Sequence record: DRR378314_1695
Strand: one strand, 5' to 3'
Length of the DNA stretch: 64,000 nt
In this document: positions 1-64,000 of the stretch, piece by piece
How positions within the stretch are numbered: position 1 is the first letter of the stretch
Layout: each line of letters starts with the position of its first letter
Translations under genes and position numbers: made by a program
The notes under the pieces: generated by a model
What the model was told of the DNA's origin: nothing
The model's input: only the letters and a program-made list of their open reading frames with translations
The model's database searches: none

Positions 1-93
1 ACTGATTTTAAATAAAATACATATCGAACTAACGTTTATTAAGATTTAAATATTGAATTACCTATTGAGTTGTTTGAGTTAGTTGTTTTTCAT

Positions 94-121
94 AACCCAT
101 TTCATGAAAATGGAATGGGTT
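94..121. terminator. Stem-loop with GAAA tetraloop upstream of susC (terminator or leader structure)
   Basis: AACCCATTTCAT-GAAA-ATGGAATGGGTT, a 12-bp stem with one G-U pair. Confidence 0.4.
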
Positions 122-251
122 TAAAAAAAATGTCGATACAATAGCAATAGTAAAACAGAAAAAGAATGTGAACAGAAGCCTGTAAAAAACTTGGCTCGAA
201 AAGAATTTTTCAAACATTAACATCAACCGATTATTAATTTAAACTAGATCA

Positions 252-3200
252 ATGAAAAAACTAATTACAAAAGGATTCTTCCTACTCATATTGTTCCTCA
301 GTTGTGCAATACAAGCTCAGGAAATGGAAGTTAAAGGAATGGTGACAGATTTGGCAGAAGTTCCCTTATCAGGGGCTTCAATTACGATAAAAGGCACTTC
401 CAAGGGAGTCGTAGCGGATTTTGACGGTAACTACAGTATTAATACGTCCAAAGGGGATGTATTGATATTTTCCTATCTCGGGTACCTATCCCAAGAAATC
501 CAGGTAAATGACAATAGTACCATTAATGCCAAACTAGAAGAAGATGCCGCTTTATTGGAAGAAGTCGTCGTTGTAGGTTTTGGGATACAAAAAAAGGCTA
601 ATGTAACGGGAGCCACAGGTTCCGTAGATATGGAGGATATTTTAGCGAACCGTCCTATAACAAACCCCATTGAGGCCATACAGGGAACTATTCCTGGATT
701 ACAGATAACCACTAATTCAGGACAACCTGGAGCCTCTGGTTTGGGCATCAATATTAGGGGAACAACTTCCATTAACGGAGGTAGTCCATTAATTCTTATG
801 AACAATGTACCAGTATCCGTAGATGATATCAACCCTCAGGATGTACAATCCATTACCGTCTTAAAAGATGCCTCGGCAACTTCTATTTATGGAGCTAGGG
901 CCGCATTTGGTGTAATTTTAATTACTACTAAAACTCCGGCTACCGACCAGCCCATTAAATTCAATTATTCTTCTACCTTTAGTTTCTTATACCCAGAGGA
1001 TATCCCTGACAAAGCCTCCACCTATTCATTTATAAATGCTATCAACGACTGGGGTACCAATCCATTTTGGACAGGTCAAGATATTCCTGCTTGGGTAGGC
1101 TTTTTGGATGAGTACCAGGAAGATCCATCTTCATATCCCCTTGGATATGCGGAATTTAATGGGTTGCGTTATCCATTGGCGGATACCGATTTGATAGGGG
1201 AATGGATAAACGATCTTGGATTTACCCAAATACATAATTTTGATTTTAGCGGGGGAGGCGAAAAAACAAGCTATAGAATTTCTGCTGGTTTCAGTGACGA
1301 GGATGGCATTATTATAACAAGGAATGATAGCTTTAAAAAATATAATGTAAACGCTTCGTTAACAAGTAAACTTACCTCCAAATTAACGTCCACGACCAAT
1401 ATCATTTACAGGAATAGTACTAGGAGAACACCGCTGGGAAGCTACAGTAATTCAATAAGTTTCAACCCTTATACCCCTGCCAGGGGTAACCACATCTTCG
1501 AAGATGGCACGGAGGTACCATATGACACCCCGGCCAATCGAGAATTACTAAAAGTTGCTCCTAAAATTCTCAACGACAATATTAGGTTCTTCCAAAAACT
1601 GGATTTCAATTTGGCCAAAGGTCTTAACCTGATCGGAGAATATACTTTTGAGAAAAAAAACCTAACCAGAACAACTAGTGACAATCAAATCTTGACCGTT
1701 AATCCAGAAAGATTTGTTTTAAACGCTGTAGATCCTGTGAACACTTTTTTCCGAAAAGAAAATACCCAGACCAATTACAATGCGTTAAATTTTTACGGTA
1801 AATATGATAAGGGTATAGGTAAGCACAACTTTAGTATTCTAGCCGGAGTAAACAGTGAAGAAAATAGCTTTGAATCATTTGATGCCCAAAGAAACAATCT
1901 TATCAATGTTGACCTCCCATCCCTGTCAGGTGCAACAGGTGCTCAAACGACGGATGACTCCTATGGAGAATGGTCGGTATTGGGTTATTTCGGAAGGCTC
2001 AACTATAACTTCGCTGAGAAGTACTTTTTGGAAGTGAGCGGCAGATATGATGGCTCCTCCCGTTTTCCTGAGGGTAACAGATTTGGCTTCTTTCCTTCCT
2101 TTTCCGGAGGTTGGCACTTGGGCCGGGAATCTTTTATGAAGTCTGTTGGATTTTTATCCAGCCTAAAACTGAGAGGCTCTTGGGGAGAAATAGGAAACCA
2201 AAACACCCCCTCACTATATCCTGCAGTTCCTGGGCTTGGTATAACCGACTATGGGGATACAGGGACAATAAACTGGCTGAACGAAGAAACGGGTACTCGT
2301 TATTCAACTTTACTACTTCCCAATTTGGTTAGTTCTACTTTTACTTGGGAAACGGTTCAAACTCTAAATCTTGGGTTCGATGCTGCATTTTTTAAGAACA
2401 GACTTTCTACCTCCTTTGATTGGTTCAACAGAAAAACTTTGGATATGTTGGCTCCTGGCTCAGAACTTCCAGGAATTTTAGGAGCCGCGGCACCCTTGGA
2501 AAACGTGGCGGATCTGGAGTCCCAAGGATGGGAATTAGGTATTTCATGGAACGATAAAATAGGGGAGTTTAGCTATAATATAGGGGCTACTCTTTATGAT
2601 TATAATTCCAAAATTACCAAATTTGACAATCCTGCGGGCCTTTTGAGCCAATATTATGTTGGCCAAGAGTTGGGAGAAATTTGGGGCTATACCACGGATG
2701 GTTACTACACCGTTGACGATTTTGAGCCTGGTACACTTAACGAAGACCCCAATAGTCCAAATTATTTGACCGGTGGCACCTTAAAAGCTGGAATCCCATC
2801 TTGGGAAGGACGTACACAAAATCCTGGGGATATCAAATATATCGATCAAGATGGAGATGGGATAATCACTGATGGGAATAACACCCTGGAAGATTCTGGA
2901 GATAGAACCATTATTGGCAATTCTACCCGAAATTATCAATATGGGTTTTTTGGTAATTTTAAATATAAAAATTTCGACTTTTCGTTTCTGGCCAACGGCG
3001 TTGGAAAACGGGACGTTTATGTTAACAATAGGGTCCGCTTTCCTTATTTGGACGAATTTTCTGTAGTTTATAAATCTCAGTTGGACTATTGGACCCCAGA
3101 CAATAGGGATGCATTTTTCCCTAGAAACTACCCCTTGGGTGGCGTTAATTACGGGATTAGTAGAAGTACACAGACCAAGTATATGATAAACGGCGCCTAT

Positions 3201-3416
3201 TTAAGGATAAAGAATTTAACGTTTGGTTATTCCCTACCGACGGACATTTTGAAGAAAAATGGTATAGACAAACTAAGACTTTATATTGCGGGAGAGAACC
3301 TTTTTAGTTTTAACGATTACCCAGACGGAATTAATACGGAACTGGCCACACAGGGAAGTGGGGGAATCTATCCCTTCATCAAAAGCTATTCCATAGGTCT
3401 TAACTTAACTTTTTAA
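252..3416 (+). CDS. susC: SusC/RagA family TonB-dependent outer-membrane transporter
   Basis: Signal peptide, N-terminal CarboxypepD_reg-like region, LEEVVVVG, plug motif VLKDASATSIYGARAAFGVILITTK, C-terminal GLNLTF. Confidence 0.95.
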   Translation: MKKLITKGFFLLILFLSCAIQAQEMEVKGMVTDLAEVPLSGASITIKGTSKGVVADFDGNYSINTSKGDVLIFSYLGYLSQEIQVNDNSTINAKLEEDAALLEEVVVVGFGIQKKANVTGATGSVDMEDILANRPITNPIEAIQGTIPGLQITTNSGQPGASGLGINIRGTTSINGGSPLILMNNVPVSVDDINPQDVQSITVLKDASATSIYGARAAFGVILITTKTPATDQPIKFNYSSTFSFLYPEDIPDKASTYSFINAINDWGTNPFWTGQDIPAWVGFLDEYQEDPSSYPLGYAEFNGLRYPLADTDLIGEWINDLGFTQIHNFDFSGGGEKTSYRISAGFSDEDGIIITRNDSFKKYNVNASLTSKLTSKLTSTTNIIYRNSTRRTPLGSYSNSISFNPYTPARGNHIFEDGTEVPYDTPANRELLKVAPKILNDNIRFFQKLDFNLAKGLNLIGEYTFEKKNLTRTTSDNQILTVNPERFVLNAVDPVNTFFRKENTQTNYNALNFYGKYDKGIGKHNFSILAGVNSEENSFESFDAQRNNLINVDLPSLSGATGAQTTDDSYGEWSVLGYFGRLNYNFAEKYFLEVSGRYDGSSRFPEGNRFGFFPSFSGGWHLGRESFMKSVGFLSSLKLRGSWGEIGNQNTPSLYPAVPGLGITDYGDTGTINWLNEETGTRYSTLLLPNLVSSTFTWETVQTLNLGFDAAFFKNRLSTSFDWFNRKTLDMLAPGSELPGILGAAAPLENVADLESQGWELGISWNDKIGEFSYNIGATLYDYNSKITKFDNPAGLLSQYYVGQELGEIWGYTTDGYYTVDDFEPGTLNEDPNSPNYLTGGTLKAGIPSWEGRTQNPGDIKYIDQDGDGIITDGNNTLEDSGDRTIIGNSTRNYQYGFFGNFKYKNFDFSFLANGVGKRDVYVNNRVRFPYLDEFSVVYKSQLDYWTPDNRDAFFPRNYPLGGVNYGISRSTQTKYMINGAYLRIKNLTFGYSLPTDILKKNGIDKLRLYIAGENLFSFNDYPDGINTELATQGSGGIYPFIKSYSIGLNLTF

Positions 3417-3426
3417 TTTCAGAGAG

Positions 3427-5208
3427 ATGAAAAAAATATATACAAGAGTAATAATTCTTTTAACCTTTATCGGAAGTTCCTGTTCAGATGAAACATTGGA
3501 AAAACTTCCAAAAGATCAATTAACGGTATCAACCACCTTTACAACCAATAGCAATTTCGAAACCTATGCCTGGTCCATGTATGCCAATTCCTTTCCTGGG
3601 TATTGGGACTTAACTCCAATCAATAGGGAAATGGGAAGTGACCTTTTGGTCAATAATGCGGGAACACAAGGGGATGAACTCTTATGGCAAAGAAAGACCG
3701 TGCCCTCTTCCTCCAGTCTCTGGAGTAACTCTTATATTAATATACGGCGCGCTAACCTAATGTTAGACAACATAGACAATAGTGAATTAACGGACGGTGA
3801 AAAACAACACTGGAAAGGTGTCGGACTTTTTTTCCGAGCCTATGAATACGTGCAGTTGATCGCCAATTATGGAGAAGTGCCATGGGTAGACAAATCCCTT
3901 ACCGAAGTGGACGAAGATATCCTATACGGTCCTAAAACCAGTAGAAATGAATTGTCCCAATTTGTATTGAATGATCTATTGGAGGCTGAAAACATAATTA
4001 ATCCTGAAGGTAGTGGACCCAATACTATAAATACGGATGTTGTTCGTGCCCTAATTTCAAGATTTGGTCTTTACGAAGGTACTTGGAGGAAATATCATGG
4101 TCTTGGTGATGAAACTCGATATCTACAGGCTAGCGTTGACGCCAGCGCTCAGTTAATTGCCGATCATCCCAATCTACATTCCAGTTATGACGAGGTATTT
4201 AATAGTGAGACCCTAAATGGGGTAGAAGGAATTTTGTTGTACAAAGCCTATGAGTTTGGAGTCCAGAACGGAAGATGGTCCCATTACAACAGAAGTTCCA
4301 TTGGTCACCGGGACCTTACCAAAAAAGCCGTGGACCAATATCTATGCTTGGACGGTGAGACGATCCATACAAGTGATTTATTTGATGGGGAACAAGATGC
4401 CTATGACGAATTTAGAAATCGTGACCACAGATTGTACTTCAATACCCCTCCACCGTTTAGGGTATACACTGGTGGTCAAAACCAATTAACCTGGGAATAT
4501 GATTCCGACCCAAAGAGTAGGGAATATATAGATTTAATGGCCACTCTAAGTGATGATACCCATAAAACACTGCCAACAATAAATTGGCGGGGCCTTGTGG
4601 TAAGAACCTCCCCTCACTTTAGAAAATTTAACGAAGGACATGGGTATAATGTAACTTATACCGGATACGCCTTCTATAAATTCTCGAATAAAATAAGTAG
4701 GCTACAAAATAGGGATTCCCACGATGCCCCAATATTTAGAATGGGAGAGGTATTTTTAAATCATGCGGAGGCCATGTATGAATTGGGGCAATTTACCCAA
4801 GAAGTAGCGGATGCTACCATCAATAAATTAAGAACCAGAGGAGCCGTGGCACCCTTGAACTTGGCAAGTATCCCCGATGACCCTACCAGGGATGCAGACG
4901 TAGCGCCTGCGCTGTGGGAAATAAGGCGCGAACGAGGTATAGAATTCCTAGGAGAGGGCTTGGGAAGGGTATTCGATATTAAGCGTTGGAAAAAGCTCGT
5001 AGAATATGGTGCCGAGGAAAAGTTGGGAAGATGGGTTGTTAATTCCGATTATGGCAACAATTTACCTGTCCAAGGAGGAGCTGCAGAAGGTTATGTGTCT
5101 CCTTTTGGAGTGCCGCCAGGGGTTCCCGAACATTATTATTTGGAACCCATACCTTCCGACCAAATAGTGTTAAATCCCCAGCTGGAACAGAACCCAGGAT
5201 GGGAATAG
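3427..5208 (+). CDS. susD: SusD/RagB family nutrient-binding lipoprotein
   Basis: Lipobox-like GSSC; FRAYEY, PIFRMGEVFLNHAEA, IRRERGIEFLGEG and C-terminal LEQNPGW; directly follows susC. Confidence 0.93.
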   Translation: MKKIYTRVIILLTFIGSSCSDETLEKLPKDQLTVSTTFTTNSNFETYAWSMYANSFPGYWDLTPINREMGSDLLVNNAGTQGDELLWQRKTVPSSSSLWSNSYINIRRANLMLDNIDNSELTDGEKQHWKGVGLFFRAYEYVQLIANYGEVPWVDKSLTEVDEDILYGPKTSRNELSQFVLNDLLEAENIINPEGSGPNTINTDVVRALISRFGLYEGTWRKYHGLGDETRYLQASVDASAQLIADHPNLHSSYDEVFNSETLNGVEGILLYKAYEFGVQNGRWSHYNRSSIGHRDLTKKAVDQYLCLDGETIHTSDLFDGEQDAYDEFRNRDHRLYFNTPPPFRVYTGGQNQLTWEYDSDPKSREYIDLMATLSDDTHKTLPTINWRGLVVRTSPHFRKFNEGHGYNVTYTGYAFYKFSNKISRLQNRDSHDAPIFRMGEVFLNHAEAMYELGQFTQEVADATINKLRTRGAVAPLNLASIPDDPTRDADVAPALWEIRRERGIEFLGEGLGRVFDIKRWKKLVEYGAEEKLGRWVVNSDYGNNLPVQGGAAEGYVSPFGVPPGVPEHYYLEPIPSDQIVLNPQLEQNPGWE

Positions 5209-5244
5209 GTATAACTTTTTGAGTTACTATAATTAGTTTAAATT

Positions 5245-5282
5245 TGGGATGCCCCGTTGTAAAAACGGGCATCCCATTTTTA
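5245..5282 (+). terminator. Intrinsic terminator after susD
   Basis: TGGGATGCCC(C)GTT pairs with AACGGGCATCCCA, followed by a T run. Confidence 0.75.
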
Positions 5283-5412
5283 ATTATACTGAATGTTTAC
5301 TATTTAGTTTTGTCACTTAATCTTATAAATAGATTCTATTTATGAAAATAACTCATATGTGCCCAACTATTTTGACTTTAATATTAACATCCAAATAAGC
5401 TATTCTCAATCC

Positions 5413-6807
5413 ATGAAACCCAATTTCCATATTTTAATCTATCTATTCTCATTTGCATTATTCTCACAAAAAAGCCATGATAAGACCAACGCAACAGATG
5501 ATAGACCCAACTTTGTTTTTATTGTTGCCGATGACCTTGGCTATGGGGATTTAGGTTTTACCGGAAGTACACAAATAAAAACCCCTAACATAGATAAACT
5601 GGCTCAAACGGGGATTTTTTGTTCCCAGGGCTACGTTTCCTCTGCTGTTTGTAGTCCGTCAAGAGCTGGTTTTATCACTGGAATCAATCAGGTAGAGTTT
5701 GGACATGACAACAATCTAGCTCACTCCCAACCAGGATTTGACCCCCAATTCCTTGGTTTGCCCATAGGACAGCAGACCATAGCCGATTATTTAAAACCTT
5801 TGGGCTACATAAGTGGCATTATTGGGAAATGGCATTTGGGTTATGAGGATCAATTTCATCCCCTAAATAGAGGTTTCGATGAATTTTGGGGATATCGTGG
5901 TGGCGGACACGATTACTTCACTTCCAATCCGGAAGCAAAGGGATACATGGCCCCCATTGAATGCAATTACAAAACCCCACAGCCTATCACCTATATCACA
6001 GACGACAAGGGTGATGAATGTGTCGATTTTATAAAACGTCATAAAAAAGAGCCGTTCCTTCTTTTTGCCTCCTTTAATGCCCCACACACACCTATGCAGG
6101 CTACCAAAGCCGATTTGGCATTATACGGCCATATAAAGGATAGTAAAAGACGGACGTACGCGGCAATGGTACATAGGCTTGACATTAATGTGGGTAGAAT
6201 TATAGGTGCTTTAAAAGAATATAGTTTGGACAAAAATACTCTTGTCGTTTTTATAAGCGACAATGGGGGACCTATTGATAACGGTTCCATCAACTCCCCG
6301 TACAACGGTAAAAAAGGCACCTTATTGGAAGGCGGGGTACATGTTCCATTTATATTAAATTGGCCCAAAACCCTGCCCTCTGGAGAAACCTACTCTCACA
6401 TGGTTTCATCGCTTGACATTGTCCCAACCTTTTTGGCTTTTGCAGGTGGAAATGTAAAAGAATACACTTTTAGCGGTACCAATCTAATGCCTTATCTTAT
6501 GAAAGGTAGCAAGCAAATACCCCATGACAATCTCATGTGGCGCTTTACCATAAGTGCAGCCATAAGGGAAGGGGACTATAAATTGATCCGACTTCCAGAT
6601 CGATTGCCACTTTTGTTTCACCTTCCTTCAGATATTTCTGAGCAGCATAATATAGCCCTTGACAACTTGGATATCACGCGAGACCTCTTAGAAAAATTAG
6701 GAAAGTGGGATGTTTCCCTCCCCCATCCCCTATTTTTGGAAGGAGCAGAATGGAAAAAACAACAGCTTTACCAATACAACGTTAATTATCCTTTAATACA
6801 ACCATAG
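5413..6807 (+). CDS. Formylglycine-dependent (S1) sulfatase
   Basis: PNFVFIVADDLGYGD, CSPSRAGFITG (CxPxR), GKWHLG, SDNGG; start moved to ATG 5413, which gives a signal peptide. Confidence 0.92.
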   Translation: MKPNFHILIYLFSFALFSQKSHDKTNATDDRPNFVFIVADDLGYGDLGFTGSTQIKTPNIDKLAQTGIFCSQGYVSSAVCSPSRAGFITGINQVEFGHDNNLAHSQPGFDPQFLGLPIGQQTIADYLKPLGYISGIIGKWHLGYEDQFHPLNRGFDEFWGYRGGGHDYFTSNPEAKGYMAPIECNYKTPQPITYITDDKGDECVDFIKRHKKEPFLLFASFNAPHTPMQATKADLALYGHIKDSKRRTYAAMVHRLDINVGRIIGALKEYSLDKNTLVVFISDNGGPIDNGSINSPYNGKKGTLLEGGVHVPFILNWPKTLPSGETYSHMVSSLDIVPTFLAFAGGNVKEYTFSGTNLMPYLMKGSKQIPHDNLMWRFTISAAIREGDYKLIRLPDRLPLLFHLPSDISEQHNIALDNLDITRDLLEKLGKWDVSLPHPLFLEGAEWKKQQLYQYNVNYPLIQP

Positions 6808-6822
6808 TATAAATCTAGATAT

Positions 6823-9441
6823 ATGAATAGAAGAAAATATATAAAGACCATAGCACTGGGAACCCTATTGCCCAGTTTTTCCGCTTCGGCATTTCCCTTT
6901 GGGACCATAAGCCAAGAAAAATTACTTGAAGACATACAATTTAAAAGTAATTGGCACAACTGGCCCGATATGAAATGGGTAGGTCCGGAATACTGGGGAA
7001 ACCGACTCCAGGATTGGCGCCTAAAAGATGGCATGGCCGTTTGTAATATAAGTGCAGGAAATAGAAACCTGCAATTATTAACGGTTCAAAAAACAGATTC
7101 CATAACCCCATTGGAAGTTAGTGTGGATATTACCCTATTGAACAAGAGTATTGCCAATACCGATGAGGGATGCCTAGGTATGCAATTGGGATGTAATGGT
7201 CCTTTTGATGATTACCGATCGGCGGCTGTCTTTGGCAAAGGGTTGGACATTGGCCTTAACCCCAACGGAAAACTTCAGGTAAGTGGACAGCTCTTTGATA
7301 CCGGCCTAAATAAAATACCTGAAACCTTTCGTTTGGAAGTGCATTTAGAGCCTTACAATGATAAATACCGATTGAAGGTTGTTGTTCTGGAGCCGATAAC
7401 AAACACCTTGATCCATACCCAAGAAGATATGTATGTCGATGGTAAAAACCTAGTAGGGAATTTTGCCCTACTGGCCGATATAAAAACAGACAAGAGCCAT
7501 GCCTCCCAACCTCTGGCCGGCTATTCCAACTGGAATATAACTGCAGATAATCTTATTTCAAACAAAGACCAATTATACGGCCCCATTTGCTTTGCCCAAT
7601 ACACCCTTCACGATAAAAAGTTAAAACTCACCGCACAATTAGCGCCAATAGAAGAAATTGAAGGCAATTCCGTTCAGCTCCAATTCAAGGAACAGGGAGT
7701 ATGGAAAACCACAACCAATACCCAGTTGGAACATATAGGTAGGGCGGTAAACTTCGTAGTTGAAAATTGGAACGCCAATTCAGATATTCCTTACCGAATA
7801 TTGGTGGAAATCCCATTAAAAAATGAAATCCACCAATACACCTATGAAGGTACTATAGCCCAAGAGCCATTAAATAAAGAATCCGTATCGGCTGCGGTTT
7901 TTAGCTGTAATTTCCACTATGGTTTCCCTGATAACGACGTTCATGAAAATGTAGCTAAATTAAATCCGGACATCATTCTTTTCCTTGGGGATCAGTTTTA
8001 CGAAGGTACTGGTGGATTTGGGGCAGAACGAAGTGGTGACCTGGATGACCTATGTCTGGATTATCTCCGAAAGTGGATGATGTTCGGTTGGTCTTACCGC
8101 GAACTCTTTAGACATAAACCCTGCGCCATAATCCCGGATGACCATGATGTCTATCACGGTAATGTATGGGGCGAGAGCGGAAAAAAGGCCGATACCAGTG
8201 AAGGCCATGGCATGTTGGCCCAAGATTCCGGAGGCTACAAAATGCCTGCGGAATGGGTAAACATGGTGCAATTTACCCAAACCAGTCATTTACCCGACCC
8301 CTTCGACCCTAGCCCGGTTAAACAAAATATCGGTGTCTACTACACGCACTGGAACTACGGGGGCATTAGTTTTGCCATCCTAGAGGATCGAAAATTCAAA
8401 TCCGCCCCCAAGCATGTTCTACCGCCCGAAGCCCAGGTAAGGAACGGATGGATACAAAATAAAGATTTCGACATAAAACAATACTGGGATCTAGATGCCA
8501 CACTTTTGGGGCAGCGGCAACACGATTTTATAGATCATTGGACCCAGGATTGGAATAATGGGGCCGAAATAAAAGTGGTGCTATCGCAGACCAATTTTGC
8601 CACTGTGGCCACCTTGCCCAAAACAGCTTTAAATGATGACGTGGTTCCCTCCTTACCTATTCCCAAAAAAGGAGAATACGTACTCGGTGATGTCCCTACC
8701 GTGGACATGGATTCCAATGGCTGGCCAGCAAACAAAAGGGATAAGGCCGTTGAGGCTATCAGAAAATGCTATGCATTTCATATTGCCGGCGACCAACATT
8801 TGGGAAGTTTTATCCAATATGGCACTGATGAGCACGGAGACAGCGGTTACGCCTTTGCAGGTCCTGCCCTGAACAATATTTGGCCCAGAAGGTTCTGGCC
8901 AGAAGTAAATAGTGACTCCCATACCTATGATGACCCCGCTTATGTAGGGAACCATGTGGACGGATTTGGCAATAAACTATCGGTACATGCTGTGGGCAAT
9001 CCTTTCGATACCGGGATTGAGCCGGCCATTATACATAATAGGGCAACCGGTTATGGCCTGGTAACCTTCAACAAAAAAGACAGGACCATAACCACGGCCT
9101 GTTGGCCCAGATATGCCGACCCTAGCAGCGGTACAATTGAACAATTTCCAGGGTGGCCCATCACCATTAAACAAGAAGACAATTATGGTAAAAAGGCTGT
9201 AGCATGGTTGCCTACTATAAAGGTTGCCAACGTGAGCAAACCTGTTATTTCAGTTTTCGATAATAATAATCAGCTAGTTTATTCCATTCGTATGGCAGCC
9301 AACACCTTTGCCCCCAAAGTATTCGCTAAAGAAAAATATACCATTGTAATCCAAGATGTGGAAAACAATAGAAAAAAGACACTTAAGAATATTAGGGCCA
9401 AAACCGTTAACAATCGAATATTGGAAATTAACCTTGATTAA
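6823..9441 (+). CDS. Tat-exported PhoD-like metallophosphoesterase with large N-terminal extension
   Basis: NRRKYIK twin-arginine signal; FSCN, LGDQFY, PDDHDV, DSNGWP and AGDQH match the PhoD motif order. Confidence 0.7.
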   Translation: MNRRKYIKTIALGTLLPSFSASAFPFGTISQEKLLEDIQFKSNWHNWPDMKWVGPEYWGNRLQDWRLKDGMAVCNISAGNRNLQLLTVQKTDSITPLEVSVDITLLNKSIANTDEGCLGMQLGCNGPFDDYRSAAVFGKGLDIGLNPNGKLQVSGQLFDTGLNKIPETFRLEVHLEPYNDKYRLKVVVLEPITNTLIHTQEDMYVDGKNLVGNFALLADIKTDKSHASQPLAGYSNWNITADNLISNKDQLYGPICFAQYTLHDKKLKLTAQLAPIEEIEGNSVQLQFKEQGVWKTTTNTQLEHIGRAVNFVVENWNANSDIPYRILVEIPLKNEIHQYTYEGTIAQEPLNKESVSAAVFSCNFHYGFPDNDVHENVAKLNPDIILFLGDQFYEGTGGFGAERSGDLDDLCLDYLRKWMMFGWSYRELFRHKPCAIIPDDHDVYHGNVWGESGKKADTSEGHGMLAQDSGGYKMPAEWVNMVQFTQTSHLPDPFDPSPVKQNIGVYYTHWNYGGISFAILEDRKFKSAPKHVLPPEAQVRNGWIQNKDFDIKQYWDLDATLLGQRQHDFIDHWTQDWNNGAEIKVVLSQTNFATVATLPKTALNDDVVPSLPIPKKGEYVLGDVPTVDMDSNGWPANKRDKAVEAIRKCYAFHIAGDQHLGSFIQYGTDEHGDSGYAFAGPALNNIWPRRFWPEVNSDSHTYDDPAYVGNHVDGFGNKLSVHAVGNPFDTGIEPAIIHNRATGYGLVTFNKKDRTITTACWPRYADPSSGTIEQFPGWPITIKQEDNYGKKAVAWLPTIKVANVSKPVISVFDNNNQLVYSIRMAANTFAPKVFAKEKYTIVIQDVENNRKKTLKNIRAKTVNNRILEINLD

Positions 9442-9486
9442 ATTAACTCGGTAGTTCTATTAACGCCATATGGACCAACAAAAAAT

Positions 9487-9520
9487 TCCCAAACTTTCTA
9501 TAAACTAAGAAAGTTTGGGA
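9487..9520. terminator. Probable bidirectional terminator between convergent genes
   Basis: TCCCAAACTTTCT and AGAAAGTTTGGGA form a perfect 13-bp stem; an A run on the left gives a U tail on the minus strand. Confidence 0.75.
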
Positions 9521-9543
9521 TTAATTATTATTGTTTTAAAAGC

Positions 9544-10860
9544 TTAAATCACAACTGTCTTCCCAGGAGTTGGTATGTTATAAGTACCATCAGCATTTGG
9601 TTGTACCGGTGCTGGGGAATCCCAGGTTAAATTGTCCGGAGCCAGATCAATGTTGGAAGTCATGGCTTCCTCCCACTTAATTACCTTACCGGAATAAGTA
9701 GCCATTCTACCAATAATGGCACTCATGGTACTCATGGCACCATTCTCCGCATCGGTAATAACGCCTTTGTTTCTAATAGATTCAAAAAGTTTAATATGCT
9801 CCACTTGATAAGGGTTAGGATCATCCTTTCCACGATGGGTAAATATTTCCCCACCTGCATAATCCTTAATAAATGTATTGTCACCATAAGTTTCTATAGT
9901 ACCCTTGGTACCTTGGAACGTTTCGGCTACCCTACTCATGGTTTCCGGCATATGGCGGCACTGACTGGCGATTACCGCCCCACTTGGATAGGTATATTCT
10001 ACAAAATGATGATCAAAAATTTCCCCATGGTCCTTTCCTGTCCTTACCTGTCTTCCACCAAATCCTTGGGCCGATACTGGATATTCCCCAATAAACCAGT
10101 TGGCAACATCTATATTGTGGATGTGCTGTTCCAAAATGTGATCTCCGCACAACCAGTTGAAATAATACCAATTGCGCATCTGGTATTCCAGCTCGGATTG
10201 TCCGGGCTGTCTTTCCCTTACCCAAACTCCGCCACTGTTCCAGTATACCTGACCGGAAACAATTTTTCCTATCTTATTATCCTTAATATGCTTTATTCCC
10301 GCCAAATAGTTGTCCTGATAATGCCTTTGAAGACCTACAACCACGTTTAATTTCTTATCCTTTGCCACTTGTGCCGCTGCCAAAACCTTTCTTACTCCTG
10401 GTATGTCCGTAGCAACCGGTTTTTCCATAAATACATGCTTTCCTGCATTTACTGCATATTCAAAATGCTGTGGTCTAAATCCGGGAGGGGTAGCCAATAT
10501 TACTACATCCGCCATGTCTATAGCCTTTTCTGCACCATCGAAACCAACAAATTGATTGGCCTTGGGAACATTTACCTTCTTGGAATCCTTAAACTCCTTC
10601 TGTAAATTCATTAAACTTCCCTGCAACCTGTCCTCGAAGGCATCGGCCATAGCCACCAATTCAACATTGGGATCTGCTTTCAAGGCTTGTTGTGCCGCAC
10701 CTGTACCACGACCACCACAACCAATCAAGGCTATCTTCAATTTCTTCTCATTAGCGACGTTTACCATAGCATTCATCTGCATGGTAGGTAAAATCATTGC
10801 CCCTGTTACCAGTGCACTGCTTTTAACAAAATCTCTTCTACTATTTTTAATATTGGTCAT
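9544..10860 (-). CDS. Tat-exported Gfo/Idh/MocA family oxidoreductase
   Basis: SRRDFVK signal, IGCGGRG Rossmann motif, HVFMEKP, EQHIHNID. Confidence 0.9.
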   Translation of the reverse strand: MTNIKNSRRDFVKSSALVTGAMILPTMQMNAMVNVANEKKLKIALIGCGGRGTGAAQQALKADPNVELVAMADAFEDRLQGSLMNLQKEFKDSKKVNVPKANQFVGFDGAEKAIDMADVVILATPPGFRPQHFEYAVNAGKHVFMEKPVATDIPGVRKVLAAAQVAKDKKLNVVVGLQRHYQDNYLAGIKHIKDNKIGKIVSGQVYWNSGGVWVRERQPGQSELEYQMRNWYYFNWLCGDHILEQHIHNIDVANWFIGEYPVSAQGFGGRQVRTGKDHGEIFDHHFVEYTYPSGAVIASQCRHMPETMSRVAETFQGTKGTIETYGDNTFIKDYAGGEIFTHRGKDDPNPYQVEHIKLFESIRNKGVITDAENGAMSTMSAIIGRMATYSGKVIKWEEAMTSNIDLAPDNLTWDSPAPVQPNADGTYNIPTPGKTVVI

Positions 10861-11114
10861 GGTATTTCTTGTTTGTTTAGTTTTTCATGTTTTAAAGTTA
10901 AAAATCATTTTGTCATTGCACCACAATAAAAAATTGAAGTTCAAGAACGGGTCGTCAAGATAGAGATTTATTTGGAAACGTACAATGTACATTTTTACAG
11001 AATACTCCCAAAAATGTTAAATAACCAATATTATCCTAAAATAGTATGTAAAAAATTGCCTTACCCTATAAATCAAAGCAATTTTTTAAGTTATATGGGA
11101 AGTGGTACTATTCC

Positions 11115-11624
11115 TTATAACTTCGATTTTTCTTCTTTGTCTTCCGGAAGAAAACTACGATGCTTTTCCATCATCATATTTTGTAAGGAGTCCATTTGTT
11201 GAAATAGTTTTCGCATGTCCGAAAAGTTATTGTTACGCTGTCTTTCAAAGAAATCATTAAAATATTGGCTTCCGTTCATAATGGAATCCATATCCATAAT
11301 CTGTCCAAAATTATGGTCCTCCATTAAGGAGGATAATTTACCATGGGAAAAAAACTTCATGGATTTCATAATACTATCCAAATCCATTTCCTCTGCAAAT
11401 TTTCCCATATTGTCATAGTAGTAGGAATAAATAGAATCATATCCAATAATATTACCCGCTTCATCGTATTTCTTATCTACCTTCCAACTTATTTTCGGTT
11501 TATCCACCGTAAGACTGTCCGTACTTTTTTTCGCCAAATCCTCCTTTGATTTGCCTTGGTCGTTTTGTGCTTGGCATCCAGTTAACATTAGACCTAACAA
11601 AAGGGTAAACATAAATTTTTTCAT
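11115..11624 (-). CDS. Hypothetical lipoprotein, Met/Asp/Phe-rich C-terminus
   Basis: MKK plus hydrophobic stretch plus LTGC lipobox. Confidence 0.7.
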   Translation of the reverse strand: MKKFMFTLLLGLMLTGCQAQNDQGKSKEDLAKKSTDSLTVDKPKISWKVDKKYDEAGNIIGYDSIYSYYYDNMGKFAEEMDLDSIMKSMKFFSHGKLSSLMEDHNFGQIMDMDSIMNGSQYFNDFFERQRNNNFSDMRKLFQQMDSLQNMMMEKHRSFLPEDKEEKSKL

Positions 11625-11818
11625 CTTAAAAAATTTTAATTAAACCTCCGTTTTTTCATTATTAGCCTCAAAAAAAATGCCATCCAAGTTATTATTTAAA
11701 AGGTTGTCAGGTTAAAAATGTGTTAAACATATACTATCTTTAATTATGAAATTCAAAGGTTCCTATTGCGCGCGACAATGGTTAAACGCAGCACCTTTTT
11801 TTATGTGATCTTAATAGA

Positions 11819-14455
11819 ATGAATAAAGAAAAAACATCGCAAGAACAAAAGCGATTGGACGATTCCCGATCCAAAAGAAAGGATTGGCTTAAATGGGGCC
11901 CATATTTAAGTGAGAGGCAATGGGGCACGGTTAGGGAAGATTACAGTCCGGATGGGGATGCATGGAACTATTTTTCACACGAGGATTCCCGTAGTAGGGC
12001 CTATAGATGGGGGGAAGATGGTATTGCCGGGATATCTGACCGATATAGTAATATATGCTTTGGAATAACTTTATGGAACGGTAAAGACCGTATTCTAAAG
12101 GAGCGTCTTTTTGGCCTAACCGGACCACAAGGAAACCACGGAGAGGATGTTAAGGAACTCTATTACTATTTGGAGAACACCCCTACCCATTCCTATATGA
12201 AGCATCTTTACAAATATCCGCAAAATGAATTTCCATATGTACAATTGGTGGAAGAAAACAGGAAGCGTGGAAAAAACGAATTTGAGTACGAACTTTTGGA
12301 TACCGGCATTTTTGACAACAATGAATATTTTGATGTCGTTACGGAATATGCCAAGGCGGACAATGAAGACATTCTCATAAAAATATCTATTAGCAATAGA
12401 AGTTCAAAGTCTGCTCCTACACATGTTCTACCCACTCTTTGGACCAGAAATTTGTGGAGTTTCGTAGGCATGCCCGAAAAACCTATCATAAAAAAACAAA
12501 CCACTAAAGACCAGACCTTTGTTTCCATAAACCACATCTATGTAGGTAACTACAACCTGTACTTTGAAAAACCATCCCGATTGCTGTTTACAGAGAACGA
12601 GACCAATATGGAGAAGGTCTATGCGCAGCCCAATGATCATCCATTTAAAAAGGATCTTTTTCACAATTCCGTGGTGAACAACGATTATTCCATTATTTCC
12701 AAAAATAATCAAGGCACCAAATTCGCACCCCTGTACGAGATGAATCTAGAGGGAGGAGAAACAAAAACGATTAAATTGAGGCTGACTTCCTCTTCTCTGG
12801 AAGCCCCATTCGATAAGGGTTTTGAAACTGCTTTTTCAAAAAGAATCCAAGAATCCCAAGAATTTCTGGATGCTACATTTAAAACAGCCTCTAAAGAAAC
12901 CAAAGAAATAAAAAAACAGGCTATAGCCGGACTGTTATGGTCCAAGCAATATTACAATTATGAGGTGGAAAGGTGGCTGAAAGGAGACCACGAGGAGATG
13001 CCCCCGCCACAAAATAGGTTTTACGGTAGAAACAAGGAATGGAAAACACTGAGAAACCACGATATACTGGCTATGCCCGACACCTGGGAATATCCTTGGT
13101 TCGCTGCCTGGGATACTGCATTCCATTGTGTTAGTCTAGCCTTGGTAGATCCCAGTTTTGCCAAGGATCAATTGCTGTTATTTACCAAGGAATGGTACAT
13201 GGCACCAAACGGACAGATACCGGCATATGAGTGGAATTTCAGCGATGTTAATCCACCCGTACAAGCTTGGGCCTCCCTTCAGGTGTATCAAATGGAGAAA
13301 AATAAGACCGGTAAAGGGGACCTTATATTTTTAAAACGGATGTTCAACAAACTGGCACTTAATTTTACCTGGTGGGTGAACCGTGAAGATAGCCTTGAAA
13401 ACAACGTTTTTGAAGGGGGATTTTTGGGCCTGGACAATATTGGGGTCTTCGATCGTAGTCGCGATATTCCGGGAGGCGGGGTATTGGAACAGGTAGATGG
13501 AACCTCATGGATGGCCCTTTATTGTCTAAACATGTTGGAGATGGCTTTGGAAATTGCGCTGGAAGACAAATCCTTTGAGGATATGACCATGAAATATTTT
13601 GGCCATTTTGTCTTTATCGCAGAAGCTTTAAACAATATAAGTCAGGATTATAATGGTTCATGGGATGAAAGTGAAGGCTTTTTCTATGACAAGTTGATAT
13701 TCCCAAATGGGAATTCCGTACCCATTAAAGTACGTTCCATTTCCGGATTGCTATCACTTACTGCGGTATTGAATATCAAGAAAGAATATTTGGACAAGCT
13801 ACCCAGGTTTAGAAAAAGTATGGAATGGTTTCGTAGACACCGTATAGAAAATGCAAAATATCAGGTAATGGAGGAATACTCCAAAGATCAGGATGTACTA
13901 TTATCATTAGTACCAAAAGAGCGTTTACAAAAGCTGATAGGAAGCATTTTAGACGAAAAGGAATTTCTTTCCCAATATGGCATAAGGTCCCTATCCAAAA
14001 TTCACGAAAAGCCTTACACTATCCATATAGATGGAAAAACCTTTGGGATAAATTATGAACCTGCGGAGTCCTCCACCGGAATGTTTGGAGGAAATTCCAA
14101 TTGGAGGGGGCCTATTTGGATGCCAATGAACTATTTATTTATAAATTCCCTAAGGGAGTATCATAGCTATTTTGGGAATAAATTGGAATTTTCTTATCCC
14201 ACAGGTAATGGAAATATGATGAATTTAAAGGATATTAGTGATGAAATTGGTAAAAGACTGATAAAACTATTTGAAAAGGATGCGAATGGTAATAGACCCA
14301 TTCACCAATTGCATGAAGAAAAATACCGGGACCCACATTTTAAGGACCTGATCTTGTTTTATGAGTATTTTCATGGGTGCAGTGGCAGAGGTGTAGGAGC
14401 TTCACATCAAACCGGATGGACCGCTTTGGTGGTAAATTTAATGGAAGAAATATAA
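11819..14455 (+). CDS. GH63 (MGH1-like) glycoside hydrolase
   Basis: WGPYLSERQWGTVREDYS, MPDTWEYPWFAAWD, NSNWRGPIW, GASHQTGWT. Confidence 0.85.
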   Translation: MNKEKTSQEQKRLDDSRSKRKDWLKWGPYLSERQWGTVREDYSPDGDAWNYFSHEDSRSRAYRWGEDGIAGISDRYSNICFGITLWNGKDRILKERLFGLTGPQGNHGEDVKELYYYLENTPTHSYMKHLYKYPQNEFPYVQLVEENRKRGKNEFEYELLDTGIFDNNEYFDVVTEYAKADNEDILIKISISNRSSKSAPTHVLPTLWTRNLWSFVGMPEKPIIKKQTTKDQTFVSINHIYVGNYNLYFEKPSRLLFTENETNMEKVYAQPNDHPFKKDLFHNSVVNNDYSIISKNNQGTKFAPLYEMNLEGGETKTIKLRLTSSSLEAPFDKGFETAFSKRIQESQEFLDATFKTASKETKEIKKQAIAGLLWSKQYYNYEVERWLKGDHEEMPPPQNRFYGRNKEWKTLRNHDILAMPDTWEYPWFAAWDTAFHCVSLALVDPSFAKDQLLLFTKEWYMAPNGQIPAYEWNFSDVNPPVQAWASLQVYQMEKNKTGKGDLIFLKRMFNKLALNFTWWVNREDSLENNVFEGGFLGLDNIGVFDRSRDIPGGGVLEQVDGTSWMALYCLNMLEMALEIALEDKSFEDMTMKYFGHFVFIAEALNNISQDYNGSWDESEGFFYDKLIFPNGNSVPIKVRSISGLLSLTAVLNIKKEYLDKLPRFRKSMEWFRRHRIENAKYQVMEEYSKDQDVLLSLVPKERLQKLIGSILDEKEFLSQYGIRSLSKIHEKPYTIHIDGKTFGINYEPAESSTGMFGGNSNWRGPIWMPMNYLFINSLREYHSYFGNKLEFSYPTGNGNMMNLKDISDEIGKRLIKLFEKDANGNRPIHQLHEEKYRDPHFKDLILFYEYFHGCSGRGVGASHQTGWTALVVNLMEEI

Positions 14456-14462
14456 CTGTAAT

Positions 14463-16439
14463 TTGGAAAATCTATTTAAAAAGGAATGGTTGGCCACCAA
14501 CGGGCTTGGCGGTTATGCCTCAGGTGCCGTCAACGGCGCCAATACAAGACAGTATCACGGTCTATTGGTTGCTGCCCTTGAGCCACCTACCGACCGCACT
14601 GTGGTGGTGGCAAAAATTGAGGAGCGCGTTCTAATAGATGGGCAATATCATAATATTTCTACCAACCAATATCCAAAAGTGATTTTTCCTGATGGAGGTA
14701 AATATTTAAAGAATTTTGATGTTGACCCCTCCCCTACCTGGCAGTTTGCCGATAGTGATTGGGATTTGCGCAAAAATGTACAAATGATATCAGGGTCCAA
14801 CACCACTGTACTTTCCTACACCAACAATGGAAATAGGCCTTTGGTCCTGGAGCTACATCCCCTCTACGCCTACAACGATTTTCACACCACATTTCACGAA
14901 ACCCCTTGCTATAATTTCTTTACGGAGTTCAATAACGACCATTTAAAGACATTCCCCGAGTATGGGAGCAATCCGGTTTATACCGGGTGGAGTGCAGGAC
15001 ATTATTTTGAGGCCCGTTGTTGGTTCAAAAATATCATCCTCTCCAAGGGTAAAGCTCGTGGCCTCGGATCGGTCTGTGACCATTATAGGATCGGATATCT
15101 TGTACATGAACTGCAGCCGGGGGAAGATCTTATCTTGTATTTCACCATAGAGGAGAACATTGTAACGGAAGGGATAGAAAAAACTCTATCCTTAAACAAT
15201 AAAAACAGCACAGGGAACAAAGAAAATCTAGTACCTGGGTTCTTTAAAGACCTCATGTTATCTGGAGAACAATTTATGGTCCAAAGAAAGTCTACCAATA
15301 GTATGTCTATAATTGCCGGCTATCACTGGTTTACGGATTGGGGAAGGGATACTATGATCGCCATGCGCGGATTGACCATAGCCACTGGCAAAAAAGAACT
15401 GTCCAAATCCATTTTGAATACTTTCTTTAAAAGTGTGGATCAGGGGATGATCCCGGACCGCTTTCCAGATAACGCCAAAGATCCGGTTCATTACAATACC
15501 ATGGACGCTACACTTTGGCTTTTTGTGGCCAGCTATGACTACCAAAAAAAATTCGAGGATATTGCATTTGTAAAAGATCATATTGAAATATTAAAAAATA
15601 TATTGGACCAGCATATTGCCGGCGCCCGCTACAACATTCACATTACAGAGGAAGGATTTATTTACGGTGGGGAATGCAAGGTACAGCTTACATGGATGGA
15701 TGCCATTGTAGGTGGAAAAGTGATTACCCCCAGAGTGGGATGTCCAGTAGAGGTAAATGCTCTATGGTATAACGCCCTTAAGATTTATGAAAACTTCTGT
15801 GAAATTCTCAATGTTGATATTGAAGCCGGTTACCTAGAATTGATTGCCAAGTTTGAATCCAATTTTACCAAATTTTTTATCAATCCACAAGGAACCTTAT
15901 TCGATGTGATCATACCTGGGATCTCGCAGGACAATGCCCTGCGCCCCAATCAAATATACTGTCTTAGTCTACCTTTCGGCGTTTTGGACAACGACCAACA
16001 AAGACGCATTTTTGAGGCCGTGGAAAATAAACTATATACCCCCTATGGACTGCGTACCTTGGATCCGGATAGTCCGGAATATAAACCGAACTATGAAGGT
16101 AATCAATGGTCACGGGACCATGCTTACCACCAAGGAACGGTATGGCCATTCCTACTTCATGAATATTTTCAGGCCTATTTCAAAATCTACGGAACCTCTA
16201 CAGAGAACAAGAAAAAAGTAATGTTGGAATTGGAGCCGTTGCGCAAACATTTTTATCAGGACAACGGCATACATTGTATTTCCGAGATTTTTAACGGTAG
16301 TGAACCCCAAGAGGGAAAAGGCTGCATTCAACAAGCTTGGTCGGTAGCGGCCATTATAAAATTATACATAGATTTTGGTCTCGACAAAATTGAACAGGAA
16401 GAAGAGCCGATGCCTAAATATACCTTTTTAAAGGTTTGA
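14463..16439 (+). CDS. Amylo-alpha-1,6-glucosidase / glycogen debranching enzyme (GH133)
   Basis: EWLATNGLGGYAS, AGYHWFTDWGRDTMI, QLTWMDA, YHQGTVWP, QAWSVA; TTG start. Confidence 0.88.
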   Translation: MENLFKKEWLATNGLGGYASGAVNGANTRQYHGLLVAALEPPTDRTVVVAKIEERVLIDGQYHNISTNQYPKVIFPDGGKYLKNFDVDPSPTWQFADSDWDLRKNVQMISGSNTTVLSYTNNGNRPLVLELHPLYAYNDFHTTFHETPCYNFFTEFNNDHLKTFPEYGSNPVYTGWSAGHYFEARCWFKNIILSKGKARGLGSVCDHYRIGYLVHELQPGEDLILYFTIEENIVTEGIEKTLSLNNKNSTGNKENLVPGFFKDLMLSGEQFMVQRKSTNSMSIIAGYHWFTDWGRDTMIAMRGLTIATGKKELSKSILNTFFKSVDQGMIPDRFPDNAKDPVHYNTMDATLWLFVASYDYQKKFEDIAFVKDHIEILKNILDQHIAGARYNIHITEEGFIYGGECKVQLTWMDAIVGGKVITPRVGCPVEVNALWYNALKIYENFCEILNVDIEAGYLELIAKFESNFTKFFINPQGTLFDVIIPGISQDNALRPNQIYCLSLPFGVLDNDQQRRIFEAVENKLYTPYGLRTLDPDSPEYKPNYEGNQWSRDHAYHQGTVWPFLLHEYFQAYFKIYGTSTENKKKVMLELEPLRKHFYQDNGIHCISEIFNGSEPQEGKGCIQQAWSVAAIIKLYIDFGLDKIEQEEEPMPKYTFLKV

Positions 16440-16560
16440 TTAGCGTTTTGGTCATGACAATAAATCACAACTTAAAATTTTATAGATTATTTTCCTCAAG
16501 CCTTGAAGTTATTTTGTATTTTTTGAAAACCAAAAAACCCATCAAATAAATCAACCAACC

Positions 16561-17937
16561 ATGGATACCAAGATTTTTAACATCAACCGAAGACATTTTT
16601 TAAAAGGGGCCGCAGCATCCCTGGCACTTTCCTCTTTTGGATCCTATGGTATGGAGCTTATTTATCGGGATAAACCGCTAAGGGTTGGACTTATTGGTAC
16701 AGGGTGGTATGGAAAAAGTGATCTTTTTAGGCTAATGCAGGTGACCAAGGTAGACGTAGTTTCTATCTGCGATGTGGACAACAATTTACTTAACGAAGCG
16801 GCAAAGCTTATCAGTCTTAGGCAACCGTCCGGAAAAACCCCGAGAACTTATAGGGATTATAGAAAAATGCTCGCAGAAAAGGATTTGGACATAGTGCTTA
16901 TTGGTACCCCGGACCACTGGCATGCCCTTCAAGCCATAGAGGCTTTAAAATCCGGGGCCCATGTCTATGTGCAAAAACCAATAAGTGTTGATGTAATAGA
17001 GGGTGAAGCCATGGTAGCTGCCGCCAGAAAATATAACAAGGTAGTACAGGTTGGAACCCAGCGTAAGAGTACCCCGCATCTTATAGATGCCAAAAAAAAT
17101 ATAGTGGATGCCGGCTTATTGGGCAAGGTTTCCCACGTGGAAATGTGTTGTTATTACCATATGAGGGCCAATGGCAATCCTCCCTTGGAAAAGGTTCCGG
17201 ATTTTTTGGATTATGAAATGTGGACAGGCCCCGCTCCCCTGCGTCCTTATGATGGAATTCCCCATAGGCGTTGGTGGCGTACCTTTATGGAGTACGGCAA
17301 TGGCATAATGGGCGATATGTGCGTGCACATGTTGGACACAGTAAGGTGGATGTTAGAGCTGGATTGGCCAAATCGAATAAGTTCTACTGGGGGTATCTAT
17401 GTACAAAAAGATGGAAAATCCAATATTGCCGATACCCAAACTGCCATCTTTGAATATGAGGAACTCAACTGCGTATGGCAACATAGAAGCTGGGGAACCC
17501 CTGCAGACCCGGATTACCCTTGGTCGTTTAAACTATATGGCGAAAAAGGCACATTGTCCGGAAGCACCATGAGATATGACTTTGTTCCCCATGGAGGTGG
17601 GGAAAAGATCCATATGGACGTAATTTATGAAAAGGAAAAATATCCTGAAGACCTTACCGAAAAAGATATAGAACTAAATGCTGCTCCTGCGACCAGATTG
17701 CATATGTTGGACTTCCTCGCTGCAATTGATAAGGGTACCTTGCCTATTGCCGATATCCGGGAAGGACATGTTTCCACAGCCAGCTGCATTTTGGCCAATA
17801 TGGCCATGGCTACGGGAAGACCTTTGATCTATGATCCAAATAATATTGTAGTGGTGAATGATGCGGAGGCAACGGCGCTTTTGCAAAGGGATTATCGTGC
17901 CCCTTGGAAACATCCACATCCCAACGATTTCAAATAG
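16561..17937 (+). CDS. Tat-exported Gfo/Idh/MocA family oxidoreductase
   Basis: NRRHFLK signal, GTGWYG, TPDHWH, YVQKP, WTGPAP. Confidence 0.9.
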   Translation: MDTKIFNINRRHFLKGAAASLALSSFGSYGMELIYRDKPLRVGLIGTGWYGKSDLFRLMQVTKVDVVSICDVDNNLLNEAAKLISLRQPSGKTPRTYRDYRKMLAEKDLDIVLIGTPDHWHALQAIEALKSGAHVYVQKPISVDVIEGEAMVAAARKYNKVVQVGTQRKSTPHLIDAKKNIVDAGLLGKVSHVEMCCYYHMRANGNPPLEKVPDFLDYEMWTGPAPLRPYDGIPHRRWWRTFMEYGNGIMGDMCVHMLDTVRWMLELDWPNRISSTGGIYVQKDGKSNIADTQTAIFEYEELNCVWQHRSWGTPADPDYPWSFKLYGEKGTLSGSTMRYDFVPHGGGEKIHMDVIYEKEKYPEDLTEKDIELNAAPATRLHMLDFLAAIDKGTLPIADIREGHVSTASCILANMAMATGRPLIYDPNNIVVVNDAEATALLQRDYRAPWKHPHPNDFK

Positions 17938-17975
17938 AGATACCTTGGCTAACGAATAGTTTTCACTGATGGATT

Positions 17976-18650
17976 CTAATCTAAAATTCGCCCATCCTCC
18001 ATCTGTATAATACGATCTGTACGTTTGGCAAAGTCCTCGTCGTGTGTCACGATCAAAAGGGAAAGACCTTCCTCCTCCTTAAGACGTTTAAAAATACTGA
18101 AGACATTTTCCGAATTGTGACTGTCCAAATTCCCTGTAGGTTCATCTCCCATAAGAATGGAAGGGTTATTTATTAAGGCCCTGGCGATCGCCACCCTTTG
18201 TTTTTCCCCGCCGGATATCCGCGAGGCCCGTTGGTGGGCCAACTTTTCTATATCCAACATTCTTAATTTCTCCATGGCATCGTGTTCTATTTCTGCCAAG
18301 GACTTCTCTGCCAATTTTTTGGCTGGCAGCATCACATTTTCCAATACGCTAAACTCGGACAACAAATAATGGAACTGAAACACGAATCCTATATTTTTAT
18401 TCCGAATTTGGGACAGTTTGCTATGTTTTTGTCCGGTAATCAATTCGTTGTTCAAATATAGTTCTCCTGTGTAATCCGTATCCATGGTAGACAGAATATA
18501 TAGCAGGGTAGACTTCCCTGATCCCGATTTACCCATGATAGAGGCAAATTCCCCCATTTTTATTCTGAAAGAAATATCCTTGAGCACATGAAATTTCACA
18601 GGCTTTTCAAAGTATTTATTGATATTTTTTGTCTCTAAAACGAAGTCCAT
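17976..18650 (-). CDS. ABC transporter ATP-binding protein (LolD/MacB type)
   Basis: Walker A GKSGSGKST, signature ISGGEKQR, Walker B region DEPTGNLD. Confidence 0.93.
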   Translation of the reverse strand: MDFVLETKNINKYFEKPVKFHVLKDISFRIKMGEFASIMGKSGSGKSTLLYILSTMDTDYTGELYLNNELITGQKHSKLSQIRNKNIGFVFQFHYLLSEFSVLENVMLPAKKLAEKSLAEIEHDAMEKLRMLDIEKLAHQRASRISGGEKQRVAIARALINNPSILMGDEPTGNLDSHNSENVFSIFKRLKEEEGLSLLIVTHDEDFAKRTDRIIQMEDGRILD

Positions 18651-18659
18651 TTTTCTAGG

Positions 18660-19922
18660 TTAAGTTCCCCTAATAATCCGCACAGGGTCTATGCGCTTTG
18701 CTTTGTTGGAAGGCAACCAACCGGCAACAAAGGTCGAAATCAGGGCAAAGGAAATGCCAATGATATAATACCAAATATTATAGTTTATGGGATAGGTGGT
18801 AATGGTTGGCAACGCCTCGGTTTCGAATGCCACATTATCTATTAGTTTGGAAAGAACAAACCCAACAAATAGACCAAGTATCCCGCCCAATGCCCCAATG
18901 ATCATGGCCTGACTCATAAAAATTAGTTGTACATCGGTACCCGAAAACCCTGTAGCTTTTAATATGGCGATATCCTTCATTTTTTCATAAATAAGCATGT
19001 TTAGTATATTATAGATTCCAAAACCGGCAACAATCAGTAATGTAATGGACACGGCATAGGTAATAAGGTTTCGGATATTGGATCCCGTTTCAAATTGGGC
19101 ATTGGCCTCATTTACACTTGTCGCCTTTACTTGAAACTGTTTCCCCAAACTACTTGCCATGGTCGTGGCTTCGTTAATATCGTACAACTTTACATTGATA
19201 TCGGTAACGTAATTCTGGGCCTCACCCAAAATACGTTGCACCGTCTTTAGATTGGCATAACTCTGAATATTATCTATATCCGCAATACCGCTTTGGTATA
19301 TCCCTACAATTTTTAGGGGAAAAACATCGCCCTTTATAGTACTGACCTGTACTCGATCACCCTCCTTGAGCGACATTTTTTTGGCAAGGCCCGCTCCCAA
19401 AAGTATTCCGTTTTCACTGTTTTTTAGATCCTGTGCCGTTCCCTCCACTATATAATCATCAATATTAGAGAGTCTTGCCTCTTCCATAATATCCACTCCT
19501 ACCAAGTTCCCCCCTAATTCTATAGATCCGGAGAGATAAAAGATCTGCGCCCTTAGTTGGGGCGTTGCACCATAAACCTTTTTGTCCTTTTTTAGATAAT
19601 TCAAGATGGGGAGACCATTATGGATCTTCTTCTGACTTTGTTTGGGCTTAACGGAATTAACCACATTAAAGGCATCCTCAAATTCCTGATATAGGGCAAT
19701 GGGCTGTTTTTCTGAAGGTTCTATCTCATTGTAGATATGGATATGGGGCGTTTGGTTCAAAATAAGACTGTCCAGCATTTCATTGAGCCCCGTCATAAAA
19801 CTCACCAAAGTAATATAGGCCCCGATACCAAAGGTAACACCTAGGGAGGCCGTTACCGTAGATTTCATCTTGGTTAACAGATGGGTTTTAGCGATGTTCA
19901 ATATGACCTTCCAATTGATCAT
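18660..19922 (-). CDS. ABC transporter permease (MacB/FtsX/LolC-E family)
   Basis: One TM, a large periplasmic domain and three further TMs; IAILKATG motif. Confidence 0.88.
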   Translation of the reverse strand: MINWKVILNIAKTHLLTKMKSTVTASLGVTFGIGAYITLVSFMTGLNEMLDSLILNQTPHIHIYNEIEPSEKQPIALYQEFEDAFNVVNSVKPKQSQKKIHNGLPILNYLKKDKKVYGATPQLRAQIFYLSGSIELGGNLVGVDIMEEARLSNIDDYIVEGTAQDLKNSENGILLGAGLAKKMSLKEGDRVQVSTIKGDVFPLKIVGIYQSGIADIDNIQSYANLKTVQRILGEAQNYVTDINVKLYDINEATTMASSLGKQFQVKATSVNEANAQFETGSNIRNLITYAVSITLLIVAGFGIYNILNMLIYEKMKDIAILKATGFSGTDVQLIFMSQAMIIGALGGILGLFVGFVLSKLIDNVAFETEALPTITTYPINYNIWYYIIGISFALISTFVAGWLPSNKAKRIDPVRIIRGT

Positions 19923-21001
19923 TCTTCAGGTTTTAGAATCTCCGTGGTCTCATTGATACCATTTATAATTTCTACACGCTCCAAATTTTGAAGCCCGGGA
20001 ACAACTTCAACAAGTCCGTCCGGAGTCCTCACTTTGTTCCCCTCCAATAAAAACTCCTTGGGAATGGTCAAGACGCTTTCCTTCTCGGAAATAATTATAT
20101 TTCCCTCCCCTGCCAAACCAGGGTAAAGCGCTTGCGGTGGATTGCTAAAAATGGCCTCTGCCTTAAAGGTCTGGGAACGCTCATCCTTTTTGGGATATAT
20201 TTTGTTTACTTTGGCATCAAATACCTCATTGCCATAAGCATCCAAAGTAATAAGGGCTTTTTGGCCCAGCTGAAGTTTTACGATATCGACCTCGTCTATC
20301 AACAATTCAATAATAAAATCCGTAGCACTGCCAACCGATGCCAAAGGCTCCATAGTATTGACTATTTCCCCTGGGTTTTTGTATAAGGCATAAAGTTTTC
20401 CATTGATCTTGCTACTAACGGTAAAATCCTTGGTGGTAAGCTGCGAGGTATTATAATTGTTGAGCGCCTGCTGAACTTGGGTAGAAAGTTCGTTCTTGGT
20501 CTGGACATATTTATTTTTAAGTTGCTTTAAATTATTTCCTGAAATTTCATAAGCAAGTTTGCGGTTCTCAAACTGCACTTTCGATCCAATATTTTGATCC
20601 CAAAGCCTCTTTTGCCTAATAAAATTCATAGAATCGTTTTTAAAGGACAAGGTTGCCGATTGGATCTCATCTTCCAACGAACCTAAAACCGCCGAACTGC
20701 CGTTGTAATTTTCTTGCGCCAATTGAAGTGCCAAGCGCGCATTTTCCGTGTTGAGTTTCGGGGTACTGTTCACAATCTGGATAATTGGTGTCCCCTTGCT
20801 TACCAATTCCCCTTCCTCCAACAAATTACGGTCCAAAATACCTGCAACGGGGGCATAAGCCTGATACAGACTATCTGGCTGCACGGTTACGGAAGCATAA
20901 ACCGATTCCGTTAGATGGATTTTAGTGGGAAATATCTTTTCTTGTTTGTCTCCGCAGGATAAAAAAAGAAATAGACAATGGATCAATAAATAATTCCTCA
21001 T
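19919..21001 (-). CDS. Efflux periplasmic adaptor (HlyD/MFP), lipoprotein
   Basis: LSC lipobox, lipoyl-like half motifs flanking a coiled-coil hairpin; 4-bp overlap with the permease. Confidence 0.85.
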   Translation of the reverse strand: MRNYLLIHCLFLFLSCGDKQEKIFPTKIHLTESVYASVTVQPDSLYQAYAPVAGILDRNLLEEGELVSKGTPIIQIVNSTPKLNTENARLALQLAQENYNGSSAVLGSLEDEIQSATLSFKNDSMNFIRQKRLWDQNIGSKVQFENRKLAYEISGNNLKQLKNKYVQTKNELSTQVQQALNNYNTSQLTTKDFTVSSKINGKLYALYKNPGEIVNTMEPLASVGSATDFIIELLIDEVDIVKLQLGQKALITLDAYGNEVFDAKVNKIYPKKDERSQTFKAEAIFSNPPQALYPGLAGEGNIIISEKESVLTIPKEFLLEGNKVRTPDGLVEVVPGLQNLERVEIINGINETTEILKPEE

Positions 21002-21024
21002 AGACAATATTAACTAAGATAGCC

Positions 21025-21067
21025 CAAAATAAAGGGAAATATACTTTATAGAATATGAGAAAAATCA
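21025..21067 (-). promoter_or_regulatory. Degenerate Crp/Fnr-type box plus -7 element for the efflux operon
   Basis: TGAGAAAAATCA at 21056-21067 (one mismatch); TTATTTTG on the minus strand 23 nt away. Confidence 0.55.
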
Positions 21068-21378
21068 TATAGGCTTCTATCCCAAAAGTATTCTTTACCG
21101 TTCATCCAAGAATATAGCAAACGATATATAATTATTGAATAGCTCATTGCCCTACGCGGGTGTCCCGGCTTGGCCCCATCATTCCGTAAAACCCATATAA
21201 GCGGGTTTCATCACTAAAATAACCGAATTAAATGTAGCGTTAGGAAATTTTAAAAAATCCATAGCAAAAGGACACCCCTAAAGCGCTTTTTTTTACCAAC
21301 GCTAAAGCAATGTCCTTTGACCAAATTTAGAATTTGATCCTACCCATTATTTAATAAGAGGTAGGGCCTATACTAATC

Positions 21379-21888
21379 CTAAAGAAATTTTCCAGTTTCG
21401 TCCAGTTTAACCCGCAACATTTTATCCCCGTTCTCTAATTTAACCTTATAGGTTTTCTTTGCACCTAGAACATCGGTAAAGGAGACCAAATAAATATCTT
21501 TCGTAATAACCCATCCTGGAAAACGATCCGCTATGCTCTCCCTTACTGAAGTTGGCAAATTTATATCCTTAAACTTTTCAGCAGTGCGCAGTAGCTTTCC
21601 ATCGCCATCATAAGCGGCAAGAATTTTGCCTTCGGGAATAAAAAAGGTAATATTATAAAGGTCATAATCGTCCTGATAATATTCTGAGCTTTTAATATCA
21701 TAGGTCGCCACCTTTTCCTGCAATAGCTTCACCGGCACAGATGCCAACTCTCCAGTGTTGATATCATTGAGATATTTATAGTTGGTGGCGTAAACCGTTA
21801 CCTCCGATAATTCAACCGTAGGGATAATTTGAGAAAAGGATTGGGCGGTTAGTCCAATAGCTAATAAACCAAATAGAATTTTTTTCAT
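21379..21888 (-). CDS. Secreted hypothetical protein with a PepSY/BLIP-like C-terminal repeat
   Basis: Signal peptide MKKILFGLLAIG; LPTSVRESIADRFPGWVITK segment typical of such repeats. Confidence 0.6.
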   Translation of the reverse strand: MKKILFGLLAIGLTAQSFSQIIPTVELSEVTVYATNYKYLNDINTGELASVPVKLLQEKVATYDIKSSEYYQDDYDLYNITFFIPEGKILAAYDGDGKLLRTAEKFKDINLPTSVRESIADRFPGWVITKDIYLVSFTDVLGAKKTYKVKLENGDKMLRVKLDETGKFL

Positions 21889-21945
21889 GATCATTAAGTT
21901 TAAATATTAATTAGTATTAACATGGACTTCCTTTGTCCAATGGTA

Positions 21946-21988
21946 GCAAATTATCCCAACTTAAGGGCTTCTACAATGACCTAAGTCA
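21946..21988 (-). promoter_or_regulatory. Crp/Fnr-type box plus -7 element
   Basis: AA-TGACCTAAGTCA-TT at 21977-21988; TAATTTGC on the minus strand 23 nt away. Confidence 0.75.
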
Positions 21989-22035
21989 TTATGCTACATT
22001 CAATTAAGAAATCCCACACCCCCAGAAGTCAGAAC

Positions 22036-22078
22036 TGACCAATGTCATATTTTACCATAAAAGAAGGAATTAGATTTG
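22036..22078 (+). promoter_or_regulatory. Crp/Fnr-type box plus -7 element (PNPOx-like gene, probably ppsA)
   Basis: TGACCAATGTCA at 22036-22047; TAGATTTG at 22071-22078. Confidence 0.85.
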
Positions 22079-22161
22079 ATGTTAATAAGGATTTATGCGA
22101 AATGCCTTTTAGGGAATTCCATAAACTGTCACAGAATAGTTTAAAGATTATAAAAAGGAAT

Positions 22162-22614
22162 ATGACAAATTTGACCAATAGCGAAAGTATTCGCTTACTA
22201 AAGGGCAACTACACCGGACACTTGGGATATATATATCAGGATAAGCCTTATGTTCTCCCTATTACCTATTATTATGACAAGGATGATCATTCCCTAATAA
22301 GTTATTCGGCAGATGGCCACAAAATAGATGCCATGCGTCAGAATACAGCGGTGACCTTATTGGTCGAGGAAGTAAAATCATCCAACAATTGGCAATCGGT
22401 TATGGCCCATGGCACCTATGAAGAACTTCAAGGAACCGATGCCAAATTTAAGTTGCATCAATTTACAGAGGGGGTAAAGGGTCTTATCCTTGCCAAAGAG
22501 CATCGGGAAACTGAATTTATAAGTGAATTTTCAAGCAAATTGTACTCCCGCGGAATTCCGACGGTATATCGCATCAAAATATTAGAGATTACTGGAAAAA
22601 GGAAAGAAACCTAG
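22162..22614 (+). CDS. Pyridoxamine 5'-phosphate oxidase-like flavin-binding protein (NimA/Rv0080-like)
   Basis: GHLG, PYVLPITY, GHKIDAMRQN, WQSVMAHG; start ATG 22162 because the longer ORF begins inside the box. Confidence 0.85.
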   Translation: MTNLTNSESIRLLKGNYTGHLGYIYQDKPYVLPITYYYDKDDHSLISYSADGHKIDAMRQNTAVTLLVEEVKSSNNWQSVMAHGTYEELQGTDAKFKLHQFTEGVKGLILAKEHRETEFISEFSSKLYSRGIPTVYRIKILEITGKRKET

Positions 22615-22715
22615 CATAATCCCCCCAGGTTAGTTCCCCCTATTTTTCCAGCTATTAGCAATTAGCCTTACTCCTCAATAATGCTAATTTAAATAACCCA
22701 AATAATGTATTGGAG

Positions 22716-25124
22716 ATGGAAAACTATATAAGGCAATTTAACGACATAGATATAAACGATGTTCCTGAAGTAGGAGGAAAAAATGCCTCTTTGGGCGAAA
22801 TGTACCAGAAACTTACCTCAAAAGGAATTCAGGTTCCGGACGGATTTGCCACTACCTCGGACGCCTATTGGCTCTTCCTGAAAGAAGCGCAATTAAAAGA
22901 ATCCATATTCACCGAGATTTCAAAATTGGATAAGAAGGATTTTTCCAATTTACGGGAAGTTGGGAGTGCTATAAGAACAAGTATAGCCAAAGCAGATTTT
23001 CCGCAAGCTATCAAATCTTCCCTTGAGGACGGATATAATACACTGGTAAAAAAATACGGTTCCCAAATTTCCTTGGCGGTCCGCAGCAGTGCCACGGCAG
23101 AGGACCTTCCCAATGCCAGTTTTGCAGGGCAACAGGAAACCTATCTCAATGTAAAGGGTTTTGATGAACTGATAGCTGCCTGTCATAAATGTTATGCCTC
23201 CTTATTCACCGATAGGGCCATAAAATACCGCGAAGATAATCATTTTGACCAGACCAAGGTAGCGCTATCCATAGGCGTGCAGTTAATGGTGCGCTCGGAC
23301 TTGGCAAGTTCCGGAGTAAATTTCACCTTGGATCCGGACACTGGTTTTGATAAGGTAGTTCTTGTTACCAGCACTTGGGGCCTAGGTGAAAATATAGTTC
23401 AGGGCAGTGTTAATCCGGACGAATACTTCGTTTATAAACCTAGTCTTAAAAATAGTATTCGCCAACCCATTATTTCAAGAAAATTGGGCAGCAAGGAAAA
23501 AACCATGATTTACGATACTTCTGGCAGCGGTACCTTTAACCTGGACACCACAATAGAAAAACAGGAAAAATTTGTACTTACCGATGCCGAGGTAAAAAAA
23601 CTTGCCGAATGGTCTATAATTATTGAGGAACATTATGGACGTCCCATGGATATAGAATGGGCAAAGGACGGTTTGACCAATGAATTGTTTATAGTCCAGG
23701 CCAGACCGGAGACGGTGCAAAGTGCAAAAAAGGATAAACTCAAAATCAGTACCTATACCTTGCTGGAAAAAGGCAAGGAAATTACAAGGGGAATGGGTCT
23801 GGGCAACAAAATATCTGCAGGGAAGGCACGTATTATACATAGTCCCCTAGAATCCCATAAGCTACAGCATGGAGAAATACTCATCACGGAAAAGACCGAT
23901 CCCGATTGGGATCCCATCCTTAAAAAAGCTGCCGGCATCATTACGGACCAAGGGGGGCGCACAAGTCATGCCGCCATAGTTGCTCGTGAGGTAGGAGCTG
24001 CAGCAATTGTTGGCACCCTTAATGCTACAAAAACAATAAAGGATGGCCAGGATATCACCATTTCATGTGCAGATGGGGATACTGGAGTAGTTTACGATGG
24101 AATACTGAAATGGGACGAAAAAACAGTGGATATTAAATCACTTAAAAAACCCGCAACCCAACCCATGCTTATTTTGGCAGATCCAGAGCAAGCCTTCAAA
24201 CTATCATTTTATCCCACTGCCGGCGTTGGTCTTATGCGATTGGAATTTGTCATCAATAATTCCATCCAAATCCATCCGATGGCCTTAAAGCATTTTGACA
24301 CCCTAAAGGACCCCACTGTAAAGGAAACTATTGAAAAACTCACCCACCATTACCCTAACAAGGCCAATTATTTTGTGCATAAACTGGCAGAGGGCATTGC
24401 CACCATTGCAGCCGCCTTTTATCCCAAAGATGTTATTGTGCGTACAAGCGATTTTAAATCCAATGAATATGCCAATTTAATAGGCGGTAAGGAATTTGAA
24501 CCAATTGAGTCCAACCCTATGATCGGTTTTAGAGGAGCATCACGCTACTATCATCCCAAATATCAGGAAGCCTTTGAATTGGAGTGCAAGGCCATGAAAA
24601 TGGTCAGGGAGGACATGGGTTTTAATAATGTTAAGATAATGATTCCCTTCTGTCGTACCCTTACCGAAGCTGAAAGAGTGGTTGACCTTATGGCAGATTA
24701 CGGACTGAAAAGGGGTGAGAATGGCCTACAGCTCTATATGATGACCGAAATTCCCAACAACGTAATGCTGGCCGAAGAGTTCGCACATTTTTTTGATGGC
24801 TTCTCTATCGGCTCCAACGACCTTACCCAATTGACCTTGGGCGTTGATCGCGATTCAGAGCTCTTAAGCGACATTTTTAACGCCAATGATCCTGGACTAA
24901 AAAAAATGATCGCCATGGTCATTGCTTCCGCCCACAAAACGAATACAAAAATTGGACTCTGCGGACAGGCTCCAAGTGATTATCCCGAGTTTGCACAGTT
25001 TCTTGTAGAAAAAGGAATCAATTCCATCTCCTTTAATCCGGATGCGCTCATTGAAGGAATCAAGAATATAAATATGGCAGAAAATCATAAGGTAAGTTTT
25101 GGAATGGCGGAAAGTAGTAATTGA
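22716..25124 (+). CDS. ppsA: Phosphoenolpyruvate synthase
   Basis: VGGKNASLGEM, AVRSSATAEDLP, GGRTSHAAI (phospho-His), SIGSNDLTQ. Confidence 0.95.
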   Translation: MENYIRQFNDIDINDVPEVGGKNASLGEMYQKLTSKGIQVPDGFATTSDAYWLFLKEAQLKESIFTEISKLDKKDFSNLREVGSAIRTSIAKADFPQAIKSSLEDGYNTLVKKYGSQISLAVRSSATAEDLPNASFAGQQETYLNVKGFDELIAACHKCYASLFTDRAIKYREDNHFDQTKVALSIGVQLMVRSDLASSGVNFTLDPDTGFDKVVLVTSTWGLGENIVQGSVNPDEYFVYKPSLKNSIRQPIISRKLGSKEKTMIYDTSGSGTFNLDTTIEKQEKFVLTDAEVKKLAEWSIIIEEHYGRPMDIEWAKDGLTNELFIVQARPETVQSAKKDKLKISTYTLLEKGKEITRGMGLGNKISAGKARIIHSPLESHKLQHGEILITEKTDPDWDPILKKAAGIITDQGGRTSHAAIVAREVGAAAIVGTLNATKTIKDGQDITISCADGDTGVVYDGILKWDEKTVDIKSLKKPATQPMLILADPEQAFKLSFYPTAGVGLMRLEFVINNSIQIHPMALKHFDTLKDPTVKETIEKLTHHYPNKANYFVHKLAEGIATIAAAFYPKDVIVRTSDFKSNEYANLIGGKEFEPIESNPMIGFRGASRYYHPKYQEAFELECKAMKMVREDMGFNNVKIMIPFCRTLTEAERVVDLMADYGLKRGENGLQLYMMTEIPNNVMLAEEFAHFFDGFSIGSNDLTQLTLGVDRDSELLSDIFNANDPGLKKMIAMVIASAHKTNTKIGLCGQAPSDYPEFAQFLVEKGINSISFNPDALIEGIKNINMAENHKVSFGMAESSN

Positions 25125-25245
25125 CATCCAAAAGGTAATTGGGCCCAATATATTTACTATTCATGGCCTTTGTCTGTTGAAACAAAAGATTCGCCAATTT
25201 TTGTTTCACTATAAATACAATAAGGGAACTACCCTGTTGGATTGA

Positions 25246-25288
25246 TGATTTATATCATTTCTCATCACCTTCGTAAATACTTCCTTTG
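25246..25288 (+). promoter_or_regulatory. Crp/Fnr-type box plus -7 element (pfkB-glk)
   Basis: A-TGATTTATATCA-T at 25246-25257; TTCCTTTG at 25281-25288. Confidence 0.8.
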
Positions 25289-25439
25289 TTATTACAATTG
25301 GGATACCCTAATGATTACCATAAACCAATCTGTAATAGTAGGTATTCCCCTATGAAATGGGAAACCTAAGCTTAGAACGTCTAATTTTTGCCCAAATCTA
25401 ATTCTGTTGGGCTGTGAACAATCATAAATTATAAATAAG

Positions 25440-26387
25440 ATGCAAAAGAGAGTAGTTACACTTACCTTAAATCCCGTAATAGACAAGAGCGTGTCCGTAC
25501 CGGGTATCAGCCCCAATACCAAACTGCGCTGTACATCACCAACTTATGACGCAGGAGGCGGGGGCATCAATGTATCACGTGCCCTCAAAAAATTGGGAGA
25601 GGAATCGCTCTGCATATATCTCGCAGGAGGGCCCACAGGAGAACATTTAAGGCAAATATTGGACAAGGCGGGTATCGATCAAATAGCAGTGCCCATTAAG
25701 GGGTGGACGAGGGATAATCTTGCGGTTACAGATACTATTACCAATTTGCAATACCGCTTTGGGGTCCCTGGACCTCTGGTTGAAAAGGAAGAATGGGAAA
25801 CGCTACTGAAAAAATTGGAAGAGAATTTGCAAGAAGGAGATTACTTGGTGGCCAGTGGTAAATTACCTCCGGGAATGCCTAATGATTTCTATGTTCTGGT
25901 AGCGGAAATAGCCAAAAGAAAAAAGACCCGCTTTGTTTTGGACACTTCAGGGGAGGCTCTGGTCAAGGCTACAAAATCCAGCATATTTATGCTAAAACCC
26001 AACTTGGGGGAATTAAGCACCTTATGTGGTGTCACCTCAATTTCAGCGATGGAATTGGAACCCCTTGCCAAAAAGTTTTTAGAGGAACATGATTGTGGGA
26101 TACTTGTGGTATCCTTGGGGGCGAAAGGGGCCCTATTGGCTACAAAGGACCTCATAGAACATATTCCTGCGCCCACAGTGCTGCAAAAAAGCACCATTGG
26201 GGCGGGCGATAGTATGGTGGCCGGTATGGTAGTTAGTTTGCTTAAAGGCAAAACCTATAGCGAAATGGTAAAATACGGAGTAGCCTGTGGTACTGCTGCT
26301 ACCATGCATGAGGGTACCCAATTGTGCAACAAGGAGGACGCCGATAATTTGTACAAATGGATACTAGGACAAAAAACAAAACTGTAA
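25440..26387 (+). CDS. pfkB: PfkB family (1-phosphofructokinase / Pfk-2 type) hexose-phosphate kinase
   Basis: TLTLNPVID, AGGGGINVSR, KPNLGEL, STIGAGDS. Confidence 0.88.
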   Translation: MQKRVVTLTLNPVIDKSVSVPGISPNTKLRCTSPTYDAGGGGINVSRALKKLGEESLCIYLAGGPTGEHLRQILDKAGIDQIAVPIKGWTRDNLAVTDTITNLQYRFGVPGPLVEKEEWETLLKKLEENLQEGDYLVASGKLPPGMPNDFYVLVAEIAKRKKTRFVLDTSGEALVKATKSSIFMLKPNLGELSTLCGVTSISAMELEPLAKKFLEEHDCGILVVSLGAKGALLATKDLIEHIPAPTVLQKSTIGAGDSMVAGMVVSLLKGKTYSEMVKYGVACGTAATMHEGTQLCNKEDADNLYKWILGQKTKL

Positions 26388-26583
26388 ATGCTAATCTGAG
26401 AAGTAACAATTGGATGTCGAATACCTTTTGAGAGATTATGCACCTAACCCAGTACTTCTTCGGATGATATACCGTTATTTGGGCTTTTGCCAAAAAGCCA
26501 TTGAAGGAAGACATTGGATTACTTAATTTGTTTGAGAAAACTAGACTGGAAAAAATATAACCCTTATATAAAAGATTGACTTT

Positions 26584-27660
26584 ATGGATAATATTCAGAA
26601 ATTTTCCTTGACTGCCATCCATGAAGGGGAGATTCCCTTAGCTTTTATGACTGCCAGCATATCCCGGGACAAGGGAGTTATTTTGGCCGCGGATGTTGGA
26701 GGTACTAAAACAAATTTGGCCCTTTTTCAGATCCAGACAGGGGATCTCGTCCCATTAAAGGAGAAATCATATCCCACTAAAAAATATAAGTCCTTTCTGG
26801 AGATGGTGTCTAGCTTCCATACAGATGATATGCCAAGGATAAACGGAATATGTCTTGGTGTTGCCGGACCCGTTACCCAGGGCAAGGTATATGGCACGAA
26901 TTTTCCTTGGGCAATTGACAGTGAAGAAATTCGTAGGGAACTAAATATACCTTCCGTTTCATTGATCAATGATATGGAGGCCAATGCCTATGGACTGGCT
27001 GCGCTCCAAGACAAGGACTTCGAAACGCTAAAGCCTGGATCAAAAATACCGGGCAACGCAGCATTAATATCTCCAGGTACGGGACTTGGGGAAGCAGGAA
27101 TGTTCTGGGACGGATCGCACTACCACCCTTTCGCCTGTGAAGGTGGCCATTGCGATTTTAGTCCTCGAAATGAATTGGACATAAGAATACTGCAACACTT
27201 CCAAAAAAAATATGGCCATGTTAGTTGGGAAAGGTTGCTATCAGGTCCCGGAATCTTGGAACTGTATTTGTTCTTGAGACAAATAAGTGGCATAAAGGAG
27301 CCACAATGGCTGAGTGATGATATGTCCAAGGGTAATCCCCCTGCGATAATTACGGGGACAGCAATGGAAGGAAAAGATTCCGTTTGTGCAGAAACCTTGG
27401 ATATTTTTATTCGATTTTTGGCCATAGAAGCGGCTCAGCTTGCCCTAAAATTCAAGGCTACCGGGGGTATTTATATGGGCGGGGGCATCTTACCAAAAAT
27501 CTTTACCGGTATTGACAGGGAAGTTTTTTATAACAACTTTGTACAATCAGGGCGACTGAACGCTCTTTTGGAAATGGTACCGGTAAAGGTAATCCTTAAC
27601 GAAAAAACGGCACTCCTTGGGGCCGCTTATTATGGTGCTGTGGTACTGCAAGGGGATTAA
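26584..27660 (+). CDS. glk: Glucokinase (E. coli Glk type)
   Basis: ADVGGTKT, LINDMEA, PGTGLGEA, EGGH, SWERLLSGPG; exact start uncertain. Confidence 0.9.
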   Translation: MDNIQKFSLTAIHEGEIPLAFMTASISRDKGVILAADVGGTKTNLALFQIQTGDLVPLKEKSYPTKKYKSFLEMVSSFHTDDMPRINGICLGVAGPVTQGKVYGTNFPWAIDSEEIRRELNIPSVSLINDMEANAYGLAALQDKDFETLKPGSKIPGNAALISPGTGLGEAGMFWDGSHYHPFACEGGHCDFSPRNELDIRILQHFQKKYGHVSWERLLSGPGILELYLFLRQISGIKEPQWLSDDMSKGNPPAIITGTAMEGKDSVCAETLDIFIRFLAIEAAQLALKFKATGGIYMGGGILPKIFTGIDREVFYNNFVQSGRLNALLEMVPVKVILNEKTALLGAAYYGAVVLQGD

Positions 27661-27761
27661 AATGTGATGCTTTGCAGCTATCAAAATACAAGCAATGTAC
27701 ACCTGTAGAGCATCAATCTAGAATTCCTTGCCTTACTCCCATTAACCAACATGGAAAATCC

Positions 27762-28622
27762 CTAGAAAAATAGGGTTTTATGGTTATGTTCATTAAAGCT
27801 CATCAATATTACCTCACCGTAATCCTCCATTTTTTTGACTAGATCCCTATGGAACCATTTTTTTAGAAATCCTTTCTTTTCCCTTTCCAGCATCACTACC
27901 ATATCTGCATTTACTACCCCAAGATAAATTCTCAGGGTGTCAAATACATCTTCAGAAAACAATAGTTCGAACTCGATATCCGGATAATTTACCTTGGATT
28001 TCAGCATGTCCTTGAACCACTCCATTAATAAGTCTCCCGCATATTCCTCCTGGGTAGAAATATGTACTACCTTAATCTTTGCCTTTAAAGGCCTGGCAAT
28101 TTCCGAAAGTTTTTGAATGGCGTGTATATCTTCCTCTTCAAAATCTGTGGCATAGACCATGGTATCCAAATTTCTGCGCAATACATCATGGGGAACTGCA
28201 ATTACGGGACAAGGTGCCTTCTCTATGAGCTTCTTTGTGGTACTGCCCAAGATCATTTCCTCAAGCCCGCTTGCTCCTTTGGTACCTACCACTATTAGTT
28301 GGGCATGATAATCTTCTGCCTTTGATATAATTCCTTTGATAACAGAACTGTTCAGTACAGGCTCCAATTGTATTTTGGGATTATCCCACTTGCTTCCAAG
28401 GTGTTCCGTGCAGAATTTCTCCAGCTGGGCACGGTGGATTTTAACCGGATTTCCATCAAGTATCGGCCGCTCATCCAGTCCTTCCACACCCAATACGGTA
28501 GGAAAATTAAATGTGTAGTTAATAACCAGTCGCATACCCAAGGCCTGACTTAAATTATAGGCAAACTGCAAAGCAGTGACCGAGTTTTTGGAATAATCCG
28601 TGGCATAAAGCAATGTTTTCAT
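27762..28622 (-). CDS. Universal stress protein (tandem USP domains)
   Basis: LLYATDYS, LIVVGTKG, GSTT, second domain MVYATDF. Confidence 0.92.
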   Translation of the reverse strand: MKTLLYATDYSKNSVTALQFAYNLSQALGMRLVINYTFNFPTVLGVEGLDERPILDGNPVKIHRAQLEKFCTEHLGSKWDNPKIQLEPVLNSSVIKGIISKAEDYHAQLIVVGTKGASGLEEMILGSTTKKLIEKAPCPVIAVPHDVLRRNLDTMVYATDFEEEDIHAIQKLSEIARPLKAKIKVVHISTQEEYAGDLLMEWFKDMLKSKVNYPDIEFELLFSEDVFDTLRIYLGVVNADMVVMLEREKKGFLKKWFHRDLVKKMEDYGEVILMSFNEHNHKTLFF

Positions 28623-28745
28623 TTTGTAAGGTATTGTAATTTATCAGCAAAACTTGCAAGCCACCCACTGAATCAATGGGAATAGATACCGTGATACTTG
28701 CCTATTTTAAGAAGTTAAATGGTTCATGGAATAAAATTGTTTCGT

Positions 28746-28819
28746 TAAAATTAGAACCTAATATTGTATCCATAAATGACTTCTATCATATATGGTAATA
28801 TTTCTATGCCCGAACTTCG
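28746..28819. promoter_or_regulatory. Single Crp/Fnr-type box centred between divergent promoters (usp / pta-ackA)
   Basis: TGACTTCTATCA at 28777-28788; TAATTTTA (minus) and GAACTTCG (plus), each 23 nt away. Confidence 0.75.
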
Positions 28820-28846
28820 CAACTCGAAAAAGAATATTAGAAATTC

Positions 28847-30940
28847 ATGAGCAAAGCTATATACCTTGCCACTACAGAGCCCAATAGCGGAAAATCTATA
28901 GTTTCCTTGGGCATGATGCAGTTATTATTGGGAAAAACCGCCAAGGTGGGTTACTTCCGGCCAATTATCGATGACTTTGAAGAGGGCAGGATCGATGACC
29001 ATATTGATACTGTACTAAAGCATTTTGAAGTAGACCAGAAATTCGAGGATTCCTATGCCTATACCCGCAGCCAAGTGGTACAACTTAAAAATATGGACAA
29101 GGATGATGAAATTATAGGTAATATCATCAATAAGTACAAGGCCATTGAGGACAGGTTCGATATTGTACTGGTGGAAGGAACAGATTTTTCTGGAGAGGGC
29201 GCCATCATAGAATGGGACATTAATGTGCTCATCGCCAAAAATTTGGGAATTCCTGCTATTATCATAGCCAACGGTATGGGCAAATCCCTTCAAGAATTGG
29301 TCGGAAATATATACATGGCCTACGATTCCTTTAGGGAAAAGGGCGTAGAAGTACTGCTTACCGTAGCCAATAAAGTACAGACAGAAAATTTGGAAAAGGT
29401 ATTGGCCGGTCTCAAGTCAAAACTGCCCAAAAAAGTATTTACAGCGGCTATCCCCTTGAACCCAATTTTGGGAAATCCTACCGTAAAGGAAATTGCACAG
29501 GCCCTTTCGGCAAAGGTGTTGTTTGGAGAAGATTTTATTAACAATCAGGCCGGCGAATTTAGTGTTGGTGCCATGCAACTCCGCAATTATCTCAACCATT
29601 TGAAAAAGGACAGTCTGGTCATAACCCCAGGAGATAGGGCAGATATTATTTTAGGGGCCCTACAGGCCAACATCTCCACAAATTATCCCAATCTCTCTGG
29701 TATTGTACTAACAGGCGGTCTACTGCCGGAGGATTCCATCATTAAACTTATTGAGGGCCTTTCCGATGTTATTCCTATACTCTCAGTGGCCGATGGCACT
29801 TTTTCGGTAACAAACCGCATAGGAACCATTAAGCCCCGGATCTATCCCGAGAATAAGGAAAAAATAACGACCTCCATACAGGAATTTGAAAAATATGTCC
29901 CCACAAATGAACTGGCAGAGCGACTTATTACCTTTAAGGCGGAGGGAATAACCCCAAGAATGTTCCAGTACAATCTTCTTAAACGGGCAAAATCGACCAA
30001 GAAGCATATTGTCCTCCCGGAAGGAAATGACGAGCGCATTTTAAAGGCTACTAAGAAACTTCTGGACACCAATGCCGTTACCATTACATTATTGGGAGAT
30101 ACGGAGCAAATAATGGCAAAAATTTCAGAATTAGATATTAGTTTGGATGCCAATAGCTTCAATATTATAGACCCCAAATCTTCCCCCAATTTCTTGGATT
30201 ACGCCACCACGCTATACGAACTGCGTAAAGAAAAAAACGTTAATCTTGCCATGGCGAAAGATCTTATGGAGGATGTTTCCTATTTCGGAACCATGATGGT
30301 CTATAAGGGCCATGCCGATGGAATGGTTTCAGGAGCGATACATACTACCCAGCATACCATTAGGCCGGCACTGCAATTTATAAAGACCAGGCCTGAGGTT
30401 TCCATTGTTTCCTCTGTCTTCTTTATGTGCCTCCCCAACCGCGTCACCATATTCGGGGATTGCGCTATCAATCCCAACCCCACGGCCGAACATTTGGCGG
30501 AAATTGCGATTTCTTCGGCTGCTACCAGCACTGCTTTTGGCATTGAACCCAAGATTGCCATGCTCTCTTACTCATCGGGAGCTTCCGGTGCGGGAGAAGA
30601 TGTGGATAGGGTACGCAAGGCCACAGAAATTATAAAAAAGAAGCGGCCAGATCTAAAAGTGGAGGGGCCCATACAATACGATGCAGCAGTAGACATAAAT
30701 GTAGGTAAGAGTAAATTGCCGGATTCGGAGGTGGCAGGACAGGCCAGCGTATTCATTTTTCCAGATCTAAATACTGGAAACAATACCTATAAGGCCGTTC
30801 AAAGGGAAACCGGTGCCCTGGCCATTGGCCCAATGCTACAAGGTCTAAACAAACCTGTTAACGACCTAAGCCGGGGCTGTACAGTGGAGGATATCTATAA
30901 CACTGTAGTCATCACCGCCATACAGGCACAAGGCCTATAA
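28847..30940 (+). CDS. pta: Phosphate acetyltransferase, long form with AAA/DRTGG N-terminus
   Basis: SGKS, ITPGDR, HIVLPEG, EGPIQYDAA, VNDLSRGC. Confidence 0.95.
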   Translation: MSKAIYLATTEPNSGKSIVSLGMMQLLLGKTAKVGYFRPIIDDFEEGRIDDHIDTVLKHFEVDQKFEDSYAYTRSQVVQLKNMDKDDEIIGNIINKYKAIEDRFDIVLVEGTDFSGEGAIIEWDINVLIAKNLGIPAIIIANGMGKSLQELVGNIYMAYDSFREKGVEVLLTVANKVQTENLEKVLAGLKSKLPKKVFTAAIPLNPILGNPTVKEIAQALSAKVLFGEDFINNQAGEFSVGAMQLRNYLNHLKKDSLVITPGDRADIILGALQANISTNYPNLSGIVLTGGLLPEDSIIKLIEGLSDVIPILSVADGTFSVTNRIGTIKPRIYPENKEKITTSIQEFEKYVPTNELAERLITFKAEGITPRMFQYNLLKRAKSTKKHIVLPEGNDERILKATKKLLDTNAVTITLLGDTEQIMAKISELDISLDANSFNIIDPKSSPNFLDYATTLYELRKEKNVNLAMAKDLMEDVSYFGTMMVYKGHADGMVSGAIHTTQHTIRPALQFIKTRPEVSIVSSVFFMCLPNRVTIFGDCAINPNPTAEHLAEIAISSAATSTAFGIEPKIAMLSYSSGASGAGEDVDRVRKATEIIKKKRPDLKVEGPIQYDAAVDINVGKSKLPDSEVAGQASVFIFPDLNTGNNTYKAVQRETGALAIGPMLQGLNKPVNDLSRGCTVEDIYNTVVITAIQAQGL

Positions 30941-30964
30941 TTTTAAAACAATAAATCCAAAAAT

Positions 30965-32155
30965 ATGAACATACTGATCATAAACGCAGGAAGTTCTTCC
31001 ATAAAATATCAATTGATTCAAATGCCTTCAGAGCTTATAATTGGGAAGGGGCTGATAGAACGAATAGGTTCAAAAAATGCTACGGTGAAGTATAAAACCA
31101 ACACTGTGGATATTGAGGAGGTGATGTTGATTCCAAACCACAGTGCCGGGTTCCAGAAAATGGCCACTCTACTGATGGATCCAGATAAAGGCGTTATCGC
31201 AAACGTCAATGACATCGGTATTGTAGCCCATAGGGTAGTACATGGCGGCAATAGCTTTTCCGAAACAACAGCAATTACACAGGAGGTTAAAGATAAAATA
31301 AGGGAAATTTCTATATTGGCTCCCTTACACAACCCTCATAATTTGGAAGGAATTTTATTGGCCGAGGAAGCTTTTCCTAAGGCCAAACAAATTGCTGTTT
31401 TTGATACCGCTTTTCACCAAACCATGCCAGTCAAGGCCAAAAAATATGCATTGCCCAATGAATTTTATACAGATCACGGTATCCAGGCCTATGGTTTTCA
31501 CGGCACAAGTCACAAATATGTGTCCGAGAAGGCAATTTACTTTTTAAAATTAAAATCCTCCAAGATAATTACCATACATCTGGGCCATGGGTGTAGTATA
31601 ACTGCCGTAAGGGATGGAAAAAGCGTTGATCATTCCATGGGGTTCACCCCTGCCAACGGACTTATCATGGGCTCTAGAAGTGGGGACATAGATCATTCCC
31701 TTATCTTTTATTTGGTAAATAATTTGGGCTATTGTTTGGAGGAAGTTAATGCTTTACTCTCCAAAAAAAGTGGTATGCTAGGACTAACAGGCCATAGGGA
31801 TTTAAGGGACATTGAAGCCAAAGCCAAAACTGGAAATAAAGAATGTATCCTGGCCTTGGAAATGAATGCCTACCGCATAAAAAAATATATAGGTGCCTAC
31901 GCTGCAGCCATGAACGGCTTGGATGCCGTAGTCTTTACCGCCGGCATCGGGGAAAATTCCAGTACTCTCAGAAACCTTGTATGCACGGATATGGATTATC
32001 TAGGTATAACACTGGACCCTGCCAAAAATGAATCAAAATCTTCCAACATAAGGGAAATTGGCAGCACCAATGCCCAAGTTAAAATCTTGGTAGTACCTAC
32101 CAATGAAGAACTTGAGATTGCGAAACAGGCCTTCGGTCTATCCCAGAACCAATAA
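30965..32155 (+). CDS. ackA: Acetate kinase
   Basis: INAGSSSIK, HRVVHGG, APLHNP, FDTAFHQT, FTAGIGENS. Confidence 0.96.
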   Translation: MNILIINAGSSSIKYQLIQMPSELIIGKGLIERIGSKNATVKYKTNTVDIEEVMLIPNHSAGFQKMATLLMDPDKGVIANVNDIGIVAHRVVHGGNSFSETTAITQEVKDKIREISILAPLHNPHNLEGILLAEEAFPKAKQIAVFDTAFHQTMPVKAKKYALPNEFYTDHGIQAYGFHGTSHKYVSEKAIYFLKLKSSKIITIHLGHGCSITAVRDGKSVDHSMGFTPANGLIMGSRSGDIDHSLIFYLVNNLGYCLEEVNALLSKKSGMLGLTGHRDLRDIEAKAKTGNKECILALEMNAYRIKKYIGAYAAAMNGLDAVVFTAGIGENSSTLRNLVCTDMDYLGITLDPAKNESKSSNIREIGSTNAQVKILVVPTNEELEIAKQAFGLSQNQ

Positions 32156-32260
32156 TTATGATATCCTAGATTTTGAGTTAAGCTTGGGGAAAATAAAATT
32201 TTCCATGATGACAAATGTGCAGTATACCCAAACAAAGTTATCGTTTGTCACAACCTTGGT

Positions 32261-32470
32261 CTACTCCTTTTTTGCCTTGCAAGTTTTTATTCCAAAAGGA
32301 AGGTACAACGGACAAAAGCCCATAAAACTGGTCAGGAAAAAGACAATGGCCAAAACCACTAGTACAATGCCCAACATCCCGGAAATAGTACCATTATAAT
32401 AAAGAGCGATCAATGCCGCCGCTATCACAAAACGCAAGGTTCTGTCCAAATTACCCATATTTTTCTTCAT
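32261..32470 (-). CDS. DUF2892 / YgaP-like small membrane protein
   Basis: MKKNMGNLDRTLR, two TMs, FCPLYLPFGIKTC. Confidence 0.85.
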   Translation of the reverse strand: MKKNMGNLDRTLRFVIAAALIALYYNGTISGMLGIVLVVLAIVFFLTSFMGFCPLYLPFGIKTCKAKKE

Positions 32471-32644
32471 GATTATAAATTTAAGTTATAGAACTTTTTA
32501 AAACCTTACAACGAACCTGTAATTCCGTTGTTAAGGCATACTTTTTTTTATATAAACATCAGACTGTCAAAAGCATCCTTTGGCGCTTCATTCCCTTAGA
32601 TCCAGGTAACTTTCCGATTTTTTCCAATTTCTAACTTGACAAAT

Positions 32645-32718
32645 CAAAGTAAATGGATATGTATTCCTATTCAAATGATATATGTCATTTCTGGGACCAA
32701 TACATTTAAATAATTTTG
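32645..32718. promoter_or_regulatory. Single Crp/Fnr-type box centred between divergent promoters
   Basis: AAA-TGATATATGTCA-TTT at 32676-32687; TAATTTTG at 32711 (plus) and TTACTTTG (minus), each 23 nt away. Confidence 0.85.
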
Positions 32719-32755
32719 TAGTACGCCAAGTTTATAATACTTAAAGCAAATTATC

Positions 32756-33142
32756 ATGGAAAAACAAATCATATATAATTCAAATCTACATTTTGAAAAC
32801 GAAATTTGGAGGCGCGAACTCTTCTTTTGGCAGGATGAACTCATTATTTTCAATAACAGGCTTAGTGAACTGGTTACTAGGTGGACCAAAAAAGAGGTAT
32901 TAAAACAATTGGACCACTTTCAGAACGAATTTATCCTACATGGCGGAGTAATTGAGGATTTATTGGAAGAAATGGAAATCCATGAAACCCTTATGGCCGA
33001 TCAAGATTTGTTGTCACATGATGCCATGGATGCAATGATGGTAAAAAAACATATGAAATTTCGAAAAAAAATGGAGATACAGGAAGAAATCTATACAGAT
33101 CTTAAAAAGGAATTCTTTCGTTTTTTGACCAAGTACCTATAA
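32756..33142 (+). CDS. Hypothetical helical protein, paralog of 36147..36542
   Basis: Shared LHxExxxWxxxxxFWxDE, HExL and KH..R..M motifs. Confidence 0.75.
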   Translation: MEKQIIYNSNLHFENEIWRRELFFWQDELIIFNNRLSELVTRWTKKEVLKQLDHFQNEFILHGGVIEDLLEEMEIHETLMADQDLLSHDAMDAMMVKKHMKFRKKMEIQEEIYTDLKKEFFRFLTKYL

Positions 33143-33147
33143 GTTTT

Positions 33148-34830
33148 ATGTTTGGTATAAAATTTCCACAAAAACAAAATCTTAAAAGATACAACTCCCT
33201 ATTTGTAGTACTGACCAAATATGGGTTTGAGGATGTAATGGCCAGTAGCAGGGCAAGAAAATTCATCCCTAAAAATTACCTTTTAAAGCACCCTGATACG
33301 GCAAATAAATTATCAGAATCCACTTTTGAACGTATTCGCATGGTACTTGAGGAATTGGGTCCTTCCTATGTAAAGTTGGGGCAAATTATGAGCAACCGGG
33401 ACGATATGTTGCCACCGGACCTGGTTAAGGAGCTAGAAAAACTACAGGACCATGCTCCTCCCCTACAGAATTTTGACCTAGAAAAAGTTTTATCACAAGA
33501 ACTCGGTATCGACTGCTCCCAGCACTTCTCTTCCATTGATCCCAAACCTTTGGCGGCGGCCTCCTTGGCCCAAGTTCATAAAGCGCAGCTACTTAATGGG
33601 GATTGGGTTGTGTTAAAAATACAACGCCCCAATATAGCCGAAGTCATTGCTTCTGATATTTCCATTATGAAGGAAGTTGCGGAAGCTATGGAAAAATATA
33701 GCACACAGGTCAAGGCCTTTCAGCCATTAAAATTGGTGGAGTCCTTTGAAAAAAGCGTCAACGAAGAACTTAGTTTTCTTAGGGAAATGGACAATATGGA
33801 ACATTTCGCCAAAAATTTTGAGGGCAACGAGGCTATCTATGTCCCTCTTCTATATCGGGAATTGAGCAATGACCGCATAATATGTATGGAATGGGTAGAC
33901 GGAATAAAGGTTTCCCAACTGGAGAAATTAAAAGAAAGCAACATTGATTCCCGCTCCGTTGCCAAAGTTGGGGTAGATCTATATTTGGAACAGGTTTTGG
34001 AACATGGTTTTTTTCATGCCGACCCACACCCTGGAAATCTATTTGTGTTACCAGAGATCCAAAAAATCTGCTTTATAGATTTTGGCATGATGGGTACCAT
34101 TATGCCCAATGACAAGGAAGCACTTATAGAACTACTGCTTTGTTTTTTGAAAAAAGATGTAAGGAAATTAATTCCCGTCCTAAAAAAGATAGCCTTAAAA
34201 GCTGACATCCCGGATGAAAAAAAACTGGAGTATGATTTGTACGAATTGGTTGAAGGTATAAGTAATACATCTATCCGTAACATTAAACTTGGGATTACCT
34301 TAAAACAGTTCAAAAATGTTCTTTACGAGAATAAGATTACTATACCGCATTACCTATATATCCTTATAAGGGCCCTGGTAATAATTGAAGGTGTAGGCCT
34401 AAAATTGGATCCTGAATTCAACATAACGGATAATCTACAACCCTATATGGCCAAGATAACCCGTAAAAGGTTTGGCCTAAAGCGACTTTTTCAAAAGAAC
34501 CTGAATAGATTTCAGGATTACAATGCGCTGTTGGATAAATTGCCGACCGACATTAATGAAATAGTAGATAAGATTAAAGATGGAAAATTGGTTATTGTAC
34601 ATGAGCACAAAGGTCTGGACGATTTTAGAAAGTCTCTGAAAACTGCCTTTAACCGTTTGGTCTACGCGGTTATTATTGCCGCACTCTCCATTGGGTCTGC
34701 CCTTTTGGTAATGGCCGATATGCCTCCAAAGATTAGCGGAATACCCTTATTGGGCGCAATAGGTTTTAGTCTTTCCGCCATTATTGGATTGGTTATTCTA
34801 ATCTCAATTTATAGGAATAAGGAAGAGTAA
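33148..34830 (+). CDS. ABC1/UbiB (AarF) family atypical kinase
   Basis: YVKLGQ (KxGQ), AAASLAQVH, HADPHPGN, DFGM, C-terminal TMs. Confidence 0.9.
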   Translation: MFGIKFPQKQNLKRYNSLFVVLTKYGFEDVMASSRARKFIPKNYLLKHPDTANKLSESTFERIRMVLEELGPSYVKLGQIMSNRDDMLPPDLVKELEKLQDHAPPLQNFDLEKVLSQELGIDCSQHFSSIDPKPLAAASLAQVHKAQLLNGDWVVLKIQRPNIAEVIASDISIMKEVAEAMEKYSTQVKAFQPLKLVESFEKSVNEELSFLREMDNMEHFAKNFEGNEAIYVPLLYRELSNDRIICMEWVDGIKVSQLEKLKESNIDSRSVAKVGVDLYLEQVLEHGFFHADPHPGNLFVLPEIQKICFIDFGMMGTIMPNDKEALIELLLCFLKKDVRKLIPVLKKIALKADIPDEKKLEYDLYELVEGISNTSIRNIKLGITLKQFKNVLYENKITIPHYLYILIRALVIIEGVGLKLDPEFNITDNLQPYMAKITRKRFGLKRLFQKNLNRFQDYNALLDKLPTDINEIVDKIKDGKLVIVHEHKGLDDFRKSLKTAFNRLVYAVIIAALSIGSALLVMADMPPKISGIPLLGAIGFSLSAIIGLVILISIYRNKEE

Positions 34831-34968
34831 ACCTTATGCCATTTCTTCCATTAGATGATGACAGAATGGGCAAAACTTTAGGTGATCATTTTATAAATAC
34901 AGTTCGGAATCATTATCTTTATTCCTAATTGTATTTTTCATAGCATTGTCCAAAATAATATCCAAAAA

Positions 34969-35733
34969 ATGAGAATAATTTCATGGAATGTAAACGGCAT
35001 TAGGGCCGTTGCCAAAAAAGATTTTTTCGAATCCATAAATAAAATGGCACCTGATATTCTATGTCTTCAAGAGACCAAGGCCCAGGACCATGAGGTTGAG
35101 GAAACACTTTCGGATATGGAACATTATACCATGCATTACAATTCTGCCGATAAGAAGGGATATTCCGGTACAGCGCTACTGAGCAAAACAGAACCTCTAG
35201 CCGTGACCAAAGATATGCAGGTATCGGAGCACGATAGCGAAGGTAGAATACAGTGTGCGGAGTATAATGATTTTTATTTGGTAAATGTCTACGTGCCCAA
35301 TTCCGGACAGCAATTGGACCGTCTGGACTACCGTAAACAATGGGATGCCGATTTTCTGAACTACCTAAAAAACCTTGAAAAGACAAAACCTGTAATTGCT
35401 TGCGGGGACTTTAACGTGGCCCATAGGGCAATAGACCTTAAGAACGATAAAAGCAACTATAACAAAACTGCAGGATACACCCAAATTGAAATTGACGGAA
35501 TGGACAATTTTGTCAAATCTGGTTTTGTGGATTCGTTTCGGCATTTTCATCCAGATACCGTGGCATATACCTATTGGAGCTATCGCTTCAAGTCCAGGGA
35601 AAGAAATACCGGCTGGCGTATAGATTATTTCCTGGTAAGCAAGTCTTTGGTAGATCGTATAAAATCTGTAGATATCCTATCCGATTATTTTGGTTCCGAC
35701 CACTGCCCCATCTCTTTGGACATCGAATTCTAA
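34969..35733 (+). CDS. xth: Exodeoxyribonuclease III / AP endonuclease
   Basis: SWNVNGIRA, LQETK, GDFNVAH, WRIDYF, SDHCP. Confidence 0.95.
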   Translation: MRIISWNVNGIRAVAKKDFFESINKMAPDILCLQETKAQDHEVEETLSDMEHYTMHYNSADKKGYSGTALLSKTEPLAVTKDMQVSEHDSEGRIQCAEYNDFYLVNVYVPNSGQQLDRLDYRKQWDADFLNYLKNLEKTKPVIACGDFNVAHRAIDLKNDKSNYNKTAGYTQIEIDGMDNFVKSGFVDSFRHFHPDTVAYTYWSYRFKSRERNTGWRIDYFLVSKSLVDRIKSVDILSDYFGSDHCPISLDIEF

Positions 35734-36095
35734 AAAGATCCGTAGTGCCCTATGTATTCCTGTAGGACGCTAATCTGAAAATCTCCTACGACCTGGAGTT
35801 CAGAGTCGGCGTTCATAAGTACCAAACCATAGGCCAAATGCGACAACTTGCAGTCGCTCACAACTTGCTTTTGGATTCCGGTGAATACCGGCCTAAAATG
35901 TTGGTCTATATCCAAACCTGAAGATTTCCCAACGGTCATGGCCTTGACCACAGCTTCCGTAATTTGTGTGGGTGATAAACCTTGTTCCAACAAATCACTG
36001 GCCAGATGCTTCAACCGAAAGCTATAGTAGAATTCCAAAAAATTGGCAATACTATCCATTTTCTTATTTTCCGAAGTGTAAATTGAAATTTCCAT
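35730..36095 (-). CDS. Hypothetical protein resembling the N-terminal domain of DinD
   Basis: KAMTVGKSSGLDIDQHF...DCKLSHLAYGLVLMNAD pattern recalls DinD (by eye). Confidence 0.5.
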   Translation of the reverse strand: MEISIYTSENKKMDSIANFLEFYYSFRLKHLASDLLEQGLSPTQITEAVVKAMTVGKSSGLDIDQHFRPVFTGIQKQVVSDCKLSHLAYGLVLMNADSELQVVGDFQISVLQEYIGHYGSF

Positions 36096-36146
36096 AACTT
36101 TCAGTTCTTCATTCTACTTTCAACTTTTCATGGCGCTAAGGTATAA

Positions 36147-36542
36147 TCACAGTTTCTTGGCGTACCCAAAAACCATTTTTTTAAATTCCATAAAGTCTTT
36201 GGTAAACAAATCCATTTGGTCCCTGATATTTGAATGTTTTTCCCGGAAATCCTGATCGGATAGTCCTTTTTCCCCTTTTATTAAACGGGACAATAGCTTT
36301 TCATGTTCCACTATATCTGCCGCCAAATAATCAAATAAGGTTTCATGGATCTTGTCCAGATATTGTAACATCTGTCCGTATTCCGAAGCTTTTACCTGTT
36401 CCTTATCCAGCAAATCCGTAAAGAACCTGGCTTCATCCTTCCAAAAGGCAATGATGTTCAACCATTCCCTACTTTCCTTGTGTAAGGCATCCAGCCCTTC
36501 ACCTATCAATATTTCTTTTTTTGACTTTGGTCCAGTACTCAT
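36147..36542 (-). CDS. Hypothetical helical protein, paralog of 32756..33142
   Basis: LHKESREWLNIIAFWKDE, HEKL, KHSNIRDQM. Confidence 0.75.
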   Translation of the reverse strand: MSTGPKSKKEILIGEGLDALHKESREWLNIIAFWKDEARFFTDLLDKEQVKASEYGQMLQYLDKIHETLFDYLAADIVEHEKLLSRLIKGEKGLSDQDFREKHSNIRDQMDLFTKDFMEFKKMVFGYAKKL

Positions 36543-36569
36543 AGTTCCATAAATTAAAATTCCCAGTTG

Positions 36570-37337
36570 TTAGTCCAAATATCTTTTGATGAAGCTGGTC
36601 CTTAGACTTTTTCTTGCAGTCTTCAAAAGCGATTCTATTTCTTGAACGGTACTATTGTGTATTTTGGCAATTTCCGCTATACCAAATTGATGTTGCGTAA
36701 ATAGTTCAAATACCCTTCGCATTTGTTTGGGCATATGATATAGGACCATTTCTGAGTGTTTTCTAATGTTCTCCGCTCCCAACTCCTTATCCAATTGGAG
36801 TAATACTTTTTGATCGTCATCCCCAACAAAAATATGGTTTAGTACATAGTCATCCTTGGCATAGGAAATATCATCCAATTCTTCGTTCATAATTAAATCC
36901 CCGTCTCCATCCGTAGTGAATTTTTCCTGCATGCTTTCCCATTCAGGTTGCGAATAAGTATCTATATTTTCAAGGAACAAGGCATCAAATTCTTCCTCCA
37001 CAAAGATTGTCTCCAGCAATTCATCCACTTTCTTGAACATCCATGCATGCAGCTCATTTTTAATATTTATCTCATCCAAATGGTCATATACCTCTATAAA
37101 AAGCTGATCAATAATATCGTCCGCCTTATACCTGTTCCTATCTATCTTACCCTTTACCACGGCACGGTTGAGATTTTTTTGGACATATCGCCTCACTTTG
37201 GGCATCGTCTTTAACAATAACTGATTGAATGCCTTAAGGTCTCCCTCCTTTTTTAACCGTATTAAATCAGAAAAGGAATTGGCTACAAACACGTGAAACT
37301 CCCTTTGACTTTGAAATATATTTACTGACTCTTTCAT
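36570..37337 (-). CDS. Atypical sigma-70 (ECF-like) protein with region 2 and region 4 segments and an acidic linker
   Basis: GDLKAFNQL, ADDIIDQLFIEVY, HAWMFK (region 2-like); MPKQMRRVFEL and EIAKIHNSTVQEIESLLKTARKSLR (region 4 HTH-like). Confidence 0.65.
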   Translation of the reverse strand: MKESVNIFQSQREFHVFVANSFSDLIRLKKEGDLKAFNQLLLKTMPKVRRYVQKNLNRAVVKGKIDRNRYKADDIIDQLFIEVYDHLDEINIKNELHAWMFKKVDELLETIFVEEEFDALFLENIDTYSQPEWESMQEKFTTDGDGDLIMNEELDDISYAKDDYVLNHIFVGDDDQKVLLQLDKELGAENIRKHSEMVLYHMPKQMRRVFELFTQHQFGIAEIAKIHNSTVQEIESLLKTARKSLRTSFIKRYLD

Positions 37338-37371
37338 ACCTTATATTATTATATTTTAAATTGATATACTC

Positions 37372-37414
37372 CAAAAATGCCAACTTCCTTCATCTAAAAA
37401 AATGATTTAAATCA
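37372..37414 (-). promoter_or_regulatory. Crp/Fnr-type box plus -7 element (sigma-like operon)
   Basis: Perfect palindrome ATGATTTAAATCAT at 37402-37415; CATTTTTG on the minus strand 23 nt away. Confidence 0.82.
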
Positions 37415-37475
37415 TCTATCCCGAATCCATCCAGATAACTAAATCTTGGTTGTAATCCTAGAAGTGCTCTAGTAC

Positions 37476-37967
37476 TTAACCTAATTTCTCCAACTTTTCC
37501 TCTATCAGCTGCGTTTGCTGGAAAGTGTGGCGAACCAAAAGAAGTAAGTGTCCTTTTTTTAATGCTTTGAGATAAAAATTAACCTTATCCTCTGTTATGC
37601 CCAATCCCCTTAAAATTCCATACGGTCCGGCCGACATAGATCCCAGTGGTCTTCCCGATATATCAAATAGGAATTGGGAGGCCAAGGCTCCTGCAATAAA
37701 GAGGGATCCAAACTCTGTATGGGGAAATACTCCAAAATTTACCTTTTCTTTTAAAACCTTATTCCAATAAGCGTTCAACTCCGATTCTTGATCAAAATCC
37801 CAGTTGCCTTTGGCATCAAGATTGTTTCCAAGCTTTCCAAGGACAGATATTTGCGGTCTTTCTATATCTTCATCAAGAATAATTTCAATGGCCTTACGCA
37901 ACATCTTTAGATGCTCATAATCCCTCAAAATAAAATTATACACCGCTTTATTGACCCTAGTATTCAT
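37476..37967 (-). CDS. Hypothetical protein, general-stress / DUF1269-like
   Basis: LFIAGALAS...LRGLGITEDKVNFYLKALKKGHLLLLV pattern; start moved to ATG 37967, downstream of the promoter. Confidence 0.6.
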   Translation of the reverse strand: MNTRVNKAVYNFILRDYEHLKMLRKAIEIILDEDIERPQISVLGKLGNNLDAKGNWDFDQESELNAYWNKVLKEKVNFGVFPHTEFGSLFIAGALASQFLFDISGRPLGSMSAGPYGILRGLGITEDKVNFYLKALKKGHLLLLVRHTFQQTQLIEEKLEKLG

Positions 37968-38014
37968 TTGACACAAAAATGATGAAATGGCTAGGTTGGT
38001 ATATTCGTCCATCC

Positions 38015-38088
38015 CTAATTTAAGAACTAATGACTGTAAATGATATGATTTATATCATTTACAAACCATTTTAATAGACTTATTTTTG
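38015..38088. promoter_or_regulatory. Single Crp/Fnr-type box centred between divergent promoters
   Basis: TGATTTATATCA at 38046-38057; TATTTTTG at 38081 (plus) and TAAATTAG (minus), each 23 nt away. Confidence 0.85.
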
Positions 38089-38132
38089 AGTATCATTTTA
38101 AAATATGTAATAATCAAAAAAAATCAGTAATC

Positions 38133-38462
38133 ATGACAAACAACGACGGAAATATTCTTTTAGCTTTATTGACAGGTGCTGCCATAGGTGCAGGTATTGG
38201 AATTCTATATGCGCCGGATAAGGGCATAGAGACCCGGCATAAAATAAAGCAAAAAGTGGGGGAAACTACCCACGACCTAACAGAAAGAATCTCCCATGCC
38301 AAGGAAGAGCTTACCAAAACTGCCAATGAAAAAAAAGATGCATTTGACCGAAAACTGGACGAAGCCATCTCCACTATGAGCTATAAGGCAGATGACATTA
38401 TTGCTACCTTGGAGCGCAAATTGGAAGACTTAAAAAAGAAAAACGCCCAATTTCAAAAATAA
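38133..38462 (+). CDS. YtxH domain protein
   Basis: LLTGAAIGAGIGILYAPDKGIETR followed by a charged coiled coil. Confidence 0.88.
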   Translation: MTNNDGNILLALLTGAAIGAGIGILYAPDKGIETRHKIKQKVGETTHDLTERISHAKEELTKTANEKKDAFDRKLDEAISTMSYKADDIIATLERKLEDLKKKNAQFQK

Positions 38463-38468
38463 GGTAGT

Positions 38469-38813
38469 ATGGCCTTGGAAGAACTTAAGAGAGACCTTAC
38501 AGAAGCAGAAGCCGAGGTAAGGTCTTATCTAGAAAATAGCGAGGAGTATGCCAAGCTAAAAATATTTAAAGTACTTATGGAGCTTGTGACCATATTTGCG
38601 CAAACCCTTTTAATTGGGGCCTTGGCCCTACTTGCATTGGTTTTGTTATCTTGGGCCGCATCCAATGCCCTGAACGAAGCCTTGGAAAGTGCTTACCTTG
38701 GGTATTTACTGATTGGTATGAGCTATGTACTAATAGCTGTTATCTGTTATTTTCTTAGGAACAGGCTCAATGGGCCAGTACTACGTACATTTTCCAAACA
38801 TTATTTTGATTAA
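38469..38813 (+). CDS. YqjE-like (holin-annotated family) two-TM membrane protein
   Basis: EYAKLKIF followed by two TMs; position directly after ytxH. Confidence 0.65.
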   Translation: MALEELKRDLTEAEAEVRSYLENSEEYAKLKIFKVLMELVTIFAQTLLIGALALLALVLLSWAASNALNEALESAYLGYLLIGMSYVLIAVICYFLRNRLNGPVLRTFSKHYFD

Positions 38814-38817
38814 GACT

Positions 38818-39036
38818 ATGGGGAAGCAATACAACTCTTTTAAAGAAATTGATGAAAGGCTAATGGTTTTGAAATTACAGCGCAAAATTGAAATTGAAAG
38901 CCTTAAACTTAATATCAACCAGGTAAAGGCAAATCTAAGACCACTGCAATTGGCAGGAAACCTTAAAGGTAGCATACAACAAATGCTATTGATCTATGCT
39001 ATTAGGAAGCTAAAGTCCATATTCAGCAGAAGGTAA
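38818..39036 (+). CDS. Small hypothetical protein, third gene of the ytxH operon
   Basis: ATG 4 nt after the upstream stop; YNSFKEIDERLMVLKLQRKIEIESLK. Confidence 0.65.
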   Translation: MGKQYNSFKEIDERLMVLKLQRKIEIESLKLNINQVKANLRPLQLAGNLKGSIQQMLLIYAIRKLKSIFSRR

Positions 39037-39072
39037 CATCATAATTTTTGAAGCATATCCCCCATGACAAGC

Positions 39073-40140
39073 TTAAAAATCCGCTACCTCCCTAAGCCCC
39101 TTTTCATTTAAAATAATGATCCTTCTTCCATGATCGGTGGCGATCAGGCCTTCGTTCTTAAAATCCGTTAAGGTGCGGATAGCGGTTTCCGTTGCAGTAC
39201 CGATCATACCAGCGAAATCCTCCCTCGGTATTCCTATTCCCCCATTGGGTTTGTCCTGTATTACTTGTTTATCATAAAGTTCCAAAAGGGCCTTTGCAGC
39301 CCTTTGCCTTACCGAGGCAAATGCCATATCCACCAATTGTTCCTGCAGATGCATAAGATTATTCGAAATCATTCCAATAAATTTCTGTGAAACTACAGAG
39401 TTGCCATAAATTAATTTGGTAAAATCCTTCCTAGGTATGGCGCACATTTCGGCATCTTCCAACACAGTTGCATTTTCAACATAAACTTTATTGGAATTCA
39501 ATAGGGAAAGTTGCCCAACAAAATCCCCAGGGCCAAATATTCCTGTTACAAATTCCTTTCCGGATTCCGTGCTTTTATAGGTCTTAACACTGCCTTGTTC
39601 AATGAAATACAAAGAATTTGCGTTATCACCTTCCCAGAAAATTATATCCTTTTTATTGTATTTCTTTAGGGGGTAATCCTTGGAAAGACTCTTCATATCA
39701 ACGTATTGGGAGGCCTCGTCCAGGAATTTACTTAGGCCTTCCATGTTTTTGGCAATCTCCTTTTTAAGAAAGTCGCTCTTTCGTAATCGGGAGGAAATAG
39801 CTTCCAGCAATTCCTTTTCCTCAAATGGCTTGGTGAGATAATCGTCCGCCCCCAAATTCATTCCCAGTCTCACCTCTGCCCTATCGGTTTTTGCCGTCAA
39901 AAATATAAAGGGTATGCTAGCGGTTGTACTGTTTTTGCCCAATATTTCCAATACCCCATATCCGTCCAGTTCAGGCATCATTATATCGCATATGATTATG
40001 TCTGGCCTAAATTTTTCCGCAAGTTCTACCCCAATTTTTCCATTCTCGGCGGTAGCTACCTCGTAATTGGCCAATTCCAATATGTCTGCTGTATTTTCCC
40101 TTACATCCTTGTTATCTTCAATTAATAGAATCCTTTTCAT
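39073..40140 (-). CDS. Response regulator, REC plus cNMP-binding-like plus Crp/Fnr HTH
   Basis: LLIED, CDIMMP (phospho-Asp), FLTA, TKPF; beta-roll FIEQGSVK...GDFVG; HTH REDFAGMIGTATETAIRTL. Confidence 0.92.
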   Translation of the reverse strand: MKRILLIEDNKDVRENTADILELANYEVATAENGKIGVELAEKFRPDIIICDIMMPELDGYGVLEILGKNSTTASIPFIFLTAKTDRAEVRLGMNLGADDYLTKPFEEKELLEAISSRLRKSDFLKKEIAKNMEGLSKFLDEASQYVDMKSLSKDYPLKKYNKKDIIFWEGDNANSLYFIEQGSVKTYKSTESGKEFVTGIFGPGDFVGQLSLLNSNKVYVENATVLEDAEMCAIPRKDFTKLIYGNSVVSQKFIGMISNNLMHLQEQLVDMAFASVRQRAAKALLELYDKQVIQDKPNGGIGIPREDFAGMIGTATETAIRTLTDFKNEGLIATDHGRRIIILNEKGLREVADF

Positions 40141-42871
40141 ATTCGTTTATATTTATGGGCAGTTTTAGACTGAAGGTGCTTCCTTTCCCCAATTTACTTT
40201 TAAACCCTACAGTTCCGCTTAGAAGCCCCGTATACTGTTTTACTATATTAAGACCAAGTCCGGTCCCTTGGAAATTGGTGGCATTTTCCGCACGGTAAAA
40301 TCGCTCGAACAACTTTTTCTGATTTGCCTTAGGGATGCCGATTCCTTGATCCTTAACATGGATAAATAGCTCTTTATCATTAGCATCAACTTCCAATCCA
40401 ATAATTTGTCCTTCCATGGAATACTTAATGGCATTAGAAAGTAGATTAATAATAATATGGTTCAACAATTTGGGGTCAAGACAAACCGATATAGAGGGTT
40501 GGGAATAGTTTAAAACAATGTCCTGACCCTCTTTTTTGTTTGGTTCCATCTCATCGACCAACATTTTTAAGAATTGTATCAACTCAAAAAACTGTGGTTT
40601 CACAGATACCTTACCCTCTTCCAACTTGCTTAAGGATAGAAAATCGTTAAGAATAACAACAAGATCCCTCACATTGGTCCTAATCCTGGAGACATGCTTC
40701 ATCCTCCTATCCTCCTTACCTGGCTCATTCTGTTTTCCTATCAGTATAGCCGAAGAAAGAATAGCACTCAAAGGTGTGCGGAATTCATGGGATGCTATCG
40801 TAATAAAACGGGATTTTAACTCATTTAGTTCCTTTTCCACCATTATTGTCCTTTCAAGTTTATGCTGTACCTCTTTCTGCTCGGTAACATTGTTATAAAC
40901 GAACAAGGCCCACATTATTTTCTTTTCATCAGAATAGAGCGGTGTAGAATTAACAGCATAGCATTGATCGTGAAAATCTACTTCAAAAGAAATATTGCCC
41001 CCCCTCAGAGTTTTTCGAATATCCGATTTTATTTTTTTGATCTGTATTTTTGAAAAAACAGGGATATCATCTATTGGAATTCCTTCAAAATCCGACTTTT
41101 TAATGTTGATTCGGTCCATTTCCTCCCCTTCCACATAAACCAATTCATAATCGGAATTAAATACCATGATGACCCCATTGGGAAAATTATGTGCAATAGC
41201 AGTAAACAAGGCCCTACTGAGATTTGCCTTCCTTTGAGCTCTTTGGGTCTCGATCATTTGATCTTCCAGATTTAAATTGGTCGATACCAGTTTTTCTACC
41301 GTAGTTTGAACTTCCCTAGTCCGTTCTTCAACTTTGTCTTCCAATACATGGGCATATTCCTCCAGTTTTCTCTTGGCATCCTGAATTTCGGTAACATCGT
41401 TCAGGACCCCAATGAAATGAGTCAGTTTCTGATCTTGATCATATAGGGGCGTAATAAACAAATCGTTCCAAAAAAGAATGCCGTCCTTACTGTAATTCCG
41501 AATCAATACCCGGCAGGAACTACCGTGGTCAATGGCTTTGGACATAAAGGCAATTTCGGGCTGGTTACGATCGCCGTTCTGCAAGAATCTGCAATTTCTC
41601 CCCAGAACTTCATTGGCCCCATATCCGGTAATTCGGGTAAAGGCCTTATTAGAATATATAATGGGAAGATCGGGATGCTGGGCATCCACAATAATAATAC
41701 CGTTGCCTACGGCTTCCAAGGCCCTGTTTCTAATTTTTAAGGTTTCTTGGGTCAACTTGGTTTCCGTAATATCCAGTCCAGAACTTACGACCGCTATAAT
41801 TTCATTGTTTCCATTCCTCAAGGCAGCATTGCTCCATTGAATTAGGTGCTCTTGCCCTCCTTTGGCAACAATAGGGTTTTCATGAAAGTTGGGCAGATCT
41901 AATTTATCTTCAAAAATAGATTCAAAAAGTTGGATCAATTGGTTTTGCTTCCTTTTAGGTATAAATTCCTTAAACCAGTTTTTATTCAAAATAGCATCTT
42001 GTTCAATTCCCAATATTTCACTGGTCCTTTTATTGACAAGTTGAACAGTATGGTCCTTATTGATCACTAGAAACATGGAAGGCGAAGTGTCCATATATTG
42101 GCGGAGCAATTTTTTTTCCATCACTAGGGCGTGTTCTGTAGTCTTCAACTCTGTATAATCCTGCATAAAGCCTTCCCGTCTATAAGGAATATCATTTTCA
42201 TCCATAATACAGGAACCGTGCTCCCATATCCATTTTATTTCCTTTTTTGAGGTAATTATCCTATACCGAAGCTGGTACGATCCTTTTTCCATTACGGCCC
42301 TGTCAAGTTCAGACTCAACCTGTGGCAAATCCTCTGGGTGAATTAAATTTCCCCAATTAAGTTTAGAGTTACCATAAAACTGATCAGGGGCATATCCACT
42401 AATAGTTTTGGAAGCCTCGCTAATGAATTCCATGGACCATGGCTTGGCAATACTACAACTGTATACAATTCCGGCAACATTGGTGACCAAAGTTCTGAAC
42501 TTCCTGTCGCTTTCAAACACCGGGTTATCCGCTCGCTTGCAGTAGATCACTTTTAGGCTTTGGCCTTTTAGTACGGTTGGTACGATCCTAATATCGATAG
42601 GAAATTTAACCCCGTTCTTTTCCCGACCATAAAACTGATTGGGCCCTACTACAATCTCATTCATTTCCGCCGCAAGGGCATTAATCTTCCAGTCAGGAAT
42701 AATCAAATGGATATCCTGCTGTAGCAACTCACCCTCAACATAACCGAACATTTGTTCTGCCGACTTGTTGGCGGTGAGAACAAATCCATTTTGGTCTACC
42801 ACAATAAGTCCGGCTAAGGAAGATTCAAAAATGGATTGAAAAAGATCGCTATTTGTTATTTTTTCATTCAT
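40118..42871 (-). CDS. Multi-PAS sensor histidine kinase containing a LOV domain
   Basis: Several PAS domains; GRNCRFLQ at 41579-41602; H-box SHEFRTPL, NLLSNAIKYS, DQGIG, GTGLGL; start ATG 42871. Confidence 0.92.
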   Translation of the reverse strand: MNEKITNSDLFQSIFESSLAGLIVVDQNGFVLTANKSAEQMFGYVEGELLQQDIHLIIPDWKINALAAEMNEIVVGPNQFYGREKNGVKFPIDIRIVPTVLKGQSLKVIYCKRADNPVFESDRKFRTLVTNVAGIVYSCSIAKPWSMEFISEASKTISGYAPDQFYGNSKLNWGNLIHPEDLPQVESELDRAVMEKGSYQLRYRIITSKKEIKWIWEHGSCIMDENDIPYRREGFMQDYTELKTTEHALVMEKKLLRQYMDTSPSMFLVINKDHTVQLVNKRTSEILGIEQDAILNKNWFKEFIPKRKQNQLIQLFESIFEDKLDLPNFHENPIVAKGGQEHLIQWSNAALRNGNNEIIAVVSSGLDITETKLTQETLKIRNRALEAVGNGIIIVDAQHPDLPIIYSNKAFTRITGYGANEVLGRNCRFLQNGDRNQPEIAFMSKAIDHGSSCRVLIRNYSKDGILFWNDLFITPLYDQDQKLTHFIGVLNDVTEIQDAKRKLEEYAHVLEDKVEERTREVQTTVEKLVSTNLNLEDQMIETQRAQRKANLSRALFTAIAHNFPNGVIMVFNSDYELVYVEGEEMDRINIKKSDFEGIPIDDIPVFSKIQIKKIKSDIRKTLRGGNISFEVDFHDQCYAVNSTPLYSDEKKIMWALFVYNNVTEQKEVQHKLERTIMVEKELNELKSRFITIASHEFRTPLSAILSSAILIGKQNEPGKEDRRMKHVSRIRTNVRDLVVILNDFLSLSKLEEGKVSVKPQFFELIQFLKMLVDEMEPNKKEGQDIVLNYSQPSISVCLDPKLLNHIIINLLSNAIKYSMEGQIIGLEVDANDKELFIHVKDQGIGIPKANQKKLFERFYRAENATNFQGTGLGLNIVKQYTGLLSGTVGFKSKLGKGSTFSLKLPININEYEKDSIN

Positions 42872-42996
42872 TGCCCTTTTACTGATTTTCACTTTATGGT
42901 CTTGGCCGCACCAACAAGGACGGACCGCTAAGGAGTTTTGTTGAATACACACTATCCATGGAGGCCTGTATTCCAATAATTTAGTACTCAGTTACA

Positions 42997-43039
42997 CAAA
43001 TGTATTGTTCACTATAGCCGAAAGAAATGATATCCGTCA
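42997..43039 (-). promoter_or_regulatory. Crp/Fnr-type box plus -7 element driving the LOV kinase-regulator operon
   Basis: TGATATCCGTCA at 43028-43039; TACATTTG on the minus strand (43004-42997). Confidence 0.85.
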
Positions 43040-43065
43040 TAAGCTGTATCTGGATCGTAAAAACC

Positions 43066-43108
43066 TGATAACGGTCATATGTGCATTTCTTTATATGGAA
43101 TAATTTTG
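43066..43108 (+). promoter_or_regulatory. Crp/Fnr-type box plus -7 element (patatin)
   Basis: TGATAACGGTCA at 43066-43077; TAATTTTG at 43101-43108. Confidence 0.85.
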
Positions 43109-43132
43109 ATTCAAATTCTAAATAAAGGGATT

Positions 43133-43972
43133 ATGACAACAGGCTTGGTCCTTTCTGGCGGTGGTATACGGGGTGTTGCCCATATAGGGGCCATAAAGGC
43201 ATTGGAGGAATACGGTATTTATCCTACCCATATTGCTGGCACCAGCGCAGGGGCCATTGTTGGAGCCTTGTACGCTGCCGGCTGTAATTGGGAAGAAATG
43301 TTGGATTTTTTTAAGTCCACAGAAATCTTCAGTCTTACCAATTATGCTATGGGAAAACCTGGCTTTTTGGATACAGAAAAATTCCATGATCAATTAAAGG
43401 CCTACATATCCCATGATACTTTCGAATCTTTGGGGAAGCAACTTTATGTAACGGCTACCAACCTACTTGATGGCACTTTGAATGTTTTTAGTGAAGGTGA
43501 ACTAATAAAACCCGTATTAGCTTCGGCAGCTGTTCCTGGACTATTTGCCCCTGTAGAGATTAATAAAGGATATTACGTAGACGGCGGCACTTTGAATAAT
43601 TTTCCTGTAGACCTTATAAAAAAGTATTGCGATCAGATTGTGGGGGTCTATGTAAATCCGTTCAACCATGTAAGCATCAAGGAACTAAACCATGTGAACA
43701 AGGTTTTGGAAAGGGCCTATCATGTTATGGTGGCCAATGAAACCACCAAGAAATTTAAAGACTGTGATATATTGATTCGTCCGGCCAACATGGATCGTTT
43801 TGGTATGTTTACCTTAAAAAATTTAGATATTATTCTAGATTTGGGTTATAATGCAACTATGAACGCACTGAAGAACAGTGACCTTGCCTCAGAATTGTTA
43901 TCAGCAGCAGAATTGGAAGCTATGAATGGTTTTTCCATGGATCCTTCCATTATTGGCAATCCACAGGATTAA
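43133..43972 (+). CDS. Patatin-like phospholipase (RssA type)
   Basis: GGGIRG, GTSAG nucleophile elbow, DGG; start ATG 43133. Confidence 0.92.
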   Translation: MTTGLVLSGGGIRGVAHIGAIKALEEYGIYPTHIAGTSAGAIVGALYAAGCNWEEMLDFFKSTEIFSLTNYAMGKPGFLDTEKFHDQLKAYISHDTFESLGKQLYVTATNLLDGTLNVFSEGELIKPVLASAAVPGLFAPVEINKGYYVDGGTLNNFPVDLIKKYCDQIVGVYVNPFNHVSIKELNHVNKVLERAYHVMVANETTKKFKDCDILIRPANMDRFGMFTLKNLDIILDLGYNATMNALKNSDLASELLSAAELEAMNGFSMDPSIIGNPQD

Positions 43973-44112
43973 ACTTTCTTGAATATCTTTTAATACCTTT
44001 AATTTTGAATTTTAGATATTGGATATTTACCCAGAGGAACGCTTAATTAAGGAATTTTATATTCTAACTTGGCATTAATATTTCAGGGTAGACCTCTTAT
44101 GAGGCAATAAAA

Positions 44113-44179
44113 AGCAAAAGCCTTCCCGTCTTAACCACCCACACGGACATATTTTGGGTTTTGACGGGAAGGCATTGCT
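44113..44179 (-). terminator. Long-loop hairpin terminator after hsp20
   Basis: GCCTTCCCGTC (44120-44130) pairs with GACGGGAAGGC (44163-44173); T-rich tail on the minus strand. Confidence 0.6.
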
Positions 44180-44202
44180 ACTAACAAATAACCAACCAAT
44201 AA

Positions 44203-44667
44203 CTATCCAATTTGTACTTTTTTTGGAGGTGCTTTTTTAGCTTCCTCTTTCTTAGCTAGATTAAAGCTAAGGATACCGTCCTTGTAGGCGGCCTTAATTT
44301 CTTCCTGTTTAACATTCTCCGGTAGTTGCAACGATCGCTCAAAGGAATTATAGCTAAACTCCCTGCGTGTAAATTTGTCTTCCTTTTCCTCTTTGGATTG
44401 CGACTTCTCAGCAGCAATATTTAAGCATCCATCATCAATGGTTACCTCAAAATCCTTTTTTTGAAATCCAGGAGCCGCCAGCTCTATCTCAAAATGGTCA
44501 CCGGTTTCCTTGATGTTCAAGGCTGGCTCCGATCTTTTCCCATTCCAGAAACTGTCAGGTAGCATGTCCCTTACCCAAGCGCGATTATCAAAAAAATCGT
44601 CCATGTCAAAAAAATCTTGGCTCATTAAACTGCCGAATGGTCTCCTTTTAAATTTTACTAGTGACAT
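44203..44667 (-). CDS. Hsp20 / alpha-crystallin small heat-shock protein
   Basis: PALNIKE, LAAPG, RREFSYNSFERSLQLP, AAYKDGIL. Confidence 0.95.
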   Translation of the reverse strand: MSLVKFKRRPFGSLMSQDFFDMDDFFDNRAWVRDMLPDSFWNGKRSEPALNIKETGDHFEIELAAPGFQKKDFEVTIDDGCLNIAAEKSQSKEEKEDKFTRREFSYNSFERSLQLPENVKQEEIKAAYKDGILSFNLAKKEEAKKAPPKKVQIG

Positions 44668-44705
44668 ATTATTTTGTTTTTAAGGGTTATACTTCATTGT
44701 TACAC

Positions 44706-44779
44706 CCAAAGTACATCCAATTACCTATGTACAAAATGATTTAGGTCAGTCACACAAAATTTCTTTACATTTATTTTTA
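44706..44779. promoter_or_regulatory. Single Crp/Fnr-type box centred between divergent promoters (hsp20 / P-type ATPase)
   Basis: TGATTTAGGTCA at 44737-44748; TACTTTGG (minus) and TATTTTTA (plus), each 23 nt away. Confidence 0.8.
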
Positions 44780-44887
44780 CCGTATCAAATCACTGTAACA
44801 AAACTGCGCTAACCATATCCGAATTTGAATGAATGCGAAAGTTGGATTGTAATGTCTTGTTATACACATTTTAGTTAATTTAGACAT

Positions 44888-47389
44888 ATGATCAATCCAA
44901 TCGATTTTGGCATTAAAGGGCTGTCCGATGAAGCCGTAAAACATTCTAGAAAAAAACATGGTGAAAATAGCCTAAGCTATAAAAGGGACAATAGCTTTTT
45001 GGACGCTTTAAAAAGTATTGCCCAGGAGCCGATGGTCATCCTATTGATGGTGGCCTCTTCAATCTATTTTATATCAGGAAATAATGGTGATGGAATATTT
45101 ATGGTCGCTGCCATTATCCTTGTAGCCTCAATATCCCTTTATCAGGATTCCAAAAGTAGGATGGCCTTGGAAAAATTAAAAAGTCTTACCCAACCCAATA
45201 GCCAGGTCATTAGGAACGGAGAAGTCGTAGAAATACCCAGTGAGGAGTTGGTAGTTGGTGACAGTCTGATGGTTGAGGAAGGCAACACCATTCCTGCCGA
45301 TGGGACCATTGTTCATTCCAACGATTTTTCCGTAAACGAATCCATACTTACGGGAGAATCCCTTTCCGTTTTTAAGGATGCATCAAAATTGGACAATAAG
45401 ATATTTGGTGGCACTACAGTAGCCAGTGGCCTGGCGATCGCCACCATAACAGAAATTGGCAACAGCACCCAGTTGGGTAAAATTGGAAAAAGTCTTGAAG
45501 GTATCCAAGAGGAAAAGACCCCCCTGGAAAAACAGATTTCCAATTTCGTAAAACATATGTCCATTTGGGGCGGGATCATTTTTCTATTGGTCTGGGGAAT
45601 CAATTACCTTCAATCACGGGAGGTATTGGAGAGTTTGCTAAAAGCCTTAACCTTGGCCATGAGTGTTCTGCCAGAAGAAATACCAGTGGCCTTTACCACT
45701 TTTATGGCCTTAGGTGCCTATAGGTTGATGAAAATGGGCATTGTTGTAAAACAAATGAAAACCGTAGAATCCCTAGGAAGTGCTACCGTAATCTGTGCGG
45801 ACAAAACGGGCACCATAACCCAGAACAAGATGGAACTTGCCAAGCTCTTTACCTTGGATACGGGAGAGGTAGTTTCTGTAGATGCCCCAATGAATGATTC
45901 TCAAAAAGAATTGGTCACCATAGCGATGTGGGCCAGCGAACCAATACCTTTCGATCCTATGGAAAAGGCTTTGCATGAGGCCTATGGCAGAATTGCCCCT
46001 ATAGACCAGCGGCCCCATTATAAAATGATACATGAGTATCCGCTAAGCGGAAAACCGCCTATGATGACCCATTTGTTCGAAAATAGTGAAGGTAACCGTA
46101 TCATTGCAGCTAAAGGGGCTCCGGAAGCCCTTTTGGCAACTTCCACGCTAACAGATGCCCAAAAAGAACAGATAAAGGATGTTTTAACCAGTTTGGGCCG
46201 GGAAGGATACCGAATGTTGGGTGTGGGACAAGCCATTTTTAAAGGGTCCTACTTTCCGGAAAAACAACAGGATTTTCAATTTGATTTCAAGGGATTAGTG
46301 GCTTTTTATGACCCTCCAAAAGATAACATTCGCGAGGTGCTTAAAGATTTTGAAAAGGCCGGAATACAGGTAAAATTGGTTACAGGAGATAATCCCGCCA
46401 CTTCCATGGCCATTGCCAAACAAATTGAATTTCCTGGTTATGAAAAAAGCATGACCGGGGAGGAATTAATGCAATTAGGGGATGCAGAATTACAACAAAA
46501 GGTAATTTCCACCCAGGTCTTTACACGTATGTTTCCAGAAGCCAAACTAAGAATTGTAAACGCCATTAAGGCTAATAACGAAGTAGTGGCCATGACAGGT
46601 GATGGGGTCAACGACGGACCTGCGCTCAAGGCATCGCATATCGGTATTGCCATGGGAAAAAAAGGAACTGAGATTGCCAAGCAGGCCGCCTCCTTGATCT
46701 TGGTAGACGATGACCTTTCCAAAATGGTAGATGCCATTGCGATGGGCAGAAAGATTTATGGCAATTTAAAAAAGGCTATCCAGTATATCATATCCATTCA
46801 TATCCCCATCATATTAACGGTATTTATCCCCTTGGCATTGGGCTGGGCCTATCCCGCCATATTTTCACCCTCCCATGTTATATTGTTGGAATTGATCATG
46901 GGCCCCACCTGCTCCATTATTTATGAGAACGAGCCGATGGAGAAAAATACGATGATCCAAAAACCAAGGCCATTTACAACAACTTTTTTTAAGTTCAAGG
47001 AATTGGTAACCAGTATCATTCAGGGGCTGGTAATCACCCTGGGATCTTTATCGGTATACCAATACGCAGTTTTTGAAGGATATAACGAATCCGTAACAAG
47101 AACTATGGTGTTTATGGTCTTGATATCTTCCAATATTTTTCTGACCCTGGTAAACCGCTCTTTCTATTATTCCATTTGGACCACTTTAAAATATAAAAAC
47201 AACTTGGTGCCATTGATTATAGGGATTACTTTGATCCTCTCTGCACTGTTGCTCTTTGTGCCCCCATTGACAAGATTTTTTCAATTTGAAACCTTGAACA
47301 CAAATCAGCTGGGTATTGCTGTTCTTGCCGGTATGATTTCCGTACTCTGGTATGAAATTGTGAAAGGGATAAAACGGGCCAAGGGGTAA
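44888..47389 (+). CDS. Cation-translocating P-type ATPase (type II-like)
   Basis: TGES, PEEIP, DKTGT, KGAPE, TGDN, GDGVND. Confidence 0.93.
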   Translation: MINPIDFGIKGLSDEAVKHSRKKHGENSLSYKRDNSFLDALKSIAQEPMVILLMVASSIYFISGNNGDGIFMVAAIILVASISLYQDSKSRMALEKLKSLTQPNSQVIRNGEVVEIPSEELVVGDSLMVEEGNTIPADGTIVHSNDFSVNESILTGESLSVFKDASKLDNKIFGGTTVASGLAIATITEIGNSTQLGKIGKSLEGIQEEKTPLEKQISNFVKHMSIWGGIIFLLVWGINYLQSREVLESLLKALTLAMSVLPEEIPVAFTTFMALGAYRLMKMGIVVKQMKTVESLGSATVICADKTGTITQNKMELAKLFTLDTGEVVSVDAPMNDSQKELVTIAMWASEPIPFDPMEKALHEAYGRIAPIDQRPHYKMIHEYPLSGKPPMMTHLFENSEGNRIIAAKGAPEALLATSTLTDAQKEQIKDVLTSLGREGYRMLGVGQAIFKGSYFPEKQQDFQFDFKGLVAFYDPPKDNIREVLKDFEKAGIQVKLVTGDNPATSMAIAKQIEFPGYEKSMTGEELMQLGDAELQQKVISTQVFTRMFPEAKLRIVNAIKANNEVVAMTGDGVNDGPALKASHIGIAMGKKGTEIAKQAASLILVDDDLSKMVDAIAMGRKIYGNLKKAIQYIISIHIPIILTVFIPLALGWAYPAIFSPSHVILLELIMGPTCSIIYENEPMEKNTMIQKPRPFTTTFFKFKELVTSIIQGLVITLGSLSVYQYAVFEGYNESVTRTMVFMVLISSNIFLTLVNRSFYYSIWTTLKYKNNLVPLIIGITLILSALLLFVPPLTRFFQFETLNTNQLGIAVLAGMISVLWYEIVKGIKRAKG

Positions 47390-47426
47390 TTTAAATAATA
47401 CTAGGGATTTACAGCTAGTAAAATAG

Positions 47427-48080
47427 CTAAAGTTTAACCCCAAAAGCCAAATCCCCTGCATCCCCTATTCCAGGAACAATATAGCCTTTGCTATTTAATT
47501 GGGTATCAATGGCTGCTATCCACAATTGGGTATTCTTTGGAAAAACTGTCTTAATATGGTCTATCCCGGATTGGGAACCAATTACCGATAAAATATGGAT
47601 CTGCTTGGGCTTGCCATGGTCCTTAAGGGCATTTAAAACATTCTCCAACGTTTTTCCTGTGGCCAGCATTGGATCCGTAAGAATTAAGGTTTTATTTTCC
47701 AAGGATGGGGCGGCAAAGTATTTCACTATAACTTCAAAAGCATCCTCATCTCCACGGTGATGCCTATATGCAGAAATAAAAGCATTTTCCGCATTGTCGA
47801 AATAGTTTAACAGACCCTGATGTAATGGGAGTCCGGCACGTAAAACGGAGCACAGCACCAAATCATCAATAGGCATGGACATTTCTTTGGTTCCCAAAGG
47901 GGTTTCGACCGTTTGGTTCCTATAGTCAAGGGTCTTGCTAAGCTCATAGCCCAAAATCTCTCCAATACGTTCAATATTGCGCCTAAAGCGCATGCTATCT
48001 CGTTGAATATTGGCATCCCTTATTTCGGCTACAAATTTATTTAACAGTGAATTCCCTTCCCCTAGACTATGTACTTTCAT
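47427..48080 (-). CDS. upp: Uracil phosphoribosyltransferase
   Basis: SVLRAG, DPMLATG, YIVPGIGDAGD. Confidence 0.95.
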   Translation of the reverse strand: MKVHSLGEGNSLLNKFVAEIRDANIQRDSMRFRRNIERIGEILGYELSKTLDYRNQTVETPLGTKEMSMPIDDLVLCSVLRAGLPLHQGLLNYFDNAENAFISAYRHHRGDEDAFEVIVKYFAAPSLENKTLILTDPMLATGKTLENVLNALKDHGKPKQIHILSVIGSQSGIDHIKTVFPKNTQLWIAAIDTQLNSKGYIVPGIGDAGDLAFGVKL

Positions 48081-48180
48081 TGTTAATCCATTTGGTTTCA
48101 AGATACAGAATTCCCGCTACAAACCCTATAAAATCTTCTGTATCCGCTGCAGGTAATTGCCCTTTTTTTCTTTAAAACTA

Positions 48181-50745
48181 TTATCGCTGCCATAGAATCA
48201 GGTTATTCTCCAAGGGCACCGAAATATTTTCATAGCAGGGAACAATCCGGGCCGTATAATGACTGGCCGGTCTACTGGTCCCAATACACCCATGACACTC
48301 GTGATCCAACCCATTCTTAGCAAGTCCTATGATTTCCATTTTTATAATTTCATTTGCCCCCCCATTAAGGCCTTCGGCAAAGAGCTCCACGGAAATGGTG
48401 TCTGGACTTATGTGGTTCAACCAGACCATTATTTTAAATTGATACCCTCCTGCAATATTTTCGATTTGGGCCTGGATAAAGCGCATTTTCCACCACTTAT
48501 TTTGTAGATCAAGCTTGGTCTCAACTATTTTTTTTCCGAGCATTCCTTTTTTGGAAGATCTTTTTTTGTATTTGTTGGCTGCCGGAAGGTAATATTTCTC
48601 TGTATATTCCCGAACTGCTCGGTTTGCCGAAAACTTCGGGGTTAAGGTAGACATACTATTACGCATTTTTGCTACCCAATTTTCGGGTATCCCATCTTTA
48701 TTTCGACCATAAAATTCCGGTACCACTTTTTGTTCCAACAATTCGTACAATTCATTGGCATCAATAGCATCCCAGTAGGGATCCTCCCCATGTTCATGAC
48801 CATCGCCCATTGCCCAACCTACTTCCGGAGTATAGGCCTCCGCCCACCAACCGTCCAACTCCGATAAATTGATCCCACCATTTACCAAAACCTTCATTCC
48901 ACTTGTACCACAGGCCTCCCAGGGACGCCTAGGAGTATTTATCCAAACATCGACCCCTTGTACAAGATGCTCTGTTAACAACATATCATAATCGCTTAGA
49001 AATACTACGTGCTTATATAAGTTATGTTGTTGAATAAATTGTACCCATTGTCTTATCAATGCCTTTCCAGACTCATCATATGGGGGAGACTTTCCTGCAA
49101 GCACCAATTGCACCGGCCGCTGGGGGTTTGTTAGGATGCGAATAAATCTTTCCGGATCATGTAAAAGTAGGTTTGGCCTTTTATAGGGAACGAATCGCCG
49201 TGCAAAACCCAAGGTCAAAGTTTCCTTGTTAAAAATATGCTTGGCCATTTCCACAATTTCAGGGGAGTGACCGGCATCCTCGGTCTGTCCTTGGAACCTT
49301 TCCCGGATAAAATTTATCATGTGATGCCTGGAATCGTTCCTGAACTGCCATAAAGCAACATCGGACAAGCAGTAAATGTCTTGCTCAACAGATTCCAAAC
49401 GACCTCTCCAGCGTTCCTTTCCGCAGGAATGAGTCCAGATCTTATCTGCGAATACCGAATCCCAGCTGGGCATGTGAACTCCGTTGGTAACATGTCCTAT
49501 AGGCACTTCGCTGTTAGGCCACCTTTTAAATAAATTTCCAAAAAGTTTTCGACTTACCTCCCTGTGAAGCCTACTTACCCCATTCACTGCACTACTGCCA
49601 TGAATGGCCAGATAGGCCATGTTAAAAAACTGGGATAAATTATGTGGGTCCTCCCTACCCAATGCCAAAAGATCATTAAAATCTAAATGTAATTCCTCTT
49701 TGGCATAATTGGCAAAAAACTGCCACATTAAGGACGGACTAAAATTATCAAATCCGGCCGCCACGGCAGTATGGGTGGTAAACAAATTTCCTGCACGGGT
49801 AACTGTCAAGGCCTCCTGAAAGGTAACACCATTCTCCCGCATAAAATTGGCCGCCCTTTCCAGTACAAGAAAGGCAGAGTGACCTTCGTTCATATGGCAC
49901 ACTTCCGGTGCAATATTCATGGCTCGGAGCAATCTCCATCCCCCTATACCTAGAATAATTTCCTGCTGAATACGAAGATCCACCCCGCCACCATATGCTG
50001 CACTGGTAATTCCCCTGTGAAGCGGCATATTAACCGGATCATTACTATCCAACAGGTAAAGTTTCACGCGGCCCACCTGTACCTGCCATGTGCGCAACCA
50101 AACCGTGTGCCCGGATAAGGATATGTTGATCCGCAACCATTCCCCATTGGGCAACCTGAGCGGTGAAATAGGCAATTGCCCGGGATCATTGTACGGAAAA
50201 AGCGCCTGTTGGGTACCAAATTGATCTATCAACTGTCTAAAATATCCCTGTTGGTAAAGTAACCCTACGCCAATAACGGGAATCCCTAAATCACTGGCCG
50301 ATTTTAATTGATCCCCAGCAACATTACCCAAGCCCCCTACATAAATAGGCAGTGCCTCGCTAAGCATAAACTCCATACTGAAATAGGCAATGCAGGTAAG
50401 GGGCGATGATGGATGGCTCCTTTGGAACCAGGCAGGATCGGTACTGGATTTTTCTTTCTGCGTCATCATTTCATCCAACCTTTCCCTAAAAACCTTATCG
50501 GCCATTTGCTTTATCAGTTGGTCCCTTGATACGTTCTGCAAAACTACCCACGGATTATGGGTCTCCATCCATAGTTCGGGATCTAACTGGTACCAGATTT
50601 CATCTACGGCATGGTTCCAGGACCAGCGCAAATCAAGTGCCAACTCCGCAAGCGTGTCCACACCATCAATATCAGTTGGGATAAAACCATAAACCTGATT
50701 GTTTACAAGAGGTTGTCGCGAACTATTTTTTTCTTTTCCTGCCAC
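48181..50745 (-). CDS. glgP: Alpha-glucan (glycogen) phosphorylase, GT35
   Basis: AYFSMEF, GGLG, HMNEGH, FARRFVPYKR, EACGTSGMK (PLP lysine); GTG start. Confidence 0.93.
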   Translation of the reverse strand: MAGKEKNSSRQPLVNNQVYGFIPTDIDGVDTLAELALDLRWSWNHAVDEIWYQLDPELWMETHNPWVVLQNVSRDQLIKQMADKVFRERLDEMMTQKEKSSTDPAWFQRSHPSSPLTCIAYFSMEFMLSEALPIYVGGLGNVAGDQLKSASDLGIPVIGVGLLYQQGYFRQLIDQFGTQQALFPYNDPGQLPISPLRLPNGEWLRINISLSGHTVWLRTWQVQVGRVKLYLLDSNDPVNMPLHRGITSAAYGGGVDLRIQQEIILGIGGWRLLRAMNIAPEVCHMNEGHSAFLVLERAANFMRENGVTFQEALTVTRAGNLFTTHTAVAAGFDNFSPSLMWQFFANYAKEELHLDFNDLLALGREDPHNLSQFFNMAYLAIHGSSAVNGVSRLHREVSRKLFGNLFKRWPNSEVPIGHVTNGVHMPSWDSVFADKIWTHSCGKERWRGRLESVEQDIYCLSDVALWQFRNDSRHHMINFIRERFQGQTEDAGHSPEIVEMAKHIFNKETLTLGFARRFVPYKRPNLLLHDPERFIRILTNPQRPVQLVLAGKSPPYDESGKALIRQWVQFIQQHNLYKHVVFLSDYDMLLTEHLVQGVDVWINTPRRPWEACGTSGMKVLVNGGINLSELDGWWAEAYTPEVGWAMGDGHEHGEDPYWDAIDANELYELLEQKVVPEFYGRNKDGIPENWVAKMRNSMSTLTPKFSANRAVREYTEKYYLPAANKYKKRSSKKGMLGKKIVETKLDLQNKWWKMRFIQAQIENIAGGYQFKIMVWLNHISPDTISVELFAEGLNGGANEIIKMEIIGLAKNGLDHECHGCIGTSRPASHYTARIVPCYENISVPLENNLILWQR

Positions 50746-50919
50746 TTGTTAGTTTTTAATACCATTAAATAATGGGAAGTTGTATATCTTAAGAACAAAG
50801 GTTTTAATTGGCAATTGGAGCATATACTTCAGGTAGGAAGTCTTCCATAGAATTATAATAAAGTTGCTTCAATGATAATGACCTTCCAGAACATATCCAG
50901 TACTTAAAATCATAAATCC

Positions 50920-52008
50920 CTAACTGGACGATACGGTTCTCAACAATATAAATTCACTAATATTTACCATATCTATAGCCCCGATCAATTTTTCATTACT
51001 TGTTACTGGAAAAAAACTCTTTTTCTCCTTAGCTACAAGTTCCAATACCTTGGTGATTTCTGTAGATTCATCAATCAAAATGAAGTTCTTATCCATAATA
51101 TCCTTGACTAAAATAGAAGGATTCTTAGCATGTTTAATAACATCATTTTGGGTAACTATTCCCTTTATTTCCCTATCCAGCGCTACTACAAAATCCTTTT
51201 CAGTACTGGCCAAAAGGATATCTATAACCTCTTGAACATTATTATCCGGACGTAGTACCGTTATATTGGTCAAGGTGGCTTCCTTTACCAGATGCCCCTT
51301 TAAAAGGAAGTTTTGCCTAACCATTTTATTCTCGCCATACGCCCCGAAAAAAATAAAAAAGGCAATCAGGATTAGAAAGGGATTTACGAAAAAACCGAGG
51401 ATAAAAAATACTACGGCCAAGGACTGCCCAATACTGGCCGCAATGTTGGTTGCCTGCACACGGCTCAATCTAAATGCCAACAAGGCCCTTAGTACCCGCC
51501 CGCCATCCATAGGAAATGCCGGAATAAGATTAAACACTACCAACATTATATTGGCTATAAAAAGATAAAAAAGAAAATTCTGTAGGTTTGGGGCATAAAG
51601 CATCTCTTCTACCATTATATTATCAAAATTAAAATAGCTTTTGATAGGTATTATTAGAGACAATAAAATAGCGATAACAACATTAACGGCCGGACCGGCC
51701 AAGGCTACCAATAGTTCCTGCCCAGGTTTTTCCGGCATTTTATCCAAAGTAGCCACTCCCCCAATGGGTAGAAGTATAATTCTTTGGGTCTTGATGCCAA
51801 ATTTTCTAGCGGTAAGGGCATGACCCAATTCGTGCAATACCACACAGGCCATCAATACCAAAATAAATCCTTGGTTAACGGCTACCCTTTCGAAGTTTCC
51901 GCTATTCTGAAACTCAATAAAACCGGCCCAAATCAATAATAGTGCAAAAGTCCAATGGACCTCCAATTGAATACCGGCAATCTTTCCCAACCTTAAAAAA
52001 CCCTTCAT
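50920..52008 (-). CDS. Site-2 (M50) zinc metalloprotease with C-terminal CBS pair
   Basis: HELGH, AGPAVN, NLIPAFPMDGGR and CBS-like repeats; start ATG 52008. Confidence 0.92.
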   Translation of the reverse strand: MKGFLRLGKIAGIQLEVHWTFALLLIWAGFIEFQNSGNFERVAVNQGFILVLMACVVLHELGHALTARKFGIKTQRIILLPIGGVATLDKMPEKPGQELLVALAGPAVNVVIAILLSLIIPIKSYFNFDNIMVEEMLYAPNLQNFLFYLFIANIMLVVFNLIPAFPMDGGRVLRALLAFRLSRVQATNIAASIGQSLAVVFFILGFFVNPFLILIAFFIFFGAYGENKMVRQNFLLKGHLVKEATLTNITVLRPDNNVQEVIDILLASTEKDFVVALDREIKGIVTQNDVIKHAKNPSILVKDIMDKNFILIDESTEITKVLELVAKEKKSFFPVTSNEKLIGAIDMVNISEFILLRTVSSS

Positions 52009-52022
52009 AAGTAATATTTTGC

Positions 52023-52065
52023 TGAAGATATTTCCACAGCACGACATTGACAATGACAAATGTCA
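52023..52065 (-). promoter_or_regulatory. Crp/Fnr-type box plus -7-like element (M50 protease)
   Basis: A-TGACAAATGTCA-T at 52054-52065; TATCTTCA on the minus strand 23 nt away. Confidence 0.75.
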
Positions 52066-52239
52066 TAAGTGGTAAAATTGCCTATAGGGATACTCTGGGA
52101 CAGGGTGCTTAAATTATTTAAAATTGAAGATTACAGTTTAGCGTAAGACGAACAGGATAACGAATCATTTTAAGGCAATAATAAATCATGTTGCCCCTCT
52201 ACGGAAGAAAAAGTATCCCACACTATCAATTATAGAGAA

Positions 52240-52740
52240 TCAGCCAATTTTTAAATTGCGAATCCGGGCATTTATCGAAGCTATTTCCTCCTTTTGCAAT
52301 TTTCCAATAAGAGTCCTAAAATCCTTTTCCAATCCGGGATCCTGATCTTTAATTTCACATAGGGCCTGTAAAGCGTTTACCCTTACAATTCTACTTTCAG
52401 CAGGGTTGCCCGCCCACTCCTTAAGTTTGGCCAAGACTATTTCCAGCTCTAGGTCATTTAGGGGCAGTCTTGATACCAACAAGGAAAGGTGCCATTTCAA
52501 TTCCTTGTCCTCGGCACTTTGGAGCAATGCCAATAAGTCTCCTTTATGACCGGCAAGATATTCTGGATGCCCAATAGTAATTTTTTCCACGGCATCTGCA
52601 GCCCTCATAACTATTGGCCTATCCTTGGAGTACATATAACGGAATAAAATATCGAAGTCCTTCTGGTCCCTTATTAAAGGTAGAAGAAACTTTACACCTC
52701 CTATGGTCCGTAGATCTCCACCCTCCAAATATTTTCTCAT
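52240..52740 (-). CDS. Hypothetical HEAT/ARM-like helical repeat protein
   Basis: PIVMRAADAVEK and SRIVRVNALQAL repeats. Confidence 0.6.
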   Translation of the reverse strand: MRKYLEGGDLRTIGGVKFLLPLIRDQKDFDILFRYMYSKDRPIVMRAADAVEKITIGHPEYLAGHKGDLLALLQSAEDKELKWHLSLLVSRLPLNDLELEIVLAKLKEWAGNPAESRIVRVNALQALCEIKDQDPGLEKDFRTLIGKLQKEEIASINARIRNLKIG

Positions 52741-52758
52741 TTCTCCTTTATCTATGTC

Positions 52759-53520
52759 TTATGAACTTAGCATGCCTCCATCTACCACATTGGTAGTTCC
52801 TGTTATATACTTGCTCTCCTCCGAGGCCAGGAAAAGGGCCATTGCTGCAATCTCACTAGATTCTGCATAGCGCCCTAAAGGTACGGCAGCCTCAAAGCCC
52901 TTCATTACCTCATCAGGACTGCCGGGCGACATATCCACTTCAATACGCCGCATCATATTATTATTGACGGGACCTGGATGAATGGTATTCACGCGAATTT
53001 TACGTTTGGCATTTTCTTGGGCCGCAACCCTCATTATACCAACTACTGCATGTTTGCTGGCCACATAAGCTCCCAATCCGGAAAAACCCTTTAAACCTGC
53101 CACAGAAGAAGTTATAATAACGCTTCCTCCATCCTGCATTTTCGGAATTACATGCTTGCACCCGAGCCATACCCCTTTTAAATTTACCCCGATTACCTTA
53201 TCGAAAACCTCGTCCGGATAATCCACAATTGGTTTGGAAGTACCTTCAATTCCGGCATTGGCGAAAAATATATCGATCTTTCCATGAACCTCTAAGGTTG
53301 TTTCTACAAATTTTTCGGTGTCTAAGGCTTTAGAAACATCGGCAACACAAATAGACAGATTCTCATGATCTATGGCCAGGATTGCTTTTTCCAAAACCTC
53401 TCTATCAATATCCACGTTAACCACCTTGGCACCTTCTTTCAAAAAGAGTTTGGCCGTAGCCAATCCTATTCCTCCCGCACCGCCTGTAATAACGGCTACT
53501 TTATCCTTTAATCGGCCCAT
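52759..53520 (-). CDS. SDR family oxidoreductase
   Basis: TGGAGGIG, NAG, catalytic YVASK; start ATG 53520. Confidence 0.93.
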   Translation of the reverse strand: MGRLKDKVAVITGGAGGIGLATAKLFLKEGAKVVNVDIDREVLEKAILAIDHENLSICVADVSKALDTEKFVETTLEVHGKIDIFFANAGIEGTSKPIVDYPDEVFDKVIGVNLKGVWLGCKHVIPKMQDGGSVIITSSVAGLKGFSGLGAYVASKHAVVGIMRVAAQENAKRKIRVNTIHPGPVNNNMMRRIEVDMSPGSPDEVMKGFEAAVPLGRYAESSEIAAMALFLASEESKYITGTTNVVDGGMLSS

Positions 53521-53522
53521 TT

Positions 53523-54161
53523 TTAATTGTTTAATGTTATCTTTCTTACTTCCCAACCTTGATCCTGAGTATTTACCGCAACAAGACCAGCAGATAATTG
53601 TTTTACCCCCATTGCAGGCATCTGGTACCTTCTTTTGGTCATTTGGATATTGTACCTTCTATTGAAGAACTCTATAATTTCCCCTGAAGTGTCCAACATA
53701 ACATCGTGAAACTTAAATTCATAAATATCTAGATTGAACTCGTTTTTTCCCTTCATAGATTTCTCAAAAAGGACCGCCGTGGTAAAACCATCCTTAAAAG
53801 GGTAAACATTTAATAGCTGGGGTTCAAGTACTACATTACCCTTGGTATCTATAAACCCATAAACGGGAACACCATCCTCCACAATTTTAGTAATTAGGCA
53901 CCGTCCTTCATTGAACATAGGGTATTGAACACCGGAAATATCCTTTTTTGAGGTATCGGCATCCTTGTTCCAATAAATATCGTTGCGAAAATCAATGACC
54001 ATTGTACCCTCTTCATTAATAAATCCCCATTGATTTCCTTGTCTAACGGCCGCCAATCCTTCGCTAAACGGAGCTATCTCATCAATGTTCTTAACGGTTT
54101 GGGAATGGAATACATTTGGAAGCATAAGCATTATGAATGCCGTAATAATAAATTTTTTCAT
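53523..54161 (-). CDS. Secreted WG (KWG) repeat protein
   Basis: Signal peptide; FSEGLAAV..WGFINEEG and FNEG..YGFIDTKG repeats. Confidence 0.85.
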   Translation of the reverse strand: MKKFIITAFIMLMLPNVFHSQTVKNIDEIAPFSEGLAAVRQGNQWGFINEEGTMVIDFRNDIYWNKDADTSKKDISGVQYPMFNEGRCLITKIVEDGVPVYGFIDTKGNVVLEPQLLNVYPFKDGFTTAVLFEKSMKGKNEFNLDIYEFKFHDVMLDTSGEIIEFFNRRYNIQMTKRRYQMPAMGVKQLSAGLVAVNTQDQGWEVRKITLNN

Positions 54162-54182
54162 GACTTTGAATTTTAGTTTCCT

Positions 54183-54225
54183 CTAAAATAGTGTATCGCA
54201 ATCCAGTACAAAATGACCAATGTCA
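54183..54225 (-). promoter_or_regulatory. Crp/Fnr-type box plus -7 element (WG-SDR operon)
   Basis: AA-TGACCAATGTCA-TT at 54214-54225; TATTTTAG on the minus strand 23 nt away. Confidence 0.82.
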
Positions 54226-54353
54226 TTAGTGTACAAATATAAAAGCCCAAGCTCGGCCTTTCATCCATGTTATTGATTTGGAAGAGTATATAAAATATTA
54301 GCCCTCCCAAATTTCAGGGCTCCGAAAAGTGTCTTTAATTAAAACTGATATAG

Positions 54354-54396
54354 TGACCAATATCATTTTAAATAGTCCGGCTGCTATATATTTTTG
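54354..54396 (+). promoter_or_regulatory. Crp/Fnr-type box plus -7 element (usp)
   Basis: TGACCAATATCA at 54354-54365; TATTTTTG at 54389-54396. Confidence 0.85.
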
Positions 54397-54543
54397 TTTA
54401 AGAATATTTTGACATTCTAAAGAGACCTTGGCCCAATGCAACCAGAATTGACAATTTTGCAAGGGGACTATCTCCCCACATTAGGGAATTGAAACGGCTG
54501 CCAAAAATGGAACAAAGATGATTACAACCCAAAAAAATATACA

Positions 54544-55368
54544 ATGAAACATATATTGGTACCTGTTGATTTTTCCGAGCACTCGGCCTATGCGCTGGAG
54601 GCTGCGGCTGGTATAGCAAAACAGCAGAACGCGGATATTACCATAATACATATGCTGGGAATTTCCGAGGCAGTAATTGCCGAAGAGGAATTATTGGAGT
54701 ACGAAGAAGCCAAATACTTCATGGGGCTTGCAAAGAAAAAATTTAAGCCCTTTCTGGACAAACCTTATTTAAAGGGCATCACTATTCATAAAATAGTGCA
54801 GAATTATAAGGTATTCAGTGAGCTCAACAATGTTGCCAAGGAACAAAATATTGATTTGATCGTAATGGGATCACATGGTAGTACTGGTTTCAACGAGATT
54901 TTTATAGGCTCCAATACCGAAAAGGTGGTACGTAATTCCGATGTCCCGGTTTTGGTTATAAAGGAGCAAAAATCAAACTTCACCATAAAGAATATCCTTT
55001 TCGCCTGTAGTTTTTCGGAGGACATGGTTATGGCCTATAAAAATGTTAAGCTTATGGCTCAAAAATTTTCGGCCAAATTAAAATTGGTATACATCAATAC
55101 CCCATATCAGGATTTTTTGAGTTCACAGGAAGCTGACGATCGCATGGCCAAATTCATGTCCAAGGCCGGGGATACCCAAGCTAAAGTTGAAATTTATAAT
55201 GACCGTAGTGTGGAAAATGGGATACTTAATTTTAGTAAGACCGAAAAATTTGACCTTCTCGCACTTCCAACACATGGAAGAAAAGGCCTTTCTCATTTCT
55301 TATTGGGCAGTATTGGTGAAGATATCGCCAACCACGCAAGATTGCCGGTAATGACATTTAAGATCTGA
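54544..55368 (+). CDS. Universal stress protein (tandem USP domains)
   Basis: ILVPVDFS, IVMGSHG, GSNT; second domain THGRKG..GS. Confidence 0.95.
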   Translation: MKHILVPVDFSEHSAYALEAAAGIAKQQNADITIIHMLGISEAVIAEEELLEYEEAKYFMGLAKKKFKPFLDKPYLKGITIHKIVQNYKVFSELNNVAKEQNIDLIVMGSHGSTGFNEIFIGSNTEKVVRNSDVPVLVIKEQKSNFTIKNILFACSFSEDMVMAYKNVKLMAQKFSAKLKLVYINTPYQDFLSSQEADDRMAKFMSKAGDTQAKVEIYNDRSVENGILNFSKTEKFDLLALPTHGRKGLSHFLLGSIGEDIANHARLPVMTFKI

Positions 55369-55401
55369 TCAATGATCGGAGTCCCAAATAATACTAAAGG
55401 T

Positions 55402-55806
55402 TTATTCTTTTAGCAAAAGTTCCAATTTGCCCAGCATTACCAATTCTGCTTTATTTTTTCCTGAAAAACTATTGGAAATGGCGTTTGCGGTATCCAAAAT
55501 AAGTACCTTGATAAACTTACTGAACATATTGCTATTATCTTTATAGAACTCCTTAAACTCATCGAAGCAAACTTCACTATCCTTCTCTTTGTCCATGGCC
55601 CAATCGAATACCGATTCTATTTGAAAAGCGGCATCTGTTCCAAATTCATCTTCCAGCTCATCAACCTCCAACCAATATTTTCTAATAAAGGACCTTAACT
55701 TACTTACTTCCTTGGCATGTACGCGGGAATCTGCCATGGCAATGGCGTAGAATAATTTTCCCAGGTTTTCATACAGTTCCTTACCTATTTTCCTTGTATT
55801 TTCCAT
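55402..55806 (-). CDS. TerB-like hypothetical protein
   Basis: LFYAIAMADSRVHAKE...AISNSFSGKNKAE resembles the TerB ADG..E repeats. Confidence 0.55.
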   Translation of the reverse strand: MENTRKIGKELYENLGKLFYAIAMADSRVHAKEVSKLRSFIRKYWLEVDELEDEFGTDAAFQIESVFDWAMDKEKDSEVCFDEFKEFYKDNSNMFSKFIKVLILDTANAISNSFSGKNKAELVMLGKLELLLKE

Positions 55807-55831
55807 GTTTAGATTGTTATAGACAATGAGC

Positions 55832-55894
55832 TAAAATTAGCAAATAGCCCAAGTATTATATATGACAATAATCAGTTTAAAAATTTTATCTTTG
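55832..55894. promoter_or_regulatory. Crp/Fnr-type box, activator geometry for the TerB-like gene and overlapping the heme-PAS kinase promoter
   Basis: TGACAATAATCA at 55863-55874; TAATTTTA (minus) 23 nt away; TATCTTTG (plus) at 55887-55894, only 12 nt away. Confidence 0.75.
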
Positions 55895-55898
55895 GCTT

Positions 55899-57410
55899 AT
55901 GCAGGCCTTTCAAAAAAACAGTGAAATATTCAACCTTCTTTCGGAAGGGGTATCCGAAGGAATTATAGTTGTCAATACCCAACAGCTTATAGTAGCCACT
56001 AATTCCTCGGCCGGGAGAATGTTTGGTTACAGTAAGGGAGAGCTCCTTGGAAAACCCTTGGACACCCTAATACCTAGAAGGTACCACGGGCATCACGGTC
56101 ACCATGTGGAGGACTTTATTGATAAAAGTGAACGTCGGCAAATGGGCCGGGGCAGGGATTTACATGGGGTAAGAAAAAACGGTGAGGAATTTCCTGTTGA
56201 GGCGGGTCTAAATCCGTTTAAGCTTTATGACGAAACCTATGTCATGGCCCTAGTAATTGATATTACCGAACGCAAGGTCAAAGAAAAAGAACTAAGCCAT
56301 TGGGCAAGGATATTTGATGAATCCCTCAATGAAATCTACGTTTTCGACGCCATCTCAAAATATTTTGTAAACGTAAACAAAGAGGCCCAGCGAAATATGG
56401 GCTATAACCTGGAAGAATTTAAGACATTGAAGCCATTGGACATTAAGCCCCATATGGACTCCCCACAATTCCAATTGCTAATAGAACCCTTGCTTAACGG
56501 CTCAAGGGACAAGGTAAAGTTTGAAACCGACCATCAAAGAAAGGACGGGTCTATCTATCCCGTAGAAGTACATTTGCAACTATCTACATTTGGTGAAAAA
56601 GATGTTATTGTAGCTATAATACTTGATATTACAGAGAGAAGGAATTATACCGAAAAGCTGGAAAAAAAGGTCCAAGAGCGTACCAAACAACTTACGGAAG
56701 CCTTGGCCAAGGAGAAGGAATTGAACGAGCTAAAAACACGCTTCCTTTCCTTGGTTTCCCATGAATTCAAGACCCCTTTGAGCAGTATACTTACCTCTAT
56801 TACCTTATTGTCCAAGTATACCGAAAGTCACCAACAGGAAAAGAGGGATAAGCACGTTGAAACCATAAAGAACAAAGTACGCTATCTGGATACTATTTTG
56901 ACCGATTTTCTTTCGGTGGAGCGTTTGGATTCTGGAAAGGTAAATTACAAGTTAGAAACTTTCCCTTTAAGCAAAATTGTAAACGAGGTAGTCTATGGTG
57001 CCAACATGCTCCTTAAGGCGGGCCAAACCATTAAATATCCGGAGAATATCGATGATATTTTCATCAGATTTGACGAAAAAACCTTGGAACTGGCCTTGTC
57101 CAACCTAATACATAATGCCATTAAATATTCCCCAGAAGATACAACTATAAGTCTAGCGGTGAGCAATGGTAAGGACACCGTACTAATAGATGTGATCGAT
57201 CGTGGCATTGGCATACCTGCACAGGACCAAAAACATATTTTTAATCGTTATTTTAGGGCGGAAAATGCATTGTTGAACCAAGGTACGGGTATTGGACTTA
57301 ACATTGCTAAACAGCATTTGGAAAATCTTGGCGCCACTATTGAATTTACCAGTGAAGAAAACAAAGGATCTATATTTACTATAGTTATCCCTTTAGAAAA
57401 CATAAATTGA
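55899..57410 (+). CDS. FixL-like heme-PAS sensor histidine kinase
   Basis: PAS-A LIPRRYHGHH...MGRGRDLHGVRKNGEEFPVE, second PAS, H-box SHEFKTPL, NAIKYS, GTGIGL. Confidence 0.9.
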   Translation: MQAFQKNSEIFNLLSEGVSEGIIVVNTQQLIVATNSSAGRMFGYSKGELLGKPLDTLIPRRYHGHHGHHVEDFIDKSERRQMGRGRDLHGVRKNGEEFPVEAGLNPFKLYDETYVMALVIDITERKVKEKELSHWARIFDESLNEIYVFDAISKYFVNVNKEAQRNMGYNLEEFKTLKPLDIKPHMDSPQFQLLIEPLLNGSRDKVKFETDHQRKDGSIYPVEVHLQLSTFGEKDVIVAIILDITERRNYTEKLEKKVQERTKQLTEALAKEKELNELKTRFLSLVSHEFKTPLSSILTSITLLSKYTESHQQEKRDKHVETIKNKVRYLDTILTDFLSVERLDSGKVNYKLETFPLSKIVNEVVYGANMLLKAGQTIKYPENIDDIFIRFDEKTLELALSNLIHNAIKYSPEDTTISLAVSNGKDTVLIDVIDRGIGIPAQDQKHIFNRYFRAENALLNQGTGIGLNIAKQHLENLGATIEFTSEENKGSIFTIVIPLENIN

Positions 57411-57417
57411 AAGAGCA

Positions 57418-58470
57418 ATGAAGACAATTCTATTAATCGAGGACGATAGGGCCTTGCGTGAAAATACCGAAGAGCTTTTGGAGCTTTCAGGTTATTCCAT
57501 GATTACGGCCCCAAACGGAAAAATTGGTATTCAAATGGCCAAGGAAAAATTGCCGGATATTATTGTCTGCGATATTATGATGCCAGAGGTGGATGGTTAT
57601 GGCGTTCTAAAGGACTTGTCTTCAGACGAAAGCACCAAACATATTCCCTTTATATTCCTATCTGCCAAAACCGAACATAAAGAGATACGACGTGGAATGG
57701 ATCTGGGCGCCGATGATTACCTTACCAAGCCTTTTGAAGAGGAAGACCTCATAAACGCCATAGAAAGTAGATTGGCCAAAGTGGAACTATTGGGGCGTAT
57801 GGCAAAGGAAGGGACGCTGGATCCGGCAGTTTCGGAAGATCAGATACGCACCTTGAACGAGTTGAAGAATTTTTTTGACGACAATGGAGAACCCACTAGT
57901 TTTCCCCAAGGCAGTACCATCTACCAAGAAGGGACCTATTCTCATAAAATATACCTTATCCTAAAAGGGGTCGTAAAATGCCATACTATGGACGAGGACG
58001 GAAAAGAATTGATCACTTCCCTGTTTAGGGCAGATGACTTTTTAGGATTTACCTCCTTTATAGACAATATTCCTTATCAGGAATCGGCAACCGCCATCGA
58101 GGATGTGGAACTGGCCGGGATATCCAAGGAAAATTTAAAGCAGGTGTTGGAAAAGAACCACAATATCTCCTTGGAACTCATGGAACTGCTTACTGGAAAT
58201 ATTAAGGACATAAAACAGCAATTGTTGCAAATGGCCTATAGTTCCGTGCGAAAGAAAACCGCCCAAACCTTGTTGCAGTTCGCAGAAATAATGAACAAAA
58301 AAACCGAGGATCCCATTAAAATTTCCCGAAATGATCTGGCCAGTGTAGCCGGTATTGCTACCGAAAGCCTTATCCGCACGCTGTCCGGATTCAAAAAGGA
58401 AGGACTAATAGACATTGAAGGCAGAAATATCCGTATCAAGGAATTAAAGGCCCTGCAATACATCAATTAA
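57418..58470 (+). CDS. Response regulator, REC plus cNMP-binding-like plus Crp/Fnr HTH
   Basis: LLIEDD, CDIMMP, TKPF; HTH RNDLASVAGIATESLIRTL; paralog of 39073..40140. Confidence 0.92.
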   Translation: MKTILLIEDDRALRENTEELLELSGYSMITAPNGKIGIQMAKEKLPDIIVCDIMMPEVDGYGVLKDLSSDESTKHIPFIFLSAKTEHKEIRRGMDLGADDYLTKPFEEEDLINAIESRLAKVELLGRMAKEGTLDPAVSEDQIRTLNELKNFFDDNGEPTSFPQGSTIYQEGTYSHKIYLILKGVVKCHTMDEDGKELITSLFRADDFLGFTSFIDNIPYQESATAIEDVELAGISKENLKQVLEKNHNISLELMELLTGNIKDIKQQLLQMAYSSVRKKTAQTLLQFAEIMNKKTEDPIKISRNDLASVAGIATESLIRTLSGFKKEGLIDIEGRNIRIKELKALQYIN

Positions 58471-58503
58471 GGATATTCTTAACACTATATTTTTACTGGA
58501 AAC

Positions 58504-58546
58504 TGACCAATGTCATATTACAGTTATGGCCATAAGTTTAGTTTTG
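58504..58546 (+). promoter_or_regulatory. Crp/Fnr-type box plus -7 element (usp array)
   Basis: TGACCAATGTCA at 58504-58515; TAGTTTTG at 58539-58546. Confidence 0.87.
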
Positions 58547-58571
58547 TATTGATGTAGCTATTTAATTTTGA

Positions 58572-59408
58572 ATGAAGAATATACTGTTCCCCACCGATTT
58601 TTCCGAAAATTCATGGTACGCAATTGAATATGCCTTAAAGCTGTTCAAAGATGCTCCCTGTAATTTTTATGTACTCCATGTTGATGCTTTAAGTAGATCC
58701 GGTGTGGACAGCAATTCCTTTGTTATGCCATTCAAAAGTATTAATGTGGCCCTTAAGGATAATCTAGAGGATACCTTTGCCCGTATTAAGACCATTACCA
58801 CCAACAAGGAACATAATTTTATCGCCCTCCATGAATATGGAAATCTCATAGATATTGTTCGAAAGACCATATCGGACAAAAAGATAAATCTAATTGTCAT
58901 GGGGACCAAAGGGGCTTCGGGCTTAAAAGAAACCATTTTGGGCAGCAATACCGGGAATGTCATGACCAAAGTACCCTGTAATCTATTGGTGATTCCAGAA
59001 AAAGCCGTGCAGTGCATCCCTCAAGAAATTGCCTTTCCTACCGATTACAATAATTTCTATTCCCATTCTATTTTGGAGGCGATTTCAAAAATGCTCCGTC
59101 TCACCAAAGCCAACCTAAGTGTTGTTAATGTCTCGAAGCCCAGTGTACAATTAAATGAAGCCCAAAATCAGAATATGGTCTATTTACAGGACTATCTGCT
59201 GGAACTTTATGAAAAATCGCATAGTATCCACAACCTAAAACATGAAAAGGCCAAAAGTGCCATTGAGCAATTTGTTGTCAGTGAGAAAATAGATATGGTG
59301 ATCATGGTGGCCAAGAACCTAAATTTTCTGCAACAGCTGCTGTTCGACACCACCATTAAAAAAATTAGTTTTCAGACGAGGATTCCTTTACTTGTCCTCC
59401 ACGAATAA
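58572..59408 (+). CDS. Universal stress protein
   Basis: ILFPTDFS, IVMGTKG, GSNT, AFPTDY. Confidence 0.94.
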   Translation: MKNILFPTDFSENSWYAIEYALKLFKDAPCNFYVLHVDALSRSGVDSNSFVMPFKSINVALKDNLEDTFARIKTITTNKEHNFIALHEYGNLIDIVRKTISDKKINLIVMGTKGASGLKETILGSNTGNVMTKVPCNLLVIPEKAVQCIPQEIAFPTDYNNFYSHSILEAISKMLRLTKANLSVVNVSKPSVQLNEAQNQNMVYLQDYLLELYEKSHSIHNLKHEKAKSAIEQFVVSEKIDMVIMVAKNLNFLQQLLFDTTIKKISFQTRIPLLVLHE

Positions 59409-59438
59409 ACGCACCCCCATGGGTTGATATAGGGCTAC

Positions 59439-59481
59439 TGATAAATGTCATAGGTTTTATATGTCGCTACCAATAACTTTG
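59439..59481 (+). promoter_or_regulatory. Crp/Fnr-type box plus -7 element (usp array)
   Basis: TGATAAATGTCA at 59439-59450; TAACTTTG at 59474-59481. Confidence 0.87.
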
Positions 59482-59503
59482 ATAGGTATACAAAAGAAAA
59501 CCT

Positions 59504-60349
59504 ATGAAAGCAGTTTTGATTCCTACCGATTTTTCCCACAGTGCCATGCATGCCATAGATTATGCACTGAATCTTTACAAATGTGAACGCACCAACTTCT
59601 ACTTTTTACATGCTTATGCAGATGAGGTTTATGGTCCGTTCAAGACTAATGGGGAAACCTCAGTTGAAGAACAAAAAGAAATTGTAAAGAACAATACGGA
59701 TAAATCCTTAAAGGATCTCATCCAAAAACTAACTGCTAGGGAGCACAATCCAAAACACACCTATGAAGCGCTGTCTGCATTCGACACCTTGGTAGATGCA
59801 GTTAACGACTTTGCCAACCAAATAAATGTTGACCTGGTCATAATGGGTACAAAAGGACAGACAGCGGACAAAAAAATCACTTTCGGTAGCCATACGGTAC
59901 AGGTTTTCAAATACGTACAGTGCCCGGTACTAGCAGTTCCTTTGGACTATAAGTACCATCAGCCAAAAAAGATATTGTTTCCCACAGATTATATGCTGCC
60001 TTATAAACGTCGGGAATTGAAGTTGCTGAATACCTTGGCAGCCGAATTTAAATCGGAGATCCATTGCCTTTACATATCAGACTTTGAAGATTTAAGCAAC
60101 AGGCAGATAGACAACCAACGCTTCCTAAAAGAATCTTTGGCAGACGCCTTCCTGTTTTTTAAAATATGCCCCACTAAGAATAAGGCCGAGGCCATAATGG
60201 ATTACATCAAAAAGAATAACATAAACCTTTTGGTCATGGTAAACTCGCGCCATTCATTCTTGGAAGATATGCTTTACAGATCAACGGTAGACGAAATTGG
60301 GCTACGCTTAAAGGTACCTTTTTTGGTGATGCAGAATCTACCTAGATAA
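59504..60349 (+). CDS. Universal stress protein
   Basis: VLIPTDFS, VIMGTKG, GSHT. Confidence 0.94.
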   Translation: MKAVLIPTDFSHSAMHAIDYALNLYKCERTNFYFLHAYADEVYGPFKTNGETSVEEQKEIVKNNTDKSLKDLIQKLTAREHNPKHTYEALSAFDTLVDAVNDFANQINVDLVIMGTKGQTADKKITFGSHTVQVFKYVQCPVLAVPLDYKYHQPKKILFPTDYMLPYKRRELKLLNTLAAEFKSEIHCLYISDFEDLSNRQIDNQRFLKESLADAFLFFKICPTKNKAEAIMDYIKKNNINLLVMVNSRHSFLEDMLYRSTVDEIGLRLKVPFLVMQNLPR

Positions 60350-60366
60350 TTTAAAAAGATGTAAGG

Positions 60367-61230
60367 ATGAAAAAAATTTTGTTGCCCACCGACTTTTCCA
60401 CTAACGCTTGGAACGCCATCGTGTATACGGTGAATTATTTCCAAAATGAAAAGTGTCTTTTCTATATACTTCACACCTATACCCCTACTTTTTACAGGGT
60501 AGATTATATGATGGGAGGTCCGGTCAATAGTGCCATTCCCGACAAGGGTGTAGAGGTGGCCCAGGCAGGTTTGGAAAAGACGCTAAGGGATTTAAGAAAG
60601 AACCTGCATAACAAAAACCATCAATTCAAAACCATTTCATCTTTTAATATTCTAACCGATGAAATTGAAGAGGTTACCGCAAGGGAGGGAATAGACATCA
60701 TTGCCATGGGAACCCAGGGAGCTACAGGGGCCAAGGAAATCTTTTTGGGAACCAACACGGTCCATGTTATCAAAAAAGCCAAGATTCCGGTATTGGCCAT
60801 TCCCAATGGTTATGCCTTTAAGGAAATTGATTCCATAGTCTTCCCTACAGATTACACCACGCCTTATGACCCAGAGGCATTAGGTTTTCTGGCAGAAATG
60901 TCCAAGTTGCAAAAGGCTAGAATAATAGTACTGAATGTTAAGGAGGATTTTGTCCTTAACGAGAAACAAAATGCCCATAAAAAAGCCCTAGGCGCTTTCC
61001 TTCAGCCCATGGACCATAGCTTTGAGCAGGTCAAGGGCGAATTAATGCCCAATGCCATACATGAATATGTGGAAAAACATAGAATTGGGCTACTGGCCAT
61101 CATGAACCGCAAACATACATTTTTACATCGGCTGATCAATAAATCTACTATAGACTCCATTGGATATCATTCCAGGATACCCTTTGTAGCCATACCAGAA
61201 AGTTGGGAAGAACCCCTTAAAAAAACTTAA
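60367..61230 (+). CDS. Universal stress protein
   Basis: ILLPTDFS, IAMGTQG, GTNT. Confidence 0.94.
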   Translation: MKKILLPTDFSTNAWNAIVYTVNYFQNEKCLFYILHTYTPTFYRVDYMMGGPVNSAIPDKGVEVAQAGLEKTLRDLRKNLHNKNHQFKTISSFNILTDEIEEVTAREGIDIIAMGTQGATGAKEIFLGTNTVHVIKKAKIPVLAIPNGYAFKEIDSIVFPTDYTTPYDPEALGFLAEMSKLQKARIIVLNVKEDFVLNEKQNAHKKALGAFLQPMDHSFEQVKGELMPNAIHEYVEKHRIGLLAIMNRKHTFLHRLINKSTIDSIGYHSRIPFVAIPESWEEPLKKT

Positions 61231-62081
61231 TGATGAAAAATATATTGTTGCCGACAGATTTTTCCGATAATGCCTGGAATGCCATATTTACAGCATTAAA
61301 ACTCTATGCCGATGTGAAATGTACATTTCTCATTTTACATGCCTATGAGCCAAAGGCCTTGAACATGTTAGGGCAAAAAAATCAACAGAGATTAGGAATC
61401 ATTTACGACTCATTGGCACTGAATGCTGCTCAGGAATTGGAAAAAATATTGTCTTACCTAAGCGAAAACCACAACAACCCTAACCATAAATTTGAAACCA
61501 TATCAAAGTCCGATACTTTGGAAGGCGCAGTTAAGGAATTAGCCTCTACCAAGGATATAGACCTCGTTGTTATGGGAACTCAAGGTGCTACCGGAGCAAA
61601 GGAAATCTTTATGGGCAGCAATACGGTAAAAGTCCTAAAACAACTTAATAATATTTCCATTTTAGTGGTTCCCAAGGACTATAACTTCCAAAAGTTAAAG
61701 ACGCTGGTCTTCCCTACAGATTATACCAGGAAGTATGAAAAGTTTGAGCTATTGCCCATGACAGAACTTACAAAACTTTGGAACGCAACCATACAGGTGA
61801 TACATGTGGCAGTAGAATTTTTACTCAACGACGTCCAGGAAGCAAACCAAAAAATTTTGGAAGAGCGTTTAGCCGGTTATAACTATAGCCTACATGAACT
61901 TGGCTTCGATGGCAATATTGCACAAAGTGTTGAGCAGTATGTAGCTGAAACCAGGGCAGATCTATTGACCATGGTGCGGTACCATCATAACTTTTGGGAA
62001 AGAATTATAGATGAGCCCGTAATAAAAAAAATAGCCTTTCATTCCACGGTGCCGGTCTTGTTCCTACCCGAGCAGTCATAG
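61230..62081 (+). CDS. Universal stress protein
   Basis: ILLPTDFS, VVMGTQG, GSNT; TAATG stop/start overlap. Confidence 0.94.
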   Translation: MMKNILLPTDFSDNAWNAIFTALKLYADVKCTFLILHAYEPKALNMLGQKNQQRLGIIYDSLALNAAQELEKILSYLSENHNNPNHKFETISKSDTLEGAVKELASTKDIDLVVMGTQGATGAKEIFMGSNTVKVLKQLNNISILVVPKDYNFQKLKTLVFPTDYTRKYEKFELLPMTELTKLWNATIQVIHVAVEFLLNDVQEANQKILEERLAGYNYSLHELGFDGNIAQSVEQYVAETRADLLTMVRYHHNFWERIIDEPVIKKIAFHSTVPVLFLPEQS

Positions 62082-62245
62082 GAAGGGCAAATAAAAGCCG
62101 TTTAACTATAAAAAAGATGGTACATACATGATTCAGAAAATTATTATACCCTAAGGGTAATAACACTTTTAATCATTACAGCTTACACCCTCTTGAATGA
62201 AACTCTAAAGCTGCAGTGACCACTAAAAGCTATAAAAACAAACAA

Positions 62246-63106
62246 ATGAAAGCAAAACATATACTACTGCCCACGGACTTCTCGGCAAACGCGCGGAATG
62301 CCATAGACTACGCCATTTACCTTTTTGAAAAGGTAGATTGTGTATTTCATATTTTGCATGCCTTTGAAGTTGGGGCATCCAATTTGAGCAGTACCATGGG
62401 AAAGGCAAAGGACACTCGCCTATTTAGGGCAATAAAGGATGAATCCCAGAGAGACATGAAATCCCTAATAGACGAACTGGAATCCGCAAATAAAAATACT
62501 AAGCACTCTTTTAAGGGATTAAGTATCGCCGATTCCTTGGTAAATGCCATAGGAAGAACCACTATCGATAAAGGCATACAATATATTTTTATGGGAACCA
62601 AAGGTTCCTCCGCTCTGAAAGAGGTATTTATGGGCAGCAACACGGTAAGGATTATTCAGAAAATAGACTTCTGCCCTATCATTGCCGTTCCTGAAAATTA
62701 TGATTTTGATCTTCCTGACGAAATAGCCTTTGCCACAAATTTTGAACATATTTACAGTGAGGTAGAACTGGTACCGCTCATAGGATTGGCAAAATTATGG
62801 AACTCCAAAATCACCATCGTACATATTGATACGGGCAAGGAATTGCAACCCCATCAACAAACAGCCAAAGATACATTGCCCAAAAGGTTCTTTGGCCTAA
62901 ATCACGGTTTTGAAGAAATTAAAGGACATACTTCTATTTCTGGGGCCATAAATGGCTATACCCATGAAAATGAAAATATAGGAATGATTGCCATGGTAAA
63001 TTATTGGCACAGTTTCTTTGAGAAGTTAACCAAAGAAAATGTTATAAAGCGGGTAGCCTTCAATACGGAAGTACCTTTTTTAATATTTCCCCTGATAGAA
63101 CCCTAA
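62246..63106 (+). CDS. Universal stress protein
   Basis: ILLPTDFS, IFMGTKG, GSNT; start ATG 62246. Confidence 0.94.
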   Translation: MKAKHILLPTDFSANARNAIDYAIYLFEKVDCVFHILHAFEVGASNLSSTMGKAKDTRLFRAIKDESQRDMKSLIDELESANKNTKHSFKGLSIADSLVNAIGRTTIDKGIQYIFMGTKGSSALKEVFMGSNTVRIIQKIDFCPIIAVPENYDFDLPDEIAFATNFEHIYSEVELVPLIGLAKLWNSKITIVHIDTGKELQPHQQTAKDTLPKRFFGLNHGFEEIKGHTSISGAINGYTHENENIGMIAMVNYWHSFFEKLTKENVIKRVAFNTEVPFLIFPLIEP

Positions 63107-63141
63107 ACGTTGCTACCATTTTACAACAATTACGGCCCACA

Positions 63142-63184
63142 TGATATATGTCATAGGGCAACAATTCTAGAGCAATTAATTTTA
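63142..63184 (+). promoter_or_regulatory. Crp/Fnr-type box plus -7 element (usp)
   Basis: A-TGATATATGTCA-T at 63142-63153; TAATTTTA at 63177-63184. Confidence 0.82.
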
Positions 63185-63240
63185 GTTCACTGAATTCAAC
63201 CAACAAAACCAAACCATATTGAACCGTTAAAATAACATTT

Positions 63241-64000
63241 ATGAAAAATATATTGATACCTACCGACTTTTCTGACAATGCCTGGAATGCCATTAAATAT
63301 GGTACGGCATTGTACTCTAAAACCAGATGTACTTTTCATATTATTCATATAAATCCCATTTCCTACAATTCCGGTGGTGAAGCCGCCATGTATGTTTCTC
63401 CTGAAATATTGGAGGAAACCATCCTAAAGGAAAGTAAGGAAAAATTGGAAAATTTGCTTAAAGAGATTGAACGCCTGCCCCTTAACACCAAACATACCTT
63501 TAAGACATTGGCGTTGTACGGATTTTTTACAGATCATATTAAGCAGGAAGTACAGGATAAAAATATTGACCTGATCATTATGGGAACTAAAGGAGCCACC
63601 GGCCTTAAAGCTGTTTCCTTGGGCAGCAATACCGGTAACGTTCTAACAAAAGTACGATGCGCTGTTCTGGCAGTGCCCGAAGACGCAGAATACAATACCC
63701 CGCGAGAAATAGGGTTTCCTACAGATTTTCAGTTAAGCTATGATATAAAGGTCCTGAACCATATCAAGGAACTTGCTGTACTGCACAGCTCTGCCCTTCG
63801 CTTCCTATATGTTTCCCAAAAAGGAAAAGACCTCAGCGATCTTCAGAAAAAGAATAAGGAATTTATAAAAAATTATTTTAGGGAAAACGAACATTACTTT
63901 CATACCCTTACCATAAAGAATTTGGACGACGCGGTACAAGCATTTGTAGAAAGCAGGGATTTGGATATGCTGGTCATGGTAGCCAAGAACCTAAACTTCT
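63241..64000 (+). CDS. Universal stress protein (partial, runs off the window; absent from the ORF track)
   Basis: Manual translation MKNILIPTDFSDNAWNAIKYG...DLIIMGTKGATGLKAVSLGSNTG. Confidence 0.92.
   Translation, partial: MKNILIPTDFSDNAWNAIKYGTALYSKTRCTFHIIHINPISYNSGGEAAMYVSPEILEETILKESKEKLENLLKEIERLPLNTKHTFKTLALYGFFTDHIKQEVQDKNIDLIIMGTKGATGLKAVSLGSNTGNVLTKVRCAVLAVPEDAEYNTPREIGFPTDFQLSYDIKVLNHIKELAVLHSSALRFLYVSQKGKDLSDLQKKNKEFIKNYFRENEHYFHTLTIKNLDDAVQAFVESRDLDMLVMVAKNLNF

Follow-up and report, generated by a model that had tools for sequence, protein, structure and literature searches.

Published low-oxygen loci

The lxa locus of Burkholderia cenocepacia (PMC3721108) is a clustered low-oxygen locus in which a TGA-N6-TCA motif occurs at 17 intergenic points. 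It encodes six USPs, an alpha-crystallin, Pta, AckA, a PfkB-type kinase and a cation ATPase, is induced 2- to >240-fold at low O2, and is required for anoxic survival. A clustered DevR-like regulon has been published for Streptomyces (PMC5069765).

The stretch analysed here (64,000 nt of record DRR378314_1695, referred to as the window) holds most of what appears to be an island of about 50 kb in a marine flavobacterium, with stress-survival and fermentation genes, nearly all of which lie behind one FNR-type promoter box. By Pfam, the cargo in the window comprises eight USPs, Hsp20, PfkB, a P-type ATPase, an M50-CBS protease, a PNPOx-like protein, Pta, AckA and PpsA, the families named in a first-pass annotation of this DNA. 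The nearest genome (G001) has 63% of sampled 31-letter words in common with the window and was the basis for dispersed sites and for the FNR-like gene discussed below; in it the island extends about 9 kb past the window end, with a D-2-hydroxyacid dehydrogenase just beyond that end. The lxa locus is very similar to the island as a clustered low-oxygen regulon, and its gene content overlaps, in agreement with the annotation's comparison to published regulons. The label "DosR-like" fits the cargo only, by analogy; no homology links the regulators, the sensors or the box to M. tuberculosis DosR or DosS/DosT. The annotation knew of no characterisation, and for the REC-Crp regulator family none was found in the literature searched, but the concept of a clustered low-oxygen locus is already published for B. 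cenocepacia.

We consider it probable that the island carries class II Crp/Fnr-dependent promoters read by Crp/Fnr-type proteins, including two REC-Crp regulators under haem-PAS and LOV kinases, and its genes would be induced at low O2. The cargo would suit an aerobe surviving oxygen depletion. Glucan mobilisation and substrate-level ATP formation could be provided by the phosphorylase-like protein, glucokinase, PfkB kinase, PpsA, Pta-AckA and the D-2-hydroxyacid dehydrogenase, and protein and membrane protection by 8-11 USPs, Hsp20, YtxH, the M50-CBS protease and the P-type ATPase. RNA contigs compared with the island gave presence only.

The box and the composite promoter

The shared palindromic box reported earlier is real. 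ATGAYNNNNRTCAT occurs 10 times in the window, where 0.43 occurrences are expected and the highest count in 100 shuffles was 2; every occurrence lies within 21976-63154. The core TGAYNNNNRTCA (TGAY-N4-RTCA) had 19 against 3.92 expected (largest in shuffles, 8), 18 of them beyond 21.9 kb. Two core matches were inside genes, at 8145 and, in the LOV kinase gene, at 41430; the remaining 17 were intergenic or reached into a called longest ORF no further than its 5' end. Composite promoters, defined as the box followed after 23 nt by TAnnTTTG (the Bacteroidota -7 element) with up to two mismatches allowed, numbered 22 (8 with none, 10 with one and 4 with two mismatches). They lay between 21067 and 63142, with none in the first 21 kb of the window, and the reversed-sequence control gave three matches, each with two mismatches.

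Eighty loci from other genera, centred on the regulator RR2, were used to count box/-7 offsets and neighbouring genes. Measured from the start of the box, TAnnTTTG began at an offset of 35 nt in 196 cases; no other offset had more than 17, the number at the second peak, offset 24. Boxes were intergenic in 503 of 587 cases (2.18 per kb vs 0.064 per kb in genes), and 119 of the 196 exact composite sites preceded USP homologues. Palindromes could arise by chance, intergenic DNA being AT-rich and the box core short (eight specified positions), but none of the 100 shuffles reached the observed counts, the 23-nt spacing to the -7 box was fixed in the 80 loci, and 667 composite matches were found across 81 genomes with 0 or 1 per genome for the reversed control. 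A chance origin was rejected by these shuffle, spacing and reversed-pattern controls, and its probability is negligible.

The sigma-A -7 box of Flavobacterium psychrophilum occupies -12 to -5 (PMC9723704), and because of this and the fixed spacing, the box centre is placed at -41.5. The promoter would consist of (A/C)TGAY-N4-RTCAT, a palindrome with its centre at -41.5 that takes the place of the -33 element, and the sigma-A -7 box TAnnTTTG 23 nt downstream. At class II promoters, -41.5 is where Crp/Fnr activators classically bind.

Transcription units in the window

The box had been placed before most units from 18 kb onward. The 22 composites bear this out, except that one ABC operon has a degenerate site only and several units have no box. 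That operon (MacB-type ABC ATPase, FtsX permease and HlyD-family adaptor; 17976-21007, minus strand; Pfam) is preceded by a weak site at 21056-21067 (minus; one core mismatch, one mismatch in the -7-like element), and its membership of the regulon is doubtful. In two other genera (L105, L106) this ABC trio again adjoins genes of the cluster, and boxes are close by. The box at 21977-21988 (minus; two mismatches in the -7 element) lies upstream of a 171-aa lipoprotein-like ORF (21379-21894). A homologue of this ORF, 54% identical, is the neighbour of a gene for a REC-Crp protein in one distant genome (L094).

An exact composite promoter (box 22036-22047, plus) precedes the PNPOx-like gene (22042-22614) and PpsA (22710-25124; both Pfam); because it overlaps the longest-ORF start, the true start of the former is probably an in-frame ATG near 22102. 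The box at 25246-25257 (plus; one mismatch in the -7 element) is upstream of a PfkB-family kinase (25440-26387), with glucokinase next (26584-27660; both Pfam). Bidirectional boxes follow at 28777-28788, between a tandem USP on the minus strand (27762-28622) and Pta (28847-30940) and AckA (30965-32155) on the plus strand (Pfam), and at 32676-32687, facing on the plus side a 128-aa ORF (32756-33142), an ABC1/UbiB-type kinase (33148-34830) and an exo/endonuclease-phosphatase family gene (34969-35733), and on the minus side a 69-aa membrane ORF (32261-32470). Upstream of ORF 36570-37337, which has a weak sigma-70 region-4 match (25.4 bits vs a Pfam cut-off of 25.7), and the small ORFs 36147-36542 and 35730-36095 is a box at 37403-37414 (minus). 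Another bidirectional box (38046-38057) faces a YtxH-like gene (38133-38462) and ORF 38469-38813 on the plus strand and ORF 37476-38012 on the minus strand.

The first regulator pair is encoded on the minus strand by RR1 (39073-40140) and HK1 (40118-42976), which overlap by 23 nt. Their operon has an exact composite promoter (box 43028-43039, minus) and may be positively autoregulated. A second exact composite promoter (box 43066-43077, plus) accompanies a patatin-like phospholipase (43079-43972; Pfam), whose true start is probably further downstream. The bidirectional box at 44737-44748 separates Hsp20 (44203-44667, minus) from the P-type cation ATPase (44888-47389, plus; both Pfam). Among the minus-strand genes at 47427-52059 (Pfam), only the M50-CBS protease (50920-52059) has a box, at its 5' end (52054-52065, minus; two mismatches in the -7-like element); the others encode a DUF3417-containing protein that resembles alpha-glucan phosphorylase (48181-50745) and UPRTase (47427-48101), and the gaps in front of them (50746-50919 and 48102-48180) contained no box. 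The box at 54214-54225 (minus) is upstream of a WG-repeat protein (53523-54161), an SDR (52759-53556; both Pfam) and ORF 52240-52740, and an exact composite promoter (box 54354-54365, plus) precedes a tandem USP (54544-55368; Pfam).

Beyond the second pair, HK2 (55899-57410) and RR2 (57418-58470), both on the plus strand, exact composite promoters (boxes 58504-58515 and 59439-59450, plus) precede a tandem USP (58572-59408) and a USP run (59504-60349, 60367-61230, 61230-62081 and 62216-63106). A box at 63142-63153 (plus) is upstream of a USP that starts at 63241 and is cut by the window end (all Pfam). No own box was found for glucokinase, the phosphorylase-like gene, UPRTase, the exo/endonuclease-phosphatase gene or the USP at 62216.

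The box of the HK2-RR2 operon is at 55863-55874. It stands at activating spacing for the minus-strand ORF 55402-55806, but on the plus side its -7 element is at offset 24 rather than 35, a non-activating position. This site, with its centre near -30.5 over the core promoter, and the 17 recurrences of offset 24 in related loci would suit a repressor site, at which phosphorylated or unphosphorylated regulators block promoters. As a general account of the boxes, repression is very improbable: the 196 exact sites and 21 of the 22 window composites centre the box at -41.5, where the -33 element would be, the geometry of CRP/FNR class II activation.

REC-Crp and FNR-like regulators

Two pairs of a PAS kinase and a REC-Crp regulator had been described, and both were recovered by Pfam: RR1 (355 aa) and RR2 (350 aa) each combine REC, cNMP_binding-like and HTH_Crp_2 domains and adjoin a PAS histidine kinase. 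The two are 42% identical. Their receivers, by our reading of the translations at REC consensus positions, keep acidic residues at 8-10, Asp52, Ser/Thr82 and Lys104. On alignment of RR2 to M. tuberculosis CRP, three pocket positions that are Glu, Arg and Thr in CRP are Phe, Tyr and Gln. Each regulator would be an N-terminal receiver joined to a Crp/Fnr body with a degenerate cyclic-nucleotide pocket, so that DNA binding or activation would be switched on by phosphorylation rather than by a small ligand.

The nearest genome also encodes a stand-alone Crp/Fnr protein of 228 aa. Among NCBIfam models it scores best against Fnr (101.8 bits, under the cut-off of 228), and it has Cys4, Cys7, Cys53 and Cys106. 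A composite site precedes its gene and the nearby hemN (TIGR00538, 435 bits, above cut-off). Its helix-turn-helix region is near-identical to those of RR1 and RR2, the recognition helices being E-S-A-I-R, E-T-A-I-R and E-S-L-I-R, respectively. The island boxes would be read by Crp/Fnr-type proteins with this common E-x-x-I-R helix, two of them encoded in the island. Since the helix is the same, the FNR-like protein, encoded outside the island, could also serve the island boxes, and it probably has this box in common with the fusions. The proposal that the REC-Crp proteins act in place of Fe-S FNR is contradicted by this four-Cys protein with its own box; the fusions would add to FNR rather than substitute for it.

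Sensor kinases

Both proposed inputs were borne out at the level of domains. HK2 residues 16-130 match the haem domains of FixL and DosP (E 4e-12 to 1e-10), and His66 aligns with the same His in both, which we take to be their proximal haem ligand. Among HK2 orthologues His66 and Arg80 are each kept in 58/58 and Arg86 in 51/58. HK1 has several PAS domains, including a LOV domain with the motif GRNCRFLQ (E 8.1e-34 to solved LOV domains). RR2 would receive its input from a FixL-like kinase that is most likely active once O2 leaves the haem, and RR1 from a kinase that may sense blue light through the LOV flavin domain. The rhizobial FixL > FixJ > FixK cascade would be shortened here to a FixL-like kinase acting on a REC-FixK-like fusion. 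Haem-PAS domains can report NO, CO or redox state as well.

A general stress, stationary-phase or energy-starvation regulon, with NO, CO, redox or light as the possible cue and oxygen not the main trigger, is possible but rather unlikely. In its favour, USPs, Hsp20 and YtxH belong to stress responses of a generic kind, the operon of the LOV kinase and its regulator carries a box at activating spacing, a related kinase (L105) joins haem-PAS and LOV, and the O2-contacting Arg86 is replaced in 7/58 HK2 orthologues and 3/11 distant haem-PAS kinases. Against this, the FixL-like haem-PAS kinase is the most widely conserved REC-Crp partner: in 14 further REC-Crp loci a kinase adjoined the regulator in 13, and 11/14 kinases matched the HK2 haem-PAS domain (E <= 1.3e-16) with the His conserved, one matching Bradyrhizobium FixL at 4.5e-33. 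The oxygen-independent enzyme hemN has the same promoter design in the nearest genome, Pta-AckA and the 2-hydroxyacid dehydrogenase are fermentative, and the closest published analogue, lxa, is oxygen-controlled.

Conservation across Bacteroidota

REC-Crp proteins were found in 41/301 sampled Bacteroidota genomes (36/144 genera). Kinase, regulator, USPs and box are kept together in many genera: among the ORFs called in the 80 loci, 77 had HK2 as their best match, 65 had ORF 55402 and 17 to 66 had each of the USPs, and cargo homologues (USP, Hsp20, Pta-AckA, P-type ATPase or other) occurred in 11/14 further loci.

The 81 genomes (80 genera) of the family sample, which are related, were sorted by presence of the REC-Crp regulator (RR) and the FNR-like protein. 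Composite sites per genome averaged 13.8 in RR+FNR+ (n=24), 8.0 in RR+FNR- (n=17), 6.2 in RR-FNR+ (n=31) and 1.0 with neither (n=9). Genome size is a confounder of the family counts, with a mean of 4.0 Mb in RR+FNR+ and 2.2 Mb with neither. The sites in the 31 genomes that lack REC-Crp, together with the Cys residues, helix and own sites of the G001 protein, would fit a reading in which the boxes belong solely to the stand-alone Fe-S FNR-like regulator and the REC-Crp proteins are chance neighbours that control other genes or only their own operons. We regard this as unlikely. The 17 genomes with REC-Crp and no FNR-like match (E <= 1e-40) hold 5-13 sites each. In the two of these that were examined, the sites cluster about the RR gene: seven of the eight listed sites of G307 fall within C2:246-297 kb, with RR at 291 kb, and five of nine in G336 within C1:315-375 kb, with RR at 368 kb. 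Linkage of RR, kinase and USP/Hsp20 is kept in distant families. USP expansion also follows RR rather than the FNR-like protein: USP-domain matches stand at 12.9 in RR+FNR- but 5.6 in RR-FNR+, with overall means of 14.8 with RR vs 5.0 without. Across the 81 genomes, both regulator types accompany the box promoters.

Promoter architecture of the island

The palindrome ATGAYNNNNRTCAT matched 10 times in the window versus 0.43 expected (the highest of 100 shuffles was 2), and its core, TGAYNNNNRTCA, matched 19 times versus 3.92 expected. Two core matches fall within genes, at 8145 and, in the LOV kinase gene, at 41430. The remaining 17, from 21977 to 63153, are intergenic or fall at the very 5' edge of a longest-ORF call. 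The palindrome is of the FNR/CRP type (TGA-N6-TCA) and is written here as TGAY-N4-RTCA. At 8 window sites the Bacteroidota sigma-A -7 element, TAnnTTTG, begins exactly 35 nt past the start of the box. When up to two mismatches were allowed across box and -7 element, 22 composite sites were obtained in the window (8 exact, 14 near-exact) versus 3 in the reversed sequence used as a control; all lie at 21067-63142, and the first 21 kb contains none. These counts bear out the first-pass annotation, which had reported the same palindromic box ahead of most transcription units from 18 kb onward.

The same arrangement was found in 80 loci of other genera that were fetched with RR2, one of the island's two regulators. 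They contain 587 boxes, 503 of them intergenic, at a density of 2.18 per kb in intergenic DNA versus 0.064 per kb within genes. The -7 element was offset from the box start by 35 nt in 196 cases, by 24 in 17 and by 36 in 13. CRP and FNR activate class II promoters from position -41.5. The box centre in the island is placed at -41.5 because the offset of 35 is fixed and the -7 box of Flavobacterium psychrophilum spans -12 to -5 (PMC9723704). With this predicted geometry at the 22 window sites and the 196 related-locus sites, the island promoters would be class II Crp/Fnr-dependent promoters.

Asymmetry is evident in the logo of 195 unique sites, with T in 98% just after the promoter-proximal half-site and C (54%) or A (40%) preceding the distal half-site. 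An identical 12-mer, TGACCAATGTCA, is present in three window boxes (22036, 54214 and 58504), and the box at 54354 is one base off. Boxes near the other regulator gene, RR1, are mostly TGAT-(T/A)-rich, and the bases at the box centre vary somewhat from one half of the island to the other. An attempt to sort the boxes into RR1 and RR2 sets gave no separation, the recognition helix being common to both regulators.

Genes and extent of the island

The G+C content of the window is even (0.37 to 0.44). Positions 252-17937 hold a polysaccharide-utilisation-type stretch with a SusC/SusD pair, a sulfatase, a PhoD-like phosphatase, a GH63-like hydrolase, a glycogen debranching enzyme and two GFO/IDH oxidoreductases. 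No box was found in its intergenic regions, and it therefore serves as an internal negative control.

Read with their downstream genes, the sites gave about 21 transcription units. The first of these are a lipoprotein-like ORF, a PNPOx-like protein with PpsA, a PfkB kinase (and glucokinase), a tandem USP (universal stress protein), Pta-AckA, and a small ORF with an ABC1/UbiB-type kinase (and an exo/endonuclease-phosphatase family gene). A 69-aa hydrophobic membrane ORF (32261-32470, minus strand), absent from the 90-aa ORF list, lies in the 600-nt gap after AckA on the minus face of the box at 32676-32687. There follow a protein with a weak sigma region-4 match and two small ORFs, YtxH with an ORF, a 178-aa ORF, the HK1-RR1 operon, a patatin-like phospholipase, Hsp20, a P-type ATPase, an M50-CBS protease (perhaps with a phosphorylase-like gene and UPRTase), and a WG-repeat protein with an SDR and an ORF. 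The last units are a USP, a 134-aa ORF (55402-55806, minus strand) with its box at the activating spacing, another USP, a run of three or four USPs, and a USP cut off by the end of the window. In all, 8 USP genes are present in the window.

For the PNPOx-like, patatin-like and M50-CBS genes, the longest-ORF starts (22042, 43079 and 52059) fall within the predicted promoter of the gene or upstream of it, and the Pfam matches begin at residues 47, 23 and 65, respectively. The true starts of these three genes are probably in-frame codons further downstream.

The source of the window is Arenibacter algicola or a strain very close to it, RR2 being 100% identical to an NCBI protein of that species. 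In the nearest genome (G001), which has 63% of sampled words in common with the window, homologous DNA extends past the window end and carries three more USPs, an MscS-like channel, an ATP-cone/Mrr protein, a beta-CASP metallo-RNase, a D-2-hydroxyacid dehydrogenase and three further boxes; the island is therefore about 51 kb long. On the other side, the first-pass annotation had opened the cluster at an ABC/FtsX/HlyD operon (17976). Only a degenerate site is present there, although the operon is syntenic with island genes in two other genera, and it is a doubtful member of the cluster.

Regulators and sensor kinases

RR1 (39073-40140, minus strand, 355 aa) and RR2 (57418-58470, plus strand, 350 aa) each have Response_reg, cNMP_binding and HTH_Crp_2 domains (REC-Crp) and are 42% identical to each other. 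They belong to the Crp/Fnr superfamily by PF00027 (6.8e-24 in RR1, 4e-18 in RR2) and PF13545 (4.6e-15 and 1.5e-12), and their PDB matches to CRP, GlxR and FNR range from 2.8e-19 to 4.5e-13. Both are also response regulators (PF00072, 1.9e-28 and 9.6e-29) with a kinase gene in the same operon, from which phosphotransfer is predicted: the HK1 gene (40118-42976, minus strand) overlaps RR1 by 23 nt, and the HK2 gene (55899-57410, plus strand) ends 7 nt before RR2. When the translations were read against the REC consensus positions, both receivers appeared to retain acidic residues at positions 8-10, Asp52, Ser/Thr82 and Lys104.

A cAMP-binding CRP was considered for RR2 and rejected. In an alignment with M. 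tuberculosis CRP, three pocket positions of the phosphate cassette, Glu, Arg and Thr (Ser/Thr), which we take to be the cAMP-contacting residues, are replaced by Phe, Tyr and Gln. RR2 is therefore unlikely to bind a nucleotide ligand, which leaves the receiver as its plausible switch.

The composite promoter ahead of HK1-RR1 is exact, suggesting that this operon is under positive feedback. At the HK2-RR2 operon the -7 element is at offset 24 from the box (55863-55898), with the box centre near -30.5. Among the 80 related loci this offset ranks second in frequency, and the recurrent arrangement suggests that HK2-RR2 is under negative or no autoregulation.

HK2 residues 16-130 gave matches to haem domains, those of Rhizobium FixL at E 4.1e-12, of Bradyrhizobium FixL at 2.4e-10 and of E. 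coli DosP at 8.5e-11. The FixL and DosP chains have a His, presumably their proximal haem ligand, at the position of His66, and Arg80 and Arg86 align with two FixL Arg residues that we take to be the propionate- and O2-contacting pair. In the window HK2 and 57 orthologues, His66 and Arg80 are conserved in 58/58 and Arg86 in 51/58. HK2 is thus a predicted haem-binding PAS kinase of the FixL/DosP type. HK1 has several PAS domains, one of which is a LOV domain with GRNCRFLQ, a form of the flavin-adduct motif GXNCRFLQ (among solved LOV domains, E 8.1e-34 to a LOV histidine kinase; 1e-22 to 5e-27 to those of phototropin, YtvA and aureochrome), and is a predicted LOV photosensor. The haem-PAS and LOV inputs named in the first-pass annotation were in this way confirmed at the level of homology and signature residues.

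In a REC-Crp-adjacent kinase from another genus of the family (genome G220, locus L105, 7628-9508), the LOV motif NCRFLQ occurs at residue 178 in addition to a FixL-like haem-PAS domain (E 1.5e-36 to HK2 residues 4-130). This one protein may sense both oxygen and light.

Distribution in Bacteroidota

The best 120 relatives of RR2 all have the three domains, at 77-100% identity, and come from Arenibacter, Maribacter, Pricia, Pseudozobellia, Kriegella, Cellulophaga and metagenomes. A full-length match to RR2 (E <= 1e-50) was present in 41/301 sampled Bacteroidota genomes, representing 36/144 genera in several families; at that cut-off, REC-Crp regulators were found in 0/63 and 0/49 genomes of two large Bacteroidota families.

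In 14 further loci from 13 genomes, a kinase is kept beside the regulator in 13. Haem-PAS domains in the 14 kinases were scored by phmmer and alignment. The HK2 haem-PAS was matched by 11/14 (E <= 1.3e-16) with the His conserved, and one kinase reached 4.5e-33 to Bradyrhizobium FixL; a regular expression for the FixL stretch matched only 1/14. Homologues of the island cargo (USPs, Hsp20, Pta-AckA, P-type ATPase, M50-CBS) were found in 11/14 loci. Since kinase, His and cargo are retained, the conserved unit comprises a FixL-like kinase, a REC-Crp regulator, USP/Hsp20-type cargo and the box.

Composite sites outside the island and a stand-alone FNR-like protein

G001 has 19 exact composite sites versus 0 for a reversed control pattern. 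Eight are in the 42-kb island homologue. The other 11 include one at locus L088 with no called downstream gene; the remaining 10 precede hemN (TIGR00538, 435.5 bits, above cut-off), a stand-alone Crp/Fnr gene, a DnaJ-like gene, a USP, a cytochrome c gene, a 994-aa CheB/CheR-PAS fusion (L082 34-3018; G001 C1:116500-119800), a pyridine-nucleotide disulphide oxidoreductase, an amidohydrolase, an L,D-transpeptidase and a DeoC-family aldolase. The exact composite site at the CheB-CheR-PAS gene hints that control by the box extends to a chemosensory-type methylation module in G001. A second, small 'FNR island' was observed at G001 C1:519224-536360 (L083, L084), where a box-led hemN is followed by a USP domain (C1:520706-521125) and the box-led FNR-like gene is 15 kb from the hemN/USP pair.

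The stand-alone protein of G001 (228 aa) has Fnr as its best NCBIfam match, at 101.8 bits, below the cut-off of 228. It has four cysteines (Cys4, Cys7, Cys53 and Cys106), a recognition helix E-S-A-I-R and a helix-turn-helix nearly identical to those of RR1 and RR2, and it probably reads the same box. The first-pass annotation had the REC-Crp regulators acting in place of an Fe-S FNR; for this genus, that claim therefore fails.

Exact composite sites were counted in 81 Flavobacteriaceae genomes (80 genera); the genomes are related and of unequal sizes, and the resulting means are descriptive only. There were 13.8 sites on average in the 24 genomes with both REC-Crp and FNR-like regulators, 8.0 in the 17 with REC-Crp only, 6.2 in the 31 with FNR-like only and 1.0 in the 9 with neither. 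USP-domain matches averaged 14.8 in genomes with REC-Crp versus 5.0 in those without; the values were 12.9 in genomes with REC-Crp only and 5.6 in those with an FNR-like regulator only. In two FNR-less genomes the listed composite sites are grouped around the REC-Crp gene. These observations fit both regulator types using the same promoter design, with the REC-Crp systems owning the expanded USP islands.

Comparison with known systems

The nearest published system to the island is the lxa locus of Burkholderia cenocepacia (Sass et al. 2013, PMC3721108). In that description, about 50 genes are clustered in an aerobe, with a TGA-N6-TCA FNR/Anr-type motif at 17 intergenic points and four other loci, and Crp/Anr-like and two-component regulators are encoded within the locus. 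The cargo includes six USPs, an alpha-crystallin/Hsp20 protein, acetate kinase, phosphate acetyltransferase, a PfkB-type sugar kinase, a cation-transporting ATPase and a metal-dependent RNase. Low oxygen induced expression up to >240-fold, and deletion mutants had reduced anoxic survival. Clustering, motif and overlapping cargo are common to both; induction was measured for lxa and is predicted for the island. The island differs in phylum, in promoters that have a -7 box without -10/-35 elements, and in its LOV input. The Crp regulators of lxa are stand-alone and Anr-like, listed apart from the response regulators, whereas in the island receiver and Crp/Fnr domains form one polypeptide. The PHA synthesis, ribonucleotide reductase and alcohol dehydrogenase genes described for lxa were not seen in the island.

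In the rhizobial cascade, FixL acts on FixJ, a NarL/LuxR-type regulator, and FixJ on FixK, with cbb3 oxidase or nitrogen fixation genes as targets. The island resembles this cascade in its FixL-type haem-PAS kinase (E 4e-12; 4.5e-33 at a related locus) and in the output of a Crp/Fnr-type activator at TGA-N6-TCA-like boxes. Unlike the cascade it lacks both FixJ as an intermediate and fixK as a gene of its own: the Crp/Fnr protein carries the receiver itself, and the two-step transcriptional cascade would therefore become one phosphotransfer. The targets also differ, being stress and fermentation genes in the island; a cytochrome c gene is the only one of the respiratory kind among the dispersed sites.

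The island, called DosR-like in the first-pass annotation, was also considered as a DosR (DevR) regulon proper, and this was rejected. Its regulators are Crp-type, its sensors PAS-type and its palindrome FNR-type, with no homology of regulator, sensor domain or operator; DosS and DosT use GAF domains, not PAS domains. The island is like the DosR and OsdR systems in its proposed hypoxia-survival logic in aerobes, haem-based kinases, and a cargo of many USPs with a small heat-shock protein. According to PMC5069765, the Streptomyces OsdK-OsdR regulon is clustered and DevR-like, with USP genes around the regulators and a pyruvate phosphate dikinase; unlike the island, DosR/OsdR systems have a NarL/LuxR-type regulator and a GC-rich box (PMC5069765). 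What survives of 'DosR-like' is thus an overlap of cargo families (USP, Hsp20, PfkB, P-type ATPase). The lxa authors had already remarked on such an overlap between their locus and the DosR regulon, with phosphofructokinase and a cation ATPase given among the DosR-regulon homologues (PMC3721108). The claimed counterparts of Rv2625c and Rv0080 found no confirmation in any of the consulted texts.

Like E. coli FNR and Pseudomonas Anr, the island system has an inverted repeat with a TGA-N6-TCA core, predicted to be centred at -41.5, a Crp-fold regulator without cAMP-binding residues, and hemN among the candidate targets. In FNR proper, [4Fe-4S] is ligated by an N-terminal Cys cluster together with one Cys of the beta-roll. 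RR1 and RR2 were rejected as Fe-S FNR proteins of this kind: they lack an N-terminal Cys cluster and have the receiver domain there. Their recognition helices (E-T-A-I-R in RR1, E-S-L-I-R in RR2) have Ile where, as we take it, the FNR motif has Ser, and A or C replaces T as the outer half-site base.

The literature searches found no work on REC-Crp regulators, or on this island, in Bacteroidota. A 2023 CRP-family review (PMC10187061) has no occurrence of 'receiver' or 'response regulator'; its consulted passages mention no receiver fusions, those of PMC6365647 have nothing relevant to REC-Crp regulators, and PMC8510549 treats Flavobacteriales Crp homologues as MalR-like. The earlier statement that no characterisation was known stands for the REC-Crp family within the literature searched, but analogous clustered regulons have been published (PMC3721108, PMC5069765). 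The receiver-Crp/Fnr fusion is new, as is its pairing with a FixL-like kinase, by which the FixLJ-K logic is shortened; the LOV input, the phylum and the Bacteroidota promoter grammar are new as well. Of the overall first-pass interpretation, the box-led cluster and the two kinase/REC-Crp pairs with haem-PAS and LOV inputs are retained, but FNR replacement is not, and 'DosR-like' stands as an analogy of cargo.

Proposed mechanism

The model is built on what was observed: the cis-element, its spacing, the domain architectures, the sensor signatures and the conservation of linkage. From these we infer the binder of the box, the polarity of the signals, induction and physiology. As O2 falls, the HK2 haem would lose its ligand and HK2 would phosphorylate RR2. 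An RR2 dimer on the box at -41.5 would then recruit RNA polymerase to promoters that have a -7 box and no -33 element. HK1 and RR1 would carry light, and perhaps further PAS-sensed signals, to the same or overlapping boxes, and the FNR-like protein would be a third input. The output would be glucan breakdown and substrate-level ATP (phosphorylase-like protein, glucokinase, PfkB, PpsA, Pta-AckA, 2-hydroxyacid dehydrogenase), with protection and maintenance by USPs, Hsp20, YtxH, M50-CBS, P-type ATPase and RNase.

More broadly, we suggest tentatively, giving the whole proposal a little under an even chance, that REC-Crp/Fnr fusions are widespread, uncharacterised, phosphorylation-activated class II activators in aerobic Bacteroidota; that with FixL-like haem kinases they collapse FixL-FixJ-FixK to one phosphotransfer; that in Arenibacter they join oxygen, blue light and a classical FNR-like protein at one operator; and that they drive a 50-kb anoxic-survival programme (glucan fermentation, USPs, chaperones) in marine flavobacteria regarded as strict aerobes. 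Much of the degradation of algal polymers on particles, where oxygen fluctuates, is the work of marine Flavobacteriia, whose sensing and survival of oxygen loss are little described. If true, the proposal would give a defined operator, promoter grammar and regulon to a regulator family present in 41/301 sampled Bacteroidota genomes, and a natural Crp/Fnr protein switched by phosphorylation rather than by a ligand or an Fe-S cluster. It would also make this the third independent lineage, after Actinomycetota and Burkholderia, with much the same hypoxia kit (USP, small heat-shock protein, sugar kinase, cation ATPase and acetate pathway), and such recurrence would speak for a kit of general use to aerobes. 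Light and oxygen sensing would, moreover, be linked at shared promoters in a way that can be tested.

Transcript contigs and small proteins

Contigs of the RNA library X2, which may include DNA and indicate presence only, with no ranking, no starts and no meaning attached to uncovered stretches, were set aside as evidence; they cover Hsp20, the WG/SDR genes, the USP at 54544, the ORF at 55402, the USP at 58572, the USPs at 59504-60367 and the start of the USP at 63241.

Eight small hypothetical island proteins had no NCBIfam match. The 134-aa protein at 55402-55806 had no Pfam or NCBIfam match; it was the best match of 65 called ORFs across the 80 related loci. The proteins encoded at 32756-33142 and 36147-36542 are small, acidic and helical (~130 aa), without a family match, and come first or early in box-driven units. 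In a distant genome (locus L094), a 28%-identical relative of the 32756-33142 protein adjoins Hsp20 and a REC-Crp gene.

Follow-up and report, generated by a model that had tools for sequence, protein, structure and literature searches.

The FixL-FixJ-FixK(2) cascade is known from rhizobia and Caulobacter, and FnrN is an Fe-S FNR sharing one box with a cofactor-free Crp/Fnr protein. In the DosR regulon/lxa locus, clustered Usps, a small heat-shock protein, pfkB, a CBS protein and a P-type ATPase are under low-oxygen control; DosR itself is a LuxR-type regulator. Aerobic Bacteroidota dominate the degradation of particles and algal surfaces, habitats with swinging oxygen. The literature search revealed no description of the box presented here or of a low-oxygen regulator of aerobic Bacteroidota; a mention may still stand in the appendix to the F. 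psychrophilum start-site study. No Flavobacteria passage was found in Matsui 2013 (PMC3590769). Burkholderia lxa is a low-oxygen locus (PMC3759415, PMC4505428), and in E. coli most activation by FNR takes place from -41.5 (PMC3688515). Within Bacteroidota, the TAnnTTTG element is placed at -12 to -5 (PMC9723704), the Crp/Fnr protein CrpPg of P. gingivalis does not bind cAMP and has a proposed site similar to that of E. coli CRP (PMC12040651), and a Flavobacteriales Crp/Fnr homolog has been treated as MalR-like (PMC8510549).

The window, i.e. the whole stretch of 64,000 nucleotides that was analysed, belongs to an Arenibacter-like marine flavobacterium. It carries a series of TGAY-N4-RTCA boxes, each followed at 23 nt by a TAnnTTTG-like element. 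The box represents a variant form of the classic FNR box; an FNR box at -41.5 is a textbook concept. We consider it likely that this is a Flavobacteriaceae FNR/FixK-type box which marks a low-oxygen regulon, supports class II activation and is read by the two regulators encoded here, RR1 and RR2, and by a stand-alone FNR-like protein. The modules and the regulatory genes are the following:

21025-21067, minus strand: box 21056-21067 (one mismatch) and element 21025-21032, upstream of HlyD/FtsX/ABC exporter genes
21946-21988, minus strand: box 21977-21988 and weak element 21946-21953 (2 mismatches); the gene behind it is unknown, 171 aa
22036-22078, plus strand: box 22036-22047 and perfect element 22071-22078; pyridoxamine-oxidase-like gene followed by PEP synthase
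25246-25288, plus strand: box 25246-25257 and element 25281-25288; pfkB, glucokinase
28746-28819, bidirectional: box 28777-28788 between elements 28746-28753 (Usp) and 28812-28819 (pta-ackA, 2 mismatches)
32645-32718, bidirectional: box 32676-32687 between elements 32645-32652 (YgaP-like) and 32711-32718 (unknown gene, ABC1/UbiB kinase)
37372-37414, minus strand: box 37403-37414 and element 37372-37379; weak sigma-70-like gene
38015-38088, bidirectional: box 38046-38057, elements 38015-38022 and 38081-38088 (YtxH-like)
39073-40140, minus strand: RR1, regulator with receiver, cNMP-fold and Crp HTH, helix ATETAIR
40118-42976, minus strand: HK1, multi-PAS histidine kinase that includes a LOV domain (41363-41746)
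42997-43039, minus strand: box 43028-43039 and perfect element 42997-43004; HK1-RR1 promoter
43066-43108, plus strand: box 43066-43077 and perfect element 43101-43108; patatin-like gene
44706-44779, bidirectional: box 44737-44748 between elements 44706-44713 (Hsp20) and 44772-44779 (P-type ATPase)
52023-52065, minus strand: box 52054-52065 and weak element 52023-52030 (2 mismatches); M50-CBS protease followed by glucan phosphorylase and upp
54183-54225, minus strand: box 54214-54225 and element 54183-54190; WG-repeat gene, SDR
54354-54396, plus strand: box 54354-54365 and perfect element 54389-54396; Usp
55832-55894: box 55863-55874, on the minus side element 55832-55839 at 23 nt, on the plus side perfect element 55887-55894 at 12 nt
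55899-57410, plus strand: HK2, histidine kinase with a FixL/DosP-like haem-PAS domain (His66, Arg86)
57418-58470, plus strand: RR2, regulator with receiver, cNMP-fold and Crp HTH, helix ATESLIR
58504-58546, plus strand: box 58504-58515 and perfect element 58539-58546; Usp
59439-59481, plus strand: box 59439-59450 and perfect element 59474-59481; four Usp genes in a run
63142-63184, plus strand: box 63142-63153 and element 63177-63184; Usp-like gene cut by the end of the window

All 18 boxes of the first-pass annotation were recovered at their coordinates, 17 exactly and the one at 21056 with one mismatch. The whole window contained 19 exact boxes, the two additional ones (8145 and 41430) lying in coding DNA with no element at 23 nt. 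The 4,736 nt of intergenic DNA past 18 kb held 17 exact boxes vs 0.3 expected, and the maximum of the Markov simulations (n=300) was 4; spacers of 0-3 or 5-12 nt instead of N4 yielded 0-1 boxes in the same DNA. The intergenic DNA was defined after shifting four mechanical ORF starts (22042, 38012, 43079, 52059) to later codons, boxes 22036 and 52054 overlapping mechanical ORF starts. The previously described absence of boxes from the intergenic DNA of the first 18 kb is correct but weak, as the intergenic DNA of this part amounts to only 1,142 nt and P(0) is about 0.017.

Among the 36 box sides, the element at 23 nt was perfect in 8, had at most one mismatch in 19 and at most two in 22, exactly as counted before. 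At every other distance from 0 to 60 nt, an element at one mismatch was detected on at most 2 box sides. With a background rate of 0.0147, the excess at 23 nt corresponds to a binomial probability of about 6e-24, corrected for 61 distances. The element was present on 22 of the 29 gene-facing sides vs none of the 7 that point away from a gene (p 4e-4, Fisher test), and 4 of the 18 boxes are used bidirectionally. The box counts and spacing statistics rule out chance or base composition as the origin of the boxes.

In the window and the related loci, the palindromic core TGAT-N4-ATCA is present with T or C at position 4. The A...T flank proposed earlier was half right: the promoter-side T was found in 443 of 473 modules of relatives, but the far flank was C in 249 and A in 191. 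The outer T...A of the canonical TTGAT-N4-ATCAA was rarely seen, the promoter-side A occurring in 1 and the far T in 12 of the 473 modules.

The boxes are not confined to the island. In the nearest genome, G001, 73 box-plus-element modules were counted vs 5 in the control, which rules out an island-only operator; the genes behind them include cbb3 ccoNO and ccoI, nadA, Usps, a hemN-like radical SAM gene and a gene for a D-lactate-type dehydrogenase. The gene of the stand-alone FNR-like protein, located beside the cbb3 genes and outside the window, also carries a module. All 80 related loci contained the module, with boxes clustering around the receiver-Crp gene; the element was at 23 nt on 473 of 1,098 box sides and at any other distance of 10-40 nt on no more than 25. 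In 22 loci outside the family, 21 of 182 sides had it at 23 nt, the next distance having 7. Footprinting of 61 module-locus pairs from close relatives revealed changes at 215 of 1,403 spacer positions, compared with none of the 366 fixed positions in the box and 4 of the 366 in the element.

The recognition helix AxE[ST]xIR is common to RR1, RR2 and the FNR-like protein, the three helices being nearly identical, and it is most likely that all three proteins read the box, as predicted from these residues and from the co-occurrence of regulators and modules. In G001 the helix was found in three of the four proteins above the family cut-off, three of the four having been read. The helix Glu and Arg of FNR (PMC4505428) were kept in 78 of 78 relatives. 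RR1 and RR2 have an N-terminal receiver and 2 Cys each, and the four [4Fe-4S] cysteines of FNR were not found in them. The G001 FNR-like protein aligned with three of FNR's four cysteines: CxxC and the central Cys correspond to those of the solved FNR, Phe takes the place of the third N-terminal Cys, and an extra Cys lies elsewhere. We take the cAMP pocket of CRP to be marked by Gly-Glu and Arg, with an Arg preceding the helix Glu. In RR2 these positions hold Gly-Phe and Tyr, and Thr precedes the helix Glu; cAMP control of RR2 was rejected, the pocket residues being missing.

The number of modules was compared across 23 Flavobacteriaceae genomes, which are kin, so the contrasts between regulator classes are non-independent tests. 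The median was 5 with the FNR-like protein only (n=11) and 18 with both regulator types (n=9), while the three receiver-Crp-only genomes, i.e. those with no FNR-like match, had 9, 9 and 19 modules. Outside the family, receiver-Crp-only genomes had a median of 1.5, with none in 6 of 26, and genomes with neither protein a median of 0.5. In the receiver-Crp-only genomes, other Crp proteins have related helices (G115 and G091, VETVIR; G091 also AVETLVR and TRESISR; in G291 part of the Crp proteins was read) and, therefore, could read the boxes there. The earlier description of the box as a local operator of two island regulators finds no support in that form: the box is genome-wide, occurs where no receiver-Crp protein was detected, and a third protein shares the helix.

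A division of labour would keep the earlier view for the island, RR1 and RR2 alone acting on its promoters in this genome and the FNR-like protein alone on the respiratory genes, through sequence preferences hidden outside the core. The growth of the regulon with the receiver-Crp gene and the position of both regulator genes inside the island are in accordance with it. However, the cbb3/hemN-like and island boxes of G001 are alike in core, flank and spacing, one Usp is boxed in the FNR-only G275, and the module precedes the hemN-like and ccoN genes in the receiver-Crp-only G115; we regard such a division as unlikely. It is very doubtful, too, that the FNR-like protein is the sole reader, with RR1 and RR2 as mere regulon members or binders of another site. 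The module was indeed found in 11 of 11 family genomes where the FNR-like protein alone was detected, F. psychrophilum has one box between its Crp/Fnr gene and ccoI, and boxes at both kinase-regulator operons (HK1-RR1 and HK2-RR2) are what mere membership would give. Against a sole reader stand the near identity of the helices, the boxes around the receiver-Crp gene in every related locus, and the 9-19 modules of the three family genomes lacking an FNR-like match.

The placing of TAnnTTTG at -12 to -5 (PMC9723704) puts the box centre at -41.5, in agreement with the previous inference of an octamer beginning near -12. Transcription starts were thus predicted for the 22 promoter positions, e.g. 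43113, 58551 and 63189 on the plus strand and 42992 on the minus strand. In the F. psychrophilum start-site table of that study, the box of ccoI and ccoS lies 23 nt before the element, with centres, counted by eye, at -41.5 and -40.5; both promoters were strongly induced under oxygen limitation, their signal exceeding the control columns by about 5 units. A Usp promoter without a box was also up by about 2 units. No full box was present among the 6 of 77 word matches listed, and no row was found for hemN-type terms. The centre at -41.5, the ccoI and ccoS starts and the E. coli FNR precedent (PMC3688515) back the proposed FNR-like operator in class II activation geometry. That the palindrome instead belongs to a promoter class of another factor, such as an alternative sigma, or that it marks a general stress regulon with no relation to oxygen, as the unusually rigid spacing, the many generic stress genes and weak sigma-like gene of the island and the LOV domain of HK1 might suggest, is highly improbable in view of the dyad symmetry, bidirectional boxes, FNR core and -41.5 position, the cbb3 targets with their induction under oxygen limitation, and the near absence of modules from genomes with neither regulator.

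HK1, the LOV kinase, is paired with RR1 and HK2, the haem-PAS kinase, with RR2. In the multiple alignment, the first PAS domain of HK2, which was aligned with FixL and DosP, had His66 in 73 and Arg86 in 65 of 74 kinases; these are presumably the proximal and distal haem-ligand residues, respectively. The signal of HK2 is probably O2, with haem. The LOV domain of HK1 has the GxNCRFLQ motif with the photoactive Cys and keeps the two flavin-binding Asn; its active-site Gln position is occupied by Leu, the residue being Gln in 20 of 25 related loci. LOV variants with Leu at this site still signal (PMC9098866). Light or redox would be the input of HK1. The HK1-RR1 promoter has the geometry of positive autoregulation. 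At the HK2 promoter the plus-side element at 12 nt places the predicted +1 on the HK2 ATG, i.e. the transcript would be leaderless, and the box would cover the -33 region. This second box position, 10-12 nt from the element, was overlooked previously and appears repressive.

From the motif, spacing, orientation, conservation, gene content and helix identity, together with the geometry and induction at two promoters of a relative, we infer binding, activation, the roles of the proteins and their signals as follows. A Crp/Fnr-family dimer would bind the box centred at -41.5 and activate housekeeping-sigma promoters by the class II mechanism, a single box being able to serve two divergent promoters. 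The box would mark a genome-wide low-oxygen regulon with cbb3 oxidase and haem synthesis, enlarged in this lineage by a stress/dormancy island with Usps, Hsp20, pfkB, pta-ackA and the M50-CBS protease. RR2 would be switched on via phosphorylation by HK2 (haem, probably O2) and RR1 via phosphorylation by HK1 (LOV, light or redox). More tentatively, a three-input OR gate may operate at one operator, the Fe-S-like FNR, the haem/O2 kinase and the blue-light LOV kinase driving one hypoxia-dormancy regulon; the receiver-Crp activators would act in a single step and contact the divergent Bacteroidota housekeeping sigma from the exact E. coli class II position, and the same box would throttle the leaderless sensor operon. 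In that case light would, for marine flavobacteria, mimic oxygen limitation or pre-empt it.

Regulon members can be predicted from the 43-nt box-plus-promoter signature, and false hits are few (73 vs 5 in G001). The module could serve as a ready-made hypoxia-inducible promoter and as a clean system for class II activation with a Bacteroidota sigma factor, as well as for phosphorylation switching of a Crp fold.

Compared with E. coli FNR (PMC3688515, PMC4505428), the core TGAT-N4-ATCA, the centre at -41.5, the helix Glu and Arg and the hypoxia targets are alike, as are the sites nearer the start at promoters that look repressed. In contrast to the outer T...A of the E. coli box, the flavobacterial box has (A/C)...T with position 4 often C, and Ser212 of FNR is Ile in the flavobacterial helix. 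The promoter is of the Bacteroidota -7 type with the element spacing fixed at 23 nt, and two of the three candidate readers have a receiver domain and no Fe-S cysteines. With FixL-FixJ-FixK the locus shares a haem-PAS kinase (HK2) whose His and Arg align, an FNR-like box served by a cofactor-free Crp/Fnr output, and cbb3, ccoGHIS and haem targets. Unlike in FixJ/FixK, where a separate LuxR-type response regulator transcribes a separate Crp/Fnr gene, the receiver and the Crp/Fnr output are fused into one polypeptide; the paralogous pair with a LOV kinase and the predicted leaderless HK2 gene are further differences from that cascade. Among solved structures, CrpPg (PDB 2GAU) matched the stand-alone FNR-like protein best, but the CrpPg helix, TVSNAIR, differs from AxE[ST]xIR and CrpPg has no receiver domain. 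The gene content of the island resembles the mycobacterial DosR regulon and Burkholderia lxa, whereas DosR differs from the flavobacterial candidates in regulator family and box.

The 18 boxes (palindrome TGAY-N4-RTCA) located by the first-pass annotation were all correctly placed, 17 being exact and one carrying a single mismatch. Two more exact boxes of the window lie within coding DNA and are without a promoter element. In the intergenic DNA after 18 kb (4,736 nt, with the starts of four ORFs shifted, by our judgement, to codons after the mechanical first one), 17 boxes were seen versus 0.3 expected, and spacers other than N4 gave 0 or 1 match each. The reported counts of the Bacteroidota -7 octamer TAnnTTTG (the element) at 23 nt were recovered over 36 box sides: 8 perfect, 19 with at most one mismatch and 22 with at most two. 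The preference for 23 nt was also confirmed across distances of 0-60, where every other distance gave no more than 2 sides at one mismatch. All 22 sides with the 23-nt element were gene-facing, the element was found on none of the 7 away-facing sides, and four boxes are used in both directions. In a weight-matrix scan the 18 sites were all within the top 19, with a score gap beneath. In close relatives the fixed positions of box and element were nearly invariant and the spacer varied by 15% (61 module-locus pairs, those within a 20-mismatch limit). The box-plus-element observation is real and well supported.

The regulator has its nearest relatives in Arenibacter species. G001, the nearest genome compared (63% shared words with the window), was used as a stand-in for the window's own genome, and the proposed genome-wide search was run there. 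With one mismatch allowed in the module (box, 23 nt, element), 73 modules were detected versus 5 in the reversed control, spread beyond the island and not only local. The genes behind the modules of G001 were identified in 25 stretches, a part of the 73 sites.

Boxed in the window: six Usp promoters or operons, Hsp20, pfkB-glucokinase, PEP synthase, pta-ackA, M50-CBS protease, P-type ATPase, ABC exporter, both kinase-regulator operons
Preceded by modules outside the G001 island: a radical SAM gene (presumed hemN-like from its position and a motif), ccoI, ccoNO (about 230 nt upstream), nadA, more Usps, cytochrome c, a stand-alone Crp/Fnr gene
Window 55887-55901, plus strand: promoter of the haem-PAS kinase HK2, 12-nt form, perfect -7 element 12 nt before ATG

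The promoter of a 255-aa protein (window 36570-37337, minus strand) with weak sigma-70 region matches is boxed. Compared with window 25125-25439, G001 (L012:2908-5001) is longer by about 1.8 kb; this extra DNA holds a boxed D-isomer 2-hydroxyacid dehydrogenase gene that is missing from the window, where box 25246 stands 182 nt from pfkB without the intervening gene. Small helical proteins behind boxes (window 32756-33142 and 36147-36542; L106:4375-4824; L107:2718-3161) share W..EL.F..DE stretches and are possibly, as an impression, one hemerythrin-like family. A boxed G001 operon (L005:6310-11518) encodes a CheR/CheB-PAS protein, a PAS kinase and a single-domain receiver 50% identical to that of RR2, the regulator paired with HK2; this receiver may cross-talk.

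The box centre of -41.5 follows, as claimed, from the 23-nt spacing and the -12 to -5 position of TAnnTTTG in F. psychrophilum, given in PMC9723704. In E. coli, 19 of 23 FNR-activated promoters have the site within 4 nt of this position (PMC3688515). In the PMC9723704 table, from which rows were chosen by gene name, the ccoI and ccoS starts each have a complete box separated from the element by 23 nt and centred at -41.5 and -40.5, respectively (counted by eye, +1 taken as position 51 of the 61-nt strings); they amount to two supporting examples from a related organism. At ccoI the signal was 13.6-13.7 under oxygen limitation versus 8.3-8.9 in the CS1-CS3 columns, and at ccoS it was 14.9-15.0 versus 9.8-10.3; a log scale is presumed, and the CS1-CS3 columns may not be the matched control. 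Relative to the divergent Crp/Fnr gene, the ccoI box occupies -34 to -23; the signal of that gene dropped from 10.8-11.8 to 9.6-10.5. Among unboxed starts in the same table, hemA, uspA and two desaturases changed by about 1 unit or less and a Usp start rose by about 2 under oxygen limitation.

In HK2-related kinase genes, a perfect element was found exactly 12 nt before the ATG in 44 of 74, which makes the start codon the predicted +1; this placement independently supports the -12 calibration. In 26 genes the box covers the -33 region, 10-12 nt before the element, and in 13 it stands 21-27 nt from the element; 45 boxes of these promoters serve a divergent gene at 23 nt. The arrangement suggests that HK2-type operons would be leaderless sensor operons, possibly under negative feedback.

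RR2 and RR1, the regulator paired with the multi-PAS LOV kinase HK1, consist of a receiver, a cNMP-fold and a Crp HTH. Both are without the Fe-S cysteine set, and RR2 is without the cAMP-pocket residues of CRP. The first PAS domain of HK2 matches FixL and DosP, with the haem-PAS residues His66 and Arg86 in 73/74 and 65/74 of the related kinases. The LOV domain of HK1 (window 41363-41746, minus strand) keeps the Cys and has Leu at the active-site Gln position; Gln occurs in 20 of 25 related loci (His, Ser or Leu in the rest), and one locus is missing the Cys. HK1-type LOV domains were found in 24 of 151 genomes of the Flavobacteriaceae, and an RR2-like receiver lies close behind the domain in 19 of 25 loci. 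Five kinases (L022, L028, L037, L046, L051) combine haem-PAS and LOV-like domains, Leu replacing the LOV Cys in four.

The assignment of the box to the two island regulators alone was too narrow. The FNR-like protein beside the cbb3 genes of G001, which aligns with solved FNR and has 3 of 4 cysteines, carries the helix ATESAIR, nearly the same as those of RR1 (ATETAIR) and RR2 (ATESLIR). E. coli FNR uses Glu209, Ser212 and Arg213 (PMC4505428). All 78 relatives compared retain the Glu and the Arg and have Ile in place of the Ser. Ser212 of FNR contacts a particular base, and the Ser to Ile change may account for the altered outer base of the box. A strict pattern matched in 121 of 301 phylum genomes (23/23 in the family); the receiver-Crp protein was detected in 41 and the FNR-like protein in 46 at the chosen cut-offs. 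Module numbers, taken from hand-copied counts, were compared in those 75 of the 301 genomes that belong to the same class or are closer still, descriptively only because the genomes are kin. In the family the median was 5 with the FNR-like protein only (n=11) and 18 with both (n=9); receiver-Crp-only genomes had 9, 9 and 19. Outside the family the medians were 4 (FNR-like only, n=12), 1.5 (receiver-Crp only, n=26) and 0.5 (neither, n=12), and in 22 receiver-Crp loci the 23-nt peak was weak but present (21/182 sides). In the receiver-Crp-only genomes G115 and G091 modules precede hemN-like and ccoN genes (30 of 46 matches examined); both encode other Crp proteins with related helices. G257, outside the class, has 29 modules and a Cys-rich FNR-like protein with the helix ATETTIR; no receiver-Crp match was found there. 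On the simplest reading, the box would be common to the island regulators and the FNR-like protein.

In the literature outside subscription journals and the PMC9723704 appendix, searches turned up neither a report on the box nor one on a Bacteroidota receiver-Crp regulator. The gene content of the island is similar to the DosR and lxa gene sets. The lxa locus is covered in PMC3759415. RR1 and RR2 are neither FNR nor CRP nor FixJ. The box is likened to the FNR/FixK class II site in its mode of action, as judged here from sequence, and does not match the canonical FNR outer base pair. The FNR-type site is already known, and the box is a variant of such a site.

Follow-up and report, generated by a model that had tools for sequence, protein, structure and literature searches.

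A natural glutamine-to-leucine LOV domain in a multi-PAS histidine kinase of a predicted Usp-rich stress regulon from an Arenibacter-like flavobacterium

We report a LOV domain in which leucine occupies the position of the active-site Ibeta glutamine and serine that of the second FMN-phosphate arginine, encoded within a histidine kinase gene of a marine Arenibacter-like flavobacterium (a stretch of 64,000 nucleotides from record DRR378314_1695, hereafter the window). We regard it as probable that this domain is a working flavin-binding photosensor of the glutamine-deficient (LOV-deltaQ) type, placed fourth among the sensor modules of a cytoplasmic multi-PAS histidine kinase. A sequence-only reading of the same stretch had proposed that blue light or flavin redox state feeds into a hypoxia-type regulon, possibly with retuned signalling; the observation from which it started is confirmed and the interpretation is partly supported. 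To these we add the alternation of glutamine and leucine at this site within the genus, signs of recombination together with purifying selection, the loss of the second arginine and the regulon context.

The kinase and its LOV domain

The kinase gene (40118..42871, minus strand) codes for a protein of 917 residues when read from the ATG at 42871, a length shared by the majority of its close homologs (P0001-P0011 and others). The ORF tool places the start upstream, at a TTG at 42976. The domains follow the order PAS, PAS, PAS, LOV, a weakly PAS-like segment, HisKA and HATPase_c. The segment between the LOV domain and HisKA gives a single sub-threshold match to PAS_4 (E 0.01), and such an insertion suggests that coupling between the LOV domain and the kinase core is indirect. 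The core itself (40154..40816, minus strand) comprises a HisKA domain with its H-box (Pfam E 4.8e-12; 46.2 bits against a cut-off of 26.9) and a HATPase_c domain (3e-26; 92.5 bits against a cut-off of 26.4), by which we classify the protein as a HisKA-type sensor histidine kinase with an intact core.

The LOV core spans 41384..41734 on the minus strand, corresponding to residues ~380-496. A phmmer search with the 125-residue LOV segment recovered 140 distinct PDB sequences at E<=1e-5, all of them LOV proteins, the best at 3.1e-33; the Pfam PAS_9 model detects the segment on its own at 1.1e-21, and the NCBIfam YtvA-family model covers residues 381-509 at 4.5e-42. Minus-strand translation of 41300-41800 yields PIIYSNKAFTRITGY, EVLGRNCRFLQ, NYSKDG, FWN and HFIGVLND, the peptides from which a LOV domain with an intact photoactive cysteine and both flavin asparagines had been read; with these peptides recovered and the similarity to solved LOV structures, that claim stands. 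The GXNCRFLQ motif is present as GRNCRFLQ, in which the adduct-forming Cys427 is encoded by TGC (41591..41593, minus strand, read as 41593-41591) and is cysteine in 118 of 120 homologs. The two flavin-contacting asparagines (AAT at 41497-41495 and AAC at 41467-41465, which with the intervening strands take up 41465..41497 on the minus strand) are conserved in 118/120 and 119/120 homologs, respectively.

Two pocket positions depart from the canonical pattern. Leu490 (CTG; 41402..41404, minus strand) takes the place of the active-site Ibeta glutamine, Q513 of AsLOV2, as seen in the translation, the PDB alignments, the orthologs and the other sequencing runs. Ser444 of the MSKAI helix (TCC; 41540..41542, minus strand), 17 residues beyond the cysteine, stands at the second FMN-phosphate arginine, a substitution already noted in the sequence-only reading and evident from the translation, the PDB alignments and the homolog column. 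In all four printed ungapped PDB alignments the partner has glutamine opposite Leu490 and arginine opposite Ser444, and the AsLOV2 row of the published alignment, in the part available, agrees, with the Q of FIGVQ facing leucine, the R of KIRDAI facing serine and both asparagines (those of RNY and FWN) conserved. Hence, the segment is a LOV domain with a glutamine-to-leucine and a second-arginine-to-serine replacement. An AlphaFold2 model predicted from 16 aligned LOV segments of close orthologs was poor: its mean pLDDT was 56, residues 1-55 fell below 50, and it recovered only Falpha, Gbeta, Hbeta, Ibeta and Jalpha.

The first arginine of the FMN-phosphate pair (that of NCR) is present, and an additional loop arginine in a GDR motif matches R61 of PpSB1-LOV as far as the accessible description of that protein goes. 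Across the 120 homologs the column of Ser444 holds 54 R, 35 A, 11 S and 9 K, so that with lysine taken as a conservative replacement the second arginine is missing in 57; its loss thus extends across the wider family. The residue 13 positions beyond the cysteine is isoleucine in the window LOV, and together with the serine at the second arginine position this could mean that flavin affinity or cofactor type differs.

A predicted blue-light input with altered kinetics

Glutamine-deficient LOV receptors have been described by Dietler et al. 2022 (Nat Commun 13:2618; PMC9098866), which we cite here and below from the parts of the article and supplement available to us. They list about 350 natural examples, mostly with leucine or isoleucine at this site and leucine as the predominant replacement, selected as sequences with at least eight of nine conserved LOV residues and no active-site glutamine. 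The window LOV passes this filter, having all nine residues (G, N, C, R, F, L, Q, N, N) and lacking the glutamine; that absence accordingly marks the LOV-deltaQ subclass and does not exclude LOV function. According to the same source, flavin binding and adduct formation survive in the Q-to-L variants engineered in YF1, NmPAL and AsLOV2, dark recovery is slower (10-fold in YF1, ~22-fold in AsLOV2), and signalling persists, with roughly half the amplitude for YF1 and AsLOV2 and above wild type for NmPAL, which backs the earlier statement that leucine variants are LOV domains of altered signalling.

Under the photosensor reading, blue light would induce the adduct between Cys427 and flavin C4a along with protonation of flavin N5. 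With leucine in place of glutamine, the change at N5 would probably reach Ibeta through a transiently entering water, as proposed for the engineered variants. The signal might then reach the HisKA/HATPase core by way of the C-terminal helical linker and the additional PAS-like segment, and the shift in kinase output would alter phosphorylation of a co-transcribed regulator with receiver (REC), cNMP-binding and Crp-type domains. This regulator, in turn, may act at ATGAY-N4-RTCAT operators of a Usp-rich regulon, beside a FixL-like oxygen-sensing kinase pair. Leu490 is expected, by analogy with the engineered proteins, to slow dark recovery, which would raise sensitivity to weak light, and signal amplitude may fall. 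The elements of this scheme that we infer are flavin binding, the photocycle, whether light raises or lowers kinase output, and the identity of the operator-binding regulator. A literature search on Arenibacter with LOV domains, on flavobacterial LOV kinases and on WP_157730878.1 returned nothing, including any experiment on this protein or its orthologs.

Alternation of glutamine and leucine within the genus

The sequence-only reading had suggested checking whether orthologs carry glutamine or leucine: both occur, with leucine in 10 and glutamine in 7 of the 17 congeneric orthologs, and sister pairs that differ in state are found among them. The state switched at least three times within the genus, and a single origin of the difference is rejected (AU p 0.00017). 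There are, in addition, signs suggestive of recombination of the LOV module. The dN/dS of the LOV domain lies between 0.085 and 0.235 in seven leucine-type pairs and is 0.131 and 0.181 in two glutamine-type pairs, and that of the remainder of the kinase gene is 0.097-0.218; the LOV domain in the leucine-type pairs is under purifying selection.

These data bear on the possibility that the domain is a degenerate, 'dark' LOV, which lost its flavin photochemistry or signalling through the two substitutions and was kept only as a PAS module for structure or dimerisation. Two residues usually held to be important are indeed replaced, and the glutamine/leucine column is one of 26 among 115 LOV columns with at least four changes on the tree, which could mean relaxed constraint there. 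Yet, glutamine and leucine are the sole residues at this site genus-wide, unlike what a free site would display; the remaining flavin contacts are invariant or nearly so over the 120 homologs and 16 orthologs; the dN/dS of the domain is as low as that of the rest of the gene; and, in the accessible account of the engineered Q-to-L proteins (PMC9098866), flavin and signalling are retained. We consequently consider such degeneration quite unlikely and favour the working photosensor.

As to how leucine arose, its codon is one base from the glutamine codon CAG, and CTG is used in all eight non-redundant leucine-type orthologs; of 48 conserved-leucine columns, by contrast, only 3 show a single codon. 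This uniformity hints at a recent or repeated origin from CAG, and is not significant alone. Several residues track leucine within the 917-residue family, namely a valine close to where the domain begins, a pocket residue on Gbeta, an Hbeta phenylalanine and an Asp-Ala at the start of the linker. Co-variation of these four candidate sets with leucine was absent in the other leucine-bearing families among the 120 homologs. The tracking, confined as it is to one ortholog family, looks like a linked haplotype and does not demonstrate co-evolution with Leu490.

One might go further and view the site as a recurrently flipped natural tuning switch, in which at least three CAG/CTG changes and, in places, exchange of whole LOV modules by recombination set the dark-recovery time of a photoreceptor and thereby its sensitivity to light. 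This photoreceptor and a FixL-like oxygen sensor would act on one Crp/Fnr-type stress regulon, and the alternation would be an adaptation to the light regime of each species and not neutral drift at a dispensable residue; we offer this as a speculative and rather unlikely possibility. In any case, the 17 orthologs with their discordant sister pairs constitute a natural experiment, providing ready-made pairs in which the effect of the residue on photocycle kinetics and kinase output could be compared in native backgrounds.

A predicted light- and oxygen-responsive stress regulon

The putative cognate response regulator, with REC, cNMP-binding and Crp-type HTH domains by Pfam (39073..40140, minus strand), directly follows the kinase gene in 18 of the 19 ortholog loci; in the window the two genes overlap by 23 bases, regulator start over kinase stop. 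Two ATGAY-N4-RTCAT palindromes (43027..43078), one exact (43027-43040) and one with a single mismatch (43065-43078), lie in the gap that separates this operon from a divergent patatin gene. The pair recurs at the equivalent place in 18/19 ortholog loci, and the 19th has one site. A second two-component pair of the regulon (55899..58470, plus strand) consists of a PAS-PAS kinase, whose FixL/DosP-like haem PAS matches FixL at E 4.3e-12 and has a histidine opposite the FixL haem-ligand region, and a further REC-cNMP-Crp regulator that is a 42% identical paralog of the first. The regulon includes Hsp20 and fermentation genes and is rich in Usp genes.

On the strength of these motif occurrences, the LOV kinase, its regulator and the FixL-like haem kinase appear to belong to a common palindromic-operator stress regulon. 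The repeated palindrome thus bears out the earlier assignment of the kinase to such a regulon, and the haem PAS of the other kinase suits the label 'hypoxia-type' given to it. With each kinase accompanied by its own REC-Crp regulator in one palindrome-marked Usp regulon, this arrangement suggests integration of light and oxygen signals in marine flavobacteria, on which we found no publication in the literature searched.

The same setting invites the reading that the LOV domain senses redox state and not light: flavin reduction with N5 protonation would report on redox, and light would be irrelevant in the habitat. The FixL-like haem kinase and the Usp, Hsp20 and fermentation genes are compatible with it, as are an out-of-genus ortholog (L003) and a homolog (P0032) in which glycine replaces the adduct cysteine in an otherwise preserved pocket, since such a domain could signal through flavin reduction only. 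Against this, the adduct cysteine is retained in 118/120 homologs and by every one of the 17 congeneric orthologs, which argues for adduct photochemistry; a purely redox-sensing role hence strikes us as improbable, and blue-light sensing remains our preferred interpretation.

Authenticity of the leucine codon

The sequence-only reading had reported FIGVL for FIGVQ with CTG at 41404-41402; the codon is as given, and leucine also occurs naturally in the nearest genome and in other runs. In the nearest genome the codon is CTC, two steps from CAG; the independent runs X2 and X14 also read CTC, and CTG is found in run X1, in the metatranscriptome contig X17 and, at this position, in nine other species. 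The middle T is invariant across the four runs, all compared as contigs and not as raw reads and three of them from other samples or studies. CTG and CTC are a synonymous within-species polymorphism, and leucine is fixed and natural. That a sequencing or assembly error conceals a true glutamine has a negligible chance of being correct: we found nothing in its support, and it is refuted by the invariant middle base in these contigs, the CTC of the nearest genome and the CTG of the other species. The occurrence of CTG in X17, a contig from an RNA library, is not proof of transcription.

Comparison with known systems

The rarity implied for this domain in the earlier reading was overstated, given that natural LOV domains without the glutamine are described and one entry of the published list, row 158 of the supplementary alignment of Dietler et al. 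(WP_157730878.1, residues 378-499), differs from the window LOV at 2 residues. Two further rows in the accessible part of that alignment carry THFIGVLNDVT; the sequence in one of these rows (WP_085496934.1) is similar to the congeneric orthologs. A natural glutamine-to-leucine LOV is therefore already known, and the window LOV is no different in kind and adds no new type of receptor. The natural protein tested in the available text of that study is a methionine-bearing LOV-deltaQ cyclase of Mesorhizobium, which is regulated by blue light, and not a member of the present kinase family; the same text contains no discussion of the alternation among orthologs, the missing second arginine or the regulon (PMC9098866).

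YF1 Q123L, AsLOV2 Q513L (PDB 7pgz, 7ph0) and NmPAL Q347L carry the identical change at the identical Ibeta position, and YF1, like the window protein, is a LOV histidine kinase. These are single substitutions in glutamine-type backgrounds, whereas the leucine of the window LOV stands in a natural background without the second phosphate arginine. Moreover, the window LOV is not fused directly to the DHp helix. The best solved-structure matches are the PpSB1-LOV family of Pseudomonas short LOVs and bacterial LOV histidine kinases (9vf7, 4r3a), which have in common with it the GDR motif in the Ealpha-Falpha loop. In the available description of PpSB1-LOV, the arginine of this motif, R61, contacts the FMN phosphate as part of a four-arginine cluster (PMC5314338). 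On that basis, these proteins have the Ibeta glutamine and the full arginine set, whereas the window LOV keeps the arginines at positions +1 and +8 from the cysteine and not those at +13 and +17.

At the level of the regulon, the nearest parallels are the FixL-FixJ/FixK cascades, with which it shares the FixL/DosP-like haem PAS in the second kinase and the Crp/Fnr/FixK-type HTH in the regulators. In contrast to those cascades, the receiver and the Crp-type effector are here fused in one protein, and there is in addition a LOV kinase accompanied by a paralogous regulator of its own.

The LOV domain and its predicted flavin pocket

Translation of the minus strand across 41300-41800 yields, in order, PIIYSNKAFTRITGY, EVLGRNCRFLQ, MSKAI, NYSKDG, FWN and HFIGVLND; the peptides picked out by the sequence-only reading, and its position for the codon of the Ibeta Leu490 (CTG, 41404-41402), proved exact on this strand, where the adduct Cys427 (TGC) lies at 41593-41591 and Ser444 of MSKAI (TCC) at 41542-41540. 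The segment lies inside an ORF spanning 40118-42976; a majority of the nearest homologs have 917 residues, which makes the ATG at 42871 the most likely start of translation. Pfam recognizes several PAS-type domains along with HisKA and HATPase_c in this kinase, and residues 381-509 match the YtvA-family model of NCBIfam (4.5e-42). A 125-residue LOV segment matched 140 distinct PDB sequences at E<=1e-5 (best 3.1e-33), all of them LOV proteins, in ungapped alignments; in each of the four alignments inspected, a Gln of the partner faces Leu490 and an Arg faces Ser444. We consider it likely that this is a working blue-light sensor lacking the active-site Gln (LOV-deltaQ), and that its target is the Crp-type regulator of a regulon for oxygen and stress. 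The signal would leave the LOV domain via a helical linker, cross another segment with weak PAS likeness (PAS_4, E of 0.01, below the cut-off) to reach the kinase core, and pass from there to the regulator.

Pairwise alignment of homologs to this LOV domain showed, among the best 120 of 299, the adduct Cys in 118, the first flavin-binding Asn in 118 and the second in 119. The Ibeta site is occupied by Gln in 96 of these 120, Leu in 18, Ile and Met in two each, and Ala and Ser in one each, while the second phosphate-binding Arg is retained in 54 and replaced by Ala (35), Ser (11), Lys (9), Asp (4), Gly (2) or, once each, Thr, Leu, Val, Glu and Gln. This tally therefore indicates that in these flavobacterial kinases the second Arg was lost earlier, and in far more members, than Gln gave way to Leu, and that its loss does not track the Gln-to-Leu change. 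That the domain is a degenerate PAS devoid of flavin appears improbable. A Gly replaces the adduct Cys (NGRFLQ) in two natural Cys-less LOV domains, one in an ortholog from another genus (L003:2623-2991) and the other in the homolog P0032, both of which keep the Ibeta Gln and the remaining pocket. These are a noteworthy point in favor of sensing redox state instead of light, a reading that we nevertheless regard as unlikely for the present kinase, in which Cys427 is intact.

Authenticity and evolution of the leucine

Three lines of sequence evidence, namely the nearest genome, contigs from sequencing runs and orthologs from the genus, indicate that the Leu is real. The nearest genome (G001) encodes a kinase 100% identical in protein sequence, with Leu490 specified by the synonymous CTC, two steps from CAG. 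Contigs, rather than raw reads, of four public runs were aligned over 40900-41900: run X1, which may be where this DNA came from, agrees with the window at this codon (depth 32), a metagenome (X2) and an isolate (X14) have the third base as in CTC, and a 363-base contig from a metatranscriptome library (X17), an origin that is no proof of transcription, reads CTG. With CTC present in the nearest genome and two runs, and the middle base invariant in all four, a sequencing error behind CTG is refuted. Elsewhere in the kinase gene, a minority contig of X1 (depth 15 of 78) is one base short in a T5 run at 41097-41101, the probable cause being a bubble in the assembly or a homopolymer error. At E<=1e-150 the kinase has an ortholog in 17 of 25 genomes of the genus; on the matter of whether orthologs carry Gln or Leu, raised by the sequence-only reading, both occur, and no other residue: Leu in ten (nine CTG, one CTC) and Gln in seven (all CAG).

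A maximum-likelihood gene tree of 18 full-length proteins (the window kinase, 16 orthologs of the same genus and one from outside it, omitting the split gene of G171 and the shorter L004) requires four Gln/Leu changes, all forced by well-supported branches. A tree built on 393 columns of LOV-region DNA, leaving out the Gln/Leu codon, likewise requires four, at least three of them so forced. The best tree uniting the 11 Leu rows falls 58 log-likelihood units below it and is rejected (AU p 0.00017), this group being defined by the trait but chosen after the first tree was seen. In the first DNA tree of the LOV region, with the codon kept, the Leu-bearing loci L038/L040 are sister to the Gln-bearing L041 (97%), and L031 (Leu) to L034/L042 (Gln; 95%). 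The loci L002 and L035 agree at 78% of third codon positions beyond the LOV region but at only 51% inside, with dN rising from 0.050 to 0.191, so that inside it they are as far apart as any pair; this closeness outside and distance inside suggests mosaic ancestry, with the LOV module exchanged between species by recombination. Values of dN/dS for the LOV region are 0.085-0.235 in seven Leu-Leu pairs and 0.131 and 0.181 in two Gln-Gln pairs, against 0.097-0.218 for the rest of the gene; one Leu-Leu pair and two others gave no ratio, their dS being saturated. Judged by these ratios, the LOV domain is under purifying selection in either state.

Operonic context and the palindrome-marked regulon

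The last 23 bases of the kinase gene are shared with the start of a gene for a REC-cNMP-Crp regulator; 18 of 19 ortholog loci have this gene 3' of the kinase, and the remaining one is cut off by a contig edge. This regulator (39073-40140, minus strand) shares only 96% identity with its counterpart in the nearest genome, while the adjoining kinase is 100% identical in protein sequence. The palindrome ATGAY-N4-RTCAT, allowing at most one mismatch, occurs 29 times in the window versus 9.5 +/- 3.4 in shuffled sequence (maximum 21 in 100). Ten sites are exact (21976, 25245, 28776, 32675, 37402, 38045, 43027, 52053, 54213 and 63141), at least eight of them intergenic between retained ORFs, ahead of Usp, pfkB, pta, YtxH and other genes; overall, palindromes are found at the promoters of Usp, pfkB, pta-ackA, YtxH, Hsp20/ATPase and both kinase operons. 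Two (43027 and 43065) precede the LOV kinase, a pair recurring at the matching place in 18 of 19 ortholog loci. A divergent patatin-like phospholipase gene (43079-43972, plus strand) shares this two-palindrome control region. The marked genes look like a Crp/Fnr-type regulon.

Its members include seven Usp genes, Hsp20, a P-type ATPase, a second kinase-regulator pair, and metabolic genes for a PEP-utilising enzyme, pfkB, glucokinase, pta-ackA and glycogen phosphorylase. The tandem-domain Usp genes lie at 54544-55368 and 58572-63106 (plus strand) and 27762-28622 (minus strand), five in one row after the FixL-like kinase pair. The second kinase (55899-57410, plus strand) is a probable oxygen sensor: its N-terminal PAS has its closest likeness in the haem-binding PAS domains of FixL (E 4.3e-12) and DosP, and a His-rich stretch aligns with the haem-ligand region of FixL, placing a His opposite the ligand H200. 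The two regulators are 42% identical, and since near-identical HTH stretches (ATETAIRTL versus ATESLIRTL) form what is presumably the DNA-recognition helix, by analogy with Crp/Fnr, both could bind the same operator. An ordinary polysaccharide-utilisation locus (252-9441, plus strand; SusC/SusD pair, sulfatase, PhoD-like phosphatase) bears no relation to the LOV finding.

Comparison with known LOV receptors

Literature searches on Arenibacter plus LOV domain, on flavobacterial LOV kinases and on the accession WP_157730878.1 returned nothing; the window protein is itself uncharacterised in the literature, and its kind of receptor is described. Dietler et al. (2022, PMC9098866) showed that LOV domains can do without the active-site Gln: once it is exchanged for Leu, YF1, NmPAL and AsLOV2 still bind flavin and undergo adduct formation, with dark recovery slowed 10-fold in YF1 and about 22-fold in AsLOV2, and they signal, at about half amplitude in these two and beyond wild type in NmPAL. 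The same source lists about 350 natural Gln-deficient receptors, mostly with Leu or Ile, and reports blue-light regulation of one, a Met-bearing Mesorhizobium cyclase.

According to PMC5314338, PpSB1-LOV holds the FMN phosphate with four Arg (R54, R61, R66 and R70), and mutating R61 and R66 accelerates dark recovery 280-fold. Counted from the Cys (C53 there) along the ungapped PDB alignments, the window protein keeps the Arg at +1 and +8 (that of GDR), whereas its residue at +13 is Ile and that at +17 is Ser; hence it may hold its cofactor less tightly, or recover faster than Leu alone would dictate.

Row 158 of the supplementary alignment of PMC9098866 (WP_157730878.1, residues 378-499) differs from the window LOV at only two residues, and row 159 is similar to the orthologs from the genus, so that the core of the finding is on record already. 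Of the earlier interpretation, supported in part, the membership of a LOV kinase in a palindrome-marked stress regulon stands; the receptor kind was already known. Novelty is modest: within one genus, Gln and Leu switched repeatedly and the LOV module shows signs of recombination; across the family, the second phosphate Arg has been widely lost; and the regulon context would combine light and oxygen.
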